In this document: positions 1-52,334 of the stretch, one piece after another
Layout of the letters: the number at the start of each line of letters is the position of its first letter
Position numbering within the stretch: the first letter of the stretch is position 1
Source of the DNA: a virus
Lineage: Duplodnaviria; Caudoviricetes
Length of the DNA stretch: 52,334 nucleotides
IMG/VR virus record: IMGVR_UViG_3300049491_000673
Span: 1-52,334 of that record
Strand: one strand, 5' to 3'
Made by a program: the position numbers and the translations under genes
The notes under the pieces: generated by a model
The model's database searches: none
Told to the model about the DNA's origin: nothing
The model's input: the letters and a program-made list of their open reading frames with translations, nothing else

Positions 1-127
1 TCGTTTGCAGAGGTATGCAAACGATACTGGGCAGGACTGGAATGACGTGCGGACTCAGGCCAAGTACTTCCTACGCGAAGTCAATGGGCTTGAGGAGCCA
101 AAGGAGAAGAAGTATGGCGCTCAACTC
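1..127. repeat. 127-bp exact overlap with 52208-52334 (circular assembly overlap)
   Basis: Bases 1-127 equal 52208-52334. The repeat lies inside a continuous ORF and 127 is a common assembler k-mer, so the unit genome is 52,207 bp. Confidence 0.93.
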
Positions 128-844
128 ATGGCTGCACAGAACGTGGATCAGGCTGCGCGAGCTAGCATCAGTCTTGCGCGGCCGGGAGGTTGGACTCCGA
201 ATAACCCCACCGCCGGTAACGGATACAAGCACACCTACGACGCCACGAAGCAGTTCGCAAAGGGCAATTACAAGGTCCCAACGCCGACTCAAAAGCTGAG
301 TGACACGGGCGCGAAATTCGACCCGAATGCTGCTGGTAAAGGATTCGATCTGACCACGATTGTGCCAAAAGCATCTGGTCAAAGTCCTGGTGCAGGCATG
401 GATTCACCGGACTACATACAAGGGCTGATTGAAAACGCCATTACGCCACAAGCAAAAAGGACGGGCAAGATTGCTGAAGGCGAAGTTGATCAAAGCCTTA
501 AGCCACTTGAATCCTTGCTCGTCGCAGGCACAGAGGCGGATCAAGTTGGCACATCCGAAGGAGATGCACCGATTCAGCCTGAGGATCCGACCATCAATTC
601 GAACCCAGATCGGCCGGGTGATTCAGGTTCATTGAATGGGACGGTGAGCAGAGATTTGTTTGACAGCGGCTCTCCCGCCTTGCAAATTTTCGCTGGAGTC
701 CTTTCTGCTTTGAGTCAAGGGTCTGCGGATGCAAAGAAAAAGAAGTCTAGCAGCCCGGACACTTCGATGTTCGACGCGGCCATGAACAGTGGAACCGCGC
801 GTGCTCCTTCAATAGCCCAGATCATGGCATCTATTCGAGTCTGA
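1..844 (+). CDS. 3' part of phage tail-lysozyme (Phage_lysozyme2-like) virion protein; ~355 aa, starts at 51984 and crosses the junction
   Basis: In frame with ATG 51984 across the overlap. The joined protein reads ...KSESQFDP...SRGLLQWNRSRLARLQRYA...DVRTQAKYFLRE...ARPG, the ES/GLxQW/R/Q/RP pattern of this family, followed by a low-complexity tail. Confidence 0.75.
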   Translation, partial: RLQRYANDTGQDWNDVRTQAKYFLREVNGLEEPKEKKYGAQLMAAQNVDQAARASISLARPGGWTPNNPTAGNGYKHTYDATKQFAKGNYKVPTPTQKLSDTGAKFDPNAAGKGFDLTTIVPKASGQSPGAGMDSPDYIQGLIENAITPQAKRTGKIAEGEVDQSLKPLESLLVAGTEADQVGTSEGDAPIQPEDPTINSNPDRPGDSGSLNGTVSRDLFDSGSPALQIFAGVLSALSQGSADAKKKKSSSPDTSMFDAAMNSGTARAPSIAQIMASIRV

Positions 845-847
845 TCT

Positions 848-1441
848 ATGGCAGAGAAGGATGTGCTACTTAGGTTTAAGCGAGTCGGAGATTATACAGA
901 GGATCAACTCCTAAAGGACTTGCGTGATCTTAATGAAGAAGTTCAGCTTATCATTCGCAATGGTAATGGCGTTCCGATTCCCGGCCCTCCTGGCCCTGTT
1001 GGTCCTGCCGGTCCTGATGGGGAGCAGGGCCCTATTGGACTCCAGGGAGAGGATGGAGAACCCGGTCCTGCCGGAACAGATGGACTCTCCGCCTACGAGA
1101 CCGCTGTCCTATATGGATTCGAAGGGGGAGAGGTTGAGTGGCTCCTCTCGCTGCAAGCGGATAGCTCGTACGAGATTGCCGTCCGTCTCTATGGTTATAA
1201 CGGTACTTACGACCAATGGTACTATGAGTCTCGAAGTGTTCAAGACGATTGGGGATTCATCGCTGAAGATTATGGATTCCTATACGGCACTGTGCTGGAT
1301 TTCGAAGACTATGGTGGCCTCTTTGGACCAGTAGCGCCGTTGGAATTTGGAGTCAGTGGTGGGTACATCTTGAGTAGTGATCTGGCCTTCTTCCTTGTGC
1401 CGTCTGATTTCACGGCCTATGTAGCACACACAGGAACATAG
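848..1441 (+). CDS. Collagen-repeat tail/fibre-associated protein
   Basis: About 12 G-X-Y triplets, then GLSAYETAVLYGFEGGEVEWLLSL, a motif typical of phage collagen-like proteins; acidic DWG/DYG repeats follow. Confidence 0.75.
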   Translation: MAEKDVLLRFKRVGDYTEDQLLKDLRDLNEEVQLIIRNGNGVPIPGPPGPVGPAGPDGEQGPIGLQGEDGEPGPAGTDGLSAYETAVLYGFEGGEVEWLLSLQADSSYEIAVRLYGYNGTYDQWYYESRSVQDDWGFIAEDYGFLYGTVLDFEDYGGLFGPVAPLEFGVSGGYILSSDLAFFLVPSDFTAYVAHTGT

Positions 1442-1442
1442 T

Positions 1443-2534
1443 ATGGGCGACCCGGTCAATCCTAAGCCGATTCTAGCGTTCAACGAGAAGCTGATTCTGT
1501 CTGGCACAGAGCAGTATTTTGCGTATGATGCGGCTGGAGCGATCAAGGATATTCGATTCAGCGTTAATGCTGTTAGAGAGTATGTGCAGAGATACACGCC
1601 GTCGGGTGGGATAGCGGCCGCTACGATTCCGTTGGCAATTGCAGAATTGGATTTGGAAAAAGTCGCCAAGGCTGGCGATACGATGACCGCACCATTGCAC
1701 TTGATTGCGTCGGCCACAGCTCAACCTAATTGGTATAGCCCAGGCACTATGAGTCTGGCGCTTCAGGGCGAAGGTGGAGCGGTTATGTACGTTAGAAGAT
1801 ACGATTCTTCTAGTAGCTCTCCCTACGTTTACCTGACTAAATCTCGTGGAACCGTTGCGGCTCCTGCCGTGCTGGCGGCGAATGACCTATGTGGGATCAT
1901 TCGATGCGACGGAGAGACAGGAGCCGGCCAGAGTCCTGTGGTGCAGATGTTCATGGCGGTGGTTGCTGCTACTCCATCCGGCACAAATATGGAGTCACGT
2001 CTTAGAATTTTCGTGAATCCGGCTGCCTCGATTACTCAGACCGAGGTATTCCGTTTGGACCATGCAACTGGACTCAGCTTGTATGGGGCTAATGTTGTCG
2101 TCGATAACAATCGTATTTTCCGACTCCGTTCATATACCATCGCGACTCTGCCTGCTGCGGCTACTGCCGCCGGGCAAATGATCTACTGCTCTGACCTTGG
2201 TGGCGGTGGTGGACAGCTGAATTCCGATGGTACTACGTGGCGTCGAGTCAGTTCTGGTGGCCAAGCTGCTATTGCCACAGATGCGATTTTCACATTGACT
2301 CCGTTGACGAGTGCACCAGAGATCAAACACACTGGTACGCTCACGGCGAATCGTGCTGTGACTCTCTCCACGACCAATGCGTTTTCTGGTGCCAGATTTA
2401 GAATCACAAGAACTGGTGGCGGTGCGTTCACTCTGGATGTTGGAGGTGGACTCAAGTCACTCGCAACGAATACGTGGGCTGAGTTCATCTATGATGGTGC
2501 CGCGTGGTATCTGGCGGCTTATGGAGCACTGTGA
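1443..2534 (+). CDS. Tail fibre / receptor-binding protein
   Basis: 363 aa, rich in Ala/Thr/Gly; KVAKAGDTMT fibre motif; C-terminal beta-rich domain ending FIYDGAAW; lies in the tail cluster. Confidence 0.7.
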   Translation: MGDPVNPKPILAFNEKLILSGTEQYFAYDAAGAIKDIRFSVNAVREYVQRYTPSGGIAAATIPLAIAELDLEKVAKAGDTMTAPLHLIASATAQPNWYSPGTMSLALQGEGGAVMYVRRYDSSSSSPYVYLTKSRGTVAAPAVLAANDLCGIIRCDGETGAGQSPVVQMFMAVVAATPSGTNMESRLRIFVNPAASITQTEVFRLDHATGLSLYGANVVVDNNRIFRLRSYTIATLPAAATAAGQMIYCSDLGGGGGQLNSDGTTWRRVSSGGQAAIATDAIFTLTPLTSAPEIKHTGTLTANRAVTLSTTNAFSGARFRITRTGGGAFTLDVGGGLKSLATNTWAEFIYDGAAWYLAAYGAL

Positions 2535-2830
2535 TGAGAATCGAAATTCAGAATTTCTACTGGGTCATGAAAGCTTTTGATGATCCGTTGACGCCAGCTT
2601 GGCAGATTCAGGTTGGCAAGACGGCCGAGAACATGGAGGAAATCCAGGCTCAAGGTGGTCAGTTGACGGTGATTCAAACTTGCAATATGGCTCAAGCAGC
2701 CGAACTGGGTGTGACGCTGGATGTTATCTCGGCGGTGATCAATGAATCATCGCTGGCGGAGTGTGATATGCTGCGTCAACAGATGCATGTGCTGCAGAAT
2801 CCGCCTCTGGACACAGGGGAGTCAGCATAA
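2534..2830 (+). CDS. Small protein, possible fibre assembly chaperone
   Basis: TGATG overlap with the fibre gene; 98 aa with a C-terminal coiled segment. Function inferred from position only. Confidence 0.45.
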   Translation: MRIEIQNFYWVMKAFDDPLTPAWQIQVGKTAENMEEIQAQGGQLTVIQTCNMAQAAELGVTLDVISAVINESSLAECDMLRQQMHVLQNPPLDTGESA

Positions 2831-3181
2831 ATGGCCATCGGCCCCTATGCACAGATAAAGCAGCATCGTCGGGGCAGTACGGTGGATCATGCGCGATTCA
2901 CTGGCGCTCCCGGTGAATTTTCCATGGATACGACGAAGAAAACGGTCGTCGTGCATGACGGTTATACGCAGGGTGGAATTCCGCTTCCGAGTCCAGTAGC
3001 ACCCGGACTGTTCATCCAAGGTACACAGGTCACGTGGATTGTGGCCCTGACTCAAGCTGCGTACGATGCACTGACGGACAAGAACCCGACGTTCCTGTAC
3101 GTCATCATTCCATCGACTCTCATCGCCGAGACGGGTCTATTCGTCTTGAGCCCTATTGAAATGAATCCGCCCATCTATTAA
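2831..3181 (+). CDS. Fibre connector protein with Mtd_N-like domain
   Basis: RRGSTVDHARFTGAPGEFSMDTTKKTVVVHDGYTQGG matches the major-tropism-determinant N-terminal pattern; followed by the LTQAAYDAL..K...LYVI fibre motif. Confidence 0.7.
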   Translation: MAIGPYAQIKQHRRGSTVDHARFTGAPGEFSMDTTKKTVVVHDGYTQGGIPLPSPVAPGLFIQGTQVTWIVALTQAAYDALTDKNPTFLYVIIPSTLIAETGLFVLSPIEMNPPIY

Positions 3182-3193
3182 CAGGAGTCAACC

Positions 3194-3610
3194 GTGGCCG
3201 CCTTTCAAAAAGTCAATAGTTTTGTCGAAGCGATTGCGCTGAAGAAGCACAATCTCGGCACGGATCAGATCATGATCGCATTGTGCGCGACAGCGAATCC
3301 GCCTGTGGCTGCCAATGCTGTGCTGGCGGACCTCGTGCAGATCGCATACACGAATCTGTCGGCCAGGATTCTGACAACGATCAGTGCGACTCAGGTGGCT
3401 GGAGTGTTTTCCTACATCTGTGCTGACTTGACTCTGACAGCTGCCGGTGGATCGGTGGCAGCGTTTCAGTATGTCGTGCTGTACAACAACACGGCGACGA
3501 ACAAAGAGATTATTGGATTCTATGATATCGGGGCGCCGGTGACTCTACTGGATACTCAGACTTATCCGCTGGACTTCAACCAGACGACGGGCGTCTTTCA
3601 GATAGCGTAA
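3194..3610 (+). CDS. Virion structural protein of the fibre module
   Basis: GTG start with AGGAG; MAAFQKVNSFVEAIA..KHNLGTD..IAL resembles a recurrent small phage tail-module family. Confidence 0.6.
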   Translation: MAAFQKVNSFVEAIALKKHNLGTDQIMIALCATANPPVAANAVLADLVQIAYTNLSARILTTISATQVAGVFSYICADLTLTAAGGSVAAFQYVVLYNNTATNKEIIGFYDIGAPVTLLDTQTYPLDFNQTTGVFQIA

Positions 3611-3615
3611 GATTC

Positions 3616-4293
3616 ATGGCTATCGGATTCTTCTTCAACGGAATCCCTGCCAGCAAGTACTATCTTGGAAAGACTCAGGTCAACAAGATAGTGTATGGCG
3701 CGGCAGAGATTTATGATCGATTCGCAGCGAACCGTATGAACACAGGGTTCTTCACGCTGACGATGAAAGACGTGGTGGCGATCGGACCCGTGCGTCCTTC
3801 AGCGATTCTAAATACCGGGTTCTTCACGCTCACAGGGTTCCCGGTCACATTGACTCCTCCGCCAGTGGGTCATCGCTACTGGAGGGTGAATGTTTCTGCG
3901 GCTGCGGCTGCGGGCGGTACTGGAACGGTGAACGTCGGCGAATGCGAAATGGCGATCGCAGCAGCTGGTGCGAATCAGTCTACCGTCGGGGCTAATGCAG
4001 CAGCCAGCAGTGCTGTAGGTGGGCGAGGCGCGAATCTAGCATTTGATGCTTCGCTTGCTTCGACGAGCTTCTGGGCTGCTAGTGCGGCGTTGCCACAGTG
4101 GTTGTCGTATGACTTCGGAGTTGGGAATGCAAAGACGTTGTACGAGGTACGAATCGCGGTTCACACGCTTGCTCGTTATCCAAGCACGTTCACGATTGAA
4201 TTTTCGGATGACAACGCAGCTTGGACTGTGAAGAACACGTATACCGGAATCACTACGTGGGTCGTCGATACTTACAAGACCTTCGTGCTCTGA
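3616..4293 (+). CDS. Adhesin with C-terminal discoidin/F5-8C-like carbohydrate-binding domain
   Basis: HRYWRV..., A-ASS, LAFD...W, PQWLSYDFG, P.TFTIEFSDD...WT pattern; N-terminal YLG..VNKI.YG connector motif. Confidence 0.7.
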   Translation: MAIGFFFNGIPASKYYLGKTQVNKIVYGAAEIYDRFAANRMNTGFFTLTMKDVVAIGPVRPSAILNTGFFTLTGFPVTLTPPPVGHRYWRVNVSAAAAAGGTGTVNVGECEMAIAAAGANQSTVGANAAASSAVGGRGANLAFDASLASTSFWAASAALPQWLSYDFGVGNAKTLYEVRIAVHTLARYPSTFTIEFSDDNAAWTVKNTYTGITTWVVDTYKTFVL

Positions 4294-4305
4294 GAGATTG
4301 GAATC

Positions 4306-6318
4306 ATGCCTAAAGACCGTTTCCCCATCCCAGACATCGCGAGCTATACGCCGAACATCGATCCTCGTGGAGTGCCGACTCAGAACTTCGTCCTTCAGGG
4401 CGAGAATTTCCTGTTTGATCCAATGGGACCCAAAAGTGGATTCGGATCTCGAATTATTGCTAATGGTGAAAGTATCGAGGTCGAAGGTGGAGTCGTCCAG
4501 AGCATCCAGATTGCTAAGTTCAGCTTCGTGTTTACTACACTTGGAGTCTATATGGTGGATGTGGAGGATTTGGATGCCCCCTGGAGTCAAGTTCTGAGTT
4601 TGACTCCGTTCGCCAACACTCCGATTCCGGAGGACAAGAAGTGGACGGCGGCTTATTTGGCCAAAGGAATCTACTTCGTGCATCCAGTCTACGGGATGTA
4701 TGTGCTGGCTACGAACGTCAACGTTCCGGTGATGACTCCGAAAGACCAAGATGATATACCAGGATTGCCCTATAAGCCACAAGCCATTTGTGAAACGAAT
4801 GGACGGATGGTCGTACTCGGAATCAAGTACATTGGATGGTCAAACAGTGGAGAGCCGCAGAATTTCATTCCGGAGATTGGTGGAGCTGGGCAACAGCTTC
4901 TATCTGATCGAGTCAGTGGCAATCCGCTTACAATGTCGGGTTTCCAGACCGGATTCATAGTTTGGACCGACTCTGGATGCATGATAGCGGAGTTCATCGG
5001 CGGTGACACGGTATTCCGATTCGATCGGTCAACCACGAAGCAGTTGCCGATCAATGCGTTCACAGTCGAGGACCTTCCGAATGGGAGTCAAATCCTGTTG
5101 ACGAAGCAAGGACTGTTCATCACGGAGTCAGGAAAAGAACCGACGCCCGTAGCGCCGCTGTTTTCGGATTTCTTGATGACTCTGTTGAAGGAACGTCCAC
5201 AGCTACGAGCCCGATTAACTTATCAGATAGAATCCGATCTCCTATACGCACAGCTTCGAGACTGGACAGACCATTATGTATACACCTATGTCCTTGCGGT
5301 GTCGCTGGATAAATGGGGTATATTCAGTGAGCGGCATCTTGGAATCATCCGCTACTCTCCAGTTCGAGGTGCCTTTGGATATTGTGATTCGAAAGGCATT
5401 GTACGCCGATTTGTTGAAACGTTCACGAAGGAAGAAACGCCAGGAGTCTTCGTTGGGCTTGACTCATTTCTCGAAATAGGCTACATCCGGCCTCCGAACA
5501 TGCTGCCGTCGGTAGATGTGTTGCTGGAAATGCAGGAGTTGCTGCTCGGCGGAGTCCCTGCAAGGCCAAGTTGGTCGATTCCGGACTACGTGGACCTTGG
5601 GCCGTTTGGTGCTTTGCCTCCCCCGTCCGGGTATTTCTGTTTGGATTTTATGTCGGGTGAATGGAGGTTCAACGGAGTCGTCTATGACTCGCCGACGGAG
5701 TTGCTAGCAAACTACAACGGTGGATTCCTAGGAGGAAATGGCTATGAAGTCACAGATGCGGCCACTCCTGGAATCTACTCTGACCCACTCAATTCCCCTC
5801 CTATCGCCGTGTTCGTTGCAGCAAATGTCAACGACCCAGGCGTTACATTTCTTATTCAATACCGACGATTCGAAGATCCAGAACTTAATGACACAGGCTG
5901 GGTTCTTTACCTCCGGCACAAGTTTGACCCGCTTGATCCTGACGCTCGTCGAATCAATCTCCAGTTTGACCAGAACACTGGACTTGTCACACTCACTGAT
6001 CTCGGAGGAAACATTGCTCTGTCTCGTCCGCTGCCGAACGCAGGTGTTGCGAGAGTTGGAATCACACTTGCGCGAAATGATGGCCCAGCAGAACATGTCT
6101 ACTCGTTGAGTGTCAACGGCAGCACGGTGTCTGCGACTCGTGCTAGCACAGCATCCGTGAGTGAGATGGTGAATGGAGTCGAAGTAGATTTCGGATGGAA
6201 GCATGATGTTAATGCTCCGTTCGATAGATACTTTCAAGAACCGTTCTTCTTTCAGCAAATCTGCATCATGGAGTCACTTCAGGATGCTGACTTGACTCTG
6301 TGGACTGGAGACATCTGA
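4306..6318 (+). CDS. Tail nozzle / DNA-stabilisation protein (P22 gp10 or T7 gp12 analogue) with an extra C-terminal beta-sandwich domain
   Basis: 670 aa with beta-propeller-like repeats (ICETNGRMVVLG..IGWSNSGEPQNF); located just before the ejection proteins. Confidence 0.6.
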   Translation: MPKDRFPIPDIASYTPNIDPRGVPTQNFVLQGENFLFDPMGPKSGFGSRIIANGESIEVEGGVVQSIQIAKFSFVFTTLGVYMVDVEDLDAPWSQVLSLTPFANTPIPEDKKWTAAYLAKGIYFVHPVYGMYVLATNVNVPVMTPKDQDDIPGLPYKPQAICETNGRMVVLGIKYIGWSNSGEPQNFIPEIGGAGQQLLSDRVSGNPLTMSGFQTGFIVWTDSGCMIAEFIGGDTVFRFDRSTTKQLPINAFTVEDLPNGSQILLTKQGLFITESGKEPTPVAPLFSDFLMTLLKERPQLRARLTYQIESDLLYAQLRDWTDHYVYTYVLAVSLDKWGIFSERHLGIIRYSPVRGAFGYCDSKGIVRRFVETFTKEETPGVFVGLDSFLEIGYIRPPNMLPSVDVLLEMQELLLGGVPARPSWSIPDYVDLGPFGALPPPSGYFCLDFMSGEWRFNGVVYDSPTELLANYNGGFLGGNGYEVTDAATPGIYSDPLNSPPIAVFVAANVNDPGVTFLIQYRRFEDPELNDTGWVLYLRHKFDPLDPDARRINLQFDQNTGLVTLTDLGGNIALSRPLPNAGVARVGITLARNDGPAEHVYSLSVNGSTVSATRASTASVSEMVNGVEVDFGWKHDVNAPFDRYFQEPFFFQQICIMESLQDADLTLWTGDI

Positions 6319-6710
6319 TGGCTGACGAGTTCAACGATCTCAGAGACGGTGATACTCTTGATCTCCAGGGAACTGGATTCGACACGGTGGACTGGGTGCA
6401 GGACTGGGACGATACCTATGGTCTCCTGAACTACATCACGTATGAAATTACCATTGCGTGCGATCTAGACGGTCTCTATGATGAACTCATCACGATTCCG
6501 CTCATGGCAAACGAACAGGCTGGTTCGATTCTCTGGGTTCTCATGTCGAGTGGATTCTTTCAGCGCATTCGACTTCGTGCAACGGACTATCAGTATCTTC
6601 AGGTTGCTGGTGATCCAGAGCAAGTAGGTACGATTCATGAGCCGCATGGGCAACAGATTCATGTGCGGCTTGCCGAAGCAACCATGTATTACCAAGGACA
6701 GCTTTCATGA
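6318..6710 (+). CDS. Probable separated C-terminal part of the nozzle protein
   Basis: TGATG-coupled to the previous gene; acidic N-terminus, then ...FFQRIRLRA...HVRLAEATMYYQGQL, resembling nozzle C-termini. Confidence 0.5.
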   Translation: MADEFNDLRDGDTLDLQGTGFDTVDWVQDWDDTYGLLNYITYEITIACDLDGLYDELITIPLMANEQAGSILWVLMSSGFFQRIRLRATDYQYLQVAGDPEQVGTIHEPHGQQIHVRLAEATMYYQGQLS

Positions 6711-8005
6711 AAAAGGTTGCTTTCCCGCGCGGCACGACGGCAGAGAACGATCTCTATGTTGGAATCGACGGTCAAGTAACGGTCGATACAGATCGTTATG
6801 AGTTCCGACTCCATGATGGGATTACGCCCGGCGGCTGGAGAGTTCTCAACATTACGCAGTTGATTCAACTGTTCATGAGCAGGGACTCAGAGTTCGGCCA
6901 GGTGGCATTCGACGATGCCGACCGTGGCGTGCTGACGCGAGTCGGGGATAAGCAGTATGCACTTCGACTGATCAAGGCACTGGCTGCTGGCGGCATTCTG
7001 GTGTCCAAGGCTGATGGAGTCACTGTCAACCAGAACGGAGAGACTGATGACTTCTACCTATCAATTGATCCAGCTTATCTTTCTAGTCTACTTAGCCGAG
7101 CAGGTCGACTCGTTTATGCAGGTCTCACCACAGGCACTGCGGCTGCAATGGTCGCTACTGTACCGACTGGCTTTCCGGCAGTGGATGGGGCGATTCTAAC
7201 GTTCAAATGTCATGTGGCTCCGGCAGCGGCAGCTACGTTGACGTTGAGCATTGTGACGCCGGCTTCGACTCAAGGTCCATATCCGATTGTGACCCCAGTC
7301 GGCTCGAACAAGATCAACGAGATTTTGCCGATCAACACGATCGTCGAGGTCATGCGAGTCAACAATACGTGGGTCATCGTCAACTGGACGGTGGCGAAGG
7401 AATACGGGATTGCGCCTATTGCCGGACTCACAGCACTGAACATACAAGATGCACTCGCGGAGTTGAAGGCTGGGCAAGTCACGGGCGGCAGCGATCTCCA
7501 ACCATATCGCTATGACACTGACACGACTGGCAACAACAGCATAAATGTGCCAATGGCGGACAACGACCGTCGACTCGTCATGATGACTTTCCAGTCTGCT
7601 GGTTCCCCACAGAGCAGCAGACTGATGGTCAACGGAGTCGAGATGATAGCCTCGGTGACTCACCAGGGCCCATCAAGCACTACGTCTGGCGGCGGGAGTG
7701 ATGGTCGGGATCAAAATACGACGACGAGCACTACGTTGTATTACAACCATCTCGTCTACCATGGAATCATGCTCAGAAAGGGCACGAAACTTTATATCGG
7801 TGATATCTACAAACTTCGTGGTAGGTCTGGTGCACCCAGGGCATACAACTCCCCCGATCTGGAACAAGGAATCCCAGCAAGCAACACTGGCTGGTACTCC
7901 ATGTACAACTTAATCGACTGTGGAACTGTCGTCGCGAATCAGGTGACTATCAGCGGCGGCTCTACCATGTCATACAGCAAACTCGGAGTCCTGTTCCCAG
8001 GATAA
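6707..8005 (+). CDS. Tail fibre/spike protein with N-terminal Mtd_N-like domain
   Basis: FPRGTTAENDLYVGIDGQVTVDTD...RLHDGITPGG; internal NIQDALAEL fibre motif; ATGA overlap with the upstream gene. Confidence 0.7.
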   Translation: MKKVAFPRGTTAENDLYVGIDGQVTVDTDRYEFRLHDGITPGGWRVLNITQLIQLFMSRDSEFGQVAFDDADRGVLTRVGDKQYALRLIKALAAGGILVSKADGVTVNQNGETDDFYLSIDPAYLSSLLSRAGRLVYAGLTTGTAAAMVATVPTGFPAVDGAILTFKCHVAPAAAATLTLSIVTPASTQGPYPIVTPVGSNKINEILPINTIVEVMRVNNTWVIVNWTVAKEYGIAPIAGLTALNIQDALAELKAGQVTGGSDLQPYRYDTDTTGNNSINVPMADNDRRLVMMTFQSAGSPQSSRLMVNGVEMIASVTHQGPSSTTSGGGSDGRDQNTTTSTTLYYNHLVYHGIMLRKGTKLYIGDIYKLRGRSGAPRAYNSPDLEQGIPASNTGWYSMYNLIDCGTVVANQVTISGGSTMSYSKLGVLFPG

Positions 8006-8017
8006 TAGGAGACTCAC

Positions 8018-8716
8018 ATGGATTTTCTTAGCGGCATCGGCAGTATCCTGGGTGGCCTATTCGGTGGCATGGGCGGTAAGGACTCGACGCAGGAGTTCGA
8101 GAAGCACTCGACGGTTAACAGCAGTGCTTCAGCAACGGATCTGAGTCCGGAACTACTGAAGTCTCTGGAGACTCTCTTTCAGTCCACCGTCAAGGGCGGA
8201 GGGTTCAAGAAGTCCGGAGATGCCATCACTGGTCGACTCAACCAGCTCATCTCACAGGCGAAACGGCCGGAGTTCGACGTGGCTGGGTTTGCCAAAGGGA
8301 TCACGGATCAGGCAACCAGCGCGGCTGGCCTGCAACTGGAATCCGACATCAACGGCCTTCTGTCCCAATCCGGCACTACGGAGTCAGGAAACAGCATGAG
8401 TCAGCTGATTGCAAACAAGCTGCGCAATCAGACGGCGGCGAATCTCTCTGGCATCAGTGCACAGGCTACTGGGGTCGGCGAAGGACTTCGTCAGTCCCAG
8501 CAGGGTCAGCTGACCGAGGGAATCGGAACGCTGAGCACCAGTCTGTCGGATCAGATCTTGAAGCTGATTCAGAGCACTCGTGGTGCCAGCACTTCCGGCA
8601 CTAGCACTAGCAAAGAGGACACCAAGGGCAAAGGCACTGCATCGGAGTCAGGAGATCCGTTCTCCGCTCTCGGTGGATTGTTCTCCTCCATGGGCAAAGC
8701 AAGGACGGATGCATAA
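8018..8716 (+). CDS. Internal virion / DNA ejection (pilot-type) protein
   Basis: Amphipathic Gly-rich N-terminus MDFLSGIGSILGGLFGG; Ser/Thr/Gly-rich; first of a small-medium-large trio. Confidence 0.6.
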   Translation: MDFLSGIGSILGGLFGGMGGKDSTQEFEKHSTVNSSASATDLSPELLKSLETLFQSTVKGGGFKKSGDAITGRLNQLISQAKRPEFDVAGFAKGITDQATSAAGLQLESDINGLLSQSGTTESGNSMSQLIANKLRNQTAANLSGISAQATGVGEGLRQSQQGQLTEGIGTLSTSLSDQILKLIQSTRGASTSGTSTSKEDTKGKGTASESGDPFSALGGLFSSMGKARTDA

Positions 8717-11410
8717 ATGGTCGCTCCCCGGACTCAAGGACAGCTTCAGGCAAACGAACGGGTGCTTGCGTCCCCCTCTAGCACTCGTTCGGCCGGTGCC
8801 ACGACCGCCCCCCAGAGTGGCACCGGCAATTTTTCTTTCTCCATCGACCAGTTCACCCAGAGTCTGGATGAGCAGGCGGTGTTGACTCAACAGCGTCAGG
8901 CGGCTCAAATTGCACAGGGGAATGTGCAAGCAGGGATCATGGATCGCAGCAAGAAGTTGGCTGCGGCACAGGTTGATTCACTGGGTTTCATGCGAGATGA
9001 CTTGGCGACGGCGCAGCAGAAGGCAGCGCACGCGAGGAAGTTGGCTGACTCTATGAATCCGTTGGACACTCTGCGTCTGATGGGGCTACAGCTGATGGAC
9101 CCGAATGGCTATATTCGGGAGAATCGCGAGAAGAGACTCCAGGAAGATTCACAGCAGGTTGCCATTCAGAGTCAGATCTACGGGATCGGTCAGGAGGCAC
9201 TGAAGCAGGAGTTGCTGGCCAGTACAGCTGGAGTCGACCAAGCCACGCTGCTGGAAAACATCGGCACAGAGAAGCTCAAAAGCTTTGCGGCTAACGCTGC
9301 GCTGCTACACGAGAACATGAGCGCACTCGAAACGATGAAGCAGGATGCGATTCACACGATGACCGCGCAGGAGTTGGCGGCGGCTATCACCCAGAGCAAG
9401 GCTCCTGGGTCGAACGGCAGCGCGAACATCGCTGGAATCGATGTCGATCTTCGGACATTGGAGGAACGTAAGGCGAATCTGGATGAGCGGGACTACCAGA
9501 TGGAGTTGGGAGCTTACACTCGAATCCTTGGTCGCGCTGACATAGCGAATCTGAATACGGTGCTTGAAGGGAAGGCACTGGAGAATACGCTTCAGCAGGA
9601 TCGGAATGCGAATGCTACGACGGAACTGGCGTTGCAGCGCGGAGAGCGTGAGGCTCGAGTCGCTGCCTTGAGTGCGAAGAATCAGGAGAAGATCGTTCGC
9701 ACGTTCTCCATGAAAGAGTTGCTGGATCTTCAGGCGAATCACTACAAGGATGCGTCTGGACTCGACTACAATCCGGTGGTGGTGGATACGGAGTATGATC
9801 GTCAGAACCAAGCATTGAACAATCGAGTCCAAACTGCTGTGCGTGATCAACAGCTTGGCAGCTTCGACATGCAGGATTTGGCTGATGAAAAAGCCAGATT
9901 GTCGATTACGAAGAGTCGATTCGTTCCTGGCTCTGCTGGAGCCAAAGCAGCGGCGGAATACGAAAAGACGATTAACTTCGCTGCACTCGGCGCCGGCCCG
10001 ACCAACGATCTTGTGACTCGAGTCGTCGCCCAGACTGCATTCAGCAAGGCACAACAGGACTTCTACTCGAAGGTCGAAGCGCAAGCGAAGAAAGATGCTC
10101 CGAACGACGTGAACGAGCAGAAACTCCGCACGGCATACTATACTGGGAATCCTGTGCCCCAGGATGCTCTCAAGGATGCCGCCGCAGATCGACTCCGGAA
10201 GTTCAAGAGTCTATCGGATATTCTGCCATCCGACGTGGCGTTGAAAGTGGAGTCGAAGTACAAGGAGCTGCTCGGCGCCGCTCGGGCGAAGGCAAATGAT
10301 CCGGCGGCATACAGCAAGCCGGATGCAGTTGAGTCCAAGCTGATCGAAGAAAATGCTATTCAGCAGGCCATCGAATTCGGCGTCAATGATTCGCTGAATG
10401 GCGGTACGACGGACTTGCTCATCGGGGGCCAGGTTGGCGATCCGACTCATCCACTGTTCAAGCGGTGGAATCCAATGATGATTGTCAACGCCATGAAAAC
10501 GGCGGATGACAAGGCCAAAGGCCAGTTCATGCAGGATCATCAGTTGAGTGAAGGTGACGTGCAGAACATCATCGACGGCAAGCCTGTATCTGACAACCGT
10601 GACACGACTGGACTCAATGCAGAGTTGATCTACAAGCAGCATTCGGAGTTCCTGTTGAGTCTCGATGCCTATGAGCCAGGCATGGGGCATGAAGTTGCGA
10701 ATTGGTGGCAGAGTCAGGGAGCAGGCTATGTACAGAATCAGGCGGCAAATGCTCAAAGCGCAGCGGCGTCGTCGTTTCAGGGCGCTAACATGCTGGCGGT
10801 TTCTTCGGACGTTCAGAGTCAAGCACTTAATACATATGCTCTTGGACTCGGAGGCGCAGATGATCAGTCGAATGCTCAAAATGCGCAACGTAATGCGGAC
10901 TTCATCAACTTCGGCAATGATCCCAAGAATACTCAAATTGCGTTGCTGAGTGCCGACAAGAATCTATCGGCCGGCGAAAAGCAACAGTTGTTCACTGAAG
11001 TGATTCAGCCCCTGCTTGTCGAATCTCAGCAGAAGGGCATGGATTACGAGTCGACGAACTTGGCGATCGAGCAGAAGATCATGAACTATGAGGCTGTGAA
11101 TCCAGGTCTCAAGTCCGTGCTCAAGACTCTGCGTCGGGATCGGCCGCAGCTTGTGGAGAAGCTGAATGGTGACATGAAAACCATCAGCTTCCTCATGTAT
11201 CCGTTCGGTCCTTACATCAAGGGCAAGCTTGAGTCAGGTGCCACAGCGGTCGGATGGTACAGAGAGCTAACTGGCAAGAATCCGGCTGGCGATGCAGCCA
11301 TCCAGAAACGTGGTGTCATTCCACGTCCAAACCAAGGTCCTTTGAATCTCACAGGTGTGGTTCCTGCGGGACGGGACCTCACCATCGGTACTGACTCCGG
11401 TCGCAGGTAA
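8717..11410 (+). CDS. Internal virion / ejection protein (897 aa)
   Basis: Ala/Gln-rich, helical, no Cys; middle member of the podovirus ejection trio by synteny. Confidence 0.6.
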   Translation: MVAPRTQGQLQANERVLASPSSTRSAGATTAPQSGTGNFSFSIDQFTQSLDEQAVLTQQRQAAQIAQGNVQAGIMDRSKKLAAAQVDSLGFMRDDLATAQQKAAHARKLADSMNPLDTLRLMGLQLMDPNGYIRENREKRLQEDSQQVAIQSQIYGIGQEALKQELLASTAGVDQATLLENIGTEKLKSFAANAALLHENMSALETMKQDAIHTMTAQELAAAITQSKAPGSNGSANIAGIDVDLRTLEERKANLDERDYQMELGAYTRILGRADIANLNTVLEGKALENTLQQDRNANATTELALQRGEREARVAALSAKNQEKIVRTFSMKELLDLQANHYKDASGLDYNPVVVDTEYDRQNQALNNRVQTAVRDQQLGSFDMQDLADEKARLSITKSRFVPGSAGAKAAAEYEKTINFAALGAGPTNDLVTRVVAQTAFSKAQQDFYSKVEAQAKKDAPNDVNEQKLRTAYYTGNPVPQDALKDAAADRLRKFKSLSDILPSDVALKVESKYKELLGAARAKANDPAAYSKPDAVESKLIEENAIQQAIEFGVNDSLNGGTTDLLIGGQVGDPTHPLFKRWNPMMIVNAMKTADDKAKGQFMQDHQLSEGDVQNIIDGKPVSDNRDTTGLNAELIYKQHSEFLLSLDAYEPGMGHEVANWWQSQGAGYVQNQAANAQSAAASSFQGANMLAVSSDVQSQALNTYALGLGGADDQSNAQNAQRNADFINFGNDPKNTQIALLSADKNLSAGEKQQLFTEVIQPLLVESQQKGMDYESTNLAIEQKIMNYEAVNPGLKSVLKTLRRDRPQLVEKLNGDMKTISFLMYPFGPYIKGKLESGATAVGWYRELTGKNPAGDAAIQKRGVIPRPNQGPLNLTGVVPAGRDLTIGTDSGRR

Positions 11411-11419
11411 GGGGACGAA

Positions 11420-14400
11420 ATGCCACAGCTTGGCACATTGGCTGCCGTGCAGCAAGGTTATCTTCAGCCACGAGTCGGACCTGGGTCAGGGTACGGTACG
11501 CTTGCGCCGGAGCTGAGTGACGAGCAGAAGCAGCAGATGACTCAGAAGCTGTTTAACACCCAGTACAATGAGAACAAAGGAATCAGCTGGTACAGGGGCG
11601 TAGCGGAGACGGCCGCTGGCTCTCTGCTGAATTTCGGTGCGGATATCGTGAGTTTGACTCCAGGAGTGGACAAGACGGATGTTTGGGATTTTATCGGCGA
11701 TTATGGGCCAGTTGTTGGGTCCGAGTTACAGGACTATTACAGAAGGAACCAATCCCGAATTGACACCATATCCGGAATCGGAGGGGCAATCGGTACAGGG
11801 GTCCTGGCAGGAGAAGTGCTCTTGCCAAAGATCGCTTCGAGTCTTGCCTCGTCCACTATCATAAGTTCCAGCAGGCTGTGGCAGGCTGGAGCCAGGATCA
11901 ATGCGGCTACGCGAGCGGCTATGGAAGCTGGGAACATGGAGTCGGCATTTGCACAACAAGCTTACAGTGTGCTTAGAAGCACTAGCGGTAGGCGATTCCT
12001 CGCTGGCCAGATAGCCAAAGGTGCAGCGAAGGGGCTTGCAGAAGAAGTGGCTATTGCTGCTGTGATGCACAACAACGAAGCCATATGGTCCGACGATATG
12101 TCTACGAATCTGATGTGGGCTGGAGTTGGAGTCACTGTTGGTGGGTTGGTTGGAAGTGTCGGAGCCTTCGCTGAAATGCGTAGGTACGCGAACAGTCCTG
12201 TTATGCTACAAGCACGTGCTGCACAAGTTGACCCGCAGGGAATCACCTTCCTACGTGAGGATCAGCCAGCCATCAACATAGCTGCCCAAGTGCAGAGCAT
12301 CGTGCCGGCCAAGGAATCGGCCGTTGGCACAGCGTATGCGTTGGAGTGGAGACAGAGTGCTCCGCACAATGCCGTTCCGCAGGCACAGACTCGATTCGAA
12401 CAAGCCACTGTGAAGGCTGGTGAAGCAGTAAAACTGAGCAACGGAAAGGTGCTATCCAAAGGAGTCACTGGTGTCGGTAATACCCGAATCGCCGGAGATT
12501 CCCTGGAAGGGGAGCACATGTTCCAGGCACAGTACGAAGATCCAATGGCGAACTTCGGTCTGGATTCGGCTGGAAGGCTGCCGGATGATGACACGAAGTA
12601 TCTCGTGGCCAAGATGCCAGCGCCAGTCAGGACTACTGACAGGACGATTCTGCAAGCACGGCGGGACTTTGCTGCATTCGGCCAGAAGGCTTCTCCTCAG
12701 AATCCTTTCACAGCCGGCTTGTCCAGAGCAGAAGCACAGAAGTACGCAGATGAGTTGGATGCGCTGAAGGTTCAGAGTCAGGCTCACACGTTGGCTGCTG
12801 CAAAGCTTCAGGATGCACCGCCTCTAGAGCGACTCCTGGGTGCTCGTGATCTGGCTGTGAAGGCACTCGTTGGCTCTCACTTGGTCTCGAACATACGTGA
12901 AGGAGTCCGACTGGCTGCTCAGGATGCGAAGATTCTGGTGAGTGGCAAATGGATTAGTGCACGTCATCCGGAGGCTGTGACTCTTAGTGCCTACAAGCCC
13001 GGCAAGGTGAAGCTGAAGCAGCTGACCGCCGGCGTCCAAGCATTCCGATTCGACACACAGGGTGGCAGAACGATTCGAGTTGATGAAACGTTCCGGCCGA
13101 CCATGGGGAACCAGACACTGGCATTCTCCTCGCTGCCAATTGACGAGCGTTTGAGCGTGATTGAGGGCATGAATGCGTTCATGGACTCCATGCTTCGCTC
13201 AGGCTCTGCTCATGCTATTCAGAAGAACGCTGGCTGGTTCGAACTGGACAATGCGATTCGATTCGCAGAAAAGGGTGGCACTGTTCAGTTGCAGAACACT
13301 CCGTTCACCAGCATGGAAGAGGTGATGGTGGAGTCGCTGAAGAAAAAAGCAGCGGCTATCGGGAACAACAAGCGGTTGGATTATTGGGGCCGACTCGCTT
13401 ACAACCTTCCATTGCCCAACGCGTCAGAAAGCATCTACGATGCAGTTGGAGACTCTATGCGTGCTGTGCTCGACGCAGCCACACAGGGTGCGAATCAAGC
13501 ACAACTTGAGCAGCTTCGTGCCACGACAATGAACATCCATGGATTCAGTCTGAAGTCCGACGGCACTCCGCTCATGGGCAACATGTGGACTTTCAACAAA
13601 GGCACTACTGGAAAATCCAAAGGCAAATGGATGAATCCAGTAGTCGGCTTCTTCGACTCCGTGAACAACATGCCGACGTTTGATGCACGCGGTGTAGGTG
13701 AAATGCTGGCTGAGCAGAAGGTCCAGAGGACTCTGACTCTGGCCGACCCATCTGTGCCCGGTGGTTTCATGGCTGCACTGACACAGGTTATGCTTCGGAA
13801 TCCGGACTTCATGGCCAGCATGGAGGTGAGGGCGCTTCAGGACGATCAGATCACGGGCATCGGGAACTATGCGAGTCAGATCGCTGGCGAGTTCGTGACA
13901 CGAGAGTTCCAGGCCAGGGACAGCAAGACGATCTTGGCACTGACTCGTGTGCGCGAGATGGTCAACAGGGCCAGCAATGCACAGTTGCACGAGCTCATGA
14001 CTCAAGAGATGGGCGATGTCGTTCAGAGGCTCAGTGCGGCCCCAGCCGCTGGCAGCAAGAGCCTCGTGAATCAATTCTTCTCCAACACCAGCGGTTGGGA
14101 TTTGGAGGCGACTCCAGTTGCGACTGGAACCGGGTTCTGGGCATTTGAATTGTCAGAGACGGCGGCAAATGCAAAGCGGCTGGGCCGTTCCGTGGCTCAA
14201 GGCGAGACTCTAGTTAACATGCGCACACAGAAGGAGATCGTGCTCGATGATCTGGGACTCGAATACGCTACTCGCTTCAACGCTGTGGCCAATCGGATTC
14301 TCACTGACAAGAATAAAGTTCGTACGGCCATGGGGCTTACAGAGCTTCGAGTCAAGCCTTGGTACACTCCGCCGCCGGATACTCGGAACAAAATCGTTGC

Positions 14401-16687
14401 CTTCACGTTCGATGAGGACAATAACGTGGTTCCGGGAGGAGCGATCATTGCTTCGACTCAGGCTGAATATGATCATCAGTTCAATCTCCTATCAGCGAAT
14501 CTGCCTATGGGGCATACGATCCGTACGAAGGATCAGGTTGCGGCTGCCGGGGACCTCTACGACAGAGCCGCTATGGATTGGCTCGATCCAGGAATCACCG
14601 TGGCCCCTGCCAAGAACCAGGTCGGAGGACTATCATCGGCATCGGTGAATCCGAAAGCTATAGAAGATAGTCTGACTTGGGTGAAGTCGCAGACGGAGGC
14701 GAATGGCACTGGCTTCATGCGCGTGATGTATGATTCACAGTTGGGCATTGTGCGCGCTCGTGGTGCTGTGGAGAGGCTGGCCAGAGCTACGCCAGAGGAT
14801 TCCCCGATCAGGAATATCTTTGACGTATACGAAGCAACGGCACTGGGAAAGAGTCTCGGTTCCATGCAGCGCAGCATCAGCGGCAGCGTGATGAAGAAGC
14901 CAGAGTCTGTTATCAACGGTACGATCGCTGCTGTATGGCCTGCCATGAAGTGGATGGCTCCGAGTCAGCTGAACAACTGGGTCGGTGATTTGTACCAGCG
15001 GCTTGGCATCAGGGCACCGAAGTCTGCACGCACGTTCAACGAGCTTGTGAATCAGATTGGTACGAATACTCCGTACCAGAACGCTGTGGACTATGCCGAG
15101 CAGACTTTCAAAGTGAGTCGTCCGCCAGAAATACGTGCTATCACACAGGAGATGAGTCGATTGTCGGCGTCACTCCTGCTCCGTTGGTTTGAAATTCCAA
15201 TGGCAGCCATGAATATGGTCGGACTCATCACCACCATGCCATCTATCATTCAGTCTGGTCGAGCTCCCGTGACTTCACATTTCAATGTGGGGACTCGGAG
15301 ACTCGGAGTCGTAGACACTATGAAAATCATGATGGATGCGACCAAGGATATGGTGAGTCAGCGCAGCTTGGCTGACTGGCAAGTGATGGTCAAAAACGGA
15401 GATACGAAGCAGCAAGTGGCTGACTTCAACTCTATCATGGCGAGTCTAACGGACCGCAGCAAGACAATGCAGGTATTGCTAGGGAATCCAGCCAAAGAAG
15501 CCAAAAACATAAAGCACTGGCGCAGCATTGCTGACGGAATGAATAGTGCTAAAGCACTGGGAATCGATGGCCTCATCTCTGTGGCTACCGATACGACTGA
15601 GAACTGGTCTAGGTCTTGGTCGCACTTCGTCGGGCTTCGACTCGCTGATCTGCAGGGGATAACAGGAGTCGAAGCTCGACATTCATTTGCACGTGAAGTG
15701 GCGAATGCGGCAATAGCGAACTACAATCCTATGAATCGACCGGAGATGTATCAGTCGGCATTCGGATCGCAGTTTGGCTTGTTCATGAGTTACATGCAGA
15801 GCTACAATCAGCGACTCTTTCGGTGGATGGAAGATGGAGATTATCAGAGCATCGGCCGTCAGCTTTCGATGCAGACTACATTGTTCGGAGTGTCCTCACT
15901 GCCTGGATTCAATGTAGTGCAGGCCGCTCTTATGACAGCGGGTGTGGGCAAGACAGAGCAAGGTGATGATGCGACTCTGATTGACAACATCTATGCAAAG
16001 CTCGGTCCGGTTGTTGGCTCCGCTGTGGCTCACGGCAGCATCGCACAGCTTGGAGTCGCTCTCTATACTCGCGGTGACATGAACTACCGTGAGCCGACTC
16101 TGGACCCCACGAAGCTTATGGCCTCGTTGGGTATTGCATCGCAAGCAGCAAGCTGGGTGAAGGAGTCCTACAACACCTTGTTTGATCCGAACTCTCTGGA
16201 TGGCAACGGAAAGCTGCTGGAGGTTCTTGCCAGGAATATGCCGAATCGCGTTATGAAAGGCATGTTGAGTCAATATGCCAATGGCGGTCGGGATATAGAC
16301 GCTCGTGGCAAGATCATCTCTGAAAACAAAACTATGGCGGAGACTTGGATTCGTATGCTCGGAGTCCGTTCCACACGTCAGCAGGCAGAAGTCGAAGCGT
16401 TCTATGCGAATCAGAGCGCGATTGCCAAAGATGCAGCGAAGATGGAAGTACTTCGCGGAGAGACTCGTTCTCTGATGCGGAATGATCCAGATTGGAAGAA
16501 TCGAATCATGGATGTGTTCGATCAGTACGTCAAAACGGGTGGCCGTCCGGAGCACTTCCGGACTTGGATCAAAGATCAGATCCGTGAGTCAACCGGTACT
16601 CGTGGTGTGAATGATCTAGTGCAGGCCATGCGGAATCCGACAGGGCAGCAAGCAGTCTGGCGGTACAATGCCTATGGAGCGAACTGA
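11420..16687 (+). CDS. Large internal virion / ejection protein (1755 aa)
   Basis: Very large, Ala-rich, no Cys, with hydrophobic Gly-rich segments; last virion gene, in the position of T7 gp16-like proteins. Confidence 0.65.
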   Translation: MPQLGTLAAVQQGYLQPRVGPGSGYGTLAPELSDEQKQQMTQKLFNTQYNENKGISWYRGVAETAAGSLLNFGADIVSLTPGVDKTDVWDFIGDYGPVVGSELQDYYRRNQSRIDTISGIGGAIGTGVLAGEVLLPKIASSLASSTIISSSRLWQAGARINAATRAAMEAGNMESAFAQQAYSVLRSTSGRRFLAGQIAKGAAKGLAEEVAIAAVMHNNEAIWSDDMSTNLMWAGVGVTVGGLVGSVGAFAEMRRYANSPVMLQARAAQVDPQGITFLREDQPAINIAAQVQSIVPAKESAVGTAYALEWRQSAPHNAVPQAQTRFEQATVKAGEAVKLSNGKVLSKGVTGVGNTRIAGDSLEGEHMFQAQYEDPMANFGLDSAGRLPDDDTKYLVAKMPAPVRTTDRTILQARRDFAAFGQKASPQNPFTAGLSRAEAQKYADELDALKVQSQAHTLAAAKLQDAPPLERLLGARDLAVKALVGSHLVSNIREGVRLAAQDAKILVSGKWISARHPEAVTLSAYKPGKVKLKQLTAGVQAFRFDTQGGRTIRVDETFRPTMGNQTLAFSSLPIDERLSVIEGMNAFMDSMLRSGSAHAIQKNAGWFELDNAIRFAEKGGTVQLQNTPFTSMEEVMVESLKKKAAAIGNNKRLDYWGRLAYNLPLPNASESIYDAVGDSMRAVLDAATQGANQAQLEQLRATTMNIHGFSLKSDGTPLMGNMWTFNKGTTGKSKGKWMNPVVGFFDSVNNMPTFDARGVGEMLAEQKVQRTLTLADPSVPGGFMAALTQVMLRNPDFMASMEVRALQDDQITGIGNYASQIAGEFVTREFQARDSKTILALTRVREMVNRASNAQLHELMTQEMGDVVQRLSAAPAAGSKSLVNQFFSNTSGWDLEATPVATGTGFWAFELSETAANAKRLGRSVAQGETLVNMRTQKEIVLDDLGLEYATRFNAVANRILTDKNKVRTAMGLTELRVKPWYTPPPDTRNKIVAFTFDEDNNVVPGGAIIASTQAEYDHQFNLLSANLPMGHTIRTKDQVAAAGDLYDRAAMDWLDPGITVAPAKNQVGGLSSASVNPKAIEDSLTWVKSQTEANGTGFMRVMYDSQLGIVRARGAVERLARATPEDSPIRNIFDVYEATALGKSLGSMQRSISGSVMKKPESVINGTIAAVWPAMKWMAPSQLNNWVGDLYQRLGIRAPKSARTFNELVNQIGTNTPYQNAVDYAEQTFKVSRPPEIRAITQEMSRLSASLLLRWFEIPMAAMNMVGLITTMPSIIQSGRAPVTSHFNVGTRRLGVVDTMKIMMDATKDMVSQRSLADWQVMVKNGDTKQQVADFNSIMASLTDRSKTMQVLLGNPAKEAKNIKHWRSIADGMNSAKALGIDGLISVATDTTENWSRSWSHFVGLRLADLQGITGVEARHSFAREVANAAIANYNPMNRPEMYQSAFGSQFGLFMSYMQSYNQRLFRWMEDGDYQSIGRQLSMQTTLFGVSSLPGFNVVQAALMTAGVGKTEQGDDATLIDNIYAKLGPVVGSAVAHGSIAQLGVALYTRGDMNYREPTLDPTKLMASLGIASQAASWVKESYNTLFDPNSLDGNGKLLEVLARNMPNRVMKGMLSQYANGGRDIDARGKIISENKTMAETWIRMLGVRSTRQQAEVEAFYANQSAIAKDAAKMEVLRGETRSLMRNDPDWKNRIMDVFDQYVKTGGRPEHFRTWIKDQIRESTGTRGVNDLVQAMRNPTGQQAVWRYNAYGAN

Positions 16688-16690
16688 GTC

Positions 16691-16921
16691 ATGCCGAAGG
16701 AGCCATTTGACGTAGTTAAATGGTCCTTCATTCTTGTGGCAACAGTTGTGTTGACACAGGTGATTCTAGTCGCCGTGGCATTATTTTTCTGTTTGGTCCA
16801 ATACGGTAACGCAATTGTCGTCCAAGGCAAGTCGTGCGGTGAACCGGGCCAGTTAGCTGAAATAATGAGTGCCGCTCTGGCAGCGGCACTTGGATTCGCG
16901 GGTGGGAGACTATCTAAATAG
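16691..16921 (+). CDS. Holin-like membrane protein
   Basis: 76 aa with two hydrophobic segments and a basic C-terminus; ends the late arm and abuts the converging gene with no gap. Confidence 0.5.
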   Translation: MPKEPFDVVKWSFILVATVVLTQVILVAVALFFCLVQYGNAIVVQGKSCGEPGQLAEIMSAALAAALGFAGGRLSK

Positions 16922-18337
16922 TTAGGCACTTTTTCGGAGTCTCTCTCCCAGCTCTCTGACGTAGTTAGCCAGTTTCGAAGCTCCTACGGAACCTCCCAAC
17001 CGAATCTTATGACCTTCGGATATCAGACGGTTCATCTCGACGAGCCGTTGGAATATCTTTGACGTGTCGTCAGAGTCGAATCCTGCTCTCCCCATAATAG
17101 CATACAGAGTATTGCGGCTGTCGTTGCCTGGCATTGATTCCAGGACTTCGCGGACGATGGCATAAGCACGTCCTTCGATGCTCTTGTCGAGTCCGACATA
17201 TGCACCATCCATGTCTATTTCAGCCAGCCCCAGAATGACGTGAGCGAGAGCAACGTCCCGGCGGTTAACAACGTAGGGTGAGTCGCCACGTAGCAGGCAG
17301 ACCAAGGCTGCGATGCGTGCAAGATGATCCGACCGTCTGGAGGCATAGGCATTGAGTCGAAACTCGAGGGTCGGGACGTTCCAATTGTAGAGGTACACGT
17401 ATTCTTGTTCCGCCTCCTCGGAAAACGTGATCTCTCCGATTCCATCTGTCATCATCCGTTTAAGAGCATCGAGTAACCGTTCTTGTACAACGGCCTCTGC
17501 TGGGGATTGCTCTGGCGGGATAGGAACTGAATCGCCTTCCGCCCCTGCGTAGACAAATATGATACGGGACAGTATGCCGTGAGTGTGAGAATCTCTAGGT
17601 AGGATGCTGGCGAGATTCCCAGGAGTAGTCGCACCGAGGAGATTGATAAGTGGCGAAGGTATTCGTATGTTCCCTGATTTAGTCTGATAGAAGATAGGTT
17701 CGTTGTCGAGTCCATCAGCAAAGAAATCAAGGAGTTCACGCGTTTGCGACGTGAGGAGTCGCCCCAGCTCTTTGCTAGCAAAAAATATAGAGGATGGTCT
17801 AGTGCCGTGCCGCCCCATATGTGTGAGCACTGAGTCGAAGGAAGTAGTCCCCAGTTCGTCGAGTGATCCAGGTACCATGCTTGTTCCCGAATCATCTCCT
17901 CTGTCACGATAATCATCTTGCCACCTCGCTTGCATTGCAGTCATGATTCCATGTCGTGCTCCGCCAGTGTCCGTCGGACCGTAGTTCAGACTCAGGCTAC
18001 GGGCAAACCGCTGCATGAAATTGATGGCTGAACTTTTCCTGACCGCCGGTCGTCCTATCAGGACGATTCCAAGGTTCAGCTTCTTCCGCCCAATGATGCC
18101 GCGCGAAAGATAGCCGCTGTTGGATGCCAACGCGGCTGTTAAGGAGATCAGACTCCACAGGTGATACTGTTTCGGACTCTCTGTGTGCTCGACCAGAGCT
18201 ATGTAATCTCGGACTGCGTACAGAGAGGCGTCGAAGATATCAAGCGCCTGCGGGCTGTCCCATAGATTCGCCCACAAGAGCTCCGAACCAATGATGGCGA
18301 GCTCTTTGGTCGATCGATTCGCTATAGGGGAGTGCAT
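16922..18337 (-). CDS. DUF3987-like P-loop protein (putative replicative helicase); start uncertain
   Basis: TESPKQYHLWSLIS, GRPAVRKSSAI Walker-A variant, INLLGATTP, GILSRIIFVY; no prim-pol domain evident. Confidence 0.65.
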   Translation of the reverse strand: MHSPIANRSTKELAIIGSELLWANLWDSPQALDIFDASLYAVRDYIALVEHTESPKQYHLWSLISLTAALASNSGYLSRGIIGRKKLNLGIVLIGRPAVRKSSAINFMQRFARSLSLNYGPTDTGGARHGIMTAMQARWQDDYRDRGDDSGTSMVPGSLDELGTTSFDSVLTHMGRHGTRPSSIFFASKELGRLLTSQTRELLDFFADGLDNEPIFYQTKSGNIRIPSPLINLLGATTPGNLASILPRDSHTHGILSRIIFVYAGAEGDSVPIPPEQSPAEAVVQERLLDALKRMMTDGIGEITFSEEAEQEYVYLYNWNVPTLEFRLNAYASRRSDHLARIAALVCLLRGDSPYVVNRRDVALAHVILGLAEIDMDGAYVGLDKSIEGRAYAIVREVLESMPGNDSRNTLYAIMGRAGFDSDDTSKIFQRLVEMNRLISEGHKIRLGGSVGASKLANYVRELGERLRKSA

Positions 18338-18890
18338 TGGCCAGCCGGATCTTGAATGCTTCTAGTGCTCTGTTGGAATCATAAGCCCGAAAACCATGCG
18401 GCTCGGGACTAAGGCAGAATCTAGAATCACCCTCGAACTGCTGTCCAATGGAGATCGACGCTGGTGCAATCACGATGGTGATTGTGAGTCGCGTATTGTG
18501 GTGGAGCCATTCCTGTTCATTTGCGAATCCAAGTGTGTCGTTAATGACCACTTGATTCTCATAGTGCCATGCAGGATACATGGCTGCCATGGCTTTGCAC
18601 CAATGTAGCGGATCAATCTCCCGTGCTTCCGTCGCACGTTTGATCATCTTTTGACGGCCGGTGAGTCCGTCAGGAAATACATGGACTTTGAAATCGTCAT
18701 AGTGCCCATACCAGTCCGCATCTCGCATTGATTCGCGCTGAAGCGGATCTGCGAATCGCATGAATGACGGCCAGTCCCCGGTAACAGCAGCGATCAGCGG
18801 GGCTATCTGAATCCCTAGCCACGTCTTTCCGATTCCTATTGGACCATTGATCGCAATGACCAACGGCCCTTTCTTATTACCTGATTCCAT
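18240..18890 (-). CDS. Deoxynucleoside monophosphate kinase-like protein
   Basis: IAINGPIGIGKT P-loop, FADPL and VVINDTLGFANE motifs. Confidence 0.7.
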   Translation of the reverse strand: MESGNKKGPLVIAINGPIGIGKTWLGIQIAPLIAAVTGDWPSFMRFADPLQRESMRDADWYGHYDDFKVHVFPDGLTGRQKMIKRATEAREIDPLHWCKAMAAMYPAWHYENQVVINDTLGFANEQEWLHHNTRLTITIVIAPASISIGQQFEGDSRFCLSPEPHGFRAYDSNRALEAFKIRLANALPYSESIDQRARHHWFGALVGESMGQPAGA

Positions 18891-19000
18891 CTGAGATTCT
18901 CGCTATGTCATGACAGTCGGTGACTCGGAATGATGAGGGTCAAACCAAGCCACCGACCAGAGGGGTTGAAACTGGTTGTTCCTAGGAACCCTTGAGTCCC

Positions 19001-19228
19001 TTAGGTGACAGCAGCCTTCAACCCAACGAGCATGACATAGAGCGAGTCGCGGCAGGCCGGCGACATCTCATCGAGGAACAGGCGATGCTCAAACTGCCCG
19101 GTCTGTTCCAGCGAGATCGCATCGATCAGCGCCTGAACCTTGGCCGGATCGCCGACCGGAGTCACGAAATCGATCGGATTGGTAAGTCCCAGCGCGTTTG
19201 CGGCTAGGTATGGATTCACGGTTCCCAT
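19001..19228 (-). CDS. Hypothetical protein (75 aa)
   Basis: GAGGAG RBS; codon usage like the capsid gene; candidate promoter upstream. Confidence 0.7.
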   Translation of the reverse strand: MGTVNPYLAANALGLTNPIDFVTPVGDPAKVQALIDAISLEQTGQFEHRLFLDEMSPACRDSLYVMLVGLKAAVT

Positions 19229-19275
19229 AGTGGGTCTCCTCGGTTGGTGGAAGTGGCGGTCAACTCACTCAGGAT

Positions 19276-19304
19276 ACAATAACAGAAAATTACCCGATAG
19301 TCCA
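19276..19304 (-). promoter_or_regulatory. Candidate sigma70 promoter TGGACT-N17-TATTGT
   Basis: Near-consensus hexamers with a 17-bp spacer in the gap upstream of 19228. Confidence 0.35.
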
Positions 19305-19309
19305 GTAAG

Positions 19310-19633
19310 CTATGAAATTTTGAATAAGTTATCCACAGCTTTTTGCATGCGATTCGGATCAGGGCTATTACATCGATTCTTATTCTGGTCAGCCATAGTA
19401 ACCCAGCGTAGATTGCCTGGTTGATAACCCTTGTCATTATTGATTCGGTCCAATGTGTAGTATCGTTTACCGAAGTTAGGAAGAGTCGAAACATATTCAT
19501 AAAACTTTTTTTCGCTAACTTGCCATGGAAAGTAAACGGTGATTCCACGTCCACCGTATCGATGAAATGCTGTATGCTTATGATTAGTACAACGTTGTAT
19601 CATATTTCTCCATGTGTAATACAATGGGGTCAT
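19310..19633 (-). CDS. HNH homing endonuclease
   Basis: YYTWRNMIQRC, YGGRGITV, TLDRINNDKGYQPGNLRW..Q..NR; AT-rich; ATGA-type coupling to the polymerase gene. Confidence 0.85.
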   Translation of the reverse strand: MTPLYYTWRNMIQRCTNHKHTAFHRYGGRGITVYFPWQVSEKKFYEYVSTLPNFGKRYYTLDRINNDKGYQPGNLRWVTMADQNKNRCNSPDPNRMQKAVDNLFKIS

Positions 19634-21804
19634 GTTAGTACCCTTGCTTCCTTCTCTGCTTTGATTCTCTTGTATTCTGAATCAAACAGAGTCAGTGCCC
19701 TGCGTGGTAGCTTGTCCAAGAACGTCTGGCAGTCATCGGAGTTGAACACACGAGTCGACTCTTTCCCTGCCCAACGATAGCTGATCTCGGCTTCTGTGCC
19801 GACTCTGAATTCCTCACCTTTGCAGATGATCGGTCGAGTCATGACAGCAAAAATTCTACTAACACCTTCACGCCAGTTAGGGTTAGTATGACGGACGTTA
19901 AAGGTAAATGAGTCGTGCGTCTGTAGGCGCAGACTGACACCGTGATCACGCTCATTAACAACAAGAGTACGACTAGCTGAGTCACTAGCGTCGCCATCAC
20001 GGAACCTAGTCAATCGGATTCCAAATTGGAGTTCATCCATTGCCATATTAATTCGCCCTGCGGTGTTGGCTTGTCCAGAAGTCGCAGCCGCAGCACGGAG
20101 AGTTGAGTCTTCATGAGGATCAGAGAGGAATCGCTGGTAGTAACCAAAGATTGTAGATATGCCTCCAGTCCTAACGAGTTCTTCTGTGAGTTCATTGTAC
20201 CAACTATTGACTCCAGTTCTCTTAAATCGTGGGTAATGCGTTCTGAATTTCGTTTCAAGAGCCGCACAGAACTTAACAAGTCTGTCCTGATTCCAGATCC
20301 CAGCGTCCGCATTTCCAAGTTCCTTTGCAGCTGCGACGATTGCTTCCCGGCCGGCGGTCATGAGCAGAGTCAAACCTGCCATTAGATAGTGATTTCCATG
20401 CACTAGTTTTTTAGTGATCTGCCGTATCCCCGTGATTGGGTGGACAACACGTGGGTCAGAGTCTTTCTTACCTTGGACAAGGGAATCGTAGGTCCAGTTC
20501 GGAAAGAAAATAAGTGCGTTAGTGCAGTGAATATCACGGCCACTTCGAACGAGCTCAATTTTCTTAGGCTCTCCTGATTCGAATGCAATAAATACGTCAT
20601 CTGCCCCTGAGTAGTCAATGTCGAGGAGGAATGAATCCTCATCAGCTTCCATAAACTTTCGATAATCTTTTCGAATGTTTTGCGCGTTTCCTCCATGTCC
20701 GAGTGCTGACTTTCGACTCGATAATCGTGTAGTTGTTGTTCCAGTTCCATCGTAAGCCGTAAGAAAACGTCCGTCGAGAAATTGAATCCCCACGACATTC
20801 GATAATTGCTTAGCAGGTTCAATAGACTCGAGTATACCATTGGCGATTCGCCGGAAGATAGGATGGTCTGTACGCATAGCTCGGAGAGGAACAGCTCCAG
20901 TAGAGGCGTCTGCGATTTTGCTAACGTATTTTCCTTTGGCATTTCGCATCCTGACTCCGAGTAGTCCATAGATTAACTCCGATTTTTGAGGGGCCGATTG
21001 TGGATTGAATTCGGAATCAGCTACGAGGTATTGGCAGCGAGTCAAAGCAGCTTCTGCGGTCGCGCTCAGTTCCACGTCGAGTTCATCTATGGTGTCAAGG
21101 TTCGCCTTCATTCCTTTGGCTGACATGGCGAGTCCAGCTACACTTCGTGTATGCGCTCTGAACCAGTTCTGCCGCATCCTCTGATCGACCATCATCATGT
21201 CGATTAGAATCAGTACATTGCGAAGCGTGTATTCACAGTCGCTTAACGCATAGTCACAGTACTCAAGGAAATCATCGGACTTGCGACCGGCCTTCCAGAA
21301 TTGATAGTCATCGAGCAGAATTGAGGATATAAATCCGAGTCGTTTAGGTAGCTCTGGCCACTTTGCCCAGAACATCATCATGGAATCGTATGCAAAATTA
21401 GCCACAGGCAGAAGATAACGGAGATGCCACATAAGATCATATACATAGTTTTGGCCACAGAATGGAATCCCGCTTGCGTTGATCCTACGACATGCTTTGT
21501 AAATAGCATCAGAGTGAGATGGAGCTCCTGACTCAGCTGCCTTTCCCGTCTGAAATGGGAAGAGAAAAGATTCCATATAACCGTTCGGCATTAGCCCGGT
21601 GTAACCGTTGACAGTCATCACGAACGGATATGGAATCCTTTTTCTATTCTGTATTGGTGGTTTCTTGTACGGAATTGTCTCGATATCATTCGATATAAGC
21701 ACGGCTTGCATCAGCCGTTTCTCGGCTTTGATTGCATCGGAGTCAGTCCAAACGATAGTCCGCTTGGCCTTCGTGCTTTTCAACATGCTAGAAAGTGATT
21801 GCAT
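19630..21804 (-). CDS. polA: Family A DNA polymerase with 3'-5' exonuclease domain
   Basis: Exo motifs DIET, QNYVYD, YALSD; TTTTRLSS, NAQNI; motif A DYSGAD, motif B RQITKKLVHGNHY, motif C QTHDS. Confidence 0.92.
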   Translation of the reverse strand: MQSLSSMLKSTKAKRTIVWTDSDAIKAEKRLMQAVLISNDIETIPYKKPPIQNRKRIPYPFVMTVNGYTGLMPNGYMESFLFPFQTGKAAESGAPSHSDAIYKACRRINASGIPFCGQNYVYDLMWHLRYLLPVANFAYDSMMMFWAKWPELPKRLGFISSILLDDYQFWKAGRKSDDFLEYCDYALSDCEYTLRNVLILIDMMMVDQRMRQNWFRAHTRSVAGLAMSAKGMKANLDTIDELDVELSATAEAALTRCQYLVADSEFNPQSAPQKSELIYGLLGVRMRNAKGKYVSKIADASTGAVPLRAMRTDHPIFRRIANGILESIEPAKQLSNVVGIQFLDGRFLTAYDGTGTTTTRLSSRKSALGHGGNAQNIRKDYRKFMEADEDSFLLDIDYSGADDVFIAFESGEPKKIELVRSGRDIHCTNALIFFPNWTYDSLVQGKKDSDPRVVHPITGIRQITKKLVHGNHYLMAGLTLLMTAGREAIVAAAKELGNADAGIWNQDRLVKFCAALETKFRTHYPRFKRTGVNSWYNELTEELVRTGGISTIFGYYQRFLSDPHEDSTLRAAAATSGQANTAGRINMAMDELQFGIRLTRFRDGDASDSASRTLVVNERDHGVSLRLQTHDSFTFNVRHTNPNWREGVSRIFAVMTRPIICKGEEFRVGTEAEISYRWAGKESTRVFNSDDCQTFLDKLPRRALTLFDSEYKRIKAEKEARVLT

Positions 21805-21828
21805 TCTGCTACCGCATTTCGAATCTAA

Positions 21829-21928
21829 CTGGGGGAGGGGTTCAGGCCCTTCATCGGGGGTAGGGACGCTTGACCCGAATCCTCCCCCAGCCTAAGCTGG
21901 AGTCTGCCTCCTAGGTTCTACTCCAGCT
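21829..21928 (-). promoter_or_regulatory. Two tandem stem-loops in the polA leader
   Basis: CTGGGGGAGG (21829-38) pairs with CCTCCCCCAG (21881-90); AGCTGGAGT (21895-903) pairs with ACTCCAGCT (21920-28). Confidence 0.5.
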
Positions 21929-22173
21929 TATTTCTCCGAATCCTCGATGTGCCGGCGGGCGAGTCGTGCAGCGTTCAGCTGGGTAAGCAAACGTGCGTGC
22001 TCTTGGTCGGCCTTCATCTTAGCTTCGGCGAGTTGAGTCGCTTGACGCCGTAGATCATCGATGTTGCGATCGACTTCGTCAATCTTGGCTTTGATCTCCG
22101 CTTCGGTCGTCAGGTACAGCCGGATTCCTGTGTTAGTGCGTACAGGCAAATGAGTCACCTCGTTGGTCGTCAT
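21928..22173 (-). CDS. Hypothetical coiled-coil protein
   Basis: 81 aa with a heptad pattern; GAGGT RBS. Confidence 0.7.
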   Translation of the reverse strand: MTTNEVTHLPVRTNTGIRLYLTTEAEIKAKIDEVDRNIDDLRRQATQLAEAKMKADQEHARLLTQLNAARLARRHIEDSEK

Positions 22174-22808
22174 AGTACTACCTCATGGTTCGCTGTTATC
22201 TCCAGGAGTTTCCGCTTCTGGATGATTCGATGAGCCTTGTTTAAGTCCGCTTGCAACACGAACTTCCCATACGGAATCGTCATAGGCTCTAGCCACATTC
22301 CGTTGAGTTCTTCGGAGTCCGTTTGATCCCCTCCGTGATCAATCTCCCACTTCTCTTTATCTGTGTAGCCTTCGTTGAGTCGAGCAAGATCCTTCTCGTT
22401 TTTCTTTTGATGCCACACTGTGATAGGTAGAGTGATAAGAAAGGGCACTCCGTGAATCTCATATGCACCACCTCGTAAGTTGTCCAGGGTTGATTGATTC
22501 CACTCTGGATTTACAAGGAACGTCAGCGCGGCATCACAGCACAGGACGATGTCCGGCTTGATGGTAGTGATCTGACTCTCGACCCACGTGGCCAGCATCC
22601 TCTGTGCATCTGGGTCCGGGTTGAACCCTGGAGCCACGCGGTTTCCATTTCGGAACAGAAGTTGGATTCGATTGCCAAATGCCGTGAAGGTTTTTCTGTG
22701 TGCCACGGATGCTCCGCCCATTCCGGCGCGCAAGAGCAATAGCTGCCAGATCGACTGATAGGCTTGAGTCACCCCAAGCTTGTCCTCGAACAGCAGGATT
22801 TTAATCAT
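22170..22808 (-). CDS. Uracil-DNA-glycosylase-like fold protein, probably degenerate
   Basis: IKPDIVLCCD.AL...LDNLRG...HGVPFLITLP resembles the UDG-like domain associated with SPO1-type polymerases; no GE(A/G)PG or HP motif. Confidence 0.5.
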   Translation of the reverse strand: MIKILLFEDKLGVTQAYQSIWQLLLLRAGMGGASVAHRKTFTAFGNRIQLLFRNGNRVAPGFNPDPDAQRMLATWVESQITTIKPDIVLCCDAALTFLVNPEWNQSTLDNLRGGAYEIHGVPFLITLPITVWHQKKNEKDLARLNEGYTDKEKWEIDHGGDQTDSEELNGMWLEPMTIPYGKFVLQADLNKAHRIIQKRKLLEITANHEVVL

Positions 22809-23212
22809 GCCATCTCATCCTCGACTTCGACCGGAGCATCTGAACTCCAATCACGATGGACCATGTGAATCAGACTGAGCAAACGACTAAGCACCTCCTG
22901 CTCCGTCGGCCTCGGCTGCTGGTAGTAGTCGAATCCAATCCACCACGGCTCCTCCTCAAGCGGAAACTTCGCGAGGATGACAGCCGGAACATTCAGAATG
23001 TCTGATCCGATTCCTTCATAAGTGATGATGTTCCATGTGCGTGCACGGTCACACACGTTATCCCACAGAGTGCGAGAGAGATTCAAATACCCACACAGAT
23101 GACCACCAATTGGATGCTTGACGATGGCCAAGTAGTGCAATTGATTCCCTTCAATCGCTATGTAGAGTGCACGGTTCCAGGTGTCAGAATAGTGAATCAG
23201 TTTTGGTAACAT
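22805..23212 (-). CDS. Hypothetical phage protein (GHLCGY...ITY...WWIGFD type)
   Basis: GGAG RBS before ATG 23212; motif recurrent in small phage proteins. Confidence 0.6.
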   Translation of the reverse strand: MLPKLIHYSDTWNRALYIAIEGNQLHYLAIVKHPIGGHLCGYLNLSRTLWDNVCDRARTWNIITYEGIGSDILNVPAVILAKFPLEEEPWWIGFDYYQQPRPTEQEVLSRLLSLIHMVHRDWSSDAPVEVEDEMA

Positions 23213-23232
23213 CTTCGACTCCGTTGAAACTC

Positions 23233-23268
23233 GGGCGGTGGAGCAAGTGCCCGCTTTCCCCACCGCCC
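23233..23268 (-). terminator. Stem-loop after the SSB gene
   Basis: GGGCGGTGG pairs with CCACCGCCC; the U-tract is weak. Confidence 0.4.
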
Positions 23269-23290
23269 TTCAAGTCAGCTACTTAACGAA

Positions 23291-23812
23291 TCAAGCAGCT
23301 TCCTTTTCCTCGTCCTCCAGGGGCAGCCAGTCGAAGTACGCCTGGGTCTGTCCATCCTTCCGCTTTCCGTGCCGGACTCGGATTCGGAACTTGTGGCTGA
23401 CCATGTTGTCGAGCCAGCCCGGCTCCTGTCCTTCGACTCCGCCCAGGGCGCCGTCGCGCTCCAGTCCGACGACCTTGTATCGGCCCTTGACGAGTCCGAT
23501 GCAGGCACTGAAGTCGGAAGGCCAAAGCGCGTAGCCCTCGCGGAGGGTCCGCCCGACGTAGGATTCGGGGTCCTTTTTCTTGTCCAGCGGTTCGGCGATG
23601 AGGATGTCAGCGAGGAAGTTGATCCGAAAGAGCGGCGGCTTTTCACCGTCCTCCGATTCCGTCATCGAAACCGTGACTTCTTTGCCGGCGACGGTGAAGA
23701 TACCGGCATCCGGCACGCGACTCATCAGGGTTTCGATTTCGTCCGTGTTGAACGAAGCTAAGTCGGCAAGCGACATATAGCCTGTTTCTGCGTTCATTTG
23801 GTCGAGAGACAT
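23291..23812 (-). CDS. Putative single-stranded DNA-binding protein
   Basis: OB-fold-like beta pattern, acidic C-tail, directly downstream of the Sak4-like ATPase. Confidence 0.55.
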   Translation of the reverse strand: MSLDQMNAETGYMSLADLASFNTDEIETLMSRVPDAGIFTVAGKEVTVSMTESEDGEKPPLFRINFLADILIAEPLDKKKDPESYVGRTLREGYALWPSDFSACIGLVKGRYKVVGLERDGALGGVEGQEPGWLDNMVSHKFRIRVRHGKRKDGQTQAYFDWLPLEDEEKEAA

Positions 23813-23819
23813 AGTTGAC

Positions 23820-24869
23820 TCACTTTGCTGTTTGCTGTTGGTTGCTGTTGGGTGTTGTAGGTTTCTTCAACATTGCAGAGACTGTCTGCTGTGCCGGAGT
23901 CTTGGCGATAGTCCCAACTGCGGTGACTCCTGTAGGCTTAGGCGCAGTTGATTCTTGTCTCGACTTCCATTCGGCGAAGGTCGAGTAACGGATGGCGGCG
24001 GGATCGGGCCAGGGTGAATCACCATAGCTCTCTGGCTTGCCAAACAGCTTAGCGAACTCCATCTCTTTGAGAGCTTCTCGCTTATCCGGCGTACCACCTC
24101 CGAGTCGACCGACCTCTACCTTGAAGTCCAGTTGGCGACGACTCGCAGGATCGAGTTCGATCCATCCGATTTGATTGAAGTACTTGCCCATGCTGTAGCC
24201 ATGGGGCTTGGACGATGACTGTGGAACTTTCACCGTCTCTTTGATTTGCATCTCATTGCGCTTGGACGATTCCTTCACGTTCCCTGGCTTCTTCTCCAAG
24301 CGTTCATACCAGACTCCATGAGCCTGCACGATGACGTGAAACTTCACGTGCTGGAGGATAGCACACAGGAGAGTCAGCTTGCGGCTAGCACCGCCGTAGA
24401 CTCCTTCTGAATTGTACTCGTCCATGTCCTCGATCGTCGTCTTTCGATCGGCGGCAGAGATGCCCATTGCATCGAGAGCGACAGAGGTCCATGAGTCAAT
24501 GTTCAAGATGAAGTTCCGTGGAAACTTCTCCGGCCACATCTCGACGATCTCGTCTGAATCAATGGCTTTAGATGACGTGAACTTTTCATCTTGCGTGATG
24601 TTCCAGCGAAAGATGCTGGACGTCAACATATCCTCGATGAACTTACAAGGATGATTCGTGCGGAAGTACAGCACACGATCCTCGTATTCACGGTTGCCCT
24701 TGAACACATAGCGCATCGCGCTGAGTCCATTGTCTGCATCCACGTAGATCATGCGCCAGCCATCGACGACAGCCTGTGCTCCGTATACGCTCTTGCCCAT
24801 CTTGGAGTCAGCAATGAGCAACAAGTGCACTGGGTCATGTGATGCTGGAATGTCGCCTAGCTTGGTCAT
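23820..24869 (-). CDS. AAA_24 / Sak4-like ATPase (recombination)
   Basis: LLIADSKMGKS Walker A, YVDADNG, LNIDSWT Walker B, VIVQAH. Confidence 0.75.
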   Translation of the reverse strand: MTKLGDIPASHDPVHLLLIADSKMGKSVYGAQAVVDGWRMIYVDADNGLSAMRYVFKGNREYEDRVLYFRTNHPCKFIEDMLTSSIFRWNITQDEKFTSSKAIDSDEIVEMWPEKFPRNFILNIDSWTSVALDAMGISAADRKTTIEDMDEYNSEGVYGGASRKLTLLCAILQHVKFHVIVQAHGVWYERLEKKPGNVKESSKRNEMQIKETVKVPQSSSKPHGYSMGKYFNQIGWIELDPASRRQLDFKVEVGRLGGGTPDKREALKEMEFAKLFGKPESYGDSPWPDPAAIRYSTFAEWKSRQESTAPKPTGVTAVGTIAKTPAQQTVSAMLKKPTTPNSNQQQTAK

Positions 24870-25255
24870 GTATGAGTCACCCCTTTAAGCCACATCATGT
24901 AAAAGTCCTTCACCTCCCGTGCGACCAATTCCGTACTAGACTCAGGAGGATCAGCAGGAAACTCAACAGTACCCGAAGCATGAGTCGCTGATAGCGATTT
25001 GTGTTGTGCTGTGAGAGAGACGACCAGGAGATTCCCGCCATGAATATGAGCATTAAATGTGCAAAAGGATTCGGCCATAGCATGAGGCCAATCAGCGGTC
25101 CGTTCAATGAAGATTCCCCCAGCCCAGAAACTTTCCTCGCGACGAATGTTAATATGGCATGAGTCAATATGTATGTCAAGTGATTTCTTTTGAATCACTT
25201 CGTGACGAATTGCCTTCTTCATGCGCTCAAGTTCCAGATCGAATCGCACGGCCAT
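24866..25255 (-). CDS. Hypothetical protein
   Basis: Translationally coupled on both sides. Confidence 0.6.
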   Translation of the reverse strand: MAVRFDLELERMKKAIRHEVIQKKSLDIHIDSCHINIRREESFWAGGIFIERTADWPHAMAESFCTFNAHIHGGNLLVVSLTAQHKSLSATHASGTVEFPADPPESSTELVAREVKDFYMMWLKGVTHT

Positions 25256-25467
25256 TACTCCACCTTTGGCATAGGGTGAGCAATCATAGCCTCGGTCATG
25301 CTCATGTACTGAGGCACTTCATGAATCGTGCTTCTGATCGGCACTGACTCCTTGCCACTCCCCTCGGAGGACACACGTGGGCTCTCGGTGTAGAACACTG
25401 GCATCCAGCGATTCCCTACTGTCCTTTCCCAACAGAAGTACTTGGGCTTGTCAGATGTTTTGGTCAT
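25255..25467 (-). CDS. Hypothetical protein
   Basis: GAGG RBS; ATGA overlap with the upstream gene. Confidence 0.6.
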   Translation of the reverse strand: MTKTSDKPKYFCWERTVGNRWMPVFYTESPRVSSEGSGKESVPIRSTIHEVPQYMSMTEAMIAHPMPKVE

Positions 25468-25688
25468 GATTTCCTCTCTGTTTTGAATCGAAAGCATTTC
25501 TCTCCGTTATCGTCGTCAAAAATCTCCATCATCATGATGTACTTCCCGGTGGAATCCACGTCTTTGACCTTTAGAGTCACGTAGCCACCAGCTTGCACCA
25601 CCATAGCAAGCATGACCTGCGGTAGCATCTCGGCCAAGCCATCGTCGAGCAGTGGATTCCCGGTAGATTTGAAATAGCCTTTCGGCAT
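25464..25688 (-). CDS. Hypothetical protein
   Basis: GAGGGGG RBS; tiles the operon. Confidence 0.65.
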   Translation of the reverse strand: MPKGYFKSTGNPLLDDGLAEMLPQVMLAMVVQAGGYVTLKVKDVDSTGKYIMMMEIFDDDNGEKCFRFKTERKS

Positions 25689-25702
25689 AGTGGCCCCCTC
25701 GG

Positions 25703-26080
25703 TTATTGTAAGTTTAATGTTTTCTCTTCACGAGTCACCTCGTCGTAGCTCTTTCCTCCGGTAGCCAGCCAAGCATCTATGCGACTAGGCCATGGGAGTC
25801 CACAGCGCCATGCCTCTGCTTTCACGAAGTCCATGAAACTCATCATGGTCTCAATGTCCACGTCGTAGAGCAGGCACACGGAATCAGCGATGTTGCGAAG
25901 TCGAATCGTTTGATCCACATCACCTTCCATCGTAGCCTGTGCCGGCACTTCGGTGAGTGCGATGATGATCAGCTTCGCACAGTGCCATGCAGCACTGGCC
26001 TCATGGAGTCGCTCCGAGGGAAGCAATCCGTTCGGGGACAGATGGTCGATGTAGATGAATGGAGTCAGCCGCATTGGCAT
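25703..26080 (-). CDS. Hypothetical protein
   Basis: Tiles the operon; start uncertain. Confidence 0.55.
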   Translation of the reverse strand: MPMRLTPFIYIDHLSPNGLLPSERLHEASAAWHCAKLIIIALTEVPAQATMEGDVDQTIRLRNIADSVCLLYDVDIETMMSFMDFVKAEAWRCGLPWPSRIDAWLATGGKSYDEVTREEKTLNLQ

Positions 26081-26087
26081 GTTGTTA

Positions 26088-26312
26088 TCAGATTTTGTTC
26101 TCATCTTCAATCCTGTCTATTAGGACGCGACAAGCTTGAATCGTCGGTCCGTTTCCAAAACGTTGGTCCTCGTCGTGCCCAACGTAGTTCATGTGGTAGA
26201 ACTCGAAGGACCAATTGAGTCCATACTCCTCTACCATGTCACCAGCGAAGATGTCGTATCCACGGTAGCGGATTGGATTCGTAGGCCCTGAGCCTGGCAG
26301 CTTGTCACTCAT
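26088..26312 (-). CDS. Hypothetical protein
   Basis: YRGYDI...EFYH pattern seen in small phage proteins; coupled to the upstream gene. Confidence 0.6.
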   Translation of the reverse strand: MSDKLPGSGPTNPIRYRGYDIFAGDMVEEYGLNWSFEFYHMNYVGHDEDQRFGNGPTIQACRVLIDRIEDENKI

Positions 26313-26502
26313 CTTGTGACTTGCTCAAAATTTTGCCACACTCGTCACAGTACGTGTACATGCCGATTCCACCGCCGGCAAGACCGTACTGCATTTTCGG
26401 TTCAAGGTCAGGGTGGTCTGGACATCGAATCGACTGATCCATTTCTGGCACAGTTTGTTCTGCTGAATCAATCAACACCGTAAAAGGTTTTTCGTCCGTC
26501 AT
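26305..26502 (-). CDS. Small Zn-ribbon-like protein
   Basis: CPDH...CDECG; GGAG RBS. Confidence 0.6.
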   Translation of the reverse strand: MTDEKPFTVLIDSAEQTVPEMDQSIRCPDHPDLEPKMQYGLAGGGIGMYTYCDECGKILSKSQDE

Positions 26503-26674
26503 GTTTCTCTCCATGTAGATTCAAGTGCCACTGATCGATAAGTCGTCTAGCCTGCTCGATTGATGTGGCACCTACGATTCCATGTTTGCCGTTAAATGTT
26601 TTAGCTGCGTAAACTACATCGAAAGTGCGAAGATCGATGATGAATCCTTTATATAACTCACCAGTCAGGGTCAT
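26468..26674 (-). CDS. Hypothetical protein
   Basis: Fills the gap between neighbours; YKGFII...IEQARRLID resembles the 26088-26312 protein. Confidence 0.5.
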   Translation of the reverse strand: MTLTGELYKGFIIDLRTFDVVYAAKTFNGKHGIVGATSIEQARRLIDQWHLNLHGEKHDGRKTFYGVD

Positions 26675-26969
26675 CTTCCCAATCTCCCTGTGCTATGGAA
26701 TCACAAATTTGTTCTTCCAAGTACTGTAGATCATATGGATGCATAACATGCATCAGCTCTGGTTCGAATCCAGGAAGCGTCACACTCCAGATGGTGATCT
26801 CCGGCGCTTCACCGGGTTCGTCCCATCCGTTCGACGGGCAGCCACGTGACTCAATGCTGAACTCCACATCGAACACTACACGAGTTTTCGGGTGAGTAAC
26901 GGAGTCACCATGCAGGCCGTATCTCGGTTTCGGATAGCGTTCACGCCGAGTCGGTTGAGGAAAGGTCAT
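26658..26969 (-). CDS. Hypothetical acidic protein
   Basis: Tiles the operon; WDEPGEAPE motif. Confidence 0.6.
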   Translation of the reverse strand: MTFPQPTRRERYPKPRYGLHGDSVTHPKTRVVFDVEFSIESRGCPSNGWDEPGEAPEITIWSVTLPGFEPELMHVMHPYDLQYLEEQICDSIAQGDWEDDPDW

Positions 26970-27126
26970 GACTCTTTATAAACTCCCTAATAGATTCGTT
27001 TAGTGGCTTTGAATTCAACACAATTTCTTCTGGAAATCCTAACTTTCGTCGCCAGAAATACCGTGTGGATTCAAGTCTACTATCAACCAATTGGTTAGCT
27101 TGTATTGCCGCTATTAATGGAATCAT
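26941..27126 (-). CDS. Hypothetical protein
   Basis: ATGA overlap with the upstream gene; 61 aa, AT-rich. Confidence 0.4.
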   Translation of the reverse strand: MIPLIAAIQANQLVDSRLESTRYFWRRKLGFPEEIVLNSKPLNESIREFIKSHDLSSTDSA

Positions 27127-27512
27127 AGCGCGATGACTCTGAGGATCTGCAATATATCCTTCTCTTTCTCATCCTCTGTCATGGGTGTGGCCCTACCTCG
27201 ATCGAATCCAGCTGCCTCTGCTTCATGCAACATTTCGATAAAGGAGTCCAGATCAAACGGAGTTATGCCCTTCGCCTGCTTGGCTACGTTACAGAGCATC
27301 TGCATGGCTGAGTCACGCTCTTTCTGTGCCTGCCGCAGAGCCATCACGAGTCCACGTTCCTGACCTGCTTTGATCAAACAGGCGGGCTTCTCATCGGAGT
27401 CGTAGCCGAAATGATCTCTAGCTTCACCAATTGTTTTGAACGTCTCCGTACAGTGAAAGCACGTCCATCCGTGCACGGGGTTGCCTTCTGAATCCAACCA
27501 ACGAGCAGTCAT
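27123..27512 (-). CDS. Hypothetical protein with Zn-finger-like N-terminus
   Basis: WTCFHCTETF....ARDHFG....PAC. Confidence 0.65.
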   Translation of the reverse strand: MTARWLDSEGNPVHGWTCFHCTETFKTIGEARDHFGYDSDEKPACLIKAGQERGLVMALRQAQKERDSAMQMLCNVAKQAKGITPFDLDSFIEMLHEAEAAGFDRGRATPMTEDEKEKDILQILRVIAL

Positions 27513-28535
27513 CTATGCCTCCAATACCCAAATGGGCTCGTAGATTCTTTTATAATCTCTGAACCTGTCATTCGTTTTCTCGAACTCAAACCACGTTTCG
27601 ACAAACTTCTTGTCCCTCCGTGCGCAGATGTCAAGGAATCCACACGGACGGCCATAGAAGTCACAACCATGGGCACGACGGGGCCAGTATTCTTGCGTAG
27701 CATAATGGTGCATACGCTGGAGTCTTTCCATCTTTACGTGGATAGAATCAGAGACTTCTTCAGGATCGAGATGATAGGACAGAGGATAGACCAGCGGTCC
27801 ATCGTCGGCGAACATGGCAATGAAGTACGTCACATCGAGTCCGTTGTGCTCCCAGTCCAGATTCAGAGCATGATCGAGCACCATGCCATACTGTCCCACT
27901 TGCCCACTGAATCGGAAGCTGGCATCATGAGCCGGCAATTGTTTCATAGTGGTTTTGAGATCCACAGCACGATACCGTTTGGTGACTCGGTGACGGAGAA
28001 TGAAATCAATTTTCCCCTGTGTCGCAAGGTAGCCGACTTTATCATAGGGTCGTTTGACGAGGCCGAGCGAGCGATGAACGATTCGCCAAGGAACTTCAAT
28101 AGCCGCCCCAAATCCTTCGATTGTAACGAGTTCCCATTCTTGCCAGAAATCTGAGTCATAGATCGCCTCCAACAGCAGTAGTGCATTGCCCATAGTCCGG
28201 AGTCCAATGGGTAACTTCATCAGTACCCTTCGGTCCTCTACATCCCATGGCCAGTACTTCAGCAACTGAATCTCACCTAGCACCCTAGCTTGCTTGTCCG
28301 GCACGCCAGCATACAGACTCCGCTGCCACGTCTGTGTGGCTTCGTGCAACGCCGTGCCCACGTCCGCAGCCCAAGCATCGGATTCAAACTCCGGTGCTTT
28401 CAAATACATGTGGAGGAATTCGAATCTCCGAGGGCAGGACTCAAAGGTCCCGTCGATAGAGTGCGAAGTCACAATGAGTCCGATGTCTTGATCGGGTTCA
28501 ATGCTTTGAAATGGAACCATCTCATTCATTGACAA
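27513..28535 (-). CDS. PD-(D/E)XK Cas4-like exonuclease
   Basis: CPRRF, GTALHE, GKIDFI...VDLKT, Q...Y and C-terminal C-x5-C-x5-C (one-plus-three Cys arrangement). Confidence 0.85.
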   Translation of the reverse strand: MSMNEMVPFQSIEPDQDIGLIVTSHSIDGTFESCPRRFEFLHMYLKAPEFESDAWAADVGTALHEATQTWQRSLYAGVPDKQARVLGEIQLLKYWPWDVEDRRVLMKLPIGLRTMGNALLLLEAIYDSDFWQEWELVTIEGFGAAIEVPWRIVHRSLGLVKRPYDKVGYLATQGKIDFILRHRVTKRYRAVDLKTTMKQLPAHDASFRFSGQVGQYGMVLDHALNLDWEHNGLDVTYFIAMFADDGPLVYPLSYHLDPEEVSDSIHVKMERLQRMHHYATQEYWPRRAHGCDFYGRPCGFLDICARRDKKFVETWFEFEKTNDRFRDYKRIYEPIWVLEA

Positions 28536-28541
28536 TGAATC

Positions 28542-29117
28542 CTATTTGAGTTTACTGAAATCTTCGATCGAAGAAGGAATGTCCATGGCTGGCAGCTTAT
28601 CCAGAATCGAAAGCATCATGCCAGTCTTAGAGGTTTTCTTCGCCTTCGTCTCACGCTTAGCGGTGATTGATTCCTTGCTCGCCTGTGCGTCCTCCTTCAC
28701 ATAGCGAATAAACTTCATGACATTGTGGACGTCACGGTCGATGAGGATGGAATCCAGCTCTGGCTGTTGAAGCAAGTCCGTCATGATGACCTTGACATGC
28801 CCTCGCACAGTGTCAATAGTGTATGGGCTGAGTCCAAGTTCACTCATGCACAGCCTGTCCAGTTCGTCCAGACGCTCTTTGAATCCAAGGTCTGGCATCA
28901 GGACGGCCGGCGGCTGCGGCTTACCCAATGGCAGTACACTGGGAATCAATTTCGCCACCGCGGTTGTTGTAGCAGGAGAGGCTGGCTTGGAGGGAATCGG
29001 CAGAGCCGGCTTCACAGTCATGGGAGGTGGAGGAGGGGCGGCGGACGGCTTGGCCGTTTCCACTTTGGCTTGTGGATTCGCCGCTAGCTTCTTGAAAATG
29101 GCAGGATCGATCGGCAT
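28542..29117 (-). CDS. Hypothetical protein with Pro-rich N-terminal half
   Basis: 191 aa ORF tiling the operon; its N-terminus resembles that of the helicase. Confidence 0.7.
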   Translation of the reverse strand: MPIDPAIFKKLAANPQAKVETAKPSAAPPPPPMTVKPALPIPSKPASPATTTAVAKLIPSVLPLGKPQPPAVLMPDLGFKERLDELDRLCMSELGLSPYTIDTVRGHVKVIMTDLLQQPELDSILIDRDVHNVMKFIRYVKEDAQASKESITAKRETKAKKTSKTGMMLSILDKLPAMDIPSSIEDFSKLK

Positions 29118-29118
29118 A

Positions 29119-29475
29119 TTAGTTGAATCCTTCTGGAAGTGTAAGGCCGCTATGTTCGAGGATGTTTTTGAAATGCTGATTCAGAGTCATATTCCAGCGC
29201 ACGATGACAGCTTCGCCTCTGATTCCAGCTTCATCGGTATAGGGGAAAGGGTCGGAGAGTTTGAACCCATATTGGAGTCTATTCTCCTCCGGCACCTTGG
29301 CCCGCTCTTTCGACATGCTGACTCTAATATTCTTCGCTGCCGCCAATGCCAATCGAGGTCCAGTAATCAAGACAACTGGGAGATCCTGATTCTCTCTCCA
29401 GCACTCCAATAGAATCGCCAGTGCTTGCCGACCCTGGATTGGGTGCCTGCGGAAATTGATCTGACGTACGCGCAT
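29119..29475 (-). CDS. Hypothetical basic protein
   Basis: GGGAG RBS; tiles the operon. Confidence 0.65.
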   Translation of the reverse strand: MRVRQINFRRHPIQGRQALAILLECWRENQDLPVVLITGPRLALAAAKNIRVSMSKERAKVPEENRLQYGFKLSDPFPYTDEAGIRGEAVIVRWNMTLNQHFKNILEHSGLTLPEGFN

Positions 29476-29505
29476 TACGAATCTCCCGTAGGATTGCTTG
29501 ACGTT

Positions 29506-29787
29506 TCATTTCGGACTTAGGACTTCGCCAGCCCTCGATTCGAGGATCTCGGTCTCTGTCAGCTTCATCATAACCATGCGGTTTGTCGCTAAGTCCAAGC
29601 TCCCACAGTAGCGGATTCGCTGGCCATCCCTCTGCCTTGACCACTTCCCGCATAGCATCAAGGCAGACGATAGAATGAAAGACGATTCGGGGCCAGCGAG
29701 GACTCTGGAGTAGAGATTGGGTTGCATACTGGATTCCATCATAACCCCCTCCACAGATGATGCATACGGGTTGCGCCATTCCACCAT
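29506..29787 (-). CDS. Hypothetical protein (frame ambiguous)
   Basis: GGAG 7 nt before the ATG; an alternative frame (29324-29794) exists. Confidence 0.35.
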   Translation of the reverse strand: MVEWRNPYASSVEGVMMESSMQPNLYSRVLAGPESSFILSSALMLCGKWSRQRDGQRIRYCGSLDLATNRMVMMKLTETEILESRAGEVLSPK

Positions 29788-29812
29788 GAGTCATCTCCAG
29801 TTACCCACCATC

Positions 29813-30145
29813 TTAGCCATGGTGGACTCGGACCTTGTAGCCGAGGAATCGAAGGATTTTTATGACGGTCCCCGCCCTCGGTGCCTTCGTTTCACCGTAA
29901 GCAATGCGTGAGATCGTCGAGTGATTCATGCCCAACTTCGTGGCTATCTGATTAACCGTCGTCTTTCCATGGTGCATGTACTGAAAGAGTTCGTCCTGCA
30001 TGAATCGACAGACGCTGCTATCATCCTCCCAGTCGAGTACAAAGCTGTTCGACTTAGGACGAATCGGACCCGGGCCTCGTGCCGCCAGCACTTCCCGAGT
30101 CTGTTTGTTTATCATCGCCATTTCTTTCGGTTCTAGAATCGACAT
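29813..30145 (-). CDS. XRE-family helix-turn-helix protein
   Basis: TVNQIATKLGMNHSTISRIAYGETKAPRAGTVIKILRFLG. Confidence 0.8.
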   Translation of the reverse strand: MSILEPKEMAMINKQTREVLAARGPGPIRPKSNSFVLDWEDDSSVCRFMQDELFQYMHHGKTTVNQIATKLGMNHSTISRIAYGETKAPRAGTVIKILRFLGYKVRVHHG

Positions 30146-30417
30146 TAACCCGCTAACCATTTCAGATACTCCACTTCGTTTACAACTTGAACATCTGACT
30201 CCTGCACGTAGATCAAGTTCTCTCCACCTGACTCACGCACAGTACCCTTGAACTGGTAAATCATCTGGTACACAGCTGACTCACCTTCGTCCTCGACGTA
30301 ACTATCGATTTTCTTGCCGATCCAACCGACAGGCAAGAATCCTTTGCCGGCAGGAAAGCCACGACGAGTATAATAATCGTCCCTGAGTCGGACCTTAGTA
30401 TCATATCTCAAGGTCAT
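30145..30417 (-). CDS. Hypothetical protein
   Basis: Coupled on both sides; beta-rich, possibly SH3-like. Confidence 0.6.
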   Translation of the reverse strand: MTLRYDTKVRLRDDYYTRRGFPAGKGFLPVGWIGKKIDSYVEDEGESAVYQMIYQFKGTVRESGGENLIYVQESDVQVVNEVEYLKWLAG

Positions 30418-30680
30418 TTTACTTCCGACTCCTTCGCTTTTTCACGAGGCGGGAACGTAACTCCTTCGCCCTGCTTCCACTCAAAGCAGATTGAATCTCC
30501 TCCATCAGTGATAATGACTCGATCAATGATTCCCATCCTTGCCCCGACGCTTGAAGTAAAGTGCGCCGCAGCATCAACAGCCTCTTCTGCTGAGACTCCT
30601 CTTCTAACATATTCGTATGACTCATCTTTGCTGAAGAATTGACACACAGAAAATTCTCCAACAGTCCCGGTCATGGCCAT
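30414..30680 (-). CDS. Hypothetical phage protein
   Basis: GGAGG RBS; EFSVCQFF...RVIITDGGD...FEW motif. Confidence 0.65.
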   Translation of the reverse strand: MAMTGTVGEFSVCQFFSKDESYEYVRRGVSAEEAVDAAAHFTSSVGARMGIIDRVIITDGGDSICFEWKQGEGVTFPPREKAKESEVK

Positions 30681-30681
30681 C

Positions 30682-31413
30682 TTAGAATCCTCCCCCGCTT
30701 GCATTGAATTGCCGAATCATCTCGGCCCCCTCGTCTAAGGCATCCGCTAAGTCCTCCTCGCGAGTCAGCTCTGTTGCGTTTCCCCACTCTAAACCAAAGT
30801 TATCCGCACAGATCGGCCCATAGCCATAGTACAGTGAATCCTTGCTCCGTAATGTGATGCCACAAAAACAGCAGGAACGCTCGGCCTTACCGTAAACCCG
30901 TCCTGCATCACTTGGATTCGTGGCGAAATCCTCCAGCACCTTGCCCAGCCCTTGAGGTGGCTTATTCTTCCGGGACATTGAATATGCTCCACCCCGATCG
31001 ACTCCGCCAATCCACGGTCGCTTTCCATAATCGTCTTTGACATCGACATTAAGGTGAAGCTTGTCGTCTTTGCCATGGGTGAGTCGAATAGGCGTCTTAT
31101 CACACGTGAACTTGATGACCGGCCATTGTACATGTTTTGACTCCGCTCGTTCAAACAGTGCAAACAACTTCGTCACATCGCCAAGTTGAATCACCGTGTG
31201 CTCTGCCTTCTTCGGCACCATGCTGCCGGTCGTGCTCTCGTGCGCCCGCTCTGTGAGCGTCGTGACCCACGGGATTTGATTCTTGCTGAGCCAGCCCTTC
31301 TGATCCCACTGGGAGATGAGCTGGTTGGCGAACTTCTGATCTCGTTCATTGAGTCGATCGACGACATCGCGAAGCGCATCGACGATGAGGGACTTTGTTC
31401 CGGGAGTACCCAT
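30682..31413 (-). CDS. DUF6011-like Zn-binding domain protein
   Basis: C-terminal CCFCGITL...S...GYGPICA. Confidence 0.7.
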   Translation of the reverse strand: MGTPGTKSLIVDALRDVVDRLNERDQKFANQLISQWDQKGWLSKNQIPWVTTLTERAHESTTGSMVPKKAEHTVIQLGDVTKLFALFERAESKHVQWPVIKFTCDKTPIRLTHGKDDKLHLNVDVKDDYGKRPWIGGVDRGGAYSMSRKNKPPQGLGKVLEDFATNPSDAGRVYGKAERSCCFCGITLRSKDSLYYGYGPICADNFGLEWGNATELTREEDLADALDEGAEMIRQFNASGGGF

Positions 31414-31425
31414 TTAATGATTCCT

Positions 31426-31929
31426 TTATGAGTGTTTACGTCTATTTAGAGTTTGATCTAAGGCAGTTGACCACTGAAGATTACCTTCAGCATAATCACC
31501 ATTAGTATTGATTCGATCTAATGATAGACCAAATTTTTTTCTATTTTCATAGTCAAGTAGTGTCGAACAATAGGTAATAAAAGATTCAGCATCATGTTTC
31601 CATGATTCTTGCATCTTAATACCTCTTGCACCATACCATTTGAATCCCTTGTCATTAGGATTATAGCAACGTGATTTAGCATTTCGCCACACAGAATATA
31701 ATGGGTGCAAATGCAATCCATGAGTCAAAGGACGTACAATCTCAAGTTGCTTTAGTCTTAAACAACCACAAGATTTTACATTCCCGCTGCGTAGATTCGA
31801 ACCACGTATTTTCTTTTCAGTCCCACATTCGCACCTGCATAGAATAGGCCATGTAGCACGCCCATCATGTAGTGCAGTTAACTGCCCATACATTTGATTC
31901 TTTTTAATCACATAGCCAATGACAGACAT
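31426..31929 (-). CDS. HNH homing endonuclease
   Basis: CRCECG...LRSG..KSCGC, LYSVW...KSRC, YGARGI, SLDRINTNGDYAEGNLQW; AT-rich. Confidence 0.85.
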   Translation of the reverse strand: MSVIGYVIKKNQMYGQLTALHDGRATWPILCRCECGTEKKIRGSNLRSGNVKSCGCLRLKQLEIVRPLTHGLHLHPLYSVWRNAKSRCYNPNDKGFKWYGARGIKMQESWKHDAESFITYCSTLLDYENRKKFGLSLDRINTNGDYAEGNLQWSTALDQTLNRRKHS

Positions 31930-31975
31930 TTCGCCCCCCGCGGTTAGCTTAGTTCGAGGTCCTCGGCGTGAGTCA

Positions 31976-32010
31976 GCGGGGCCGGTCGGATTCTTAAGCC
32001 CCGGCCCCGC
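31976..32010 (-). terminator. GC-rich stem-loop
   Basis: GCGGGGCCGG pairs with CCGGCCCCGC and extends through flanking GAGTCA/TGACTC; no clear U-tract. Confidence 0.4.
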
Positions 32011-32029
32011 CTTGACTCGTGCTTAGCCG

Positions 32030-32320
32030 CTAGACCGTGCGGCCTCGGCGACCAGAGTCAACCATGGCAGGGCGATCATCGCCGCCACCAGCAAGCGTGT
32101 GTAGGTCTTCATACACCTTCTCCATGAGTCCCTTAGGTATAGGCACTTCCGACGAGGCAAGGGGCTTTGAATCCTCGACGAAACAGAACGGCTTGATGAG
32201 GAGCGTCGGATACTGACTCCGAAGGTCCTCGACGGCCGATTCAGTGTAGAGTATGATGGTGCTGGAATAGCGGAAGCCGCACAGCCAGCCATCGATTTTG
32301 GGTTTGGACATTTGACTCAT
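32030..32320 (-). CDS. Hypothetical protein
   Basis: ATGA overlap with the upstream gene; AAGGA RBS. Confidence 0.55.
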   Translation of the reverse strand: MSQMSKPKIDGWLCGFRYSSTIILYTESAVEDLRSQYPTLLIKPFCFVEDSKPLASSEVPIPKGLMEKVYEDLHTLAGGGDDRPAMVDSGRRGRTV

Positions 32321-32535
32321 TCCTTTCCAAGTCGCTGGCTGAGACCGACTTCCTTTTGGTTATCGATTCGCAGAGTCCAGCCGAAGTTGTTTGTCTCAAA
32401 CTGCCGTATGCGGGCACCCGTCGGATAGTAGATGCCGCCGAATGAGAACGGAGTCACCACTGTCCGTTCATGGGGACTCAACATCGTGCGCCTCGTCCCC
32501 ATGAAATGCTTGCTGACTGCGTATGCAGTTTCCAT
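32317..32535 (-). CDS. Hypothetical protein
   Basis: GAGG RBS just after the helicase stop; METAYAV start. Confidence 0.55.
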   Translation of the reverse strand: METAYAVSKHFMGTRRTMLSPHERTVVTPFSFGGIYYPTGARIRQFETNNFGWTLRIDNQKEVGLSQRLGKE

Positions 32536-32540
32536 CTGAC

Positions 32541-34499
32541 TCAATCCTCTATTCTCGTGCGAACCTGTATCTTTAGCGGTCCGAGTCCTTCCATGCTGAT
32601 GGCCTGATACCGCTTGATCTTCTCGGCGAGATTCGCTCCGAAGATCTTCTGCTTGGACAAAGCGGATCTGATTCCGAAGTCCGTGTACAAAAACACCACG
32701 CGCTTGACCGCTCGCGTGACTGCCGTATAGAGCCACTCGCGACTCAACTGCGACTTCACAGAGTGATGCACGACGATGATGGCTGTGTCGAACTGGCTGC
32801 CTTGGCACTTGTGACACGTCGAGGCGTAGGCCAGCATCAGTGACTCAACTTGAGCTTTGCTGCTGAACACCCTGATGGCTCCAGTCTGGAACACGACGTG
32901 GACCTTGTGACTCGCAGCGCCACCACCGGCGGCATCTTTGTCCGCATCCTTATCCCCGGACAGATTGATTGACTCAATGTCCGGCAGATCGTCCACGGTG
33001 AAACGTGCGAAAGCATCGAGTCCAGACTGCGTGAACTTGCCGTCCGCGCCCTTGACGCCGCCCAGCCCGCCAGCACTGTTGAAGAAGTCCTCGATCTGAT
33101 TCTTCTTCGCCAACTGAACGTCCTTCTCCGGTCCGACGAGGGAATGATTCCCGTGCCAGCCCGGATGCTTCTCGATATGGACGATCTTGCCGACCATGCC
33201 GTTCGTGACTCGATCCTCGATGTCCGGGCTTTCATTCTTCGTAGCCATCACTCGATGACCGACTTCAAACTTCTTGATCGCCCGGCCAGCATCGATAATG
33301 ATTCGCGGGTTCTCATCCGTAGGCGGAACGATCAGATGAGAGAGTGCTTCGTTGATCCAGAACTGTTGGAGTCCGGCACCCGTCTTTTCCTCTTCGTACC
33401 CATTGCCCGCCGTGATGATTCGATCACGATATGGATCATAGACTGGAGGAGTCTCTGGATCGACCGAAGCGTGGACCTTGTAACCGCGAAGCGCATTCGC
33501 GATAGCAACCACTTGATGCCCAGCCTTATCTGGATTCGTATCCAGTTTGAAGCCGATCACTCGCCAATTGTGATTCGTTTGGCTATCGTCCATCTCGAAA
33601 GTATTGCCGGCGAGGATGCTGTGCGCCACTTCGATGATTCGATTGGCTGCCGGTTCCTTCTGACGATGGATGTGAGTCAGTTCGGCCACCGGCCACTGTG
33701 CCAGCGTGAACGCGAGGATGGAATATGAGGCGGTCGGAGTCAACTGATTCAGATCACCTATCATGAATATCTTCGTGCTGGGCTTGCAAGCATCCAGAAG
33801 CTGGTGCCAGAGTTCGAGGCCCACCATCGAGGATTCATCGATGACAATCACGTCGTGCATCAGCTTGTTCTGTGCATGACGCATCGGCATGAAGATCTGA
33901 CTCTCTTTGATCTGTCCGTTCTTCTGGACGATCTCGGTCTTGACCGGCGCGTATTCCAGCAAGCTGTGAATCGTCTTGCACGAAGGATGAAGCCATTCCG
34001 GCATGTTCTGCTTGATGACGTGAGTCGCCGTGCCCGTGAAGGCCACAAGCGCGATGTTCAGCCCCTGCTTGCCCGGCAGCATACGAACACGCTGCGGCTC
34101 GACTCCATACTCCTTGTCACCGTAGATCAGCTTCTGGAGAAAGAATCGAAGGCTCGTTGTTTTGCCGGAACCGGCCGCGCCGATCAAGCATCCGTATTGC
34201 TCAAACAGAAGCATCTTGATTGCTTCGATCTGACTCTCATCCAGCTGAATGTCTGGATTCACGAGCCGCGAATCCCGCTCGGACGGCAGGACGAAGGACT
34301 TACGCTTCGCCGCGCTCTCATCCGACTCCTCGTAGTAATCCTCTTCCTCGATCTCCGGCTGTGGCTGCGCGGTGACGATTCGAGTGGCGACGATATTTGC
34401 CTTCGTTTCCACATAGTCGCTGTCGCTGACTCTGGATTCAATGATAGCGCGCTTGGGCGTGTCGCCAAGCTTTTTGAACATTGCAGGATCGATACCCAT
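32541..34499 (-). CDS. RecD/Dda-like SF1B helicase
   Basis: GAAGSGKTT, AFTG, TIHSLL, IDESSMV, GDLNQL, IHRQ, AYASTCHKCQGSQF, WLYTAVTRA. Confidence 0.92.
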   Translation of the reverse strand: MGIDPAMFKKLGDTPKRAIIESRVSDSDYVETKANIVATRIVTAQPQPEIEEEDYYEESDESAAKRKSFVLPSERDSRLVNPDIQLDESQIEAIKMLLFEQYGCLIGAAGSGKTTSLRFFLQKLIYGDKEYGVEPQRVRMLPGKQGLNIALVAFTGTATHVIKQNMPEWLHPSCKTIHSLLEYAPVKTEIVQKNGQIKESQIFMPMRHAQNKLMHDVIVIDESSMVGLELWHQLLDACKPSTKIFMIGDLNQLTPTASYSILAFTLAQWPVAELTHIHRQKEPAANRIIEVAHSILAGNTFEMDDSQTNHNWRVIGFKLDTNPDKAGHQVVAIANALRGYKVHASVDPETPPVYDPYRDRIITAGNGYEEEKTGAGLQQFWINEALSHLIVPPTDENPRIIIDAGRAIKKFEVGHRVMATKNESPDIEDRVTNGMVGKIVHIEKHPGWHGNHSLVGPEKDVQLAKKNQIEDFFNSAGGLGGVKGADGKFTQSGLDAFARFTVDDLPDIESINLSGDKDADKDAAGGGAASHKVHVVFQTGAIRVFSSKAQVESLMLAYASTCHKCQGSQFDTAIIVVHHSVKSQLSREWLYTAVTRAVKRVVFLYTDFGIRSALSKQKIFGANLAEKIKRYQAISMEGLGPLKIQVRTRIED

Positions 34500-34502
34500 G
34501 AC

Positions 34503-35876
34503 TCATTCCTCTCCCGGAATCTTCAACTCTGGCATGGCAACGCCACCACCCGAAGTGAATCGTTCTAACATTTGCATATTGAGTGAAAGTTTGCGAGGCT
34601 TTTTGACGGCCTTCTGTCCTTTGGACTCACGTGCCTTGGCTTCCATTTTCTCGATCTCTGCCATACGAGTCCGAAGAACTTCAGGAACCGCGTTGCCCGA
34701 AGTCAGATATTTGTTGTAAAGCTCTTTGGTCGCGGAGTCACCACGACGAACCTTCGTATTCCCGCCATGGTTCGCTTTGAGGCCCATCACATGCTTGAGT
34801 GACTCAACCCGCTTATCCGACCAACTAACTTCCATCGATTGATTAAGCGACTTAAGCAATGACTCCATATGATGAGTCTCTGCTTGAGTGGACTTCCGTT
34901 GGCCACGGCCTTCGAGGGCTTCATGAATCAAAGCCATCATAGCATTGCCACTAGTTCCAGTGGCGAACTTGCCAGCTGATTCCGCCTTCTCAAACTTGTT
35001 GATATAGGCATCCATATCACGGGTGCCCATACGACTCGAATTAGCCATGGCGATTGAATGCAAGGCTGCCGTGATAGTCGCGGCATTGCCTTCCGGCTTG
35101 TTTTTCATCTTGCGGATGCGGATGATCGAGTCAGATTCTAGCTTGGCTAGAAGGCTGTGGAAAGCGACGAAGGACCATTCAGCCTTGCGACGCAGAGTCA
35201 GAAAAGCTTCTTTCAATTCCGCTTCATAGACGGCAGAGCGCAGATTGTGAATCGCGTCCAGCCGCAGAAGGCATTCAAAACCACGTTGCGCGGCCTTAGC
35301 CTCCTCGATCTGAGTCGGAGCTTCGTTACTCACTACCTTCAGGATACGGATAGCCCTGTCGGCCGTGACTCCATCCTCGTCCGATGCCGTCAATATCTTG
35401 AACCAATTGTCCGGCAGATTGTTGAGTCCAACTTGAAACTCAATCAGGAATGCCAATTTGGCCATGCTATTCGTCGAGGTTTGAATCTCCCGAATAGGCA
35501 CGAGTGAGTCGAATAGCAACTTTCCGGCGAGATAGGCGAAAAGCATTTTCGGCCCAATAGCATCGGACTTCATGACTCGCACGAGCGTGCTGTGATCATG
35601 ATGCAAGCGGAAGCATGGTGCAGGGCGCGAGGATTGCGCCCAATGCTGGAGTCCGAACTTTTCGGACAGATCGTCCGCACTGGCGAACGGCGAGCGATCC
35701 TGCTCGATTCGCAGGCAACGCATGATTTCGGCATCAGCGATAGTGCCGATGACGACTCCGGTCAACGAACAATGGGTTTTGTCCCAGTGTTCCTTACGAA
35801 TCAGCTCCAAAGCTTCCTCGCGAATCTTTCCACCCAATTCGGGTAGTTCTGGCATTTGAGGCATTTGTATTGACAT
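34503..35876 (-). CDS. Hypothetical protein (457 aa)
   Basis: Long ORF with AGGA RBS; CSLTG motif; basic C-terminus. Confidence 0.75.
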   Translation of the reverse strand: MSIQMPQMPELPELGGKIREEALELIRKEHWDKTHCSLTGVVIGTIADAEIMRCLRIEQDRSPFASADDLSEKFGLQHWAQSSRPAPCFRLHHDHSTLVRVMKSDAIGPKMLFAYLAGKLLFDSLVPIREIQTSTNSMAKLAFLIEFQVGLNNLPDNWFKILTASDEDGVTADRAIRILKVVSNEAPTQIEEAKAAQRGFECLLRLDAIHNLRSAVYEAELKEAFLTLRRKAEWSFVAFHSLLAKLESDSIIRIRKMKNKPEGNAATITAALHSIAMANSSRMGTRDMDAYINKFEKAESAGKFATGTSGNAMMALIHEALEGRGQRKSTQAETHHMESLLKSLNQSMEVSWSDKRVESLKHVMGLKANHGGNTKVRRGDSATKELYNKYLTSGNAVPEVLRTRMAEIEKMEAKARESKGQKAVKKPRKLSLNMQMLERFTSGGGVAMPELKIPGEE

Positions 35877-35909
35877 AACTTGAATCCTTGTCTAAATGAA
35901 TACGCGGTT

Positions 35910-36131
35910 TTAGCCGCGCGTGCTAGTGGCGAAAAGTGCAGGCTTAGATGTAGCGGGAATTGAATCAGCGTGTGGAGTAATCACCACGTCAATATCGTTG
36001 CGGCAGGCCCACATAAGAGTGTCCGTGAGTCGGCGAACATGGGTTGCTGACTTCAGATTCAGGATGAACGTGAAGTCTTGATTCGCATGTGCGTATGCGA
36101 GTTTGATTGTTGTCTTTTCGCGATCAGACAT
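35910..36131 (-). CDS. Hypothetical protein
   Basis: GGAG RBS; overlaps the upstream stop. Confidence 0.55.
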   Translation of the reverse strand: MSDREKTTIKLAYAHANQDFTFILNLKSATHVRRLTDTLMWACRNDIDVVITPHADSIPATSKPALFATSTRG

Positions 36132-36393
36132 TGGAGTCAGGCTCCATGTTCGCACGACGCATTCCGTCATACATCAACACGCGAAAAAGAGCCATTTGTG
36201 ACTCCTTGTTGATGTCATACATGAATTGCATCCAAGAGACCGGACGACCGAGATTGACCCATGATTCATAGGCCATTCGTGCATCATGTTGGCACTTGAT
36301 TGATTCCGCGATCATTTGCGGGAGTCGTTCATCGGCCGCGCGCACCCACGCGCGACGGTCTGAAGCATATTTCATTCGATCATTATAGGCCAT
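36124..36393 (-). CDS. Hypothetical protein
   Basis: AAGGA RBS before MAYNDRMK; first gene after the consensus promoter. Confidence 0.6.
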   Translation of the reverse strand: MAYNDRMKYASDRRAWVRAADERLPQMIAESIKCQHDARMAYESWVNLGRPVSWMQFMYDINKESQMALFRVLMYDGMRRANMEPDSNV

Positions 36394-36480
36394 TTTGAGT
36401 CCTTCATGAATAAAGCTTTGAGTCATAAGAAGCAAAGCCCGGTTGAGTCGAATCGATTTAGGGCGAGATTGCCCGCCCCT

Positions 36481-36509
36481 ATTATGCACGAAACGCAAGG
36501 TTGTGTCAA
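36481..36509 (-). promoter_or_regulatory. Sigma70 promoter TTGACA-N17-CATAAT driving the replication arm
   Basis: Minus strand reads TTGACA caaccttgcgtttcgtg CATAAT in an intergenic gap. Confidence 0.8.
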
Positions 36510-36566
36510 TCCCAAATTGCACGGAAAGGTTGCGAAACTTTCCCAATTTTGTTCCCCTTTTGTTCT

Positions 36567-37562
36567 TTAGGGCTCCTCCTTGGATTCAAACCCACTCATT
36601 AGAGTTTCAAGGCTGAGGCCAGCTTGATTCTCAATCGCCGCTCGCATGATCTGTTTTGCGGATTGCTTGTTGGATTTTGCTTTTGATTCAAACACTTCCA
36701 TGCTCTGGCGCCTGGCTTCGGCGAGAATCTCTTGTCGAAAATGCCCCTCGTCGAGTGCAAGCGTTGATTCCCAGTTCAGTTTCCGATCGATCCCCTCGTC
36801 GAACATATTCGCGCAGACAGAGTATCGTCTTGCCCATTCCTGCAAGCTGCCCTCGTTGATGAATCGAAACATTAGCCGTCGCACATTGTAGAATTGGTTG
36901 CGATAGCTCTGCGGTGTGATTCGACTCAACTGTATCATACCATGCTCTGCCAGATTCTCATACGGAGTCCGAAAGCTGATGTTCATGCCCGGCAAAGACC
37001 ATTGAATCGCACCGAAATCCCAGCCCGATCCTTCCTCGGCCCACATAGGAGGAATACCAACTGACTCACCGTAAGGTTGTCGGCCCCTATTTACATCGAC
37101 CCAGGTCTTTGGATTCAACTGGCCGTCATGGATCGTGTCAATGATATCACCGTCAGCCGCTTCGGCAATGTAGATCGAGCCCCATCGGATTCGGTCATGA
37201 GCATCCCTAATATGTGCTTTGGAGTTTCGAATCAGAGATGATTGCACATTATCCATGGACAGCAGCTTGGGTAGAAAGGGAAGGATGAATCGACCTTCCG
37301 ATGCTCGAAACGGATAGTAGCCTTTGCCATAGTCTCCGACCCAGCCTCCGATCGGCTCCATCGAACATAGACTCGCCCATGCTAAAAAGGTGATTGGTCT
37401 AGGTCGAGGGATTCCATCATCAGCAAAAAAGTGCTGACCATGAGCAATCGCTGCGTCTGACATAAGGTTGTTCTGAAAGTTCACTGCATGAAGTTCGAGT
37501 CCAAGCATCATCATGGACTTCATCCAATGTCCGATCGTAAATGGCACGGTGATTTTCACCAT
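36567..37562 (-). CDS. Hypothetical protein (331 aa)
   Basis: TAATG coupling with the upstream gene; AAGGAG RBS. Confidence 0.7.
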   Translation of the reverse strand: MVKITVPFTIGHWMKSMMMLGLELHAVNFQNNLMSDAAIAHGQHFFADDGIPRPRPITFLAWASLCSMEPIGGWVGDYGKGYYPFRASEGRFILPFLPKLLSMDNVQSSLIRNSKAHIRDAHDRIRWGSIYIAEAADGDIIDTIHDGQLNPKTWVDVNRGRQPYGESVGIPPMWAEEGSGWDFGAIQWSLPGMNISFRTPYENLAEHGMIQLSRITPQSYRNQFYNVRRLMFRFINEGSLQEWARRYSVCANMFDEGIDRKLNWESTLALDEGHFRQEILAEARRQSMEVFESKAKSNKQSAKQIMRAAIENQAGLSLETLMSGFESKEEP

Positions 37563-38317
37563 TACTTTGACTCCTTCACACCCATCATCAGAGCCTTGAA
37601 CGTAATCTCGCTCATAGGCATCTCCTGATTCAGCCTGCGCATAGAATCTATGAGTGATTCAAACTTCTTGTGAATCCACGCGTTGAGGTCATAGCTGGCA
37701 TTCACACGAAGGAATCTAGGGAAAGACTGGCCTTGGACTCGCTTGTGGACGAGCAGTTCCTGTTGATCGAGGAAGTAGAACACGCAAGCGGCGACCACCA
37801 ATGGCGTGTTCGTGCAAGTCGTGAGTAGATTCACCATATCTGAGAATGTTCCGACTCGAGTTCGATTGTCAACCTCGACAATGCCTCTGGCGATCTCATC
37901 GGACTTGACAATGGCAATCTCATCTCGGCTGAACCGATCCCAGAATTCGATATGGACTCCAAATAGCCTCGTCGATGTGCGAGTGCTGAAGTCATCTTGG
38001 ATAGTTAAACCGTATCGCTCTGATTCTTCCAGATACATCCTCCGCTTCTCCATCGGCATATAGGGCAGCTTGGCTCGATCGCAGAACAGTATCCATGCTG
38101 GTTCTGATTCAAGTGGCAGAAGCACGTGGGTCATGCCACGGCCCATAATGATCTTGAACAGTTCCATACAAGCCTGATTCAGGCCCATGTACCTCATCAT
38201 CTTGCCTTGCTCATTCGGCGACGGCGATCGATCGCGTTGAGCATGGTAGTTCACGGGAGTCGATTGCAATTCGCCGAATAGATTATCCAGCATTTTCTTT
38301 GGGTCATAGTCGGCCAT
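37562..38317 (-). CDS. Hypothetical protein (251 aa)
   Basis: Long ORF tiling the operon. Confidence 0.7.
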   Translation of the reverse strand: MADYDPKKMLDNLFGELQSTPVNYHAQRDRSPSPNEQGKMMRYMGLNQACMELFKIIMGRGMTHVLLPLESEPAWILFCDRAKLPYMPMEKRRMYLEESERYGLTIQDDFSTRTSTRLFGVHIEFWDRFSRDEIAIVKSDEIARGIVEVDNRTRVGTFSDMVNLLTTCTNTPLVVAACVFYFLDQQELLVHKRVQGQSFPRFLRVNASYDLNAWIHKKFESLIDSMRRLNQEMPMSEITFKALMMGVKESK

Positions 38318-38321
38318 GGAA

Positions 38322-39233
38322 TCAAACCTTCTTTTCGATAGCAGTCTGCTCTGGCCAGATGATCTTGGTCAGAAACGGATATGCGGTTTTGAATGAATCC
38401 TCGACCAACTGCATAGCATTTATCTCGAACATGGCTTTGATTTCGAGCGCAACGAGTCCAACCTCCGCAGCGGTGATCTGTATCTGATCCGCATAGACCA
38501 CCTTATCCGTGGCATATATCTTGAATCTGTATTCATAGTGATTTGGATTCAAAAGCTCATGAATTGCTTTGCGGAATGTCACGAGATGCAGAGCATAGCT
38601 GGCTAGTTCTGACTCAAACTGTAGATTCGGCCCGCCGTTAATCGACTGCACCATGGCATCGAACAGGGCTTTCAGCGCCTTATCCTTGTGAATCGGATAC
38701 AGTTCGTAGTTCATACTGTGCTTGCTTTGAGTCATGAGCAGAATTCGGATCGGATGATATAGCTTGACTCCCCATGAATCCTCGCTCACCGGCTCATCCG
38801 TAAACGGCACGCAGAACTCCTCCATGGCTATGCACGCTGCGGTGGAACCGAAGGTGAGTCTAGCCAGCCCAGCCTTCTGTTGATTCAGCTCGTCGTCCAG
38901 ACTCTCCATCTGCTCACGCAACTCTTGCTTTTGACGCAGTATGGTCAATTCAGCCTGAGTCCTCGGCCACCAATCGAACTCTGCTTTCCTCTGCTCGACG
39001 GTCATATCTCTGACTCTGGCTACAAACTCCCGCCGAATGTAGACTCTCTCCCTGTCTATATCCTCGATCAAATACTCTTCTGGAATCCTGTTGTTATCCA
39101 CCAACCTCTGCATCTGATCCTTGCTGATCTTCCACAGCCTTGCTGCCGTCGCTCTGCGAATCCCGTGCAACTTCACCTGTGCCCGCTGCTGCACAAGAGT
39201 CTCCATGCGCTTGATTTCTGGTACATCGTTCAT
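38322..39233 (-). CDS. Hypothetical protein with N-terminal excisionase/MerR-like HTH and coiled coil
   Basis: IRRATAARLWKISKDQMQRLVDNNRIP...RVYIRRE; AGGAG RBS. Confidence 0.6.
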   Translation of the reverse strand: MNDVPEIKRMETLVQQRAQVKLHGIRRATAARLWKISKDQMQRLVDNNRIPEEYLIEDIDRERVYIRREFVARVRDMTVEQRKAEFDWWPRTQAELTILRQKQELREQMESLDDELNQQKAGLARLTFGSTAACIAMEEFCVPFTDEPVSEDSWGVKLYHPIRILLMTQSKHSMNYELYPIHKDKALKALFDAMVQSINGGPNLQFESELASYALHLVTFRKAIHELLNPNHYEYRFKIYATDKVVYADQIQITAAEVGLVALEIKAMFEINAMQLVEDSFKTAYPFLTKIIWPEQTAIEKKV

Positions 39234-39670
39234 TGTGACTCACTCCTATGGGTGTTTGTATTCCATACTAATATCATATCGTTTGTGCGAACGAATAGTT
39301 TGATCAGACTCCTTAGTATCTGAGTCATGGTCATTGGATTCGAGGGAGCATTGTAGTCGAAGAATAGAAGGTTTGTCAAGGTGTTTGTTGGGAAATTAGT
39401 TGAAGGCGTTTGAGTCAAAGTCAGAAAGTGAGTGCGGCCCCAGCCGCTCCCTGCTCCTGCTGTTTTGATTCCAGTTGCGGTTGAGCATGAGATGTCCGGT
39501 AGCGTTACGCACAGTTTCACGTTCAATATGACTCATGAAAGTTTTACGCACAGCTTTACGATGGCAGCGAATCCGGGATCGGCTAGGGTGCAGGCACGAG
39601 GATGAATCCAATAGCGCAGACGGCTGATGGGGCAGGCCCGGATGAGTCCGGCACTACGCAAGCGGGTGAT

Positions 39671-39837
39671 TGTAACAAGAAAAAGGTGCGCGAGGGCTCT
39701 ATATATAAAGGGGATAAGGCCCTTATTAAAATGGTCATTGTCTATGTAAACAATACGTAAACCAGAACAATGACCGTTACACGAAGGCCCTTATACGAGT
39801 CTGCATGGGTGCATACGCGCACTTTTTTCTTGTTACA
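39671..39837. repeat. 22-bp inverted repeat (1 mismatch) enclosing an AT-rich core with nested repeats
   Basis: TGTAACAAGAAAAAGGTGCGCG (39671-92) vs CGCGCACTTTTTTCTTGTTACA (39816-37); inner GGTCATTGT/ACAATGACC; AAGGCCCTTAT twice. Confidence 0.85.
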
Positions 39838-40017
39838 CAGACCTTGACTCGTAGAACATGAATCCATCTGCGGTTCGAGATTTGATTCCAATGCGGTTTG
39901 ATCTGCGGTTCAGCCTCGGCTCCTCGGCGGCCCGGCGCCGGCCGGTATGGTTAACGCGACCGTGAACGAATCCAGAACGCCACGCTAAGGCCCCTAGCAG
40001 GCCCGTCAGACGCCGAG

Positions 40018-40185
40018 CGAGTCCGCAGGCCATAGGATTGCCTCCTGATCGATGTTCCGCAAGCGTTCACGTTTGATCGAGTCCGCAGGCCCAATGCGCG
40101 CCGATCGATCGAAGGCTGATCGAAAGGCGATCGACCGCCGAGACCGAAGGCCAGGACGAAAATTGATACGATTAGGCCAGGACGA
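40018..40185 (+). repeat. Direct-repeat cluster upstream of the rightward block
   Basis: CGAGTCCGCAGGCC at 40018 and 40078; AGGCCAGGACGA at 40148 and 40174; six GATCGA in 40047-40134. Confidence 0.7.
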
Positions 40186-40211
40186 TTTGCGACATGGAAC
40201 CCGCAGATCAC

Positions 40212-40240
40212 TTGACTTTCAGGCCCAAAACGCCGACACT
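40212..40240 (+). promoter_or_regulatory. Candidate sigma70 promoter TTGACT-N17-GACACT
   Basis: Good -35 and 17-bp spacer; the -10 keeps the conserved A and T; 68 bp before ATG 40309. Confidence 0.4.
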
Positions 40241-40308
40241 TTTCTTGCGGGCGACGCACGCCCGGAAACAGGCCATTCAGGCCAATTGACTCAGAAGGAC
40301 TAACCACC

Positions 40309-41322
40309 ATGGCGAAACAGCCAAACAAGACCGACTCGACCGAAAGCACGGAAACCGGCAGCAATGCCGAACTCGACCAGATCGACCAGACCTTGCAGCA
40401 AGGCGAAGGCGAAGGCTCGACCGAAGGCGAAGGTTCGACCGACTCGACCACGCAGACCGCGCCCGTCTATTCCAATGGCACGACCGACGCCGCGATCATC
40501 GCGAGCGTGAAGAAGGCAATCGGCGGAACCAAGGAAGAAGTCCGCAAGGTGTTTGAGTCCGCAGCCGTAGCGCAACCGGCATTCGACGCCGCCGCCGCAA
40601 TCGCGAGGACCATCAATCTCCCCGTGAAACAGAACGACATTCCCGCAGGAATGCAGGCTGTTGTGGCTGTTGTGGGTGCTCGACTCACCAATGAGACCAC
40701 CAAGAAGAAAGACACAGCGATCCGCGCGCTTGTCATGTTCCCGCTTCCATCGTCCGACGCATTCATGGAGGACGAGAAAGGAATCCAGTGGGTACGCAAG
40801 CTGATCGAGAAGGAGGCCGCCCACGTTGCATTCCGCGCGCTACGCAACGCCGAAGGCCCCGAAGAACTGTTGCTTGCGGCCGAAGGAATGCCCGCCGATG
40901 TTTCGTCCTACGTCGAGCAGTACAACGCGGGCGATGGACTCGACACGACGACGTTTGATATCGTTTGGCCCGCCGTTCGCGAGCACATCAAGAGCAAGAG
41001 CCCGAAGCTTGTGGCGACGTTCAGCCCGAAGGCGGAAATGCTCAAAGGCATTCGTTCCAAGCAGTACGCCGAATCGACGCCGGAATTGCAGCCGCTGGAG
41101 AAGATCGACCTCTTTAACTACATCGCCAAACTCTGCATTTTCGTCGCCGACAACTACATTAACGAGGAGACCAAGCAGGCCGAGCCGCTCGATTCGACCG
41201 AGATTGCCGCTTGGATTGCCAACCGCGCAACCTACGTTCCCGCCGTGCGCGCCACGCCCGAAAAGGACTTTGGCGCTATCGCCGGACTCGACCTCAACAA
41301 TCTGTTGGGCAACATAGGCTGA
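40309..41322 (+). CDS. Hypothetical protein (337 aa), probably abundant and early
   Basis: AAGGA RBS; strongly C-ending codons as in the capsid gene; acidic disordered N-terminus with a GEG(E/S)TE duplication. Confidence 0.8.
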   Translation: MAKQPNKTDSTESTETGSNAELDQIDQTLQQGEGEGSTEGEGSTDSTTQTAPVYSNGTTDAAIIASVKKAIGGTKEEVRKVFESAAVAQPAFDAAAAIARTINLPVKQNDIPAGMQAVVAVVGARLTNETTKKKDTAIRALVMFPLPSSDAFMEDEKGIQWVRKLIEKEAAHVAFRALRNAEGPEELLLAAEGMPADVSSYVEQYNAGDGLDTTTFDIVWPAVREHIKSKSPKLVATFSPKAEMLKGIRSKQYAESTPELQPLEKIDLFNYIAKLCIFVADNYINEETKQAEPLDSTEIAAWIANRATYVPAVRATPEKDFGAIAGLDLNNLLGNIG

Positions 41323-41334
41323 CACGCGAAAGAC

Positions 41335-41356
41335 CCCGGCGCGCAAATGCGCCGGG
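41335..41356 (+). terminator. Stem-loop after the 337-aa gene
   Basis: CCCGGCGC-loop-GCGCCGGG followed by CTTC. Confidence 0.45.
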
Positions 41357-41389
41357 CTTCACTCATTCACACAAGGATTGATTCTCCCA

Positions 41390-41580
41390 ATGACCCGCGT
41401 TCCCGCAGACTTCTATGACATCACGCCAGAGCAGCGAGCCGCTATGATCGAGCGGCGCACGTTTGAGTCCGCATGTTGCGGGAACTCAGGCGCGCCGAAC
41501 GCTGGCCACTCACACAGGCGCTAATCTATAGTGTGGCTGGAATCATCGCACTTGCTTTGCTTGGATTCCTATCCCATTAA
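41390..41580 (+). other. Two overlapping mini-ORFs (41390-41524 and 41473-41580), possibly one frameshifted membrane-protein gene
   Basis: AAGGA before ATG 41390; the second frame encodes a TM helix (ALIYSVAGIIALALLGFL). Confidence 0.35.
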
Positions 41581-41640
41581 TGCGTCACCGGCGGAGGCAA
41601 TCCCGCCCCCGCCGGAACCACTCGACAAGGACTCGACCCT

Positions 41641-41892
41641 ATGACGAAAGCACTTGCTAACTACCGCTTGAACCGTGACGCTTACGAGATCGAGCGTCAC
41701 AACCCATCGCATTCAATCGAATCCGTGAACATCACGCGCGAAGTGACCGAGCGACTTGCTACCATTCAAGACGCCCTCGACCTTCACGCCGTCATCATGG
41801 TTCAGATCGAAGGCCGCGACATGATGCGCGAGCGAATCCGTCAGGCCGAGGACGCATGGCAAGACTTACTTGCACTTTACTTTGAGTCCTAA
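41641..41892 (+). CDS. Hypothetical protein
   Basis: AAGGA RBS; preceded by a CCGGCGG/CCGCCGG hairpin. Confidence 0.65.
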   Translation: MTKALANYRLNRDAYEIERHNPSHSIESVNITREVTERLATIQDALDLHAVIMVQIEGRDMMRERIRQAEDAWQDLLALYFES

Positions 41893-41900
41893 CGCGAATG

Positions 41901-41997
41901 CTTGGCGCAAGTATAGTTTTGCTTGCGCCAAGTATAGTTTTACTTGTGCCAAGTATACTTTGAACCGAGTCAAGTATAGTTTGGGCCACTATACTTG
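41901..41997. repeat. Four iteron-like repeats at 21-bp period plus one inverted copy
   Basis: CAAGTATA(G/C)TTT at 41908, 41929, 41950 and 41971; inverted ACTATACTTG at 41988-41997. Confidence 0.9.
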
Positions 41998-42048
41998 TCT
42001 TTACTCTGATTCTACTTGATACAACTAGGAGTTGAGTCGCCCATAAAT

Positions 42049-42130
42049 CCCCAAAAATTCGTTCAATTTTTTTTTACGACTCGACTGCGCTTCGCTCGTC
42101 TCGTCTAAAAAATTGAACGAATTTTTGGGG
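42049..42130. repeat. Perfect 24-bp inverted repeat forming an 82-nt hairpin/cruciform
   Basis: CCCCAAAAATTCGTTCAATTTTTT (42049-72) and its exact reverse complement (42107-30); the spacer also pairs imperfectly up to a GCG-CTT-CGC tip. Confidence 0.92.
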
Positions 42131-42418
42131 CATGAAGTGCAAGGAAGTAAGGGAAGAAGAGTCCGAGCCACGGGTCTCGGACAAATAGAGTCGACCTAGT
42201 CGGTCGACAAAGACTAAAGGTCGAAGGAGGAGATCAAAGTCAGTGGTAGACCTTGGGACTCCTAATTGCTATGACGGGGGTATAAGCCCCCCATTCTGGA
42301 CTGAGGTGGGCTGCATTAATATGACTCCCAGAATTTTTATATATAAAAAATTTATACCACTCCTATTCTCGTGAGTCAGTAGCAGGGCGTCCTCCTGAAT
42401 CAGAATGATGGTGTAGAA

Positions 42419-43195
42419 ATGGCCGGGCATCCCAACCGAGAAATTCAAGTTGATTCAGACCTCGAAGAGAACCTGAGTCAGATCATCGATGCTATGCCGA
42501 ATCTGGTCAAGGAGGCAGAGGAGAAGCAGCGACAGGAGCTGGATAAGGCAAAGCGGCCAGAGTTGACTCGAATCGCGCAGTTGATCTTGCAGATGGATGC
42601 AAGGGCGATTAGCAGCAGTGAGAGTCAGGAGATGGAGATCAAGAGTGAGTCGAGGAGGAAGTTGGCGGCGAGCCTCGGCTGCACGGCGGATGATCTGCAG
42701 TCAGTAGTGGATTCGTATGGAGAAGATCACTGGCAAGAGATGGTGCTGGAGGAGAGAGTCAGACACGGAATTGCCAGTACGGATATGCGGGACATCAGCT
42801 GGGACAGGCTGGAGTCAGCTACGCTGAAGAAGCTACTGCTGTTGGTGGATGCGAATAAAGTGGGAACGGTGCAAGAGTTATTGCAGATCGCGACCGCAGC
42901 CAACAAGGCGAATCGAGGGCAGCGATCCTCTTCGAGTCAAGGTGCTGGAGGGTTCAATGTACAGCAGAATAATGTCTATTTGCCTGGTAGTCCTGCTGAT
43001 GGTGTTCTGCCTGGAGGTAATCTCGGGAAGATTCATCTCAATCTGGGTCCTAGAGTCGTTCGACAGATAGAGGCGAGTCGGAATATTGATATGACGGGCG
43101 CTCCGGAGTTTGAGGGAAGGAAGCTGGATTCTATTGAGATGCTGGACCTTAAGCAAGTTCAACAGGCCATTACGGATGTGGAGACGCAGAAGTGA
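42419..43195 (+). CDS. Putative terminase small subunit
   Basis: Directly upstream of terL with GTGA overlap; HTH-like LAASLGCTADDLQ; helical. Confidence 0.5.
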   Translation: MAGHPNREIQVDSDLEENLSQIIDAMPNLVKEAEEKQRQELDKAKRPELTRIAQLILQMDARAISSSESQEMEIKSESRRKLAASLGCTADDLQSVVDSYGEDHWQEMVLEERVRHGIASTDMRDISWDRLESATLKKLLLLVDANKVGTVQELLQIATAANKANRGQRSSSSQGAGGFNVQQNNVYLPGSPADGVLPGGNLGKIHLNLGPRVVRQIEASRNIDMTGAPEFEGRKLDSIEMLDLKQVQQAITDVETQK

Positions 43196-44736
43196 CTCAG
43201 GAAGTCACATTAAACAAGCATGAATTGCTAATGGCGATTCGTAAAGAGTGCGTCATGTTCTTGGCATTCTATCTTGGTGAGGAGTTGACTCTCACAGTTC
43301 CAGAGTTCCACATAGAAATTTGGGACGAGTTGCTGGAGATACTGGATCAGGTGAATCAACCTGACCAAGTGATCGGGCATTTGCAGAAGTTGTTTGCAGT
43401 GCCCAGAGAGCACAGTAAATCAACTCTAGCAAAGCTGGCTGTCATCTTATTCATGAGATACAGTCCATTTCGATTCACGATGTACGTGTCCAAAACGAAT
43501 ACGGTGGCCATGCAGGCCATCAAGGACATTATCATGTGGCTAAAGAGTCCACAAGAGCAGGAGTTGTATGGCCCAGTCACGATGGTGAAGAGTAATGAGA
43601 CAGAGTCCCTGTGGATTCTAATCATCTTCCTGGCAGATGGAAGGACACAGAAGCGGATCATTTTCAAAGCGATGGGTTCGAATCAACAGGTTCGTGGCAC
43701 CCTGATCGAAAACATGCGTCCTGAGTTAATTATTCTGGATGATATCGAGGACTTGGACACGGCTGATGATGGGATTCAGCAGAAGAAGCTGAATGAGTGG
43801 GTCATGGGCAGCTTGCTGAAGGCCAGCGCACGTCGCTCTGTGCGAGTGTTCGTCGGAAACATGATTCGAAGCACAACACTCTTGGCGAAGTTGAGTAAGG
43901 ATCCAGAGTGGAATCCAACAGTGTTCGGTGCTTTGGTGAAGGACAAGGTGACGGGCAAGCTGCAAGCACTGTGGGAAGGTCGATGGACAGTCGCTGCGTT
44001 GCTCAAGGATTATATGAGTTATCGTCGACTCGGACTTGGACATGTGTGGGAAGCAGAGATGATGAATCTTGCTGCTGACACGTTGTTAGCCATGAATCTG
44101 GATGGATCAGTGATTGTGCCAGACATAAATCCAGAGGAGTTGACAGCTGGATTCATTTGCCTTGATCCTGCATTCGGACAGAATTCGTGGAATGATGAGT
44201 CAGCGATTACAGTTCACGTGCGCAAACACGGAGTAGGGATACCTATTGTCTGCGATTCGAGGAAAGGGAGATGGACAGAGAGCCAAGTGTTCGACGAGAT
44301 GATGGCACTAAGCTATTACTGGAATCTGGCGACATGGACTATCGAAGCGGCGGCAGCCCAGAAACTCCTGATTCCACTCTTCCGACTCTTTTGCATCGAG
44401 AGAGGGATGCCACCCGACACCTTCACGATTCTCCCTATGACTGGTGGGCAGGAAGCGAAGAGCAGTAGAATCAATGCGTTCCGCCAATCCATCGCAAGTA
44501 AAAGTTACGGTTTGACAGAAAGCCAAATCGAACTCAAGCTAAGGCTGGAGGAATACTCTCCGGATACGAAAGTGCACGATGACTTGTGCGATTCAGGAGC
44601 TTTCGGTCCAATCGTATGGAACATGTACGGTCAGATGATCGAGAGTCAAGGCGTGCAGAGCATGGCTGGAAGGCTCATGCAAGTCAGGAATCAGAACACA
44701 ATGAATCTAGGAGAGCGCGATGTCTGTCTATTCTAA
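43192..44736 (+). CDS. terL: Terminase large subunit
   Basis: VPREHSKST Walker A, IILDDIED Walker B, VFVGN, CLDPA...DES and HDDLCDSG nuclease motifs. Confidence 0.92.
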   Translation: MTQEVTLNKHELLMAIRKECVMFLAFYLGEELTLTVPEFHIEIWDELLEILDQVNQPDQVIGHLQKLFAVPREHSKSTLAKLAVILFMRYSPFRFTMYVSKTNTVAMQAIKDIIMWLKSPQEQELYGPVTMVKSNETESLWILIIFLADGRTQKRIIFKAMGSNQQVRGTLIENMRPELIILDDIEDLDTADDGIQQKKLNEWVMGSLLKASARRSVRVFVGNMIRSTTLLAKLSKDPEWNPTVFGALVKDKVTGKLQALWEGRWTVAALLKDYMSYRRLGLGHVWEAEMMNLAADTLLAMNLDGSVIVPDINPEELTAGFICLDPAFGQNSWNDESAITVHVRKHGVGIPIVCDSRKGRWTESQVFDEMMALSYYWNLATWTIEAAAAQKLLIPLFRLFCIERGMPPDTFTILPMTGGQEAKSSRINAFRQSIASKSYGLTESQIELKLRLEEYSPDTKVHDDLCDSGAFGPIVWNMYGQMIESQGVQSMAGRLMQVRNQNTMNLGERDVCLF

Positions 44737-46717
44737 TGCAAGCGAGCAGAATCTGAAGCCAGCGAAGATTGTGCTGGCGAATTCGAATGGACTCCTGAGC
44801 AAATTGACGGAAGATCAGTACAGTGATCTGAAGGATTATCTGCTGGGCCGTCTCACAAGTGGCAATGTGAATCGAAGCATTCGTTTGACGAGGTACTCTC
44901 GCATCGACCGAATGATCTCCACATGGCAGAAGTTGACTCCAGAGGACAGTCAACGCGAGATTGTGGAGGACAACACGGGCAAGAATCAGGCTCTGCCCAT
45001 GAACCTTCCGATTCTGGCTGCTCACCTGGACGACACGTGTGCGTTCTACGGCGAAGTGTTCTCGAGTCACAGCCGTGACTTCTACACGGTTCCGCCGAAG
45101 ATTCTCTCCGAGCCGACGAAGGCTCTGGCGGAGAAGATGAACAAGGATACGAAGAGTCGAAAATACTACAAGGAACTCGTGTCCGGCCTTCGGAGTCTGA
45201 TTAAGTACAATCTCGGTGGCTACGCAGTCAGATGGGAGGAAGGTGGAGGGCAAGGGGAACTGGCCGAACCGGGCAATCGAATCGAATCTATCGACATGTA
45301 CAACTATCTCTGGGATACCACGGTGCTGGATCCCAGTAAGATTCCGACTGAAGCCGAGTGGGCAGCCAGGGCGACGACGAAGAATCGCATGTGGCTAGAG
45401 CGTGGACAGCTCAACGGGCGGCTGGAGAACGTCGAGAAGGTGCTGTATCCGGATTCGAACACGCTGGCGGAGCGTGAGAGGGCCTATCCGAGCAATGCGC
45501 CGGTAGTGAACGGGAGCATGGGCAGGTACTATAAGCAACCGCCGACCTATGTTGGACTCAGCATGGATGCTACGGACGATCACACGGCCGCTGGGCTCAG
45601 TGCTCCGAACTGGGAGTCCTACGGTCTGTCTCTGGATTCAGAGGGCACCACTCCAATACCCGGCATCGAGGTAGTGGAGATGTACTGCTGGCTGAATCCG
45701 GATCAGTTCGGCCTAATGACTCCCACACAGAGCGGGACTCCGGACCCAAGTCAGCTTGGTGTGGATGCCAATGGGGAGAGCTACAGCCTCTGGAGATTCA
45801 CCATCGTAGGCTCCTGTGAGATCTGCAAGGCTGAACCAGTCAATGGAATCAGCGGTTCACAGCCTGAGATACCACATTATCTCGGATTCATGAGCGTGGA
45901 TGACATGAAAGAGGCACAGAGGAGTGTCATGGAGTTGCTGAAGCCCTTTCAGCGATTCAGTTCCTTCCTGTTTAACATCTTTGTGGCCGGCGCGAGGAAG
46001 AATATATGGGGACTCAAAGGCTACGACCCCACCATGTTCGACATCACAAAGATCAAACAGGGTGATGTGGCCGGATTCCTGGCCTCTATGCAGCCTGGGA
46101 GGGACGTGCGGACGGGTCTGATGACTCTGGATTCGAGCACAGGAACGGACAAGACGATGGAGATGTTGGATGGAGTCATGAATGTGACTCAGAAACTCTT
46201 TCCCAGCCAGTCTTTGCCGTCGCAAGTGGCCGGAATTGATCGTGCGGTGAAGAATCAAGTGGCGGCTGTGATGCAAGGGGCGGTCCGACGGCTCTCCATG
46301 ATTGCGAAGATCATGGATTCTGACATTATGGGTCCGATGCGGCTCCAGTGCTATCGGAATTTGAGTGTGAATGACTCTGAAGGGCTTCAGGGACTCAAAG
46401 AAGAGGACGTTGCGAAGGTTCTGGGTTCCGGATTGAACCAGTTGAACCGAGAATCGGTCGCCAGCGAGGTCAAGGAGATGATCTATGCTGTGATTCAGAA
46501 TCCAGAAGCGTCTCAGACCTATGATGTGGCCGGATTGATGAACTACTGGAGTCAAATGATGGATGCACCCAGTGATTTGGGTGAATTCGTCAAGACTCCG
46601 CCTCCGGCTGCCGCAGCAGGGGCTATTGGGCCTGATGGGCAGCCGATCGCGGCTCCTGGAGTCATGGACGCAAGCGGATTGGCTGGTGGTCAGCCAGTGC
46701 AGGTGCCTGGCATCTGA
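44720..46717 (+). CDS. Portal protein
   Basis: 665 aa between terL and scaffold/capsid; Pro/Ala-rich tail; synteny. Confidence 0.75.
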   Translation: MSVYSNASEQNLKPAKIVLANSNGLLSKLTEDQYSDLKDYLLGRLTSGNVNRSIRLTRYSRIDRMISTWQKLTPEDSQREIVEDNTGKNQALPMNLPILAAHLDDTCAFYGEVFSSHSRDFYTVPPKILSEPTKALAEKMNKDTKSRKYYKELVSGLRSLIKYNLGGYAVRWEEGGGQGELAEPGNRIESIDMYNYLWDTTVLDPSKIPTEAEWAARATTKNRMWLERGQLNGRLENVEKVLYPDSNTLAERERAYPSNAPVVNGSMGRYYKQPPTYVGLSMDATDDHTAAGLSAPNWESYGLSLDSEGTTPIPGIEVVEMYCWLNPDQFGLMTPTQSGTPDPSQLGVDANGESYSLWRFTIVGSCEICKAEPVNGISGSQPEIPHYLGFMSVDDMKEAQRSVMELLKPFQRFSSFLFNIFVAGARKNIWGLKGYDPTMFDITKIKQGDVAGFLASMQPGRDVRTGLMTLDSSTGTDKTMEMLDGVMNVTQKLFPSQSLPSQVAGIDRAVKNQVAAVMQGAVRRLSMIAKIMDSDIMGPMRLQCYRNLSVNDSEGLQGLKEEDVAKVLGSGLNQLNRESVASEVKEMIYAVIQNPEASQTYDVAGLMNYWSQMMDAPSDLGEFVKTPPPAAAAGAIGPDGQPIAAPGVMDASGLAGGQPVQVPGI

Positions 46718-46796
46718 TTCAAGCGGTCCCCGGAGACCGAACGCGCCAGCGTTCGGTCGAGGAGACCTATACGAAGGACATAGGGGAAACAGAGTC

Positions 46797-47054
46797 ATGA
46801 ATCTCAGAGAAGTATTTAGCGAGTTGAGTGAGGAGGACAAGACCAGTGTTGCGAAGGCGATTCTGGTTTTGAACAATACTGGATTCCTGAACGAGATCAG
46901 CATCCAGAACAAGGAGCACATGCTGTCGGCGGTCAGGGAAGTGGCGCATCAAGGTGATTCGCACCGCTTCACGGCTGGCTGTGTGAGGTTTAATATGATG
47001 GAGGAGTTCCTTCGCACCCTCCATGATCTCACGAGTCACCTGGACAAGGAATAG
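46797..47054 (+). CDS. Hypothetical protein (85 aa)
   Basis: AGGGG RBS; small gene in the usual position between portal and scaffold. Confidence 0.6.
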   Translation: MNLREVFSELSEEDKTSVAKAILVLNNTGFLNEISIQNKEHMLSAVREVAHQGDSHRFTAGCVRFNMMEEFLRTLHDLTSHLDKE

Positions 47055-47113
47055 CGGTTTAGTAAGGTATATTGAGTCAAGATTGGAACCTCAAAACGGA
47101 AGGCACGAGTGAA

Positions 47114-48001
47114 ATGGCAATATTCTCGAATATGTTTGGCGGCGGAGGCCAACAGCAGAATCAACAAGGGAATGGGCAGGGGAGCGACCAGGGCGGCACC
47201 GGGAATGGTGATATGAATCAAAACAGCGACCAGGGTATGTACGACGATGGCACCGAGGACAATGGACTCGAGATCTTCGGCGAATTGTTCAGCGAGGACG
47301 ATGGTGACGGCGGTGATGGCACTGGTGATGATCAGAATCAGAACCAGAATCAAAATCAAAATCAAAACCAGAACCAAAACCAGAATCAGAACCAGGGCGC
47401 CGGCGAGACCGACGAGCAGAAGATCGCCAAGGAGGTTCAGACTCTCTGGAATGCGATGACGGTGCCGGAAACGGTGATTCCGGAGAACTTCGATCCTACA
47501 GACCCCAAGCAGCTACGTGATGTGCTGGTGAAGTCGAATCAGGCGGCGGCACAACAGGTGATGGCCATGGTGTTCAAGCCCATGCAGGCGAGTCTGACGG
47601 CCTTCGCGAAGGATATTCGGCAGGAGCTGCAGGCTGGATTCCAGCAATATGGCAACCAGACCGGCGCACAGCAGGCACTGGAAACGATCGTGCCAGAGGT
47701 TCGAGATCCGAATCTCAAAGGCTTGGTCAATAGTCTGTTCTCCCAGGGCCAGAAGAAGTTCCCGAAGAATCCGACGCAGGCTGCTCAGGCCGTGCGCAAG
47801 GCACTCGATGTGATGGGAATCACAGGGCGTCAGAGTGGATCGGACCCTTCCAGGGGGGATTCTAACAACAGCCAGGGAGGGACGTTCAAGACTGGCAAGG
47901 ATGCGCTGGATATGTTTTTGCCGATGCCCAAGCGGCCCCAGAATGATCAGCAGAATCGCAATCAAGGCGGCACCGGGAATCAGAACCAGAACCGTCGGTG
48001 A
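47114..48001 (+). CDS. Capsid scaffolding protein
   Basis: Acidic, Q/N/G-rich disordered N-terminus and helical core; directly before the capsid gene. Confidence 0.7.
   Translation: MAIFSNMFGGGGQQQNQQGNGQGSDQGGTGNGDMNQNSDQGMYDDGTEDNGLEIFGELFSEDDGDGGDGTGDDQNQNQNQNQNQNQNQNQNQNQGAGETDEQKIAKEVQTLWNAMTVPETVIPENFDPTDPKQLRDVLVKSNQAAAQQVMAMVFKPMQASLTAFAKDIRQELQAGFQQYGNQTGAQQALETIVPEVRDPNLKGLVNSLFSQGQKKFPKNPTQAAQAVRKALDVMGITGRQSGSDPSRGDSNNSQGGTFKTGKDALDMFLPMPKRPQNDQQNRNQGGTGNQNQNRR
47333..47395 (+). repeat. Coding hexamer repeat (CARAAY)10 encoding (QN)10Q
   Basis: Read directly; synonymous variation between units. Confidence 0.9.
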
Positions 48002-48010
48002 TGTCTGCTG

Positions 48011-48047
48011 GCGGTGGTTAAGGACGTGAGTCACCCTTAACCACCGC
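48011..48047 (+). promoter_or_regulatory. Stem-loop between scaffold and capsid genes
   Basis: GCGGTGGTTAAGG pairs with CCTTAACCACCGC (13 bp); the loop contains GTGAGTCAC. Confidence 0.55.
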
Positions 48048-48156
48048 AATTTCCCTAGCGTTGGAGTCAGACAAGAGTTACGTTCAATTGGTAAGTAAAT
48101 CCCTGCGAACCGGACCAAGGTCCACGATTCAAACGCGAAACGCAAAGGAGATTCAA

Positions 48157-49353
48157 ATGGCCGTTCGCGGAGTTTTTGCAAGTCACTCCGGTATCATCGG
48201 AGATCGAAGGGCGGATTTGTCCGCTCGAGTCCTCATGAACATGCCCGGCGGCTCTGCTCCGCTTCTGGCTCTTTCGTCCGGAATGCCGTCGTCGCCGGCG
48301 AATGACACGGCGTTCAGCTGGATCGAGGATTCGCATATCAGCGGCAATACCACGGTCGTCGGCACAGTCGGCTCGGGTGCGGTGACTGTTGTGGTTGCTG
48401 ATTCGAACATCTGGGTGCCCAACAGCATCATCATGAACCAGGCGACCGGCGAATACATGCTCGTGACTTCGGTCAACGGGAACAGCATCGGAATCCTTCG
48501 TGGCCTCGCCGGTACAACGGCAGCGGCTCTGACGAACGCCGATGCGCTTCAGTCAATCGGCTCTGGATTCGAAGAGGGCGGCGGAAAACCGACTCCTGTC
48601 AGCCAGCGCGGCGCCAGCATCACGAACTACGTCCAGATTTTCAAGAACGGCTGGGCGATCACCGGCACGGCGCAATCGATCGACTTCGTGACCGGCAGCC
48701 AGATGGCGATGAATCGCGAACAGGCGGCCGCCTATCACGCGGAGGACATCGAACGTGCGTTCTTCTGGGGCAAGAAGGATGTGCGGACCGTCAACAACAA
48801 GCAGTTCCGACTCACCAACGGCGTGCTCTCTCAGATCGCCAGCTACGGCGGACTCGTGTCGCCGGCGAACTACGGCGGTACTCCTGGTGCGATGGCTCTG
48901 GCTGGACTCCAGACCTTCATGCGGCAGATTTTCGACAAGCGCGTCAAGGGCTTGCCGAACGAGCGCATCGCGTTCTGTGGTTCGATCGTGCTGGAACTGA
49001 TTCAGAACATGGTGCTGAAAGACACCACGTATCAGATCACGGCCAACGAGAACAGCTACGGGATTCAGGTGACCACCCTGAACTTCTTCAACGGCCAGCT
49101 GAAGCTCGTGACTCATCCGCTGATGGTCGAAAACGCGACCTGGCAGCACGAGCTCTACGTCCTGCATCCCGGACTGATTCGAAAGCGGATCAAGCGCGAC
49201 TCGTGGTCGGAGGAGTTTTCGCCGCAGAAGCAGAACAACAACGGCATCGATGCGACCGAGGGCTATATCGCGATCGAACTGGGATTCGAGCTCAAGGGCG
49301 CCGCTTGCATGGGCATCATGCGGAACATCCAGACCGCGGTGAAGTCCTTCTAG
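48157..49353 (+). CDS. Major capsid protein (DUF5309/SU10-like, HK97 fold)
   Basis: AAGGAG RBS; FSWIED, NYVQIF....ITGTAQ, H..DIE.AFFWG, TNGVL; strong codon bias. Confidence 0.88.
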   Translation: MAVRGVFASHSGIIGDRRADLSARVLMNMPGGSAPLLALSSGMPSSPANDTAFSWIEDSHISGNTTVVGTVGSGAVTVVVADSNIWVPNSIIMNQATGEYMLVTSVNGNSIGILRGLAGTTAAALTNADALQSIGSGFEEGGGKPTPVSQRGASITNYVQIFKNGWAITGTAQSIDFVTGSQMAMNREQAAAYHAEDIERAFFWGKKDVRTVNNKQFRLTNGVLSQIASYGGLVSPANYGGTPGAMALAGLQTFMRQIFDKRVKGLPNERIAFCGSIVLELIQNMVLKDTTYQITANENSYGIQVTTLNFFNGQLKLVTHPLMVENATWQHELYVLHPGLIRKRIKRDSWSEEFSPQKQNNNGIDATEGYIAIELGFELKGAACMGIMRNIQTAVKSF

Positions 49354-49390
49354 TTCGGCGGCGAAGGTTCGAGGGCTGAATCGCCGAATA

Positions 49391-49429
49391 GCTGGGTCTG
49401 CTGCTTCCTGAGGTTCAAGCAGACCCAGC
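49391..49429 (+). terminator. Stem-loop after the capsid gene
   Basis: GCTGGGTCTGCT pairs with AGCAGACCCAGC; no strong U-tract. Confidence 0.5.
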
Positions 49430-49471
49430 GTCCCTCGTGAATCTCACATAGAGTTCAAAGGAATAGGGGAA

Positions 49472-50014
49472 ATGAATAGCTATAGGCACAGAGAGTTCAT
49501 GCGATTCCAGATCGGCGAGTGGGAGTTCAACGACTTCGTGCTCACGATTCCGGACGAGAACGACAACTACAGGTTCTTGGAACTGCTGTCCAAGCAACCG
49601 CGACTCGATCAGCTCCAGATCGTCGAATTCAATCCGGAGGCCGAGCGCCTGGCGAACATCAGCATGGCCGAGCGATTCGACGCAGCACGAGGACGTATCG
49701 GCAAGCAACAGGTGTTCAAGGGCGGCGCCCAGGATTCAACCGGCATGGTTGACGGTCCGAAGGACGGAAGTGCTGTGGCTCGGCAGCAGTTGCTGGCAGA
49801 GCAGGCTGAGACTGATCGTCTGGAGAAGCTGCGGATTCAGAATGAAGCAGCGCAGTTGGCGGCCGACAAGGCGAAGCGCGACGAGTTCATGGCGGAGCAG
49901 GCAGAGAAGGAGCGACTCGCCAAGGAAGAAGCATCGGCAGCGGCGGCGGAGCAGGCGGCGAAGGACGAAGCGGCCAAGAAGGCGGCTGCTGGAATCATCG
50001 CGTCCAAGAAGTAA
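49472..50014 (+). CDS. Hypothetical protein with Ala/Glu/Lys coiled-coil tail
   Basis: AGGGG RBS; follows the capsid gene. Confidence 0.7.
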   Translation: MNSYRHREFMRFQIGEWEFNDFVLTIPDENDNYRFLELLSKQPRLDQLQIVEFNPEAERLANISMAERFDAARGRIGKQQVFKGGAQDSTGMVDGPKDGSAVARQQLLAEQAETDRLEKLRIQNEAAQLAADKAKRDEFMAEQAEKERLAKEEASAAAAEQAAKDEAAKKAAAGIIASKK

Positions 50015-50043
50015 GCTTGCAGGTGAGCTAGTCGGAGTCGCAG

Positions 50044-50733
50044 ATGACCACATTCAGTCAAATGGTTGATGAACTGGTGCTGGAACATCTGCGACCCGAT
50101 TTGAAAACCAGTATTTGTGCCTATCTGAATCAAACAATACGGGAAGTGCATTCCGACAAGAACGGAATCCCGATTCTGTTTAATTCAAATAGGAACGAGC
50201 TGGATTACACAGTGACTGTACTGCCGGTCGTATGGCCGATTCCATCCGTGCCACGGTTCCAGAAACTTGACACGGCGTACTATCCGGAGAGCGGGCGGTA
50301 TGCTAAGGAGCGGGCTCTGAGTCGGGCTTACGATAATGGAGTTGGATCAGACGATGCCTATTGGTATCGATCGGGCCAGAACATCGTTTTCAATGGAGTT
50401 CTGGTTGGGAATCATATCTATCTGGCATGGTTTGAGTTCCCACGGCAACTGCTGTATTATGCTGTTGCGGATCGTCCAGCCACCTACGATGTGGAGAATG
50501 ATTCATACACCTATCTCCCTGCATACGATGTGGATGCAACGACTCGCGAAGACGCGGTAAACAAGACGGATAATTGGCTCCTGACTCGTTGGCCAGAGAT
50601 GATGAAACAGGGAGTCAGGTCTAAGATCTTCTCCAGGCTCGGGGAGGATGTGAGAGCGAAAACGAACTATTCGCTCTATGAGTCGCAGCGTGCTGGACTC
50701 ATCGGTTCCGAGCAATATAACTTGAACGGTTAA
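50044..50733 (+). CDS. Head-tail adaptor (tail tubular A-like)
   Basis: MTTFSQMVDELV...RPDL, NWLLTRWP; size and synteny match podovirus adaptors. Confidence 0.6.
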   Translation: MTTFSQMVDELVLEHLRPDLKTSICAYLNQTIREVHSDKNGIPILFNSNRNELDYTVTVLPVVWPIPSVPRFQKLDTAYYPESGRYAKERALSRAYDNGVGSDDAYWYRSGQNIVFNGVLVGNHIYLAWFEFPRQLLYYAVADRPATYDVENDSYTYLPAYDVDATTREDAVNKTDNWLLTRWPEMMKQGVRSKIFSRLGEDVRAKTNYSLYESQRAGLIGSEQYNLNG

Positions 50734-50751
50734 CCTCCAAAGGAGAATCAA

Positions 50752-51162
50752 ATGGCCACCCTTCAATCCCCGTATAAGTTGTCGAAGGCATTCGATCAGC
50801 AGATTCAAGATCTTTCGTCCAAGCAGGCGGACATGAGCGTCGGCTACGACGACAACACGGTGGCCTACACGGCTGCTCGACTCATCGATGCGACCGACAT
50901 GGGCAAGTTCCTTTATATCACCACAGCCGGCGCCATCAACGTGACGTTGCAGTCGGACGCGAATGCTCCTGGAATCACGATCGGCCAGGAATGCGAAGTC
51001 ATGCAGGCGGGCGCTGGACTCATCACGTTCCTTGCTGGCGGCGGTGCGACGGTGAACAAGGCGGTTCCGACGCTCAAGACGCTCGGCCAGTGGAGTCGGT
51101 GCAAGGTCAAGAAGGTGGCGGCCAACACGTGGGTCGTCAACGGTGATCTCGCTCTGGTCTAA
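50752..51162 (+). CDS. Virion fibre/decoration domain protein
   Basis: AAGGAG RBS; D.GK...VTL...IG....Q.GAG.ITF..G...GQWS...KVAANTWVVNGDL pattern. Confidence 0.6.
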   Translation: MATLQSPYKLSKAFDQQIQDLSSKQADMSVGYDDNTVAYTAARLIDATDMGKFLYITTAGAINVTLQSDANAPGITIGQECEVMQAGAGLITFLAGGGATVNKAVPTLKTLGQWSRCKVKKVAANTWVVNGDLALV

Positions 51163-51273
51163 TCCTTGGCGCTGGGAGTGCGAGAGTTCTCCCTAGCTGA
51201 CTCGGAGACGGGGACCAGCAACCGCCATGGTGCTGGTCCCCGTTTGTGCATATGGGTGTGAAGGGGACTCACA

Positions 51274-51975
51274 ATGACTGGCCTGAATGTAGAGGAACTG
51301 AAAGTAACACAGCAGAAGCTGAAGGACGAAGGATTCGATCCTGGTGTGATCGATGGCCTGTGGGGCAGGAATACGTCCAGAGCAGTTCGTGCTTTTCAGT
51401 CGACTCAACATCTTGATCCCACGGGGATTCTAGACGAGCCTACGATGAAGGCACTCGGCCTTCAAAAGAAGATGAAGGCATTCGAGGTTGATCCTCCGTG
51501 GCTCGCGCTTGCACGGCAGAAGATGGGATTCCTTGAGAACGAGGAGCGGACCAAGGCGTTTCTAAAGGCCGATGGCAAGACACTCGGCGATCCGAGTCAG
51601 TTCCCATGGTGCGGAGATTTCATCGAGACGTGCTTTGGGCTCACGCTGCGGGATGAGATTCTTCCTGTGAATCCATATTATGCCCTGAATTGGCTCAAGT
51701 GGGGTCAAGGGCTCACAGAGCCTGCATTGGGCTGTGTGGGAGTCAAGAAGCGATTCCAGAACAAGGTGCTGGTTGGTGGCCATGTGTTCTTCGTGGTCGG
51801 TCAGACGCAGTTGAACATATTTGCTCTCGGAGGGAATCAGAGCAATCGCGTCAGCATCGTGACCATCAGCAAGAATGTTGTCGAGGGTTATCGCTGGCCT
51901 TCGACTCAGCCGCTGCCCCCTCCGATGGGCATCAGCCCTCCAGGCAGCTTTGCACGCGGTGGTAGTGAGGCATAG
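51274..51975 (+). CDS. Endolysin: peptidoglycan-binding domain plus TIGR02594-type NlpC/P60 peptidase
   Basis: QQKLKDEGFDPGVIDGLWGRNTSRAVRAFQ...L..TGILD; PWC, GHVFFV, LGGNQSNRV. Confidence 0.88.
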   Translation: MTGLNVEELKVTQQKLKDEGFDPGVIDGLWGRNTSRAVRAFQSTQHLDPTGILDEPTMKALGLQKKMKAFEVDPPWLALARQKMGFLENEERTKAFLKADGKTLGDPSQFPWCGDFIETCFGLTLRDEILPVNPYYALNWLKWGQGLTEPALGCVGVKKRFQNKVLVGGHVFFVVGQTQLNIFALGGNQSNRVSIVTISKNVVEGYRWPSTQPLPPPMGISPPGSFARGGSEA

Positions 51976-51983
51976 AGGGAATC

Positions 51984-52207
51984 ATGTCTTTCAAATCCAG
52001 CCCAGGGAACATTCCTATCGTGCGTGAGATTCTCATGCGCGGTGATCCGGAGCGTGGAATCAAAGGTTTGAGAGGGTTCGCGTTGGCTGGAGCACTGGCC
52101 AGGGTGAAGTCTGAATCACAGTTCGATCCAAAGGCGGTTCGGCTGAATGATGCTGGGCCGGGAAAGCATAGCCGTGGCTTGCTTCAGTGGAATCGTTCGC
52201 GCTTGGC
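51984..52207 (+). CDS. 5' part of the tail-lysozyme gene (continues at position 1)
   Basis: GAGGG RBS and ATG 51984; open to the end of the window and in frame with ORF 5..844. Confidence 0.75.
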
Positions 52208-52334
52208 TCGTTTGCAGAGGTATGCAAACGATACTGGGCAGGACTGGAATGACGTGCGGACTCAGGCCAAGTACTTCCTACGCGAAGTCAATGGGCTTGA
52301 GGAGCCAAAGGAGAAGAAGTATGGCGCTCAACTC

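Follow-up and report, generated by a model that had tools for sequence, protein, structure and literature searches.

In Alphaproteobacteria, the CcrM/GcrA system uses m6A at GANTC, accepts any of the four central bases and works through sites in promoters and at the replication origin. GANTC as the CcrM target is under-represented in Alphaproteobacteria, and some lineages avoid GAWTC only (PMC8919816, in the excerpted text). The window, meaning the whole stretch of DNA analysed, is a complete phage record of 52,334 bp from freshwater; it belongs to a podophage lineage. It shares the word and the use of all four central bases with CcrM/GcrA hosts; unlike in those hosts, GANTC is 4.4-fold over-represented, mostly intragenic and evenly spaced. 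In the nearest cultured relatives and a sister genome (G005), GANTC or GAWTC is depleted, as is typical of the CcrM/GcrA world (PMC8919816, same excerpt). Restriction-site avoidance offers a further parallel: pelagiphage clades divide by GANTC density, and the sister G005 is alike. The pelagiphage contrast, as excerpted, is between depleted and not depleted (PMC9516812), whereas here the other pole is a 4- to 5-fold excess with ordered spacing. Orphan GANTC methyltransferases are encoded by Sinorhizobium LM21 prophages and Ochrobactrum phage vB_OspM_OC, alphaproteobacterial phages that engage the same mark, and the excerpted text does not mention site enrichment in them (PMC7139368). Those phages carry the enzyme, whereas the GANTC-rich clade has no recognisable methyltransferase.

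Chi, KOPS and DNA uptake sequences are oriented words of 8 to 12 bases that occur about once per kb or less. They resemble GANTC as short words kept frequent genome-wide for a protein machine that reads them (in the case of GANTC a putative one), while single copies turn over. GANTC differs in being a palindrome of four specified bases, found once per 58 bp, with a zone of neutral site use and a periodic fine structure. SeqA binds paired hemimethylated GATC, and the distance between two copies of that short methylatable palindrome governs its binding. SeqA has a different word and host group, and its preferred spacings put both copies on the same face of the helix, one to three turns apart, a range in which the GANTC lattice is mostly depleted except at 23–25 bp. 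The phi29 p6 complex has one dimer per 24 nt and one monomer per 12 bp, and its DNA takes about 63 bp for each superhelical turn (PMC10899789, excerpted text). The repeat along the whole genome is alike, with 23–25 bp, 13.2 bp and a mean of about 58 bp here; unlike in p6, the period is 13.2 rather than 12 bp, a word is used rather than bendability, and one rich genome (G002) lacks the 24-bp peak. No p6-like protein was identified in the phage.

The layout of the window is as follows.

1..127: direct terminal repeat of 127 bp, copy at the left end
52208..52334: copy of the repeat at the right end, carrying one of the 898 GANTC sites
1..52334: genome-wide GANTC array, 898 sites, on average 58 bp apart, with a gap CV of 0.49 and a longest gap of 209 bp
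39527..40308: divergence point of the leftward (minus-strand) and rightward (plus-strand) gene blocks
40052..41322, plus strand: sole low-density stretch, 8–9 sites per kb, still about twice chance

GANTC is a palindrome and thus identical on both strands. With the second repeat copy set aside, the unique genome is 52,207 bp and holds 897 sites. The earlier note, made by hand counting, had reported 16 sites each in 4261–5100, 34500–35340 and the capsid gene; the counts are 16, 17 and 19. Its estimate of a 3.5- to 5-fold enrichment is borne out, more strongly than noted, by the genome-wide observed/expected ratio (O/E) of 4.4. All four central bases are used, as it had stated (GAATC 232, GATTC 239, GACTC 202, GAGTC 225), and the four pentamers rank as the top four of 1024 by O/E (3.9–4.95; the next pentamer has 2.62). 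The excess survived both null models: a third-order Markov model predicts 138–184 copies of each pentamer versus 202–239 seen, and when synonymous codons were shuffled within each gene (200 shuffles) coding GANTC fell from 862 to 373.0±13.0 (z=37.7, O/E 2.31). Control words showed no equal enrichment. By base composition, we counted 127 GTNAC (O/E 0.62), 232 CANTG (1.14), 327 GATC (1.61), 116 CTNAG (0.57) and 193 AGNCT sites; under the codon shuffle, GTNAC, CANTG, AGNCT and GATC gave 0.95, 1.06, 1.03 and 1.02. TCNGA (1.32) and TCGA (1.19) are slightly raised against the shuffle, which probably follows from the high frequency of GA and TC dinucleotides.

The sites are spread throughout the genome. 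All three reading frames are used (200/287/375 of the coding sites), and the density is higher in non-coding (24.9 per kb) than in coding DNA (16.9 per kb). Every 2-kb bin has 28–41 sites except 40001–42000 (21). Long gaps looked rare in the earlier note, and indeed only 2.3% of 100-bp windows lack a site versus 18% for a Poisson process. The low-density stretch spans an 83-aa ORF and a 337-aa ORF (40309–41322), plus the largest gap (40079–40288). This gap and a second of the three largest (39644–39797) lie inside the divergence region. The homologue of the 337-aa gene in G006 is likewise site-poor (2 sites in 855 bp).

The following genes bear on the comparison with relatives and on the possible function of the sites.

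16922..18337, minus strand: DUF3987 protein (Pfam PF13148), which we take to be a possible primase/helicase
18240..18890: dNMP-kinase-like gene (phrog_139)
19630..21804, minus strand: family A DNA polymerase
25703..26110, minus strand: 135-aa helical ORF, of a family conserved in the rich clade
27513..28535, minus strand: PD-(D/E)XK nuclease
32541..34499, minus strand: RecD-like superfamily 1 helicase
36567..37562, minus strand: 331-aa ORF in the early region, from an orphan family; neither Pfam nor PHROG gave a match
48061..49353, plus strand: SU10-type major capsid protein, 19 GANTC sites
51274..51975, plus strand: endolysin-like protein with a PG_binding_1 domain

From the family A polymerase, the phage copies its own DNA. 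A terminase-like protein shares 25% identity with proteins annotated as large terminases. In the early and replication modules, most ORFs are orphans without a Pfam or PHROG match.

Relatives were retrieved with the major capsid protein. Nine relatives are also rich in GANTC (O/E 3.6–5.2), which gives ten records including the window, and their proteins are 25–70% identical. The six complete genomes among them (G001–G004, G006, G007) have O/E of 3.55–4.68, the partial records L030 and L032 have 4.57 and 4.63, and L061 has 5.23. Fifteen more distant relatives show O/E of 0.68–1.84 and a gap CV of 0.76–1.16. In the sister G005 (capsid protein 52% identical) the O/E is 0.36 and GAWTC is nearly absent. 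Depletion is also seen in two cultured relatives with alphaproteobacterial hosts, Caulobacter phage Kuura (0.31) and Roseobacter phage CRP-810 (0.47). All conserved core families of the rich clade are also found in G005, apart from the early region, which is absent from its contig.

The under-dispersion of the gaps for which the earlier note had proposed a test is present and strong across the seven complete rich genomes (CV 0.45–0.76): 0.45–0.59 in the window and G001–G004, 0.62 in G007 and 0.76 in G006. The mean spacing is 57–62 bp in six of the seven and 73 bp in G006. In the pair correlation, a second site at 5–22 or 28–37 bp from the first occurs at about neutral frequency, with a sharp peak at 23–25 bp (missing in G002) and further favoured distances at about 41, 54, 67 and 79 bp, i.e. 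a period of about 13.2 bp. The periodic amplitude is 9.3 at 13.2 bp and 9.9 at about 25.6 bp, while the maxima in smooth-gap simulations (n=200) are 4.5 and 4.0, and four control motifs give 3.0 or less. A footprint-only model with a 22-bp hard core falls short: it cannot produce the 28–37 bp trough, and it leaves too many long gaps (7–10% above 110 bp versus 3–4% observed).

Selection is visible at the level of individual positions. Among the positions where GANTC is synonymously possible, 38–49% are realised in the rich genomes versus 4.8% in G005. The realised fraction reaches 85–89% where the nearest other site is more than 50–82 bp away; it rises with the gap filled from 0.68 at 39–43 bp to 0.89 at 77–82 bp, and drops to 0.24 at 30–34 bp. 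DS and ES dipeptides in core proteins have O/E of 1.13–2.05 in the rich genomes versus 0.98–0.99 in G005, so that GANTC selection alters codon use and even dipeptide use. Individual sites turn over while the density stays: genome pairs have 1097 of 5860 site positions in common versus 104 expected, and about 81% are unshared. Core genes and ORFs confined to one genome, a 37%-GC HNH gene among the latter, are equally dense (O/E 4.40 and 4.36). One-mismatch neighbours of GANTC show no consistent direction of depletion (O/E 0.66–1.37), similar to G005. It was concluded that the GANTC sites are a selected, nearly gap-free, quasi-regular lattice across the genome of one podophage lineage. The claim of the earlier note that the sites are under selection stands: the enrichment survives codon-preserving shuffles, shapes dipeptide use and is kept among relatives whose proteins are 25–70% identical.

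No DNA methyltransferase family was found among the scanned window ORFs (Pfam or PHROG), and six-frame searches of the window with PF01555 and PF02086 gave nothing at E<=1, in agreement with the earlier note, which saw no methylase. A GcrA homologue was looked for in the window and not found, and no CtrA box was found either; both results count against the CcrM reading. Several observations link the phage to the CcrM world: the pattern of the sister G005 is the GAWTC-only avoidance of some alphaproteobacterial lineages, and the best full-length endolysin matches are in Roseobacter, Rhizobium and Caulobacter phages (33–38% identity). Capsid- and polymerase-similar relatives also infect Pseudomonas, Polaromonas, Vibrio, Aeromonas and Microcystis, which counts against an alphaproteobacterial reading. 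The sole match in a bacterial genome is a contig in a bin labelled Acholeplasmataceae, probably mis-binned.

We tentatively favour the explanation that the lattice is read by a GANTC-specific dimeric protein, likeliest a host CcrM-type system, and forms an epigenetic coat on the phage DNA, although we put it at somewhat short of an even chance. The spacing rules are those expected if a DNA-binding protein with two-fold symmetry and specificity for GANTC imposed them. Around every site that is bound or marked, about 40 bp on either side may be "covered", and the gain would be that no long stretch is left uncovered. The likeliest agent would be an N6-adenine methyltransferase of CcrM type, supplied by an alphaproteobacterial host and possibly joined by a methyl-GANTC reader such as GcrA. 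Having no recognisable methylase of its own, the phage would borrow this cell-cycle enzyme to acquire about 1,800 evenly spaced methyl groups per genome. Such a sequence-encoded coat would set the phage DNA apart from the GANTC-poor host chromosome. It might keep off a host factor, such as a silencer filament or a nuclease, that can act only where a long stretch is unmarked, or it might bring in the transcription machinery. An ordinary restriction system cutting unmethylated GANTC would select against the sites, not for them. CcrM is made for only a short part of the cell cycle in the hosts studied best, so replicating phage DNA may not be fully methylated. To our knowledge, nothing about CcrM predicts the 13.2-bp period or the 28–37 bp trough, and methyl-GANTC at such spacing is not known to block any host factor.

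A phage-encoded reader or modifier, with the host uninvolved, is a rather unlikely explanation but one with specific points in its favour. Here an abundant protein would coat or wrap the genome, or an enzyme would hypermodify a GANTC base, and the lattice would serve replication, transcription switching, compaction or protection. The 23–25 bp peak, the 13.2-bp period and the 57–62 bp spacing resemble the p6 complex (PMC10899789, as excerpted), but p6 recognises bendability and not a sequence word, and the 24-bp peak is missing in G002. A phage-encoded reader would explain why the chosen word need not match the host; the early and replication modules are mostly orphans, and there is a dNMP-kinase-like gene. 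The 331-aa protein is a candidate for such a reader or modifier: six of the seven complete rich genomes show strong conservation of its family, which is weak in G002, and the G005 contig stops short of the region. Against this explanation, none of the candidates could be linked to DNA binding. The AF2 model of the 331-aa protein (pLDDT 63.8) and that of the 135-aa family had no Foldseek match in the PDB, and an Atlas search with a 457-aa protein gave no lead. The 135-aa family (E 1e-27 to 1e-63 in the rich clade) occurs weakly in G005 too (2e-08), and the other conserved core families outside the early region that the G005 contig lacks are present there as well. Furthermore, the depleted relatives Kuura, CRP-810 and G005 evolve around exactly the same word, which points to a host factor. 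The earlier note had offered three options; a dense self mark and a lattice for a reader protein are both compatible with the data, whereas the third, a pure sponge, fits the spacing poorly. A sponge would titrate host CcrM and/or GcrA and stall the methylation-dependent cell cycle and transcription. The load of 898 sites per genome is very large for a GANTC-poor host class (PMC8919816, excerpted text), and a limit on simultaneous occupancy set by the footprint would fit the neutral zone below 22 bp. Titration rewards site number and not even coverage, so that site use should be flat beyond the footprint (reasoned, not simulated); instead it dips to 0.24 at 30–34 bp and rises from 0.68 to 0.89 over 39–82 bp, long gaps are rarer than a footprint-only model gives, and the density halts at one site per 58 bp though 24-bp packing is permitted. 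We consider it improbable.

Two further explanations receive less credence still. A non-adaptive drive, in which mutational bias or biased repair/gene conversion changes words close to GANTC into GANTC with no benefit to the phage, would be in keeping with the saturated single-genome ORFs, the 37%-GC HNH gene among them, which could mean fast conversion of any resident DNA. The one-mismatch neighbours (O/E 0.66–1.37) are not consistently drained, however, and no Vsr- or MutH-type repair nuclease was found in the Pfam scans. A drive alone gives no neutral zone, 24-bp peak, 13.2-bp period or gap filling and would still require a GANTC-binding protein with these spacing properties; it is very improbable. 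We give the least credence to the sites as signals for phage DNA transactions, for instance as points where primase starts on either strand or as marks along which packaging or ejection would step. As a palindrome the word is equally dense on the two strands; a DUF3987 protein, a family A polymerase and a terminase-like protein are all encoded by the phage itself; and the recognition words of known phage primases are short and end in TC (GTC in T7). Against this, depleted G005 has these replication and packaging genes too, the four central bases are used about equally, and one site per 58 bp far exceeds any priming need known to us.

We found no earlier description in the literature of a regularly spaced landing or marking array of this kind in DNA. 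The evenly spaced GANTC sites suggest that in this podophage lineage the DNA itself works as such an array.

GANTC occurs 898 times in the window, on average every 58 bp, whereas base composition predicts about 203 sites (observed/expected, O/E, 4.42). The earlier note had proposed a genome-wide excess from hand counts in three local stretches. Those counts proved right or slightly low, and the excess was confirmed under both Markov and codon-shuffle nulls. The GANTC pentamers are the top four of all 1024 by O/E (3.9 to 4.95; the fifth pentamer reaches 2.62) and still exceed a third-order Markov expectation. Shuffling synonymous codons within genes, which preserves the proteins and a codon usage already bent towards GANTC, gave 373 ± 13 coding sites compared with 862 observed (z = 37.7). 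The control words GTNAC, CANTG, AGNCT and GATC stayed at 0.95 to 1.06 under the same shuffle and show no matching enrichment. All four central bases are used, as the earlier note had it (GAATC:GATTC 232:239, GACTC:GAGTC 202:225). Over-representation across the whole genome is a property shared with Chi, KOPS and DUS, but the orientation bias of those words is absent from this palindrome. Sites fall in all three reading frames, and their density is higher still in non-coding DNA. They match the target sequence of the alphaproteobacterial methyltransferase CcrM and its reader GcrA (5'-GANTC-3', any central base). Placement at promoters or an origin, as in CcrM/GcrA regulation, was not found: 852 of the 898 sites lie wholly within ORFs, and density is uniform at 28 to 41 sites per 2-kb bin, with the sole exception of 40-42 kb (21 sites).

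The window is the whole virus record (52,334 bp) with 127-bp direct terminal repeats, leaving a unique genome of 52,207 bp. About 96% of it is coding, in three blocks. The blocks and the genes that could be assigned are as follows.

Blocks and assigned genes of the window
40.0-52.3 kb, continuing at 0-16.7 kb, plus strand: plus-strand block
16.7-40.0 kb, minus strand: minus-strand block
16922-18337, minus strand: DUF3987 protein
18240-18890, minus strand: dNMP-kinase-like protein (phrog_139, E 4e-11)
19630-21804, minus strand: family A DNA polymerase
27513-28535, minus strand: PD-(D/E)XK nuclease
29813-30160: HTH protein
31426-31929, minus strand: HNH endonuclease (phrog_374, E 1.5e-42)
32541-34499, minus strand: RecD-like helicase
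48061-49353, plus strand: SU10-type major capsid protein
51274-51975, plus strand: protein with a peptidoglycan-binding domain (endolysin-like)

The majority of the remaining ORFs had no match in Pfam and PHROG scans, and no tRNA genes were found in the window. In some phages, dNMP kinases go together with non-standard nucleotides; alongside the dNMP-kinase-like gene, however, neither a hydroxymethylase nor anything comparable was detected. A cluster of long hairpins at 41860-42210, with the common word CAAGTATAGTTT, lies directly upstream of the genes for a 258-aa protein and a terminase-like protein and may be a regulatory or packaging signal. No cultured phage has a near DNA match to the window. 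The nearest ones, among them the Pseudomonas PaP2/119X group, Polaromonas phage Tiera, Caulobacter phage Kuura, EBPR podovirus 3 and Roseobacter phage CRP-810, share just 24 to 29% protein identity with it. The stretch is present as assembled contigs in three sequencing runs. These belong to two studies and carry the labels freshwater sediment and freshwater. Since contigs at least 99% identical to the window occur in both studies, the phage is real and not limited to a single sample. The parts left uncovered in runs X2 and X3 carry no meaning, and the differences listed between run contigs (12 over 20 kb) are too few for testing selection at sites.

Relatives were found by capsid-based scans of IMG/VR and by a scan of bacterial genome assemblies. 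The survey extended the excess to nine further rich records (O/E 3.6 to 5.23). Eight are IMG/VR records with capsids 52 to 66% identical to that of the window and O/E 3.6 to 4.7. The ninth, and tenth clade member, is contig L061 from a bacterial assembly (capsid 70% identical, O/E 5.23, coefficient of variation (CV) of gaps 0.51). Six relatives that are complete or 99% complete, taken whole, carry 859, 768, 904, 842, 683 and 903 sites. Their proteins are just 25 to 59% identical to those of the window, so the excess has been held through deep divergence. G005 is a sister phage whose capsid is 52% identical and whose core genes hardly differ, yet it has only 60 GANTC sites; the under-representation typical of restriction-site avoidance is thus seen in G005 (O/E 0.36) and not in the window. 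GAWTC is almost absent from G005, while GASTC stands at a normal level. Fifteen more distant relatives have O/E 0.68 to 1.84 and gap CV 0.76 to 1.16, and the cultured phages Kuura and CRP-810 have O/E 0.31 and 0.47. As far as the consulted part of PMC8919816 goes, Alphaproteobacteria under-represent GANTC and some lineages avoid GAWTC only; the part of PMC9516812 drawn on here has GANTC density dividing pelagiphage clades. Taken with these published depletions and splits, the rich clade and its depleted relatives indicate that the same word has been selected in both directions within one phage group.

Some other words also deviate in these genomes. G005 has no GTAC site and an ACGT O/E of 0.24; from its sequence, it looks like a phage that avoids several host restriction or methylation words. 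Independently of the GANTC excess, the window and the rich genomes G001 to G004 are poor in GGNCC and CCNGG (O/E 0.33 to 0.73), and CTAG is depleted in the two rich genomes scanned for it, the window and G002 (0.29 to 0.33). CRP-810 (L059, first 50 kb) carries an excess of a six-base palindrome, CGTACG (73 times, O/E 5.46, gap CV 0.85). When other palindromes were checked in 15 sequences (two rich genomes plus 13 phages or contigs for comparison), none showed the combination that marks GANTC in the rich genomes: O/E above 4, sites in the hundreds and a CV close to 0.5.

The strength of selection was estimated from possible sites, defined as every position where synonymous codons could spell GANTC given the protein sequence. 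The seven complete rich genomes realise 38 to 49% of them, compared with 4.8% in G005. Use of a possible site depends on the distance to its nearest neighbour, as listed here.

Fraction of possible sites used, by distance to the nearest other site
5-19 bp: 0.26
23-25 bp: 0.59
30-34 bp: 0.24
39-43 bp: 0.68
50-82 bp: 0.78-0.89

By reasoning rather than simulation, use that is independent of neighbours would give a flat curve. Selection for GANTC extends to the protein level: in core proteins of the rich clade, Asp-Ser and Glu-Ser, spelled GAN-TCN, reach 1.13 to 2.05 times their expected frequency, compared with 0.98 to 0.99 in G005. In nine aligned core genes, the exact position of a site was shared in 1097 of 5860 pairwise comparisons (104 expected), so about four in five sites are not shared. 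ORFs confined to a single genome match core genes in site density (O/E 4.36 and 4.40), and the HNH gene, which has 37% GC and is absent from all relatives, carries yet 7 GANTC (13.9 per kb). One-mismatch neighbours of GANTC show no directional drain. Only three genes are sparse: the 337-aa gene at 40309-41322 of the window, its homologue in the rich genome G006 and one further G006 gene. In the two G006 genes (L052, 10808-12118 and 17054-17908), density drops to 4.6 and 2.3 GANTC per kb, although the rest of that genome is rich. Both may have been acquired recently from a GANTC-poor relative and could then be used to time the rate of site accumulation.

The sites are also spaced far more evenly than at random. 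The gap CV is 0.45 to 0.59 in the window and G001 to G004, in keeping with the impression of the earlier note that long gaps are rare; it is 0.76 in G006 and 0.62 in G007, the remaining two complete rich genomes. For comparison, the expected CV is 1 if sites fall at random, and relatives without the excess have 0.76 to 1.16. Gaps shorter than 10 bp make up 3 to 4% of all gaps (16% expected) and gaps longer than 200 bp about 0.1% (3% expected). A distance of 57 bp from the nearest site centre takes in 99% of the bases of the window; with equally many sites placed at random, that distance is 131 bp. At 5 to 22 bp and 28 to 37 bp from a site, further sites occur at 0.25 to 0.55 of the mean density, which is about the neutral level from codon usage (373/862 = 0.43). 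A sharp peak of pair distances at 23 to 25 bp is found in four of the five genomes examined and is absent in G002. Additional peaks lie near 41, 54, 66-69 and 78-81 bp, and past about 110 bp the pair-distance curve shows no further structure. When pair distances of 30 to 200 bp in the seven genomes were Fourier-analysed, two components stood out, one at 13.2 bp with an amplitude of 9.3 and one at about 25.6 bp with 9.9; the maxima in 200 simulated runs with smooth gamma-distributed gaps were 4.5 and 4.0, respectively, and the periodic amplitude of four control words in the same genomes was at most 3.0. A model with a 22-bp exclusion only left 7 to 10% of gaps above 110 bp, compared with 3 to 4% observed, and lacked the trough at 28 to 37 bp. 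No conserved sequence was found between partner sites 24 bp apart, and the only bias in the extended flanks is a weak one, towards T or C ahead of the site and A or G behind it. Purely as geometry, a 13.2-13.3 bp period corresponds to 4/3 turns of a helix with 10.0 bp per turn, or to 5/4 turns at 10.6 bp per turn, so that neighbouring lattice points would face directions 120 or 90 degrees apart. The largest GANTC-free gaps of G003 (402 bp, L022, 28236-28638) and G004 (369 bp, L023, 26460-26829), placed by homologue coordinates, appear to lie near the junction of the converging structural and replication gene blocks.

The earlier note had seen no methylase in the phage, and our searches agree. 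Six-frame searches of the window with PF01555 and PF02086 gave no match at E<=1, Pfam and PHROG scans of its ORFs found no methyltransferase, and PF01555 is absent from all five of G001 to G005; the phage thus lacks the DNA methyltransferase gene that goes with self-methylation. Three genes that a tblastn contrast with G005 had marked as confined to rich genomes were rejected when profile searches found all of them in G005. The exception to presence in G005 is a 331-aa family (window ORF 36567-37562, minus strand), which sits in the early region beyond the end of the G005 contig (91% complete). Since G005 has all conserved families except this one, whose region its contig lacks, there is no usable contrast in gene content. 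The 331-aa family has just three homologues beyond the window's own in a large protein collection, none with a Pfam domain. Its AF2 model has a mean pLDDT of 63.8, with one of five models above 40, and Foldseek against PDB gave no match at E<=0.001. An orphan 135-aa family (window ORF 25703-26110, minus strand) gave nothing below E 0.78 in a PDB profile search and no Foldseek match at E<=0.001 (AF2 pLDDT 66.4). A 457-aa protein scored at most 0.85 in an Atlas search, with no family. Further conserved orphan proteins of the phage are encoded at 19001-19228, 22170-22808 and 40309-41322.

The GcrA family had no match in the window (G000), G001, G002 or G004. In G003, a sub-threshold match to the GcrA N-terminal/DNA-binding domain was found (14 to 16 bits; cut-off 26.9). 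It concerns two adjacent paralogous small ORFs on the minus strand, L029:1306-1650 and L029:1653-2018, the N-terminus of one being weakly GcrA-like. Searches of the other seven genomes detected no homologue of these paralogues, and the resemblance is a lead only. CtrA boxes (TTAA-N7-TTAA) were not found (0.13 expected).

For the host, the sole match in bacterial genomes was the 49-kb contig L061, in a bin (G010) labelled Acholeplasmataceae. Four other contigs of the bin have 29 to 49% GC compared with 55% for L061, and the related window phage encodes the peptidoglycan-binding-domain protein; from this GC mismatch and gene content, the placement of L061 is probably a binning error. The best full-length endolysin matches are phages of Alphaproteobacteria.

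Taken together, the neutral surroundings of each site, the single preferred short distance, the periodic longer distances and the filling of long gaps fit selection via a two-fold symmetric protein specific for GANTC. We consider it likely that such a protein is what the sites are selected for and that the benefit is coverage of the DNA without long bare stretches. The protein that we favour is a host methylation system of the CcrM type, which would read the lattice. This choice is favoured because the word is exactly that of CcrM, because the phage has no methylase of its own, because G005 shows the GAWTC-specific avoidance known for some Alphaproteobacteria, because two cultured relatives on alphaproteobacterial hosts are depleted, and because of the endolysin matches. 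Against it, CcrM is short-lived in model hosts, and we know of nothing about CcrM that predicts a 13.2-bp period.

The main rival is a coat protein encoded by the phage in the manner of phi29 p6. In the part of PMC10899789 drawn on here, p6 binds as a dimer per 24 nt and a monomer per 12 bp, with 63 bp per superhelical turn, figures that come remarkably near to those of the lattice (23-25 bp, 13.2 bp and 58 bp). A p6-type complex has a regular repeat, to which the close peak in four of five genomes and the two significant Fourier periods may correspond, but the order here fades beyond about 110 bp. General Pfam and PHROG scans matched none of the ORFs scanned to a histone-like or p6 family, and many small ORFs are orphans. 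Less of the pattern is accounted for by a pure sponge, by a non-adaptive drive, or by signals for priming or packaging. Returning to a reader of GANTC, we suggest with considerable doubt that part of what this phage lineage does is written into how a short word is spaced rather than into a gene. The host cell-cycle methylase, or another reader, would turn the whole genome into an evenly marked or coated filament, in which GANTC recurs roughly every 58 bp with a phase of about 13.2 bp and hardly any stretch above 110 bp is bare.

Phages are known for losing short palindromes. In the literature covered, which leaves supplements and subscription journals outside, no phage was reported with GANTC or another short palindrome enriched several-fold and evenly spaced; the accessible parts dealt instead with depletion, phage-encoded GANTC methylases and site avoidance. 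As no report was found, a near-saturating, evenly spaced short palindrome in a phage appears to be new; an earlier report is possible. The combination of high O/E and gap CV near 0.5 gives a search image for hidden lattices in viral collections, and the approximately 5,900 sites in seven complete genomes allow exact spacing rules to be derived. Rich and depleted sister lineages with nearly the same core genes offer an experimentally sharp contrast. If the proposal is true, the lattice would represent a novel type of device for counter-defence or self-identity, an epigenetic armour encoded in the sequence, and the mirror image of restriction-site avoidance, the sister lineage having purged the same word instead. 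If it is read through host methylation, an essential cell-cycle enzyme of the host would have been turned into a phage asset, and these phages would provide a testable case of selection on DNA "texture" overriding codon and even amino-acid choice.
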